Assembly: GCA_002104905.1 (NCBI GenBank)
Contig: MCFE01000787.1
Span: 1-36,177, forward strand
Source: Basidiobolus meristosporus CBS 931.73
Lineage: Eukaryota; Fungi; Basidiobolomycota
Direction of reading: 5' to 3'
Length of the DNA: 36,177 nucleotides
In this document: positions 1 through 36,177 of the stretch, one piece after another
Layout of the letters: every line of letters begins with the position of its first letter
How positions within the stretch are numbered: position 1 is the first letter of the stretch
Notes under the pieces: generated by a model
The model's input: only the letters and a program-made list of their open reading frames with translations
Databases searched by the model: none
Told to the model about the DNA's origin: nothing
Made by a program: the position numbers and the translations under genes

Positions 1-97
1 ACTATTTCAGTATTAGCATACTGGAAGTTGTTGTATATTGTTGATTAGCCTCTACATTGTAGAACAAGCCCCAAACTAATCATAATACAACACAACA

Positions 98-140
98 GTT
101 CCCCCAAGGTTACTTGCTGGGTTTGATATATCCTTGCTCC
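98..140 (-). pseudogene. Continuation of gypsy-B pol (RT N-terminus) on the far side of the CMC-1 insertion
   Basis: Joining 18967-19020 (minus) to 140-98 (minus), keeping one copy of the TSD, gives ...EEIKRQIDQL*EQGYIKPSK*PWG. This is the typical Ty3/gypsy segment just before the RT core, with two stop-creating substitutions. Confidence 0.8.
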
Positions 141-382
141 CCCTTTGAAAAATAATTTGGTCTTGCAGGTTGATCTGATCCAGATCAGCCATTAAGATCC
201 AGTTTAGAGACCATCATAACAACAGCAGCTTGGAATTAATGACCCTCCTAATGAACTTATGACAAGATCATGATGGTGTTTTGCTAATTTTACTACCAAA
301 TAAAGGGATGAAACTTGACAATATTTTTTGGTGCTGGGACAATATTTGCATGGTATTGTTGCAATCTTTCAGCACTCTATAA

Positions 383-3118
383 CTATTTTAAGTGGATCCA
401 GTTGGCCAGGATATCCAATTGCCTTATATGGCATGGAACTTGACGGTATTTTGACGGCCTCACCTCAAGATTCTGATGGCATTATATTGGCAGTATGATG
501 GCCTACTACTGGTTCTGTATAATGCTACCATACCAGTTTACCAAGTGGCATTTCCTTTTACTACCTCCCCTTGTGCAAATCATATATTCCACTGTAGAAT
601 CACCTTTCTTTATTTGCTTACCCACTACTACCTTGGGTATTCCACATACAGAACAAATCAAAAAAAACTATGGCCTCCTGCTTACTAACCTCTGCAAATG
701 TGCATACCTACTGCAATTGACATACTTCTATCACCTCAACTTTACGGCTTTTAGTGTGATACTTGCAAAGTTGCCATATACCTTGTACTGCTGGTTACAT
801 ATACATCTTGCAAGCATATGCTTGGTTGTTACCACTTCTGCCATGAATATGTCCTGAATATTGGCAAAGAACTTCTTGGTATTTAGCCAATATATTCCTT
901 CTCAGTGCTGGATTTTAGTACCCCTTATAGGTGCACTCTGGCATTTGTCTGTATGAATTTGGTATTGAATGGTGTCAAAGTTGGCTTGTGACCATGAGGT
1001 ATCTGGCATATCTTGGTGGAGTTTTCCTGATAAATATTAGTTGCTTGTTGCACCCAACCCAACTTTTCATTATATAACTGATTACCCACACATTGGGGCA
1101 GCTTATCTTCTTTATGCCATAGGCATAGGTGTCTCCATGTGCACATTTGTCCTCAGTATTTTCCAACTCTTTCTGGCTGTCCTCCATGTGCCAACTGATC
1201 ATACCCATGACGGACTTGAAGGTAATATTCTTGATGAGATTGGGATATGGTAGTACCTGCAACTTGACTTGTCTTCCTATCTCCCCACACATCCGCTCCA
1301 TAGGAAACTCCCAAAGGTGAAGCAAGGTCCAATATTCTCCACGCACCATGCAAGATGGAGTAGAGAATGGATACAGTAGTGGCAGAGATCTACGCATTCA
1401 GCTTTATGTTTGTAGTATAGCTGCTAAAATCCCATCACAAACTCCTCACACAACAGCTGTAGATGTGTCAAGTTGGGATTGGTGATCTGCTTCTGGGAAA
1501 ATATTCCTACAATGTCCCCATATGACTCCCAATGCTTTCAATGTACTCTTGGTAGCAACAGCATCAGAACACCACTTAAATAAATACATATCCAATTCAT
1601 CCAGACTTTGCATTTGTATTGTTGCATATGTGTACAAATACTAATTGGAGCCTGTGAGATGTACTTAGGGTAGCAGACACTCTGTCATATCTTGCCAATT
1701 CTTTCAAATTTCTCCAGTATCTTGAAGGGCTCATTTAGCTTAAAATGACCCATGTACAACTTGGTCATCAATATATGGATATTGTTGAAAAGCAAATGCA
1801 TTGCTCCCAGTGGAAAGCTTTTGCTCCTGCAGATACCCTCTATCTTAAGTATCTCCGGTTTCTGATTGATTCCATATTCCAGCCAATGGCTTATAGCTTG
1901 CCAACTTTGCTGCAATTGCATGCTTACTTCTGTATGTTCTCTCTGTGGAAAGATGATGTTCTTAATGCTAGTGTTTGGGTAATAGTAATGTGTGTGAGTT
2001 ATGGAGTAAATCCCCTGGATCTCTCACATTTGATAGCAATACCATCAATTGTGCCTGGAAAAACCTGCTATCTTGCTGATGGCTGGGGTATCTCTATAAA
2101 GTAGCCCTAGCTTCTTAGCTGTTTGTAATATTTGCCATCAAATATATTAGATGAGTTTGTGCTTGATTGATACTGAGTGCAGTACTGTATAGCTTTGCAA
2201 TATTTGTTGGACTGCATCAGCTCCCTCAGATAGGGTATGACCGGAAAATATCTGGAGTGTGAACAATGTTTTCCCTCAATGGTGGTGGATTCCTGACAGT
2301 TTGGACACATTGCAATGGCAGCATTTTTGGATGTGAATGCCATGCAACTGTTAGCACATGTTGGAATCAGGACAGTCTCTGGATCATATGTTGCCTGCTG
2401 CATGATGGTTGTCTACTTGTACCATGTACATGGTAAGTTGCATCCCAGTATGACTTTGGCAAGAAGTAGTAATAAATACTCAGAGCCCCCATTACTGATA
2501 TTAGTGCAACACACCACTTCTCTAGCCACAACATTACATCATTCACCAGTTGATGGATCACTGGGCTCACTTGGCTCCATAAAGCACCCTTGACATTTTT
2601 TTCAAGGAGTGTTGTCTCATTGCATACAGGGATTTGACCAGGCTTATACATGGAAGTATTGTTAGGGGAGATAGGCTCAAAATCTGTTAGTGAACCTTCT
2701 TTGTCAGAACTATCACTCTGTGTGCCATATTCAGAAGGCTGAGGTGGGCCTAAAGGTATCACAAACTCACCTGACTCAGTTTGTGCAAGGTGACAAAGAT
2801 GGCCAGGTGCTGATATAGAAGTATCAACTGGCTGGCAAGATGATGTTGGTACAGTAGCAACCAATGAATGGTCAAATATGACTTGGGGGGCAAAACACTT
2901 GCTATGATCCTTGTAATACTTCCTATGCTGTTTGCATGCTTCATGGATGAGAGGCTTGCCACAATAGCCACATGGTCTTTTTTCTCTTCTCTTATGGTGT
3001 TGAGTCAAAGTAGTCTTGTCCATGGGGCAAACAGTTTGACCTTCAATGACATAACACTATTATATCACTTTTTGGTCAATACTCATGTGAACTTAAGACA
3101 GACTAGTATTTGAGACAT
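383..3118 (-). pseudogene. CMC-1 transposase (Transposase_21/Tnp2-like), multiply disrupted, with an internal deletion
   Basis: Fragments RPCGYCGKPLIHEACKQH; YDPETVLIPTCANSCMAFT..CPNC; SFPLGAMHLLFNN; HLWEFPMERMCGEIG. Collinear with the CMC-2 and CMC-3 transposases. About 285 bp containing the ALDGF motif is missing near 2105. Start and end are approximate. Confidence 0.8.
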
Positions 3119-3295
3119 TGCACCTACATGAATATAAGATTCAATGATGACCAGCCATAGTAAGCATTATAAATAAATTTGTAGCACCACATACATATGT
3201 ATATGTAACACTATCCCTATGAGAAATTATTTAGATGATCCCATCAAAAGGCCATCACAAAGTTAATGTCCCATGACTAAGAGGTACTGATCTTG

Positions 3296-5611
3296 TCAGG
3301 ACACCATCCAGAGACCATTGAAAAATAATTGCACCCGGATTTCACAAAAAACCTTGTCAAAATTTTTCATCACAACAATGTATAAGTGGCTTTTGATTGG
3401 TTCCCTGCCAATTTGCTCACTTTCTGATCGCAGACACTCTATCATCTCCTTTGTTTGTGTGAATTGATTGGCTATTTCCTCTTCTTCACACTTCTTACTT
3501 CCTGACCCAACCATTTCACTTACTTTTCATGCATACCAATTGATTTATTTCCATTGAAACTTCAGTTGTATCTCAATTGCCAATTGTATTGACCTATACA
3601 AGTCTCTATACCCTACACTAGCTTTAAGCCCAACCCCACACTCAATAAGTAACTCCATTAAAATCCACCACTCAATAAGTATTTCTGCTGTAATGCTCTG
3701 GTTCCACAACTTTGGCAGGAACCCAACAGCTCTATGCCACTGTTCATTCACTGGTTCCCATGCATCCTGGTCTTCTGTTGGCACTGCAAGCTCTAGCTCC
3801 TCATCTGCCAGTCTTTGCAATAAATCCTTGCAATATTCTAGTCTGTCTTCTTAAGCACTGCTCTTGAAGAAGCTCTGTAACCTCTTGGTGTGCCTATTAA
3901 TGTTCCAAAATTCCACTGAAGGCATTGTGATAGTCTTCCAAGCTCTTGACATTGTAGCCTTATCTATCAGTGGGATCTCCACTCTGTCAACAATGGAGGC
4001 TGTGGAGGCTGTGGTAGATGAATTCCTTTTTCAGTAAACTCATTTACCTTGCTGGAGTGTAGCTCAACTGGCTGTGCTTCCAACTCTTATGAAAACAGCT
4101 GTTTTCTTGTTGGTAATTCTTCTTGGCTATGATGGGATTCAGTCTATTCCAGGCTTGCGGCATTAATTTGCAAGAACTGCAGTTTTTTTTGCTTGCCTCC
4201 CTGTCTCAGGCTTGGGGAGACATTTTTCCCTTTACCTTTACCTTTATCACTGCAAGGTCTTTCACTGCTACTTTGTCTGAGTGCATCTTGTAAAGAACTG
4301 CGTTTTCTCCTGGATAAATTCTGCTCTGACGCATCTGTTTTGGCCTGCTTGTCCCTTGCTGGCACTCTTATGGCAAGCTGACATTTCTTTTCAGCTTGTT
4401 TTGAGCTCTCAACCATAGTTGTGATGGGCTCCTGTAAAAGCAACTGGTCTTTATCACTGCCAGGTCCTTCACTGCTACTTTGACTTGGTGCTTCTTGAGT
4501 GGTACTACACTTTTTCCTTGATAAATGTTGTGCTGGTGTATCCATATCTGCCTGCTTGTCCCTAATTGGCACTCTTCCAGCTGCCTGACATCTCTTTGAT
4601 GCTTGTCTGGAGCTTTTGGCCCTGCTTGTAATGGGCTCTTGAGGAAGCCGCTGGTTTTTAGCCATGGCACCCTTGTTCTTCTGCCTTTGATAGTTTCTGC
4701 TATTCTTAAGATACTTTCTTAGCATACCAATGCTGGCCCAAAATCTGTTTGCCTGTTTGAATCCAGGATAATGCTCATGGAACAAGTCAAGTGCATTCTG
4801 CTTGGCCTTAGGTTTGTGATGGTCCCATGGTATGCCGGCCTTAAGGTAATGGCGTGCTAGACTTCTGACGGCCTCTTGTATATTGGCCCACTCTTCATTA
4901 TTGCACTCAACAGCTTACAGATCTTCAATGTCTTTTGATTTTGAGGCTTTGGTACAAACACCACATTGTCTCCCTTTCATGCTGTGATAGGTTTCTCTGT
5001 GGGCTTTATCTTTGGGTACTGTTGTTGTGCTTCAAAGACGGTACAGTGTTCCTCTGCTGTTACATTGGGAAATGGCTCAATTATTGGTGGTGACATTGAA
5101 CTGCTTGAGTTTCTTTTTTGCAGCAAAGATACTGCTTTCTCTACCTGGGATATTGATTGCTCTACATGTATTATCCGCTAATCCTGTTTCTGGACTACTT
5201 CCTGATATCTCTGGGCCATTGTATCTATCCTATCAGCCACTGCACCTAATTGCTTCATTAATGCTTTAGTATGAGCTGACAACATACTTGCTAATATGGA
5301 TGGTGGTGATTTTATCATGGCCACTTGCTGATCTTCAACTGAGGTTACTGCATTTGCTACATTCTCATCTGCCCTAGCATAATGGTCAGCTTGTGGCTCC
5401 ACAGTGGTTTGCAATTGCCAACTTGACTGAGAGCCTGAGGAGTCCGCATTATTACCTTCAATGGGCACACTGTCCACAGGGCCTTTTTTGGATATAGCCC
5501 TGCTTGTTGCACTGAATGTCAAACAAGCTGTTGTCCTACCATTCTTCTGTTGCCGTCAGCAGTGGGGTTTGGTTGAGAACCAGACAACTTTGCCTTATTT
5601 TCTGGTGGCAT
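3296..5611 (-). pseudogene. CMC-2 ORF2, uncharacterised accessory protein, decayed
   Basis: Successive minus-strand fragments (5178-5522, 4144-4785, 3545-3820, 3296-3514) are collinear with the plus-strand fragments of CMC-1 and CMC-3. They include the conserved block LDLFHEHYPGFKQANRFWASIGMLRKYLKNSRNY. The start ATG at 5611 is inferred from conservation of ATATATG in all three copies. Confidence 0.7.
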
Positions 5612-5738
5612 ATATATGGAAGTGAGTCAAACTAAAGGGGAAATAGTGCTACATATACGTGTGTATGTGGTGCCACAACTTTATTTATAATGCTTACTAT
5701 GGCTGGTCATCATTGAATCTTGCATTCCTGTAGGTGCA

Positions 5739-8700
5739 ATGTCTCAAATAGAAGACTGTCTTAAGTGCACATGAGTATTGGCCAGAAAGTGATATAATAG
5801 TGTTATGTTGTTGAAGGTCAAACTGTTTGCCCTATGGACAAGACTACTTTGACTCAACACCATAAGAGAAGGAAAAAAGACCATGTGGCTATTGTGGCAA
5901 GCCTCTCATCCATGAAGCATGCAAACAGCATAGGAAGTATTAGAAGGATCACAGCCAGTGTTTTGCCACCCAAGTCATATTTGACCATTCATTGGTCACT
6001 ACTGTACCAACATTATCTTGCTGGCCAGTTGATACTTCTATATCAGCACCTGGCCATCTTTGTCACCTTGCACAAACTGAGTCAGGTGAGTTTGTGATGC
6101 CTTTAGGCTCACCTCAGCCTTCTGAATATGGCATGTAGAGTGATAGCTCTGACAAAGAAGGTTCACTAATGGATTTTGAGCCTATCTCCCATAACAACAG
6201 TACCACATATGAGCCTGGTCAATTCCCTAGATGCAATGAAACAACACCTGTTGAAACAAATGCCAAGGATACTTTATGGTGCCAAGTGAGCCCAGTAATC
6301 CATCCACTGGTGAATGATGTAATGTTGTGGCTAGAGATGTGGTGTGTTTCCACTAATATCAGTAATGGGGGCTTGGAGGATTTATTACTACTTCTTGCCA
6401 AAATCATACCTGGAAGCAACTTACCATGCACATGAAACAAGTGAACAACCATCATGCGGCTGGTAATATATATCCAGAGACTGTCCTGATTCCAGTATGT
6501 GTTAACAGTTGCATGGCATTCACATCCAAAAATGCTACCATTGCAATGTGTCCAAATTGACAGGAATCCACCACCATTGAGGGAAAACATTGCTCACACT
6601 CTGGATACATTGCGGTCATGCCCTGTCTGAGAAAGCTGATGCAGTCCACAAATATTGCAAAGCTATACAGTACCGCACTCAGTATCAATCAAGCGCAAAC
6701 GTATCTTATATATTTGATGGCAAACATCACAAACAGCTAAGAAGCAAGGGATACTTGAAGGTATGTATGACCATGCCTTTGCTTTAGCACTTGATGGATT
6801 CTCATTAAACAAGTACTCTACAAGCAAATCCTGCTGGCTACTGATTCTCATCAATCTGAATCTGCCGCACATCTTGCAGTATCAGAGCAATAATCTGATG
6901 GTAGTCTCACTGGTATCTGGGCCTAAATCACTGTCCAACCTGGATAGCTACCTGTGTCCATTGCTGGATGAATTTTGTATGCTTTCCAGTGGGATAATGG
7001 TAAATAGCTGTCATGTAAAAGCACATATTATTATCTGCCTTGGAGATACCCCAGCCATCAGCAAGATAGCAGGTTTTTCCAGGCACAATTGATGGTAATG
7101 CTATCAAATGTGTGAGATCCAGGGGATTTACTCCATAACTCACACACATTATTATTACCCAAACACCAGCATTAAGAACATCATCTTTCCACAGAGAGAA
7201 CATACAGAAGTAAGCATGCAATTGCAGCAAAGTTGGCAAGCTATAAGCCATTGGCTGGAATATGGAATCAACCAGAAACTGGAGATACTTGAGATAGAGG
7301 GTATCTGCAGGAGCAAAAGCTTTCCACTGGGAGCAATGCATTTGCTTTTCAACAATATCCATATATTGATGACCAAGTTGTACATGGGGCATTTCAAGCT
7401 AAATGAGCCCTTTGAGATACCGGAGAACTTTGAAAATATTGGCAAGATATTACAGAGTATCTAAGATATTACAGAGTATCTGCTACCCTAAGTACTTCTC
7501 ATGGGCTCCAATTAATATTCATACGCATATGCTTGAATACAAATGCAAAGACTGGATGATCTGCATATGTATTTATTCAAGTGGTGTTCTAAAGCCATTC
7601 CTACCAAGAGTATATTGGAAGCATTGGGAGTCATATGTGGGCATTGTAGGAATATTTATTCAGAAATGGATCACCAATGCCAACTTGACGCATCTACAGC
7701 TGTTGTGTGAGGAGTTTGTGATGGGATCTGAGCGGCTATACTACAAACATAAAGCTGAATGTGCATTTCTCTGCCGCTACTGTATCCATTCTCTACTCCA
7801 TCTTGCATGGTGTGTGGAGAATATTGGGCCTTGCTTCACCTTTTGGGAGTTTCCTATGGAGCAGATGTGTGGGGAGATAGGAAGACAAGTCAAGTTGCAT
7901 GTACTACCATATCCCAATCTCATCAGGAATATTACCTTCAAGTCTGTCATGGATGTGATGAGTTGGCACATGGAGGACAGCCAGAAAGAGTTGGAAAATG
8001 CTGAGGACAAATGTGCACATGGAGACACCTATGCCTATGGCATTAAGAAGCTAAGCAGCCCCAATGCATGGGTAATCAGTTAAGTATTGCAAAGTTGGGT
8101 TGGGTACAACAAGCAACTCACTTTTATCAGGAAAACTCCACCAAAATATGCCGGATTTCTTGTGGTCACAAGCCAACTTTCACACCATTCAATATGGAAT
8201 TCACACAAACAAAAGCCAGAGCGCACCTATAAGGGGGACTAGAATCCAGCAGTGAGAAGGAATATATTGGCTAAATACTAAGAAGTTCTTTGCCAATATT
8301 CAGGAGGTATTCATGGCAGAAGTGGCAACAATCAAGCATATGTTTGCAAGATGTATATGCTACCAGCAGAACAAGGTATATGGCAACTTTGCAAGTATCA
8401 CACTAAAAAGCCGTAAAGTTGAGGTGATAGAAGTATGTCAGTTGTGGCAGGTGTGCAAGTTTGTAGAGGTTAGTAAGCAGGAGGCCATAGTTTTTTTTGA
8501 ATCAAACTATTTGTGGAATACCCAAGGTAGTAGTAGGTAAGCAAATAAAGAAAGGTTATTATACAGTGGAATATATCAATTGCACAACGGGAGGTAGAAA
8601 AGGGAAATACTATTTGGTAAATTGGTATGGTAGCATTATACAGAACCAGCAGCAGGCTGTCATACTGCCAAGAAAAAGCCATCAGAGTGTTGCTGTGAGG

Positions 8701-8775
8701 CCATCAAAATACCCCCAAGTTTCTTGCCATATAAGGTAATTGGAAGTCCAGGCAAATTCTATCCACTTAAAATAG
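5739..8775 (+). pseudogene. CMC-2 transposase (Transposase_21/Tnp2-like), the most complete copy
   Basis: Motifs FALALDGFSL..SCWLLILINLNLP..LVSGPKSLSNLDSYLCPLLDEF..CLGDTPAISKIAGF; FPLGAMHLLFNN; CRYCIHSLLHLAWCVENIGPCFTFWEFPMEQMCGEIG. These are characteristic of fungal CACTA/EnSpm-like transposases. Several stops and frameshifts. Ends approximate. Confidence 0.85.
7444..7481 (+). repeat. Perfect 19-bp tandem duplication (AAGATATTACAGAGTATCT x2) that frameshifts the CMC-2 transposase
   Basis: Units at 7444-7462 and 7463-7481. The homologous sites in CMC-1 (~1680-1700) and CMC-3 (~24065-24085) have a single unit. Confidence 0.9.
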
Positions 8776-9645
8776 TAATAGAGCGCTAAAAGACCGCAAA
8801 AATACCATGCAAATATTGTCACAGAACCAATCAAAAATTGTCAAGTTTTCTTCCTTTTTTTGGCTGTAAAATTTGCAAAACACCATCATGATCTTGTTGT
8901 AAGATTGTCAGGAGGGTCACTAATTGCAAGCTGCTGTTATTATGACGGTCTCTAAACGGGATCTTGACGGATGATCCAGATTGGATCCACCCACAGGACT
9001 AAATTATTGTTCATAAGGTATTTCCCCTTTGGTTTGACTCACTTCCATATATATGCCACCAAAAAATAAAGCAAAGCTGTCTGGTTCTCAACCAAATGCC
9101 ACCGCTGACAGCAACAAAGAATGGTCAGACAACAGCTTGCTTTGACATTCAGTCCAGCAAGTGGGGCTACATCCAAAAAAGTCCCTGTGGACAGTTAGCC
9201 CACTGAAGGTAATAATGCGGGCTCCTCAGGCTCTCAGTCAAGTTGGCAATTGCAAACCACTGTGGAGCCACAAGCTGACCATTATGCTAGGGCAGATGAG
9301 AATGTAGCAAATGCAGTAACCTCAGTTGAAGATCAGTAAGTGGCCATGATAAAATCACCCCCACCCATATTAGCAGGTATGTTGTCAGCTCATACCAAAG
9401 CATTAATGAAGCAATTAGGTGCAGTGGCTGATAGGATAGATGCAATGGCCTAGAGAAATCAGGAAATTGGCCAGAAACAGGATGAGTGGATAATATGTGT
9501 AGAGCAATCAATATCCCAGGTAGAGAAAGCAGTATCTTTGCTGCAAAGAAGGCACTTGAGCAGCTCAATGTCACCACCAATAATTGAGCCATTTCCCAAT
9601 GTAACAGTAGTGGAACACTGTACAGTCTGTGAAGCACAACAACAG

Positions 9646-10014
9646 TGAGAGTACTAAATGCAGTACCCACTCTTTGACCAAGAATTCTCCCCAGAGTCCT
9701 ACCCAAAGTCCACCAGTATCCTCCCTATGATTCCCCCATGCACCCTCCCTCCTATCCCTACACTTATCTAGTTAGTACACTTACCATCACAGGAAGGTGT
9801 TCACACCCCTATTTTATAACACATTGACTATTATCTAAGCCCCCCCAAGTGATATATATATGTACCCAATTGAACCAAGACAAGGGGATTGGACAAAATA
9901 AACACAAGTCTTTATTACCTAGCTACCTTCTATTGGAAGCTACTCTGAACCAAGTGGTACTAACTTGACCTACAAGCTCTCCCACTCACCAAGTACAGTC
10001 AGTAATAACCCACA
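9646..10014 (+). repeat. Gypsy-A 5' LTR (369 bp)
   Basis: TGAGAGTACTAAATGCAG...AATAACCCACA. Direct repeat of 16822-17191, with about 15 substitutions and 1 indel by manual count (~96% identity). Contains GATATATATA and AATAAA. Confidence 0.95.
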
Positions 10015-10018
10015 TATT

Positions 10019-10030
10019 TGGTGCCATCTC
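10019..10030 (+). other. Primer-binding site of gypsy-A, tRNA-His-like
   Basis: TGGTGCCATCTC begins 5 nt after the 5' LTR end. It is complementary to the 3' end ...GAGATGGCA-CCA of fungal (S. cerevisiae) tRNA-His(GUG) as I recall that sequence. Confidence 0.6.
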
Positions 10031-10055
10031 TGTGGAAATAAGCGCAAGTGAGGTG

Positions 10056-10900
10056 ATGACTACTACAATCAAACTAAAAACATACAAGGGAAAGAGAGAG
10101 AAAGCCCTTGAGTGGTTTGATAAGTTTGAGAAAGTTGCGGTTGATGCAGGATGGGACAACAATAAGAAAGTAAGGGAGTTTGCAAGACATATGGAAGGGT
10201 CAGCATGGTGATGGCATTATGGGTTGGAAGAGGCAGTTAAAGACAACTGGGATGCACTAGAAGAAGCCTACAAGACACGCTTTCTATATGCAGAAGGATA
10301 CCACTACAAAGCCCTTCTACTGTCCTCACGGAAGAAAAGCAGTGAGAGCTATGAAGCCTACACTGAACTGTTTCTCCAACAAGTTTGATGTCTCCCAAAG
10401 GATAAAATTGCCAAACAACAGCTCATGAGGTATAACATCATGGGCTTAGACAACAAAATAAGACAAAGGGCGTCCAAAGAACAACAGGGATGTAAAACGC
10501 TGCAAGAGTTGGTCAAACAAGTGCAAGGGGTCATCTTGCTATGGGGGCTACCCTCTAGTGATACAAATAATTGAAGGACAGGGATCCCCTGTAAGAAAGG
10601 AAAATTGCCTCCCCAAAAGACCGTGAGTTAGAAGAATTACGGCAAAAGGTCCAAGAACTCTCAATCAATAATGTCCAAGAAGTCCTCAAAGAAAGTGATA
10701 AACTCTGGGAAGCTGTTGTAGATCTAAAGACCCAGGTACAAGCCCTGACCCAACAGATGGAAGAACCGTGACAGCAGTATCTGTGTTATGTGTGTGGAGA
10801 AGTAGGTCACCGGGCCCACAAATGTGAAAAACAGTATGGACAAGAAGCCGTACCGGACACAAAAGAGAAGAAGGCATTGAAAGACAGAGTCCCTTGCCAG
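10056..10900 (+). pseudogene. Gypsy-A gag with CCHC zinc knuckle
   Basis: MTTTIKLKTYKGKREKALEWFDKFEKVAVDAGWD...NWDALEEAYKTRFL. Knuckle CYVCGEVGHRAHKC at ~10784-10825. Several in-frame stops. End approximate. Confidence 0.8.
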
Positions 10901-11269
10901 GAGGCCAACAGGACTCAGTCAATCTAAGCCCTCTGGTCAGGACAGTCAAAGTGTGGAAGAAGAAGCGTCAACATGATGCTTCTAGAGAGGAGACAAAGGA
11001 ACCAGTAGTAAAGGTTCTGTCAAAAGGAAAGAATGCGGAATTAAGTGAAGAAGTACGGAATGAGCCTTGGGAAGAAGTGTTTAAACAAACAAAGAACGCT
11101 AGCACGTCTTTCCATGGCCTATTCCCCATAATGAAGGTACTAGGGCAAACCAAGGCAACCCTCCCAATAACCAATTTACTAGGACTTGCCCTGGCTCTAG
11201 TTAAGGAACTGATAGAGGTATTGAAGGAGATAACAACCCTTCATGTTTACCAAATGGTCCTGCAAAGAC

Positions 11270-14200
11270 CAAATAAAGGTACATATGTAAAGGTACATAT
11301 AGAGAATAAGGAGATTCTTGCCCTTATCAACACAGGATCCTCTACGTTGATCATGTCAGAGTCATTAGCAAAACATCTTAAATTAGACATAGTCCCCAAC
11401 AACACCATTTGAGTATGGCTAGCAAATGACTAACTGGACACAACGGTAGGCATGGTGCCTAATTGTCCCATCCGGCTAGGCAACTTGATAATACACCAAG
11501 ATGTTGTGGTTCTTCCCATTGCTGCCAACAACTTACTCATTGGCAAGAGTTGGTTTATCCAACATAAGATGGATATACTTTACAGTGCATCTGAACTCAG
11601 GTGGGATACCAAGAGTATCCCACTGATTCATATCACCAATGAGAGCAAGGTGCATAGCAACAGTGTGACAATCAAAGAGGTGAAACCATTGCAGTCTCCA
11701 ATCATCACACAAAAGGTGATAAAAATACCACCTGCCAGTGTGACAGTGATCTCATTAGAGACACTAATAGCTTATTGGACAAGCGGAAGAATGATAACCG
11801 CAGCAAAGGCATCCAAGCAACTGGAAGGAATCTTGATCCCTAAAGTATGGATACCACCAAAATTTGAAATGCAAAGTCTGAAGTGCTTAGTGGTCAACAA
11901 TGGGCAACACACAGTGACATTGCCTAGAGGAGTACCATTGTAAAACCTAGAGGAAGTTGATGGAAACAACCAAGGACCACCTGCAAACAAGGAACCAGAA
12001 GAAGAACTCCCCAAACTAGATGTGGACCCCAGTCCACTGTCTGCATTACAAGACAAGTTCCCAGAAGGAATACGCCCGCTTGCCCAAGTATTCTCTAAGA
12101 ACCAAGTAATTGGTCATATACCTGGGGTATATCACCAAATCCACCTCACCAACAAATACCCCATCAAGCAATAAGCATATAGGAACTCAAAAATTGACAC
12201 GGACTACATCAAAGAGACAATTGAAACTTTATTGAAAGGCGACATCATTACAGAGAGCCAGTCTCCGTGGGCCTCCCCTGTAGTGATAGTCCCAAAGAAA
12301 GACAGAAAGCAACGCTTTTGCATCAACTACCAAAAATTGAATGCCGTTGTGGTAGGGTAAACATACCTCCCACAGGCAAGTTTATTCATATAGTCATTAT
12401 GATATACTTATCCATATTTTATCTTATCAGTATTATCCCATTCTTCTTTTGCCCATATTATCAGTATTATCCCCATATGATGTTTACCCTGATTAGTTAT
12501 TAGCATTAGTTATCCCAGATGTTATTCAGCTTTGTGATCAGTAGATGTATCTATATAAGGCAAGTACCCGTGTCAGTACCCGTGACACATGACCTAGGTC
12601 TGTGTTACCATCTCTACCATTTCAATACCATATATGGTATTTCTATGTTGCACAGGTTTCAGACTACTGATTCCTGATTGGTTGAGAGTGCTGTGCCTTT
12701 TAGAACCTTCCAGGACATTCTTGGCATATTTTTAGCTCATAGTGATGTCATCAAGAATTCCACTGATACCTAGAATCTTCTAGAACCTTGTCATTAGTAA
12801 TCACTTGGCAATCAGGAAAAGTATTTAAGGGAAAGCAATCCCTCATCAATAAATCATCCCTTCTATCAGTAACACTTCTACCTTATTGATTAGCAGTTGA
12901 TCACTGCACCTGCCTTCAACAGTACATCTCAGACCTGCCATCAAGGAGCTTTTCAGGGTAGTGCACAAGACACACAGAGGCCTTTGAAGACACTTGGAGC
13001 ACCTAGGAAGCTAGAGAAGCAGGAGCTTTTACCATAGTGACATATTGACAAAGACACCAGCAGTTTAGATACAGAGGTTATTGCACCCATCAGACACCTC
13101 ACACACCTTGAGTTGTGTAGCTTCTCCCAGGAGTACCTCTACACCACCACACCGTCACCCGGAAGAATGTGTATCCACTACTGCAAATAGGCAACCTGTT
13201 GGACAGATTAATTGGAGCTAAATATTTTAGCTCTCTTGACTTAATCTCCGGGTATTGGCAAGTAGAAGTAGCCCCAGAAGATCAACCTAAAACCGCTTTT
13301 ATAACATTATTTGGATTATACAAATGGAACTGACTACCCTTTGGCTTGTGCAATGCCTCCACTCTGTTCCAAAGGATGATCAACAAGGTGCTAGGAAATC
13401 TACAATAGGAATGCGCTCTTGTGTATCTGGACAACATCACAATATATTCCCCCAATGTAGAAGAACATATACACAACGTGCAACATATCCTAACAGCCCT
13501 CCTCAAGAACCAACTCAAGCTACATCCAAAAGAAGTGCCATTTCCTGTATACAAAATTGTTGTTCCTGGGCCACAAGATCTTGCAGATGGAATATACCCA
13601 TCTACTTCACTCCTGAAAGCTGATCAAGATACACCCGCACTAAAGGATATTAATGCAGTGTTGGGATTCCTAAGATTAGCCAGCTACTATTGCGACTTTG
13701 TCAAAAACTTTGTAATGATAGCAGCTCCCCTATACAAATTGACGCAAAAAGGCCAGTGTTTTGTATGGTTGGAGCCTCAAAAGAGAGCATTCAATCAGCT
13801 GAAACATTCCCTGATGTCACCGCCAGTGTTATGTTTTCCCAATTGGGATGTGAGATTTTTTATTAACTGTGATGGAGGTCTCACTGGTATAGGCGCCATA
13901 CTGGGACAATACCACCAACCTGGCAAATTCCACCCAATTGGTTACGTGAGCCGTTTGTTAAACAAACATAAACGTCACTACCCTGTTACCAAGATAGAAT
14001 GTCTTGCTATTGTTTATTCAATTAAACAATTCCACACATACATACATGGTTGCTGATTCACAATAGTAATGGACCACAGCGCACTGGTCTGGCTGATGAA
14101 AACTAAAGACTTTACTGGTCAACTAGCATGTTGGGCCCTCTAACTACAAGAATACAACTTTGAAATAATTCATTGCGCTGGCAAGAAACACCAAGATGCA

Positions 14201-15440
14201 GACTTCCTCAGTTGCTATCCCATTTGCCAAGTACATGTCAGCAATGACTACAAAGACGTAATCTGCTTTAAATGAAGAGGGAAGTATCCCAAACATGTTG
14301 TTGCAAACAAGCAGAAGAGAGACTTTTGAAAGAAATGGTGTCAGTACAAAGTATAAAAAAACCAATTATGGTTCTTCCAAGGACAGTTCAGAGTTGAGGT
14401 ACCCCAAATAACTGCCCGCAAAGAAATCATACAAGAAAGACATATGTTATTAGGACACGCTAACCCTCTAACAACATACAAGATGCAAAGAAAGACATTT
14501 TATTGGAAAAAAATGATAACTGACGTTGTGAATACACTACAAAGATGCTCCACCTGCAAAAAGTTTAACCAAAGTCAAAAGATAGGGATAACCGCACCAA
14601 TACTGCTTGACCTACCCTTCTATTGGGTAGGGATTTACTTTGTTGGGCCCTTTATGAAAACAAAGAAAGGAGAACAATACATAATAATTGCTACCAATCA
14701 TTTCTCAAAGTGGGTAGAAGCCCAAGCCGTCCAAAATAAAGACCAGAAGACAACCGCCCAATTCATTCTTGAACACCTCATCTGCCGGCACAAATATCCT
14801 CAGATACTCCTGTCCAATAATGGTGGCTCCTTCCTGAATGACACTGTGGCCCACATGTGCAAAATGATGGGCATGAAACAGGTCTTCACAGCCACGTATC
14901 ACCCCCAGACCAACAGATTAATGGAGAGGATGAACCAGATGTGTTGCCGCATACTAGAGAAGCTCCACTGAGAACTACCCCAATCATGGGCCAAGCTACT
15001 CCCACTAACACTCCTGGCAATGCATACAATACCAAATAAAAAACAGGTTTCTCCCCGTACAGAGTTCTGTGCAGACAAAGGCCCAAGTGGTGTGAAGAAA
15101 CTGGATTGACAATGGAAGGTGTCCCCTTGACAACACATAACAACTATGTAGAAAGGTTGATACACCATATTGCCCACCTGTACATAAAAGTATTCAAAAA
15201 TGTTGACAAGCACCTTCCCCCTCCACCCAAAAATGAGAAACTAATGGGACAAAAGTGGAAACCAGGCAATAAAGTGTGGTACAATCAAACCGTTGCAGGC
15301 CTCAAGTTTTGCCCACAATTTACACCCTGATGAATTGGCCCTTGCACCGTCATTAGTTTGGACCACGGGCCAAAGTACACCATTACCCTGAACAACAAGA
15401 CAATCAGCAACGTAGGGCCAGCCCATCTGAAACCGTTTCA
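11270..15440 (+). pseudogene. Gypsy-A pol (protease, RT, RNase H, integrase), interrupted by a solo LTR
   Basis: PR: ILALINTGSS. RT: SPWASPVVIVPKK..RFCINY.KLNAV / TRKNVYPL..LDLISGYWQ..LVYLDNI. RNase H: CDGGLTGIGAILGQ..ECLAIVYSIKQF. IN: H..H..CSTC, VGIYFVGP, YHPQTN.LMERMNQ. GPY/F-like end: WIGPCTV..AHLKPF. Confidence 0.92.
12348..13151. mobile_element. 804-bp solo LTR of a different family inserted into gypsy-A RT
   Basis: Termini TGTGGT...ACCACA (6-bp inverted). 4-bp TSD CCGT at 12344-12347 and 13152-13155. Removing it restores AAT GCC GTC ACC CGG AAG (N-A-V-T-R-K). No coding capacity. TATTTAA at ~12823 and AATAAA at ~12849. Confidence 0.85.
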
Positions 15441-16776
15441 TGATGATCCACCAATCATCACTGAAATCAAAGTGTGATTAAACAATTATCAGGACAAGGA
15501 TAGAGGAAGACACGGGATACATACAAAGTTCATTGGGGGAGATTTTAGTTGATATAGGCACAAATGATATGCACAAGGAAGTTTGCCCAAAGGGGAGAAC
15601 AAAAGAATGCATATGGAAAGCACCAAAGGAAACAGTTCACCCAAAACTGGCAATACCCCTCCCACCAGCAAGAACCAAGATGATATTGACAATGAAACCA
15701 ACCTGCAAGTGTTGAGAGATATGGTACAAGCATTACGTGCAACAAGAGCCACCTATGAAGAGTTGTTTGCTGGAGCAGTCATGTTGATACAAGACACAAT
15801 CAGAGAGGGATGAGACAAGTTACCCACGCCAATACAAAGCATGCAGATACTACCCAAGAAGACTGTGTACCACCTAAGAGGAGGTTCCTTAATCATTAAG
15901 GAGAAGGACGCCGCACTGATTCCTGTATCCATACTGGACACAGTCAGACAGAAGACACAAGGAATCAACTGTTGCACCCTCACAAGACCTTGAGAGCCCC
16001 CCTGTTTTGTTGCATACTTGCCATTGATAGGTACCACGGTTGTTGAGGTATATGCAGACCTGGTACAAGCCGCAAGAGCACCAGAAGTAGAACTCCCAAT
16101 CGAAGGACTCCTCCAAGAAATTTGTGAACATCTCAAACCGCATTTCCAAGAAGGAACCATCTTAGAGAAGATATGCAAACCGATTAAATACACCGGCCAG
16201 TTAACCCATGCAATCCACCAAGTTGCTGTGTTACAACTATTACAGTGGTTTACCATAGGATAACTCAGGAACCAGTACAAAGTTCAACTCCAAGAAGCCA
16301 AAGAAACCGCTGCGGACTCTGTAGAAACCATGAGGCAAGTACAAAAGCGCCTTGATTGCGCCACAGTTTCTACAGAAGAACTACAATACGTCCTGGAAGA
16401 AGCAAAAACTTGTTACCAACAACAGGTGACTGCCAACCAAGTGTACGCCCTCTTCAAAAGGTCCCCTGCCATCATATTGAACACAAAAAGGACAAGCCCC
16501 AACAACGTTTGCAAGATAAAGAAGCAAGACTTTATTGCACTATTTCACCTTTTCTTGTTCTCCAACCCTCCCAAGGAACTTACCCAGAACCCTATGGTTT
16601 GCCAACTATTTGGCTCTGTGGAAAACATCCCTCAAGCAACACAAGCCGCACCCCACTCTGCCGCCAAATGGTATCAGGTATTTGCCCATGGCCCCCTTGC
16701 AAGTGACAACCAGCAATGGTACTATGGTGACTCCCCATGCTCTGTGAATGAAATCTACCCTGGAGAAGCAAATTAG
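15439..16776 (+). pseudogene. Unexplained ~445-codon reading frame after the gypsy-A integrase (pol extension or separate ORF3)
   Basis: ORF-track pieces 15106-15330, 15583-15813, 16018-16263 and 16330-16776 are all in one frame. Between 15439 and 16776 there are only six internal stops (TGA at 15475, 15550, 15565, 15811, 15991; TAA at 16261) and no frameshift. Confidence 0.7.
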
Positions 16777-16821
16777 TCAAAAGAACTTGGAGGACAAAGC
16801 TCCCTCTTAACCCCCAGGATA

Positions 16822-17191
16822 TGTGAGTACTAAATGCAGTACCCACTCTTTGCCCAAGAGTTCTCCCCAGAGTCCTACCCAAAGTCCCCCAGTATCCTCC
16901 CTATGATTCCCCCACGCGCCCTCACTCCTATCCCTACCTTTATCTAGTTAGAACACTTACCATAACAGGAAGGTGTTCACACCCCTATTTTGTAACACAT
17001 TGACTATTATCTACGCCCCCCCCAAGTGATATATATATGTACCCAATTGAACCAAGACAAGGGGATTGGACAAAATAAACACAAGTCTTTATTACCTTGC
17101 TACCTTCTATTGGAAGCTACTCTGAACCAAGTGGTACTGACTTGACCTACAAGCTCTCCCACTCACCAAGTACAGTCAGTAATAACCCACA
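16822..17191 (+). repeat. Gypsy-A 3' LTR (370 bp)
   Basis: TGTGAGTACTAAATGCAG...AATAACCCACA followed by the TSD AACAG. Confidence 0.95.
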
Positions 17192-18966
17192 AACAGTGCC
17201 CAAAGATAGAGCCCACAGAGAAACCTATCACAGCAGGGGAGGGAGACAATGTGGTGTTTGTACCAAAGCCTAAAAATCAAAAGACATATCTAAAATACAA
17301 GAGGCCATCAGAAGTCTAGCAAACCATCATCTTAAGGCCAGCATACCATGGGACCATCAGGAACTCAAGGCCAAGCAGAATGCACTTGACTTGTTCCATG
17401 AGCATTATCCTGGATTCAAACAGGCAAACATAATTTAGGCCAGCATTGGTATGCTAAGAAAGTATCTTAAGAATAGCAGAAACTATCAAAGGCAGAAGAA
17501 CAAGTGTGCCATGGCCAAAAACCAGCAGCTTCCTCAGGAGTCTGTTACAAGCAGGGCCAAAAGCTCTAGAAAAGCATCAAAGAGACATCAGGCAGCTGGA
17601 AGAGTGCCAATTAGGGACAAGCAGGCAGATATGGATACACCAGCATAACATTAACAGGGAAAAAGTGTAGTATCACTCAAGAAGCACTCATTCAAAGTAG
17701 CAGTGAAGGACCTGGCAGTGATAAGAATCAGCTGCTTTTGCAGGAGCCCATCACAACTACAGTTGAGAGCTCAAAACAAGCGGAAAAGATATGTCAGGTT
17801 GCAAGAAGAGAGCCAGCATGGGACAAGCAGGCCAAAACAGATGCATCAGATCAGAATTTATCCAGGAGAAAACATAGTTCTTTACAAGAAGCACTCAGAC
17901 AAAGTAGCAGTGAAAGACCTGGCAGTGATAAATGAAAAGTCAAAGGGGAAAATGTCCACCCAAGCCTGAGACAAGGAGGCATGCAAAAAAAACTGCAGTT
18001 CTTGCCAATTAACATTGCAAGCCAGGAAAAGACTGAATCCCATCATAGCCAAGAAGAATTACCAACAAGAAAACAGCTGTTTTCACAAGAGTTGGAAGTG
18101 TAGCCAGTTGAGCTACACTCCAGCAAGGTAGATGAGTTTGCTGGAAAAGGTCAATTCATCTACCACAGCCTCCATTGTTGACAGAGTGGAGATCCCATAG
18201 ACAGACAAGGCTACAATGTTAAGAGCTCAAAAAACTATCACACTGCCTTAAGTGGAATTTTAGAATATTAATAGGTACACCAGGAGGTTGCAGCACCTCT
18301 TCAATAGCAGTGCTCAAGAATATACACTTGAATATTGCAAGGCTTTATTGCAAGGATTTATTACAAAGACTGGAGATGAGGTGCTAGACCTTGCAGTGCC
18401 AGCTGAAGACCAGGACATGTGGGCACCAGTGAATGTACTGTGGCATAAAGTTGTTGGGTTCCTGCCAAAGTTGTGGAACTAGAGCGTTACAGCAGAAATA
18501 CTTATTGAGTGGTGGATTTTAATGTAGTTACTTGTTGAGTGTGGGGCTGGGCTTAAAGCTAGCTTAGGGTATAGAGACTTTTATAGGTCCATACAACTGG
18601 CAATTGAAGTACAACTGAAGTTTCAATGGAAATAAATTAATTTGTACACATGAAAAGTAAGAGAAACAGTTGTGTCAGGAAGTAAGGAGTGCAAAAAAGA
18701 GGCAATAGCCAATCAATTCACACAAATGTAGGAGGCCATAGAGTGTCTAGGATCAAAAAGTGAGCAAATTGGCAGGGAACCAATCAAAAGCCACCTGTAC
18801 ATTGCTGTGATGAAAAATTTTGACTAAGTTTTTTGTGAAATTTGGGGTGCAATTATTTTTCAACAGTCCCTGGACAGTGTCCTGCCAAGATCAGTACATC
18901 TTAGTCATGGGACTTAAACTTTGTGATGGCCTTTTGACAGGATCATCTCAATAATTTTTCATAGGG

Positions 18967-20865
18967 TCCTATAACTGATCTATTTGTCTCTTTATCTCTT
19001 CCAACTTCAATAGACTCATTCTGGAAGGTGGCTTGCTCACTGGAGGGCTGCTTCATATGTCAATGGCATGATCCACATGTCTGACTGGTGGTAGGCTGAC
19101 AGGTTCATGTGGAAACACATCTGAATATTCCTTCAAAAGAATCTGGACCTCCTGGGGCCCTGGAGTAGAGGAATTCACCAGTAATACTGCCATGAGGGAC
19201 ATCTGGGTACCTTTTCCAGGTGTCTTACGGAACTGTGTCTTGCTATGTTCACTTGTTTCACAGACACTGGAATTTACGAAGTTGAGATCCAGTCTGGCAG
19301 GTAATAGCTTATAGGTCTTGTTGTCCTTCTGGATCTGAGTAGCATGGATTCTCCAGCTGATGGATGGATTACAGGAAAATAGCCAGGTTCTCATAAGTAC
19401 AAGGTCAAACTTGCAGTTCCCATATATAATGGCCTGTTGGTCTTCTTCATAATCATAGATCTTCATTCTTGCGGGCTGAGTAATTGGTTGATTATGTGTG
19501 AGTTCCTGACAGCTGTTGAGACTGTAGTTGATGTGGTGGGTTCCATGTTAATTCTAGCTTTCAAGGCAAATTGCTCTGACATGTACTCATATGATGATCC
19601 TGAGTCAATCATGATCTTGGCAGGTACTCTGTTACAACATGTGTGCAATGTTTGGGGCTGTCTGGACAACTTGGGGAATTTTCATGTTCTGGGTACCTGG
19701 TATTTTGGTGAAAATATTCCAAGTAAATCCCAACAAGGAATTTGGTCAGTATTCTCTAGGATATGAAGGTAATGATCTAAGTGACTAAGTTAGGTGAATA
19801 TTTGGGTCAAAATACAAATTCTTACAACATGCTTACTCCATTCAGGTATAGCAGCTTCCCTGAGTTTGAGGTCAGCTGGCATAGGTATTGTTCTGTCATA
19901 TGGGAGGTTAGCTCTGAAGCTTCTTCAAGTTCATTCTTCATGTTAATGTGCTCAAGGGCTTTGACACAGTTGATGATTCTTGATGACTGATGTTCATTTC
20001 TTCTCTGCAGGCAGTACTCTGCAATATGTCCCTGCTGGTGGCAAATAAAGCAATGTCCTTTCTCCTTACCTTCTTCTGAGGTGGGATTCTTCTGCACAGC
20101 ATCTATTTCCATTAGCACTGCTTCTGAATGTCTTCTTTCATAGTGATTATAGCTTCTCTGATCAGTCATTGTAGGCTTCCCAACTCCAAGAATAGCTGAT
20201 TTATAGTCAGTGGCTGTCTTGATGGCTCTTCAATAGTCTGAGGTTTTCAGTAAATCATTTCCTTGAGAGTTCTATTTTTCAGCACATCAATAAAGTATTC
20301 AACTTGATGCAGGGGGTCCAGTCATGGCATCCACAATGGACATGAAGGTAATATTCATTCTAAAATTGAGTAAGGAGAGTACTTGAACTTGACTATTTCT
20401 TCCTATCTGCCTCTACATCTGCTCCACAGAGTGTTCCCAAAATTTGAGACAAGGTCCATTACTCTTCACTCTTCAAGTAAGAGGTACTAGAGAATAGATA
20501 TAACAGCAGTTAAGACCAATTAGCTCTGCTATGTGCTTGGAGCACTGATGATTAAATTCTGTTACAAGCTCTGGACATCAAAGCTGTAGATGCATTGAAT
20601 TAGCAATGGTAATCTGCCTCCAGATAAATGATTCCACAATATCAACCAATGATCCCCAATGTATCATAGGGGAAAACATCTTTAGATGGCAACTTCTACA
20701 AATAAGCATGCAATGCATATAATCCTTGTATTGGTGTTGACAGATATGCTTTTAGAGATTGATCAGAGTTGGTGAGAAGTAAATTGGATTATAGGAGCAA
20801 TGAAACATCATGTTAGCTTTGATATTGCTCTTGCATCTCAATAGAGGCAAATAGATTGAAAAATC
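18967..20865 (-). mobile_element. Gypsy-B: old, heavily decayed Ty3/gypsy fragment (gag, protease, start of RT)
   Basis: Gag with the AVLMEIDAV motif and knuckle CFICHQQGHIAEYC. Protease AKIMIDSGSS. EYSDVFPHEP..LPP.RHVDHAIDI. Continues at 140 beyond CMC-1. Its 5' LTR was not confidently located. Confidence 0.85.
19642..19826. mobile_element. 185-bp TG...CA element (mini solo-LTR-like) inserted in the gypsy-B protease
   Basis: TGTGCAATG...TTCTTACA flanked by a 5-bp direct repeat ACATG (19637-19641 and 19827-19831). It separates LLYLNGV from CNRVPAKIMIDSG. A second copy lies at 28554-28737. Confidence 0.7.
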
Positions 20866-21589
20866 CCCTATCAAAAGCAATTTGGTACTGCAGGTAGATC
20901 CAATTTGGATCAGCTGTCAGGATCCCGCTAAGAGTTAGTCATAACAACAGCAGCTTGAAACTACTGACTCTCCTCACAGTCTTATGATGGGATTGTGATG
21001 GCATTTTGATGATTTGACTGCCAAATAAAGTAAAAAACATAATGGTGTTTTGGAAGACTTTGGGCAAGAATTGCCAATTATATCAATTTCTTAATGCACT
21101 CTACATTTACTTGAGCAGATCTAACTGGTCTATACATCTAATTGCTGTATATTGTAAGAAATGTGATGGTATTCTGATGGCCTCATTGCAAACCCCTGCT
21201 GGTATTACAATGGCAGTACAGCAATCTATAATTGGTTTGTGTAATGCTACTCTACCAAGTTACCAAGTTGTATTTTCTTTTTCTACTTCCCCTTGCACTA
21301 TTCACATATTCAACTCTACAATTACCACTGTTTATTCTCTTACCCACTACTGCCTTGGGCTTTCCACATAGAGTTCAAATCAAGAAAAACAATGGCCCCC
21401 TGCTTATTGAACTCTACATACATTCACATCTGCTGTAACTGACACACTTCTGTCATATCAACTTTATGAGTTTCTCAGTGTGAAACTTGTAAGGTAGCCT
21501 TATACCTTTTATTGCTAGTAGAATAAACATCTAGCAAACATTTGCTTGGTTGCTGCCACTTTTGCAACAAACACCTCTTGAATAACTTC

Positions 21590-21956
21590 TGTTACAAGTG
21601 TTGGAATACAAGTTATAGAGGAATAAGGAGTTTAGCTACTATTGTACTCACCAAAAGCTGACTGAATTTTTTTTGAGGTTAAAGCAGATGCTTATATACA
21701 TTTTGCCAGATCAATTGTTGACTATTTGTATTTCCTAATGTAGGTTGTGGCTGATGCATTATATAGTTGCATCATTATCACCCACTTTGATCCTACTTGA
21801 TATATCTATTTCTGTCCAATAAGGATCTTCTGAATAATCTGCTGACTAGTACTACTGATTTGATAGACAATACTGATATATTGATAGGCCAGGCATAAAG
21901 CTATTGATTTGACTAAAACTGATCATACTTGAACATTCAAGCAGTGTATCATAACA
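21590..21956 (-). repeat. Putative 3' LTR of gypsy-C (367 bp)
   Basis: TG...CA ends with TGTTA/TAACA inverted termini, an adjacent PPT-like tract, and an exact break in CMC-3 homology at 21590. There is no partner LTR in the window to confirm it. Confidence 0.6.
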
Positions 21957-23951
21957 TTCTTCCTTACTAAAGTTAAGAGGGTTCTGCTGATTTACTTTTC
22001 TTGTTACACCAATATCTTTATGGTTCAGTATTGTCAGAAAGTCTTGAAAGCATGAGTCTGTCTCTATGAACTAAATATTGCCAGATTTTCCCTGGTTAGT
22101 TCACTAGCTGGCAAGTTGCAAATGGACATTCTCTGATGATCTTGAATGGTCCTGTCAATTGTAGCTCAAGCTTCTTCTGAGTGTAGTTTCTCAGCAATAG
22201 AAAGTTCAAGCTGTCAATGCTTCTAGTGATATAGTCTTATCAAATCTCTGCTTCATTTTTTTGGCACTTTGAAATACTTTGGCCTGTGCCTCTTGATGTC
22301 TTTGTTCCAGTTGCTGGTGTCTACTTGGTTGACAATGCTCATCCTCTAAAGCATCTGTCTGCTTTGGTTGTGTGAGATCTCCTGGAATCCTTGCTTCACA
22401 TCCATGCACAATGTAAAGTGCAATTTTGAGGGGTGTTTTGCACTCTAACTATGCAGGCAAAAGTGCTTGGTCTATTTACTAATCCCATCTACTGACAGCT
22501 CCATTTGTATACTTGGTCAGCATTTTTTCAAATAATCAATTAAGCTACTCAGTAACCCAATTAGTTCAAGGGTGATATTCCAAGGTTTCAAGTGCTTGAT
22601 CTGCTGCATTTCCAGGTAAGCTTCCAATGTCTTTGCCATAAAGTTTGCTCCTCTATTAGATAAACTCTCTACAGGGCATCTGAACTTCATAAGGATCTTG
22701 TGGTAGATGAAACTTGCAATCTGTTTCTCACTGGCTTCAGGTACAGCTTTTGCCACGGCCCATTTAGTGGTATGGTCAATTGCTACTAGGATCCAATGTT
22801 TGCATTTCCTGGTGGTTGGTAGCTTTCCTATAAAGTCAATTCCCCATCTCTCATATGGTCTTACAAGCTGCAAGGGAAAGAGTTAAGCAGATCTCTGTAG
22901 TTGGCCTTGGTTGATTTGGCAAATTGGGCATATTTTGATTAGCTTTACAATACCTTGTTTCATTCTGGGCTGTCAAGCTGTAGCTTTTACAAGGCTTTGG
23001 GTTCCTTCAGTTCCAAGATGTACTTATTAATTGTGTAGCTTGTGTTCTATATCCAGGCATGCAACATCAGGGCAATAGGCAATAGGCCTTCCATCAACAA
23101 TTTGGTAGAGTGCCTCATCCTGTAATACAAATTTGTTGGCTTCATCCAAAAAGATTTTCTTGGTATCTTTGTCCACCTCATTAGGAATGGCTTGGTCCTC
23201 CAAGTATGTTGGTAATAAGCTAGGCCAATCTTATTTATGCACTAAGCTGAGTTGTGCAACCTGTTCTAGTCTTGATAGGGCATCAGCAACCATCTTGTTT
23301 TTCCTAGGGCTGCAGACAAGCTCCAAATCAAATTGCTGAATGTACTTGCTCCATCTCAGCATTTTTCTGGATAGTACCTTCTGAGTATATATACCTGAGT
23401 GAGGTGTGGTCAGTCTTCACAGTGCATTTGACTCCTTCAATATAGCATCTCTAGGTCCCAAAGCAGTATAGTATGGCAAGCATCTCCTTCTGATGCACTG
23501 GATAGTTTTGTTCTGCTGAGTTCAGTTTCTTGGACTCAAATCAACTGGGTAGTCCTTTCCCTCATGTTCTTGGCTGAGTACTCCACTGATTGCATAGTCT
23601 GAAGTATTTGTGCACAGAGTAAACTCTTTTCTGAAGTCTGCAACTCTTAAGCTTGGCCAATTAGAAAATTCATTCTTGAGCATCTGAAAGGCAGTCTCAC
23701 AGGCTATGTTCCACTTCAAGGTATTTTCTCTCTTGAGGATAACATTTAAAGGGACTGCAATATGTGCAAAGGACTTGCAAATCTCCAATAATAGGAAGCC
23801 ATTCCAAAGATTGGTCTGAGTTGTAATATGCTATGAGACTTCTTTGGATTCTTGATGACTTCAACCTTTGTGGGTCTAAGGTCACTTTTAATGTCAAGGG
23901 GAGTAGAGCCACAAGCTGGTTAAAAAAATAATTTTGTATACAACCAGCAAC
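21590..23951 (-). mobile_element. Gypsy-C: 5'-truncated Ty3/gypsy element (RT end, RNase H, integrase, 3' LTR)
   Basis: DPTKVEVIK..GMASYY; TLCTNTSDYAISGVLSQ; RPYERWGIDFIGKLP..VAIDHTTKWAVAKA..SNRGANF. Putative 3' LTR 21956-21590 (TGTTATG...CTTGTAACA), preceded by the purine tract AGTAAGGAAGAA (21968-21957). Confidence 0.85.
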
Positions 23952-26014
23952 TTAGGGTTAGGGTTGACTAAATACATTTGCAGTTCATCCATTCCTTGCA
24001 TTTGTATTGTTGCATATGCATATCAATACTGATTGAAACCTGTGAGAAGTACTCTGGGCAGTGGATTATCTGTAACATCCTGCCAATTTCTTTAAATTTC
24101 ACTGGTATCTCAAAGGGCACATTCAGCTTGAAATGCCCATGTACAACTAGATCATCAGTATAGGAATATTGCTGAAAAGCAAATGCATTGCTCCCAGTAG
24201 AGAGCTTTTGCTCCAATAGATACCCTCTATCCTTAGTATCTCTGGTTTCCTATTGATTTCATATTCTGGCCAATGGCTTATAGCTTGCAAACTTCACTGC
24301 AATTGCATGTTGACTTCTGTAGGTTTTCTTGGTTGGAAGATGATTTTCTTGGTGTTGGTGTTTGGATAATAATATTTTGTGTGAGTATTTCAGTAACTCC
24401 CCTTGATCTCATGCATTTGACAGTAATACCATCAATATTGACAAGAAAAGTTGGCTATGTTGCATATGGCTGGGGTAATGTGTATGAGTTATGGAGGAAG
24501 TCCCCTGAATCTCACACACTTGAAAGCAATGTCATCCATTGTGCTCAGAGAAACCTGCTATCTTGCTGATGGTTGGGGTATTACTAATGCGGATATACTA
24601 TGCACTTAGATCTGGCAGCCTTGTAGTAGTCTCCAGTTGAAAGCATACAAGATTTATCTAGCAATGGATACAGGTAGCTGTCCAGGTTGGATGGTGATCA
24701 AGGCCCAGCTGCCTGTGAGACTACCACCAGATATTTGTTCTGCTACTGTACAATAGGTGAAAGATACAGGATGATGGGAATCAGCAGTCAGCAGGATTTA
24801 CTGGGGGATTCTTGTTTAATGAGAATCCATTGAGTGCCAAGGCAAAGGCATGGTCATACATACCTTCAAAGTAGCTCTTGCATCACAGTTGTTCAAAATG
24901 GTTACAATAAATATATTGGAAATGCTTAGGCTTGATCAGTACTGAGTGCAATACTTTATATCTTCACAATATTTGTTGGACTGCATGAGCTTCTTTAGAT
25001 GGGAAATTACTGGAATATATCTGGAGTGTGATCAATGTGTTCCTCCTATGGTGTTAAATTCCTGACAAGTTGGACACCATGTAATGGTGGCATTGTCTGA
25101 TGAGAAGCCATGCAGCTTTTAACATATGCAGGTATCAGGATGGTCTCTGGGTCATATGTTACCAGCCATATGACAGTAGTCCACTAGTACCACATACATG
25201 GAAAATTACATCCTGAAATGATTTTGGCACAAGGTAGTAGTACATCCTCAGAGCCCCAGTTTCTGATATTTGTGGAAACATGCCACTCCTCTAGCTACTA
25301 CATTGCATTATTCACCAGTAGATGGTTTGCTGGGCTCACTTAGCTCCATAAAGTATCCTTGGCATTTCTTTCTATAGTTGTTGTTGTACCAAATAGTTGG
25401 CTTATGGTAGGCACATGCAGGGTACTCTTGTTTGGGGTGATAGGCTCACAATCCATCAGTGGGCCTTGTTCTTTAGAGCAATCACTCTGCATACCATATT
25501 CAGAAGGCTGCAGCAAGCCCAATGGAGTCACTAACTCACCTGACTTAGTTTGCTCAAGATGACAAGTACAGCTAGGTGCTGTTATAGAAATATTAAGTGA
25601 CTGGAACAAGATTTTTGGTACAGTAGTGACTGATAAATGGTCAAATATGACTTGTATGGCAAAACACTGTTCATGATCCTTTGAATACATCCTATGCCCT
25701 CTGCATGCTTCATGGCTGGCAGGCTTGTTACAATAGCCACATGGTCTGTTTTCTCTTCTCTTACGGTGTTGAATCAAAGTAGTCTTCTTCATGGGGCAAA
25801 AAGTTTGACCCCCAGCAACCTAATGCTTTTATATGACTTTTTTGTCAGTACTCATGTGAATTTGACACAGTCTTGTATTGGAGACATTGCACTTACATTT
25901 GCTTAAGAATCAATGACAGTCCACCACACTATACATTCTAAATAAAGTTGTGTCACCCTATACTCACATATAGGTAGAACTTTTTCCACTTTGGTTTAAC
26001 TCACTGCCATATAT

Positions 26015-28316
26015 ATGCTGTCAAAAATTAAACAAGGCTGTCTGGCTACCAACCAAACCTCACTGTCAACAGCTGCAGAAGAACAGTTGGACAAGCTTGC
26101 TTTGATATTCAGTGCAACAAGCAGGGATACATCCAAAGATGCTGTGTTGGCAGTTTGCCCACTGAAGGTAATAATGGGGACTTGACAGGCTCTGAGTCAA
26201 GTAGGCAATTGAGAACCTCTGTGGAGCCACAAGCTGACTGTTATGCTCAGGCAGATGCAAATGTAGCAAATGCAGTACTCTCAGTTAAAGACCAGCAAGT
26301 GGCCATCATAACATCACCACCACCCATATTAGCAACTATGCTGTCAGCTCATACCAAAGCATTAATGAATCAGTTAGGTGTAGTGGCTGATAGGATAGAT
26401 GTAATGGCCCAGAGAAATCAGGAAATAGTCAAGAAACAGGGTGAGTGCATAATATGTGTAGAGCAATCAATATCCCAGGTAGAGAAAGCAGTATTGTTAC
26501 TCCAGAGATGGAACTCAAGTAACCTAGTGTCACAGCCAAGAATTGAGCTATTTCCTGATGTAACAGCAGAGGAACACCATACAGTCCTTGAAGCACAACA
26601 ACAGTGCCCAATGATAAAGCCCACAGTAAACCTAGCACAGCATGGGAGGGAGACAATGTGGTGTTTATACCAAAGCCTAAAAATCAAAAGACATTGAAGA
26701 TTTGTGAAGCCATTGAGTGCAATAATGAAGAGTGGCCTAATATTCAAGAGGCTGCCCAAAGTCTAGCACACCATCACTTTAAGGCCAGCATACCATGGGA
26801 CCATCAGGAACTCAAGGCCAAGCAGAATGCACTTGACTTGTTCTATGAGCATTATCCTGGATTCAAACAGGCAAACAGATTTTGGGCCAACATTGGTATG
26901 TTAAGAAAGTATCTTAAGAATTGCAGAAACTATCAAAGGCAGAAGAACAAGGGTGCCATGGCTAAAAACCAGCGGCTTCCTCAAGAGCCCATTACAAGCA
27001 GGGCCAAAAGCTCCAGACAAGCATCAAAGAGATGTCAGGCAGCTGGAAGAGTGCTAATTAGGGACAAGCAGGCAGACATGAATGCACCAGCACAACATTT
27101 ATCAAGGAAAAAGTTTTGCACTACGCAAGAGGCACTGAGTCAAAGCAGCTGTGAAGGACCTGGCAGTGATAAAAACCAGCAGCTTTTATGAGGGCCCAAT
27201 GCAACTACAGTTGAGAGCTCAGAACAAGCAGAAAAGAAACGTCAGGTTGCCAGAAGAGTGCCAGCAAGGGACAAGCAGGCCACAACAGATGCCTCAGAGC
27301 AGAATATATCAAGGGGAAAATATAACTCATTGCAAGAAGTACTCAGACAAAGTAACAGTGAAAGACCTGGCAGTGATAATGGAAAAGATAAAGGGGAAAA
27401 TGTCTACCTAAGGCTGAGACAGGGAGGCATGCAAAAGACGCTGCAGTTCTTGCCAATTAATGCCGCAAGCCTGGAACAGATTGAATCCCATCATAGCCAA
27501 GAAGAATTACCAACAAGAAAACAGCTGTTTTCACAAGTGTTGGAAGTGCAGCCAGTTGGGCTACACTCCAGCAAGGTAGATGAGTTTGCAGAAAAAGGCA
27601 ATTTGTCTACCACAGCCTCCACATTCTCCATTGTTGACAGAGTGGAGACCCCACTGACAGACAAGGCTACAGCATCAAGAGCTCAAAAGACTATCACAAT
27701 GCCTTCAGTGTAATTTTGGAATATCAATAGGCACACCAAGAGGTTGCAGCACTTCTTCAAGAGCAGTGCTCAAGAATACACACTTGAATATTGCAAGGAT
27801 TTATTGCAAAGACTGGCAGATGAGGTGCCAGATCTTGCAGTGCCAGCTGAAGACCAGGACATGTGGGAACCAGTGAATGTACAGTGGCATAGAGCTGTTG
27901 GGTTCCCGCTAAAGTTGTGGAACCAGATTGTTACAGCAGAAATATTTATTGAATGGTGGATTTTAATGGAGTTACTTGTTGAATGTGGGGTTGGGCTGAA
28001 TGTTAGTGTAGCATATAGGGACTTGTACAAGTCAATACAATTGGCAATTGAGGTACAAGGAAATAAATCAATTTGTACACATGAAAAGTAAGAGAAATGA
28101 TTGAGTCAGGGAGTAAGAAGTGTGAAAAAGAGGTAATAGCCAATCAATGCACACAAACATAGGAGGTGATAGAGTGTCCAGGATCAGAAAGTGAGCAAAT
28201 TGGCAGGGAGCCAATCAAAAGCAACTTATACCTTGTTGTGATGAAAAAATTTGACCAAGTTTTTTGTGAAATCTAGGGTGCAATTATTCTTCAACAGTCT
28301 CTGGACAGTGTCCTGA
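26015..28316 (+). pseudogene. CMC-3 ORF2 (not interrupted by insertions; frameshifted)
   Basis: ORF-track pieces 26155-26697, 26604-27191, 27258-27713 and 27744-28091 are collinear with ORF2 of CMC-1 and CMC-2. Confidence 0.72.
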
Positions 28317-28553
28317 CAGGATCATTACCTCTTAGTCATGGGACTCTAACTTTGTAATGGCCTTTTGACAGGATTATTACAATAATTTCCCTTAGGGAGA
28401 AATACCCTGCTAGTGGGTGAGATGGAATCTGTGGGGATACCAACTACTGATAAGGATGTGATAGTATGTAAATGTAAAAGTAGTATTTATACCTTTTCAG
28501 AGTCTTTGTCAAAAAAATGATGTAGAATATGCTTGAAAGACCTCAAGAACATA

Positions 28554-28737
28554 TGTGCAAAGATTGAGGTTGTTTGGACAACTTTGTGAAACCCCATGCT
28601 CTGGGTATTGGATATTTTGGTGGAAATATTCCAAGTAAACCCAACAAGGAATCTGGTCAGAATTCTCCAAGATTGGTAGGTAATGAACTAAGTGACTAAG
28701 TTAGGGAAATACTTGGGTGTAATTACAAGTTCTTACA
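28554..28737. repeat. Second copy of the 185-bp TG...CA element
   Basis: TGTGCAAAG...TTCTTACA aligns end to end with 19642-19826 (shared core AAATATTCCAAGTAAA..CAACAAGGAA..CTAAGTGACTAAGTTAGG). No TSD here (ACATA vs ACTCC). Confidence 0.75.
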
Positions 28738-29521
28738 ACTCCCAGAACATGGAGTTACTCATAGTAGTCCAAGCAGCCCCAAGCTTTGGACATGTGTCCT
28801 TGGGACCTTCCTAAACATATTCTTTGTGTATGTGTTGCCAAGACCATGTAAAAGTATAAAAACTACACTTACATTCAATAAATGATTAAGTGGAAACCCC
28901 ATAATCCACTTGTTCTCCCAAACTCTTACAAATGGCAAAGTAAATGTCAAGATCTAGGTATAATACAAAATGTACAACGTAGTGTACATCTGTGTATTCA
29001 ATCTACCAATGGTGGCATTTGTAATAGTGTAGTATATTAAGCTGATAGAAGTCAAGTAGAGAGAACTCTCCAGAGATTGGGTTGATGGCATTTCCAGAGT
29101 TAAACAGATCGTTGTAGAAGGGCCAGCAATACAAATCAAGATTTAGATAGCCTTTCATTTTAAGTTTTATAAGATGGGCGAGAATAACATGCAGATATCA
29201 ACCAAATTTCTCATATGTGATCATTTCAAACAAGCTAATCAATCAGCTATCTCTACTGGAATGCGTAAATTTGGATGGTATAGTTATTATCATTGCGTAA
29301 TAATTGGCAATATTACTAATGAATCGATTTTGGGCAAATGGATGGGATTTCAGGATGAGAACTATGTTCATAAATGGCAATTAGAGTGGGTTTTTTCATC
29401 GGCTTATTTCTAAGCAGGCTGGGCAGGAATGGAAACCGGCTCACACGTGATCTGAGGATTTACCTGCGGAATGGGAAAATTACTCTACTTTAACCTGGTC
29501 CGTAAAGGAGAAAACTTCAAC

Positions 29522-31052
29522 ATGCAGGCACTCCGTCTCACCCAGAATCTCACGTCACTACGTACACCTTTTCTCAGAGGATGCTCGACAAGGTTCAGAA
29601 ACCTTCGAGAGAAGTCCACTACCAGCGGTAGCTCCACCGCGGAAATCACCACTCTGGGTAACGGGATTCGCGTGGCCACCGAAAATACTCCAGGCCATTT
29701 TTCAGCGGTGGGCGTGTATGTGGATGCCGGCTCACGGTACGAAACGGAGGAAACCAGGGGTGTCAGCCACCTCCTAGACAGAATCGCTTTCAAAGTGAGT
29801 GGCTGCTTTGTTGGAAGGTCTTTAGACCCGCCGTTTATTAACCAGGTTGTCGTATTGAACCATTTAGAGTACCGCTAACAAAAGCACCGAAGAAATCACT
29901 TCCGAATTGGAGGCCTTGGGTGGAAATGTGATGTGTTCTAGTTCGCGCGAGTGCATGATGTATCAAGCCTCCATTTTCAACCAAGATCTGGAGCGAGTGG
30001 TATCTCTGTTCTCCGAGGTGGTGCAGAACCCCATCATTGACCCCCAGGAGTTGGATGAACAGCGACAATCAACATTCTACGAGATTTCCGATATCTGGTC
30101 AAAGCCAGAATCGATTCTTCCCGAACTACTGCACATAACTGCTTACAAGAACAATACATTGGGGAACCCATTGCTCTGCCCGGAGAAGAACCTCGTCTCA
30201 ATGACCCCTGAGACTATAAAGAAATATCTTCACCAGTGGTACACCCCCGAGCGGATTGTTGTCGCCGCTGCCGGTGCTCCCCACGATGAAGTATGTCGCT
30301 TGGCGGAGAAGTACTTCGGAAATATGAAGCAGAAGGCACCCGAGGAGCCATCCAAGCTAGCCAGTCTTTTTGGCAAGAAATCTCCGGCTGACGAGAAAGC
30401 CAAATACACCGGAGGGACTCTCATGCGTGAAAACCTGGAGCTTCCATTTACAAACGTATACCTAGGCTTCGAGGGTGTCTCCATCCACGATCCTGATGTC
30501 TACCCCTTGGCCACTCTCCAGATTCTCATGGGAGGTGGTAGCTCGTTCTCCGCTGGTGGGCCAGGCAAGGGAATGTACTCACGGTTCTATACCAACATTC
30601 TGAACCAGCACTACTGGGTGGAATCCTGCCAATCTTTCAATCACTGCTACACGGACTCTGGACTCTTTGGTGTTGCGGCATCCTGCCGTCCCGAATACAA
30701 TCAGCATCTGATCTACTTCGTTGGACAGGAGCTGGAGCTCATCACCCGAACCGGGCGTGGGGGCATCTCCGAAGTGGAGATGAACAGAGCCAAAAACCAG
30801 CTCAAGAGTAGCTTGCTAATGAATTTGGAAAGCCGCATGATCCAGCTGGAAGATCTTGGGCGTCAGGTGCAGATTCGAGGTCACAAGGTCGAGGCGGAGG
30901 AGATGTGTGACCTTATTGATCAGGTTACGCTAGCGGACCTGTGTCGCGTCGCCAACCGAGTTCTGAAGGACGGCAAGGGAGACATCACCTTTGTTGCTGA
31001 AGGAAACCTCACCGGACTGAACGATTACAAGAAACTACTTAAATTGCCCTGA
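29522..31052 (+). CDS. MAS2: Mitochondrial processing peptidase alpha subunit (M16 family), 2 exons, ~485 aa
   Basis: Exons 29522-29794 and 29868-31052; 73-bp intron GTGAGT...TTTAG. Basic N-terminal presequence ([20 protein letters not shown]). [11 protein letters not shown]; degenerate HLLDRIAFK instead of HxxEH (non-catalytic alpha); glycine-rich loop [19 protein letters not shown]; LLMNLESR. An in-frame upstream ATG at 29471 is an alternative but less likely start. Confidence 0.96.
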
Positions 31053-31580
31053 GCAACATCTAATTCATGCATTGTATTTAGACTCATCTCATCAAATCCC
31101 TACAATAAACCAATGTGACCATTTGGCCCATTTTCTAGAAGTTACCATTCCCTCTGGGATAATGCCTCATGACGTTACGTTGGTAACTTGCCTGATCACA
31201 TGATTCGTCTCACCACGGCAAAGATTTTTCATCTTCCAACAGCCGATGTGAGAGTGTGATGATGGATTCGGCCATTCACCCACTGCCAATCCCCATTGCC
31301 ATTCACCACCCCTAGCATCGACACCATTCTGATCATGTAAAATCATCTATTCCGGATTCCGTTGACCAAATTGATGAAGTTATATGTATATATATACTCC
31401 ACTGACGTTGACACTGTTTCCTCACAAACCTGAATCCAGTAGAGTTTTAGTAAGCAAGCGCGAGTCCGAAAACTCCCCCCTTCCCTTCTACAGTTACTCT
31501 ATATTTATAGAAGGCACGGGAATATAGACACGCTACTGGTTACTTTTTCGTATTCTTAAGAAGTCATCAAGGCAAGCTTC

Positions 31581-34500
31581 ATGACTTCCGTATCTAAAGG
31601 CTTCGCCACCCTTGTCGAGGGTTTCTCGACATTGGGTTTAAGGCGAGCCCTCCCTAAGACGGGACCGAGCCTGGCGGCACGCCCAGTCTCCACTCAGGTC
31701 CGCTCCTTACCTCGTAGATTACCCAACCCAACAAGCATAAGCAACATCGGATTCCCCCCAACCCTACCGAACGCTCCGCTCACTTTGGTTAGAAATAACT
31801 TTCAGGTTGGCGGTTTGAGCCCCTTCACGCGCATACAAACCCAGAGTTTTTTCACCAGAGCTTATGCGCTGAAGGCCAAAAAGTCCTCCGAGAAGGGCGA
31901 GGGGAGTGAAAAGAACAGCAAGCAGAGCAATTCCAAAGGTGAGAACGGCTCGAAGAGCGAAGGCAACAACGGCAACAAAGGTGAGAATGGCAACAACGGC
32001 AACGGCAACGGCAACGGCAAAAACGACAACGGGAATAACAGCAACAACGGTAAAGGCAACAATGGCGGTAACAACGGAAACAGCGGTAAAGGAAGCAACA
32101 GCAACAACGGTGACGACGGTAAAGGCAAGAACGCCTTCGAAGCAATTCGAAAGGTGATCGATATCGCGGAAAACACACTACAGAAGCCCTCCATCCCGGA
32201 AAACTATCCACAAGTTCTGGCTCTACCGATCACACGACGCCCGCTGTTCCCTGGCTTTTACAAGGCGGTTTCTATCAAGGATCCTAACGTCACAAATGCC
32301 ATCCGCGAACTCATGAAGCGTAACCAGCCTTACGTTGGTGCCTTTCTACTCAAGGATGACAACAAAGATGTCGATATAGTGAATGATATCTCGGAAATCC
32401 ACAAGATCGGTGTGTTTGCTCAGATCACCAGCATCTACCCGACCAATGGACAGGATGGCGATTCTTTGACCGCGGTACTTTATCCTCACAGGCGTATTCG
32501 AGTGACCGAGCTTATCCCACCCAAACCAGTTGACGGAAATGCTGCCCCTGCTGTTGCTGCCGTCGTTGACGAGGAGAGCGAGAAGAATAGCGATGAACAG
32601 CCGGAAGCTGGCGCAAAGTCAGATGCTTTGGGAGACAAAGATGAGAACGGCGATTTCTACGCTACCGCATTCTTGCGTGACCACGCAGTGTCCTTGGCCA
32701 ATGTAGATACGCTTCACGATGAGCCGTACAACAAGAATAACCAGGTCGTGCGGGCCATTACGTCGGAAATTGTCGCGGTGTTCCAGGAGCTGGCCACGCT
32801 CAACCCGCTTTTCCGCGACCATATCGTCAACTTCTCAATGTCGCAAAACCCCGGAAACCTGTTCGACGACCCGGCCAAAATCTCTGATTTCGCCGCAGCC
32901 GTGTCAGGTGGAGAGTCGGATGAACTGCAAAGTGTACTCGAATGCCTTACGGTTGAGGAGCGTCTTCAGAAATCGCTGGAGGTCTTGAAGAAGGAGCTAA
33001 TCAACGCGCAGCTTCAGAACAAAATCAGCAAGGAGGTCGATTCCAAGATCGCCAAGCGTCAACGGGAGTACTATCTGATGGAGCAACTCAAAGGGATTAA
33101 GAAGGAACTCGGAATGGATTCGGACGGAAAGGACAAGCTGGTTGAGAAGTTCAAAGAAAGAGCCTCAAAGCTGGCAATGCCTGAAGCGGTCACCAAAGTG
33201 GTTGAGGAAGAGCTGAACAAACTGGCGCATCTGGAGCCTGCGGCCTCCGAGTTCAATGTCACCAGGAATTACCTCGATTGGCTTACATTGATCCCTTGGG
33301 GACTGAGAACCCGGGAGAATTACAACATCGAGAATGCTATGAAGGTTTTGGACGAGGACCACTACGGATTGAAGGACGTGAAAGAACGAATTCTGGAATT
33401 CATTGCTGTTGGTAAGCTCCGTGGCACCGTCGAGGGGAAGATCATCTGTCTTGCCGGACCGCCAGGTGTAGGCAAAACATCGATCGGCAAATCCATCGCT
33501 CGTGCGTTGAATAGAGAATTCTACCGATTCAGTGTGGGCGGGCTGACCGATGTTGCCGAGATCAAAGGGCACAGACGTACCTACGTCGGAGCGATGCCAG
33601 GCAAGGTCATCCAAGCCTTGAAGAAAGTACAAACCGAGAACCCCCTGATTCTGATTGACGAGGTTGATAAGATTGGACGTGGACACCAAGGAGACCCATC
33701 CTCCGCTCTTCTAGAGCTGTTGGACCCCGAGCAGAACTCATCCTTCTTGGACCATTACATGGACATCCCGGTGGACCTTTCCAGAGTGCTGTTCGTCTGT
33801 ACAGCCAACGTGTTGGACACCATCCCCGGACCACTGCTCGATCGAATGGAAGTCATCCAGCTGTCAGGCTATGTTGCGGACGAGAAGGTTGCCATTGCCG
33901 AGAAGTACCTTGCCCCTAACGCGAAAGAAACCTCCGGCCTATCCGACGCACAAGTTGACCTAGACCCCCGATGCATCGAGGCGTTGATCCGATCCTACTG
34001 CCGGGAAAGTGGTGTGCGTAACCTCAAGAAGCACATCGAGAAAATCTACCGCAAGGCGGCATTGAAGATCGTCAAAGAAATCGATGAGAAGCACCCAGAA
34101 CTGCAGTCCACCCCAGAAGACGACAAGGCCGAGGCCGAGGAAGGGGACAAGAGCCTGACCAAGGAGAAGCGTAAGCCTATGAACGTCCCTGCCGATATCA
34201 AGGTCGAAATCAAGCCTGAGAACTTGAAGGACTTCGTGGGACCGGCGGTGTTTACTAGCGATCGCTTGTACGACAATACTCCTCCGGGTGTGGTGATGGG
34301 ATTGGCTTGGACTAGCATGGGTAAGTGGATGTTATTGACATATGGCCATCAGCAGCGAGCTAAATCTTTACCCAGGTGGATCTTCCCTCTATATCGAATC
34401 TGTTGTGGACTCTGCGCTCACCGATGAAAGCAAGCCCCATTTCGCCAGAACCGGACAGTTGGGCGACGTCATGAAGGAGTCTTCTTCGATTGCTTATACT

Positions 34501-34944
34501 TACACCAAGAGCTTGGTTGCTCGTCGCTTCGAGGCCAACAAATTCTTCGACAAGGCCTCGATCCATCTTCACGTACCCGAGGGGGCCACCCCCAAGGACG
34601 GGCCATCTGCTGGTGTCACCATGGCCACAGCACTGCTTTCCCTCGCTTTGAACAAGCCGGTTCTCCCTACGGTTGCCATGACCGGGGAATTGACCCTCAC
34701 CGGCAAGGTGCTGAAGATCGGTGGGCTCAAGGAGAAGACCATTGCTGCCAAACGAAGCGGTGTTACAAGAATCATCTTCCCTAAGGCCAATTTGCCCGAC
34801 TGGGAAGAGTTGCCGGAGAACATCCGTGAAGGCATCGAGGGATACCCTGTTGAGTGGTACGAAGAGATCCCAACACTGGTAGGCTTGGTGTCTGAGGAAG
34901 AATGGACCGGCACAAAGTACCAACGCCCTACGGTCGGACGTTGA
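31581..34944 (+). CDS. PIM1: Mitochondrial Lon protease (AAA+ serine protease), 2 exons, ~1102 aa
   Basis: Exons 31581-34320 and 34376-34944; 55-bp intron GTAAGT...CCCAG, joining WTSMG|GSSLYIE. Lon N-domain [16 protein letters not shown], Walker [10 protein letters not shown], Walker B ILIDEVDK, catalytic Ser in PKDGPSAG and Lys in IGGLKEK. Arg/Ser-rich presequence. Confidence 0.97.
31900..32130 (+). repeat. Asn/Gly/Lys low-complexity tract in Lon, built from AAC/GGC codon repeats
   Basis: [53 protein letters not shown], with an (AACGGC)n run at ~31995-32018. Confidence 0.85.
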
Positions 34945-35330
34945 ACCAATCTTTAAATTCATATATATATATGCATCAAGCGAGACAATCTCTTAACCTT
35001 ACTTTCATTTCACAAAGTACATTCTCTTTCTTCACTATCTAATAAAATGCCTCCCAAAATGCTCGTCTTATTCCCAATTCTCTCTCTGGTGGTGGTCGAT
35101 TTGCCAACATTCGAAATGGATTGTGCCAAATAGATCTACGAATCGGTTCCCAGCTCGCATTATGATTGATATTCGCTCTGGATGGCGCCATTCCATTCAA
35201 CATCACCACCGCTGGCTTCGAGCTTGTCGCATCGGGATTCGTGATCATATCTTGCCTCAGATATTGCGAGATGCGGGCACTACGGGTATAAATAGTGTAG
35301 GTAGGAGAGTCGATACCACAACTATCGACC

Positions 35331-36177
35331 ATGGCCACTTCTACTTCTATCCAAGGAAACACCATCAGCAGCACCGCTAAAGGCGGCCTTGTAGTCAAAG
35401 GCGAATACATTCGCGGGTTCAACGCCGATCCCCAGTACAAGTCCCTTTTGGATGCAGCCACGAAGCGAACTGATCTGACCCCTTCCATTGGGACGGAGCT
35501 AGAGGGAGTTCAGCTTGCAGAGCTTACAGATGCCCAGCTTGAAGATCTCCTTGCCTTGACAGCCGAACGCGGGGTTGTCTTCTTCAGGAATCAAAACTTG
35601 AACCAGCAGGAGTCGCTAGAACTTGGAAACAGTTAGGTGAGTCCGAAGTTTCTTTTTGACGGCCGTTTTAACGAGCTCTTGTCTCACCTCTATGCTAGGC
35701 CCACTTCATGTCCACCCGTTTATTCCCTCGCCTGATGGGCAACTCAGCTGTTGATTCCTGACGCTTCAGGCAGGCGTGACATCTATGACGAGGAAATCAA
35801 TCGAAAGGGTGGTTGGCACAGCGATATCTCATTCGAGAGGTACCAGCGTCCATCTCGATCCTACAGCTTAAAGCAGTCCCACCAACTGGGGGAGACACAT
35901 TATGGTCGAACGCTTATGCACTCTATGATAAGCTTTCTCCTGAATTTCAACGGTTTCTTGAGACCCTTACTGGTGTTCATAGTGGCGAAGGATTCATCAG
36001 GCTCGCAGAGAGAAGTGGTCAGCCGCTACTACGACCAATCCCCACCCACACTGAACATCCTATTGTCCGTACCAACCCACTAACCAAACAAAAAGGTCTC
36101 TTTGTTAACGCAACATTTACCAAGTCCATCAAAGAGTTGAATCCAGTCGAATCTGATCTGGTTCTGGGTTTCCTGTT
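35331..36177 (+). CDS. TauD/TfdA-family Fe(II)/2-oxoglutarate dioxygenase, 3'-truncated by the window end, with four apparent 1-nt deletions
   Basis: DLTPSIGTELEGVQL..AERGVVFFRNQ; intron 35637-35698 (GTGAGT...GCTAG); GPLHVHP; GGWHSDISFE (HxD iron ligands); PPTGGDTLWSNAYALYDKLSPEFQRFLE; EHPIVRTNPLTKQKGLFVN. Reading through needs +1 nt at ~35629, ~35744, ~35844 and ~36042. Confidence 0.85.

Follow-up and report, generated by a model that had tools for sequence, protein, structure and literature searches.

Transposons of the Pucciniomycotina (Microbotryum, Puccinia, Melampsora and Rhodotorula) are hypermutated at TpCpG (Horns et al. 2012, PMC3318451; index in Duhamel et al. 2023, PMC10502011), and a TCG-specific footprint of CpG loss had until now been described only from rust and anther-smut fungi, that is, from a single basidiomycete subphylum. 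A second system comes from Zymoseptoria tritici, in which methylated repeats are mutated during mitosis, with no need for meiosis, in a manner that depends on a DNMT1-family (Dim2) enzyme, and in which the mutated context may differ from the one that is most methylated (Moller et al., bioRxiv 10.1101/2020.03.27.012203). The two remaining points of reference are the repeat-induced point mutation (RIP) known from Neurospora and from further Pezizomycotina, and the methyl-CpG decay of vertebrates and plants. Here we describe a TCG-specific footprint in a fungus outside the Dikarya, Basidiobolus meristosporus CBS 931.73 (Basidiobolomycota). An earlier note on this DNA had suggested that such a pattern would be notable in an early-diverging host, and the host is indeed one.

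The window that we analyzed is the entire scaffold MCFE01000787.1 (36,177 nt), and every composition result given here is limited to that one scaffold. Positions 1 to 29100 form a CpG-poor transposon domain (41% GC; CpG observed/expected [O/E] ratio of 0.12, TCG/CGA O/E of 0.01) with three CMC/EnSpm-like copies, one nested in another, and one Ty3/gypsy element. Copy A, a DNA transposon on the plus strand, is split into segments at 141 to 3214, 9019 to 9645 (between the insertions of copy B and gypsy-A) and 17192 to 18966, the last of which ends at the 3′ terminal inverted repeat; the terminal inverted repeat of the element opens with CCCT(A/T)TGAAAAAT. Copy B (3215 to 9018, minus strand) is full length, lies within copy A, shares 90% identity with it and is the least decayed copy (CpG O/E of 0.135). 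The LTR retrotransposon gypsy-A (9646 to 17191, plus strand) was inserted into copy A, with a 5-bp target-site duplication, AACAG, at 9641 to 9645 and 17192 to 17196; its LTRs (9646 to 10014 and 16822 to 17191) are 95.7% identical, both have the form TG...CA, and pieces of protease, RNase H and integrase lie in the element. An old repeat-derived spacer (18967 to 20864; CpG O/E of 0.04) with a partial CMC fragment (20322 to 20661) and a single surviving CGA at 19277 separates copy A from copy C (20865 to 28398, plus strand), the oldest copy, which is 74 to 75% identical to A and B and has been invaded by a retroelement, of which a remnant survives that includes a minus-strand integrase (rve) piece at 22517 to 22873. 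The tail of the domain (28399 to 29100) has one CpG, at 28978, and its positions 28548 to 28739 repeat 19636 to 19828. Three plus-strand genes follow and served as control compartments: a MAS2-type M16 peptidase gene (29522 to 31052) with normal CpG and TCG content, a PIM1/Lon protease gene (31581 to 34944) and a TauD-family gene truncated by the scaffold end (35331 to 36177).

The labels CMC, gypsy, MAS2 and PIM1, which had been assigned in the earlier note, were upheld. We queried PIM1 through its largest single exon and the broken transposon open reading frames (ORFs) piece by piece, never reading through stops. The PIM1 exon ORF (31581 to 34427) identified the host, being 100% identical to a protein that NCBI assigns to B. 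meristosporus CBS 931.73. In a large representative search, the copy B ORF at 7403 to 8083 proved to be a relative of the tnp2/DUF4218 transposases, which places the family as CMC/EnSpm-like; its top match, with 45% identity, lay on a metagenome contig of 1.6 kb, and none of the 10 matches that we looked up was of Basidiobolus origin. Word searches found no match for the copy A ORF at 2367 to 3023, from the same CMC element, and two distant ones only for the gypsy RNase H ORF, and a family scan put no name on the protein of the CMC element. Metagenome scans, with protein and with a 30-mer conserved in A, B and C, found no further copies of these transposon families.

With both strands counted, the CpG O/E ratio of positions 1 to 28900 was 0.12, meaning that ~88% of CpG sites are gone. 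The loss was strongly dependent on context: TCG/CGA occurred 7 times compared with 727 expected from base composition (O/E of 0.01, a loss of ~99%), whereas the ratios were 0.13 for ACG/CGT, 0.20 for CCG/CGG and 0.17 for GCG/CGC, so that TCG was depleted ~100-fold and the remaining CpG contexts 5- to 8-fold. Only 6 of the 146 surviving CpGs had a 5′ T or a 3′ A, although 46% were expected to from the block's own dinucleotide frequencies (binomial P = 1.5e-30), and the effect was restricted to the immediate neighbor, with T at −1 of 2% of surviving CpGs compared with a background of 29% and positions −2 to −4 at background. The earlier description of this pattern as one that spares CCG/CGG and nearly eliminates TCG/CGA was thus right about TCG and wrong about sparing, since CCG/CGG is itself depleted 5-fold and is only mildly overrepresented among CpGs without a flanking T or A (90 of 140, compared with 54% expected). 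Its counts, on the other hand, matched our recount almost exactly: 43 CpGs in 141 to 9018 (30 in CCG/CGG and one in TCG, at 3428 to 3430), 86 in gypsy-A, of which 4 are T/A flanked (12240, 13693, the TCGA at 16100 to 16103, and 16181), and 10 in copy C, none of them T/A flanked. Nonflanked and flanked CpGs had O/E ratios of 0.47 and 0.02 to 0.04 in gypsy-A and of 0.26 and 0.01 in copy B, and no flanked CpG survived in copy A or copy C.

In contrast to the block, the genic end (29100 to 36177) had a CpG O/E ratio of 0.88 and a TCG/CGA ratio of 1.09, TCG being its commonest CpG context. The composition switches between 28978 and 29110, the first TCG lying at 29109 to 29111. The single-copy noncoding DNA of this end (1877 bp, 43% GC) had a CpG O/E ratio of 0.81 and 51 TCG/CGA counts, so that the TCG depletion of single-copy DNA that the earlier note had named as evidence against its proposal was absent next to the block. 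The normalized index used for Microbotryum (t/n − 1, as defined in PMC10502011), which rises above 0 where TCG/CGA is depleted and TTG/CAA is in excess, reached ~12 in the block, the genic part giving −0.17. Within this scaffold, the depletion is therefore confined to the transposon block and leaves the adjoining genes and single-copy noncoding DNA unaffected. We concluded that the proposed TCG-preferring, repeat-confined C-to-T process holds for these 36 kb, and that attributing it to the whole genome is an extrapolation.

Comparison of the sister copies placed part of this loss after duplication. At 91 ancestral CpG sites, one copy of A, B and C had TG and another had CA, as the earlier note had seen at single sites (the TTTGATGGG/TTTGACAGG pair at the element's end is among them), and 40 such pairs distinguished A from B. 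Since the A-B split, ~76 to 87% of CpGs have been lost per copy, compared with ~2% non-CpG transitions per site; polarized C-to-T rates at TCC (0.024) and TCT (0.029) were similar to those in other non-CpG contexts. Among nonflanked CpGs present at the split, 28 pairs retained CG in one or both copies and another 21 were TG/CA discordant, whereas among T/A-flanked CpGs none retained CG and 10 were discordant (Fisher P = 0.0009). A three-way test of sites whose flanks are conserved in A, B and C gave CG at 0 of 42 flanked copy-sites compared with 12 of 117 others (P = 0.037). With three copies, the polarized evidence for a TCG excess is modest, and since CpG sites are saturated, hardly any remained when ancestral trinucleotides had to be identical.

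These data bear on the view that the families were already TCG poor when they arrived, through a process long past or in another host, and that nothing context specific operates in place. In keeping with it, the gypsy-A LTR pair differs by only two CpG transitions, neither at a T-flanked site, and the LTRs were CpG poor already at insertion, which implies that the elements inserted here had inherited much of the depletion from their source copies. (For the same reason, we dropped an assumed starting O/E of ~1 for the nonflanked CpGs of gypsy-A.) A test of which strand had mutated, with conserved flanks in the three copies, was also null, at 6 to 6; an initial result of 23 to 13, for which flanks that may themselves have mutated had been read from each copy separately, was an artifact and disappeared with conserved flanks. 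However, the signature is common to the unrelated CMC/EnSpm-like and Ty3/gypsy elements and to the unclassified stretches 18967 to 20864 and 28399 to 29100, the depletion deepens with copy age from B through A to C, and, unlike the nonflanked CpGs, every T/A-flanked CpG that can be traced to the A-B split has since disappeared from both copies. We therefore regard inherited composition as quite improbable.

The block, like the targets of RIP in Neurospora and the Pezizomycotina, shows C-to-T change concentrated in repeats and dead transposons rich in stop codons; the label "RIP-like" in the earlier note, taken in the strict sense, claims more than these data show. RIP in Neurospora targets CpA and yields an excess of TpA, whereas the Basidiobolus block is targeted at TCG. 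By the standard thresholds, RIP is called at TpA/ApT > 0.89, (CpA+TpG)/(ApC+GpT) < 1.03 and a composite index > 0. The block gave 0.80, 1.52 and −0.71, respectively, and no CpA>TpA signature, so that classical RIP is rejected by its own indices, which are wholly blind to a TCG process. RIP in Neurospora also leaves one-strand runs within a copy, whereas copies A and B had strand-balanced changes (TG:CA of 31:31 and 22:26) with no clustering by strand (runs test P = 0.81 and 0.78).

A true RIP-like defense, in which duplicates recognized by homology suffer bursts of C-to-T change at TCG (in the run-up to meiosis or to zygospore formation, for instance) and methyl-CpG decay accounts for the rest of the CpG loss, has several points in its favor. 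The signature is found only in repeats of this window and in every repeat family, a loss of ~99% fits an active mutator, the identical trinucleotide has been termed RIP-like in the Pucciniomycotina (PMC3318451), some Entomophthorales show a RIP-type index signal (PMC10515909), and Dim2-type enzymes can drive mutation of repeats (bioRxiv 10.1101/2020.03.27.012203). Against it stand the lack of one-strand runs, the LTR pair of gypsy-A, a 370-bp duplicate devoid of TCG-type differences, and the 360 bp at 28740 to 29100, which match no repeat of the window and yet are equally CpG poor. RID (DNMT4), which RIP in Neurospora requires, is absent from the list for B. meristosporus (PMC10538959), and homology dependence is not a property that can be read from one scaffold. 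We consider this explanation unlikely.

The 5′ T preference also recalls the targeting of TC by APOBEC3-type enzymes, and a cytidine deaminase of this kind might edit retroelement cDNA or exposed single-stranded DNA. Such an enzyme is a very remote candidate here, because a 3′ G is needed: we saw no depletion of TCA (O/E of 1.17), TCC or TCT, and with TCH frequencies unchanged we rejected editing of this type. In addition, DNA transposons are hit as much as the retroelement, and both strands are hit equally, whereas cDNA editing would leave a strand bias. Avoidance of TCGA restriction sites was rejected because TCGB and VCGA are depleted as much as TCGA, and an assembly artifact was rejected because the signal is specific to context and domain.

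Taken together, these results suggest that CpG decay, probably dependent on methylation, affects the transposon domain alone and is enhanced at TCG as in the Pucciniomycotina, by a factor of ~5 to 14 if all contexts started from equal O/E ratios; we hold this to be the probable reading of the sequence. The 29-kb block would then be a chromatin domain in which CpG cytosines become thymines singly and on either strand, at a rate that exceeds background transitions by a factor in the tens. This footprint is the one expected from CpG methylation followed by deamination, and a T directly 5′ of the cytosine would raise the rate of loss so far that T/A-flanked CpGs have nearly vanished from every repeat family. 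We infer that the bias stems from the cytosine-modifying enzyme itself, a candidate being a methyltransferase of the DNMT1 family that may methylate or deaminate TCG in preference to other contexts. B. meristosporus is listed with DNMT1 (ORX99839), two Dim2-like proteins (ORX98566 and ORX84408), UHRF1 (ORX90637) and two HELLS proteins, of which DNMT1, UHRF1 and HELLS make up the maintenance machinery, and DNMT3, DNMT5 and DNMT4/RID were undetected (PMC10538959, source data, which cite no 5mC reference for the species). The Dim2-dependent CA>TA mutation of repeats outside meiosis in Zymoseptoria offers a precedent for a context-specific, DNMT-dependent process (bioRxiv 10.1101/2020.03.27.012203).

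Alternatively, methylation could be uniform over CpGs and the bias could lie in repair, with T:G mismatches that follow a T poorly corrected by a TDG/MBD4-type glycosylase. Strand-random, site-by-site decay across all CpG contexts would fit, as would the restriction of the effect to the immediate 5′ neighbor. The literature that we searched held no ten-fold precedent, fungal or other, and the neighboring genes retain TCG as their commonest CpG context, which means that a defect in repair would count only under methylation and that sequence by itself cannot separate repair bias from the enzyme-based reading. We judge repair bias to be rather improbable.

The candidate enzymes are narrowed to DNMT1 and the two Dim2-like proteins, RID and DNMT5 not being listed, and Basidiobolus provides a second system in which to ask whether the T acts on methylation, deamination or repair. 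For annotation of Basidiobolus, CpG and TCG density delimits the transposon compartment to within ~150 bp here. Loci of relatives added little: the syntenic locus of B. ranarum, which extends no more than 1.8 kb upstream of MAS2, consists of genes alone and is thus uninformative on repeats, and the Lon gene loci of three Glomeromycotina had no CpG-poor repeat block, their sole moderately CpG-poor stretch (positions 1 to 6000 of the Geosiphon locus; O/E of 0.4) having kept its T/A-flanked CpGs.

Set beside the known systems, the block resembles Z. tritici transposons (bioRxiv 10.1101/2020.03.27.012203) in its context-specific C-to-T change in repeats, but the context in Z. tritici is CA and was shown experimentally, whereas in Basidiobolus it is TCG and is known from sequence alone. 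With the methyl-CpG decay of vertebrates and plants it shares change from CpG to TpG and to CpA, site by site, on both strands and at the same ancestral sites. That decay affects methylated compartments only, gene-proximal unmethylated DNA keeping its CpG, and the Basidiobolus loss appears to be likewise limited to a compartment. Flank effects on CpG decay in vertebrates and plants are small and not known to reach about 2-fold, whereas the difference that a 5′ T makes to CpG survival in the Basidiobolus block spans one to two orders of magnitude.

The closest likeness is to the Pucciniomycotina. In both, TCG (CGA on the opposite strand) is the target of C-to-T change in repeated elements, TC without a following G is not elevated, CpGs without a preceding T are likewise mutated above background, a RID homologue is lacking (in Basidiobolus, according to the listing in PMC10538959) and the normalized index is strongly positive. 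The two differ in that general CpG loss is far deeper in the Basidiobolus block, CpGs without a preceding T being also depleted 5- to 8-fold, in that the listed Basidiobolus set comprises DNMT1 and two Dim2-like proteins without DNMT5, whereas the Pucciniomycotina have a single Masc2-type Dnmt1 (Amselem et al. 2015, PMC4352252), and in that the evidence is composition and a three-copy comparison in the one case and multicopy alignments in the other. The host, moreover, is distant from the Pucciniomycotina and outside their subphylum (NCBI taxonomy), so that an equal, even stronger, footprint in a culturable non-Dikarya fungus extends the range of context-specific repeat mutation well beyond the Dikarya. 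More speculatively, a repeat-confined TCG mutator of the DNMT1 family might either predate the Dikarya and be common to Basidiobolus and the Pucciniomycotina or have arisen twice with the same specificity. An ancient origin would make RIP-type genome defense far older than the RID-based system of the Ascomycota, and two origins would indicate a structural constraint in DNMT1-family enzymes.

CpG is scarce throughout the transposon domain on the left of the window (observed/expected ratio [O/E] of 0.12 in 1-28900), and CpGs preceded by T or followed by A (flanked CpGs) are almost missing from it. With both strands counted, TCG/CGA was seen 7 times in 1-28900 versus the ~727 expected from base composition (O/E of 0.01); the O/E values of the other contexts were 0.13 (ACG/CGT), 0.20 (CCG/CGG), and 0.17 (GCG/CGC). 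Six of the 146 CpGs had a 5′ T or a 3′ A, versus 46% expected from the block's own dinucleotide frequencies (p = 1.5e-30). The counts by context on which the earlier note had based its claim of a near absence of TCG/CGA were reproduced nearly count for count. T made up 2% of bases at position -1, against a background of 29%, and positions -2 to -4 were at background, showing that only the base directly 5′ of the cytosine matters. TC without a following G was not depleted in the block, which largely contradicts APOBEC-like editing and leaves it a very improbable source of the pattern. The classical RIP indices were likewise negative in the block (TpA/ApT, 0.80; composite index, -0.71), and the Microbotryum index, as defined in PMC10502011, was ~12 there and -0.17 in the genic part of the scaffold.

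The left-hand 29 kb of the window consists of stacked transposons. A DNA transposon family whose terminal inverted repeats begin CCCTATGAAAAAT is present as copy A, on the + strand (141-3214, 9019-9645, and 17192-18966); copy B, on the - strand (3215-9018), which is full length, nested in copy A, and 90% identical to it; and copy C, on the + strand (20865-28398), which is 74-75% identical to A and B. Copy A also contains a Ty3/gypsy element, gypsy-A (9646-17191), with LTRs that are 95.7% identical and have TG...CA ends, and with protease, RNase H, and integrase pieces; its 5-bp target-site duplication is AACAG (9641-9645 and 17192-17196). The insertions of copy B and of gypsy-A into copy A are both cleanly nested. 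A Pfam search with the copy B open reading frame (ORF) at 7403-8083 gave no match, and a word search with the copy A ORF at 2367-3023 found nothing. A large representative search with the former ORF returned 1081 relatives, the long ones carrying Transposase_21 (tnp2) and DUF4218, so the CMC label given to the transposon in the earlier note holds. The closest relative of this transposase piece, at 45% identity, lies on a 1621-bp metagenome contig (ENA ERZ14207112 NODE_5325). A tandem duplication of 207 bp, ~70-73% identical, is found in every CMC copy (4242-4660, 17517-17932, and 26963-27380). It lies within a long, disrupted ORF on the + strand of the element (e.g., 26155-28091 in copy C) that has no Pfam match and may represent a second transposon protein, one that contains repeats. 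About 2.4 kb of copy C (21584-23969), absent from A and B, includes an integrase-core (rve) piece on the - strand (22517-22873) and represents what is left of an older retroelement that inserted into this copy. When the elements were analysed one by one, the TCG deficit was present in each, the O/E values for unflanked and flanked CpGs being 0.47 and 0.02-0.04 in gypsy-A, 0.26 and 0.01 in copy B, 0.11 and 0 in copy A, and 0.066 and 0 in copy C.

The right-hand 7 kb carries MAS2 (29522-31052), PIM1 (Lon; 31581-34944), and, after PIM1, a truncated TauD gene. The window spans the whole of scaffold MCFE01000787.1 (36,177 bp; assembly GCA_002104905.1) of B. meristosporus CBS 931.73. The largest Lon/PIM1 exon (31581-34427) matches the NCBI protein of this strain at 100% identity, the next match, at 92%, being that of B. 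ranarum; the genus belongs to the Basidiobolomycota, outside Dikarya (NCBI taxonomy). The gene order MAS2-PIM1-TauD is shared with a B. ranarum contig (JASJQH010000093.1, 1-17397) that starts 1.8 kb upstream of MAS2, the region of any transposon block lying beyond its end. CpG density switches between 28978 and 29110, ~420 bp upstream of the MAS2 start, and is normal from 29110 onward. The non-coding sequence surrounding the three genes (1877 bp) has a GC content of 43%, near the repeats' 41%, and a CpG O/E of 0.81, with TCG/CGA as the commonest CpG context (51 counts). In this small sample, from this scaffold, single-copy non-coding DNA therefore did not show TCG depletion, the result that, according to the earlier note, would have refuted its reading. 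However, given the size of the sample and the fact that the CpG-poor domain's final 360 bp lack repeat homology within the window, "domain-restricted" is the safer term. The genic stretch (29100-36177) has an excess of TCGA, with 45 occurrences versus 27.5 expected.

Across the aligned copies A, B, and C, TG in one copy stood against CA in another at 91 dinucleotide sites. Such pairs are the signature left when an ancestral CpG is mutated on different strands; the earlier note had reported pairs of this kind in sister copies, and its TTTGATGGG/TTTGACAGG case, at the element's 3′ end, was confirmed. The CpG-derived pairs between A and B comprised 3 CG/CG pairs, 30 pairs of CG with a mutated dinucleotide, and 40 TG/CA pairs, which fits ~70-110 CpGs at the A-B split and a loss of ~76-87% of them since then in each copy. 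Non-CpG transitions in the same comparison amounted to ~2% per site per copy, so the mutation rate of CpG cytosines is tens of times that of other sites. Mutations were balanced between the strands (31:31 and 22:26 for copies A and B), and the strand hit was unclustered along the copies (runs test, p ~0.8), which argues for many independent single-site events and against the one-strand bursts of RIP. We consider a homology-dependent, RIP-like process unlikely.

Unflanked CpGs present at the A-B split were represented by 28 pairs still CG in at least one copy and 21 TG/CA-discordant pairs, versus 0 and 10 for flanked CpGs (Fisher p = 0.0009), and thus loss after the duplication was faster at T/A-flanked sites. 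In an underpowered three-copy test restricted to conserved flanks, CG was kept at 0 of 42 flanked versus 12 of 117 unflanked copy-sites (p = 0.037); the corresponding strand-direction test, also underpowered, was null (6 to 6). An earlier apparent strand bias among the copies was an artefact of having used mutated flanks. The A-B TG/CA-discordant ancestral CpGs included 0 at TCGB and 8 at VCGA, even though the two classes mirror each other on opposite strands; they were balanced in the A-C and B-C pairs, and the A-B imbalance could reflect chance or an effect of strand. The gypsy-A LTRs (9646-10014 and 16822-17191) contain 0 and 3 CpGs, and only two of their 16 differences are CpG transitions, both at unflanked sites, so gypsy-A was already CpG-poor when it inserted. 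We concluded that much of the depletion was inherited from source copies under the same pressure. Inherited composition as the explanation of the block would accommodate these LTRs but is largely contradicted by the faster loss, after the A-B split, of flanked CpGs that were present at the split, and we consider it improbable. Six of the 16 LTR differences are A<->C transversions and only 6 are transitions, which is unusual in a domain where CpG transitions otherwise predominate. All of these copy comparisons come from a single scaffold, with three copies of one family and a single pair of LTRs.

An explanation must accommodate the site-by-site loss of all CpG contexts on either strand, the confinement of this loss to a transposon domain with a sharp end near a promoter, the additional ~ten-fold boost from a 5′ T, and the fact that TC without a following G is unaffected. 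The effective TCG:non-TCG rate ratio, 5-14 from surviving fractions, is a long-term figure rather than a measured rate and assumes equal starting O/E in all contexts. The simplest reading of these sequence patterns, and probably the correct one, is that CpGs across the transposon domain would be methylated and that the methylated cytosines would then deaminate, singly and on either strand, with the 5′ T acting on the modifying enzyme to boost TCG loss. Mismatch repair biased by sequence context would also fit these sequence patterns but seems to us a rather doubtful explanation. The proteins listed for B. meristosporus include DNMT1 (ORX99839), two Dim2-like proteins (ORX98566 and ORX84408), UHRF1, and two HELLS proteins, and DNMT3, DNMT5, and DNMT4/RID are listed as not detected (PMC10538959 source data). 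As an experimental precedent, Dim2 in Zymoseptoria drives mitotic C>T changes specifically at CA in methylated repeats, CG being more methylated (bioRxiv 10.1101/2020.03.27.012203), which means that a DNMT1-family enzyme can impose a mutational context that does not simply mirror its methylation context.

Low CpG content need not bring TCG exclusion, since a Geosiphon pyriformis stretch (JAAOMT010000200.1, 1-6000), a small control from outside Dikarya, has a CpG O/E of ~0.4 and keeps its flanked CpGs (39 of 60). The metagenome contig bearing the closest transposase relative (CpG O/E of 0.26) has 4 of 17 CpGs flanked and so lacks the Basidiobolus pattern, and the Glomeromycotina comparator loci contained no comparable repeat block. 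RIP has been suggested in Entomophthorales from a CpA-type composite index alone (PMC10515909), an index that is negative in the Basidiobolus block. CpG, TCG, and Pucciniomycotina are absent from the text of a 2025 kingdom-wide RIP survey (PMC12543289), and our full-text literature search on early-diverging groups and Basidiobolus, which did not cover most subscription journals, found no report of a TCG, TpCpG, or RIP-like pattern of this kind outside Pucciniomycotina; that none was found is not proof of novelty. TpCpG hypermutation has been reported in all Pucciniomycotina examined and not in Agaricomycotina or Ustilaginomycotina (Horns et al. 2012, PMC3318451), and its mechanism and repeat dependence are unproven there as well. 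Basidiobolus differs from Pucciniomycotina in its distant lineage, its much deeper general CpG decay, and its listed set of DNMTs, but the footprint matches. The Basidiobolus block bears the known TpCpG signature in a lineage far from Pucciniomycotina.
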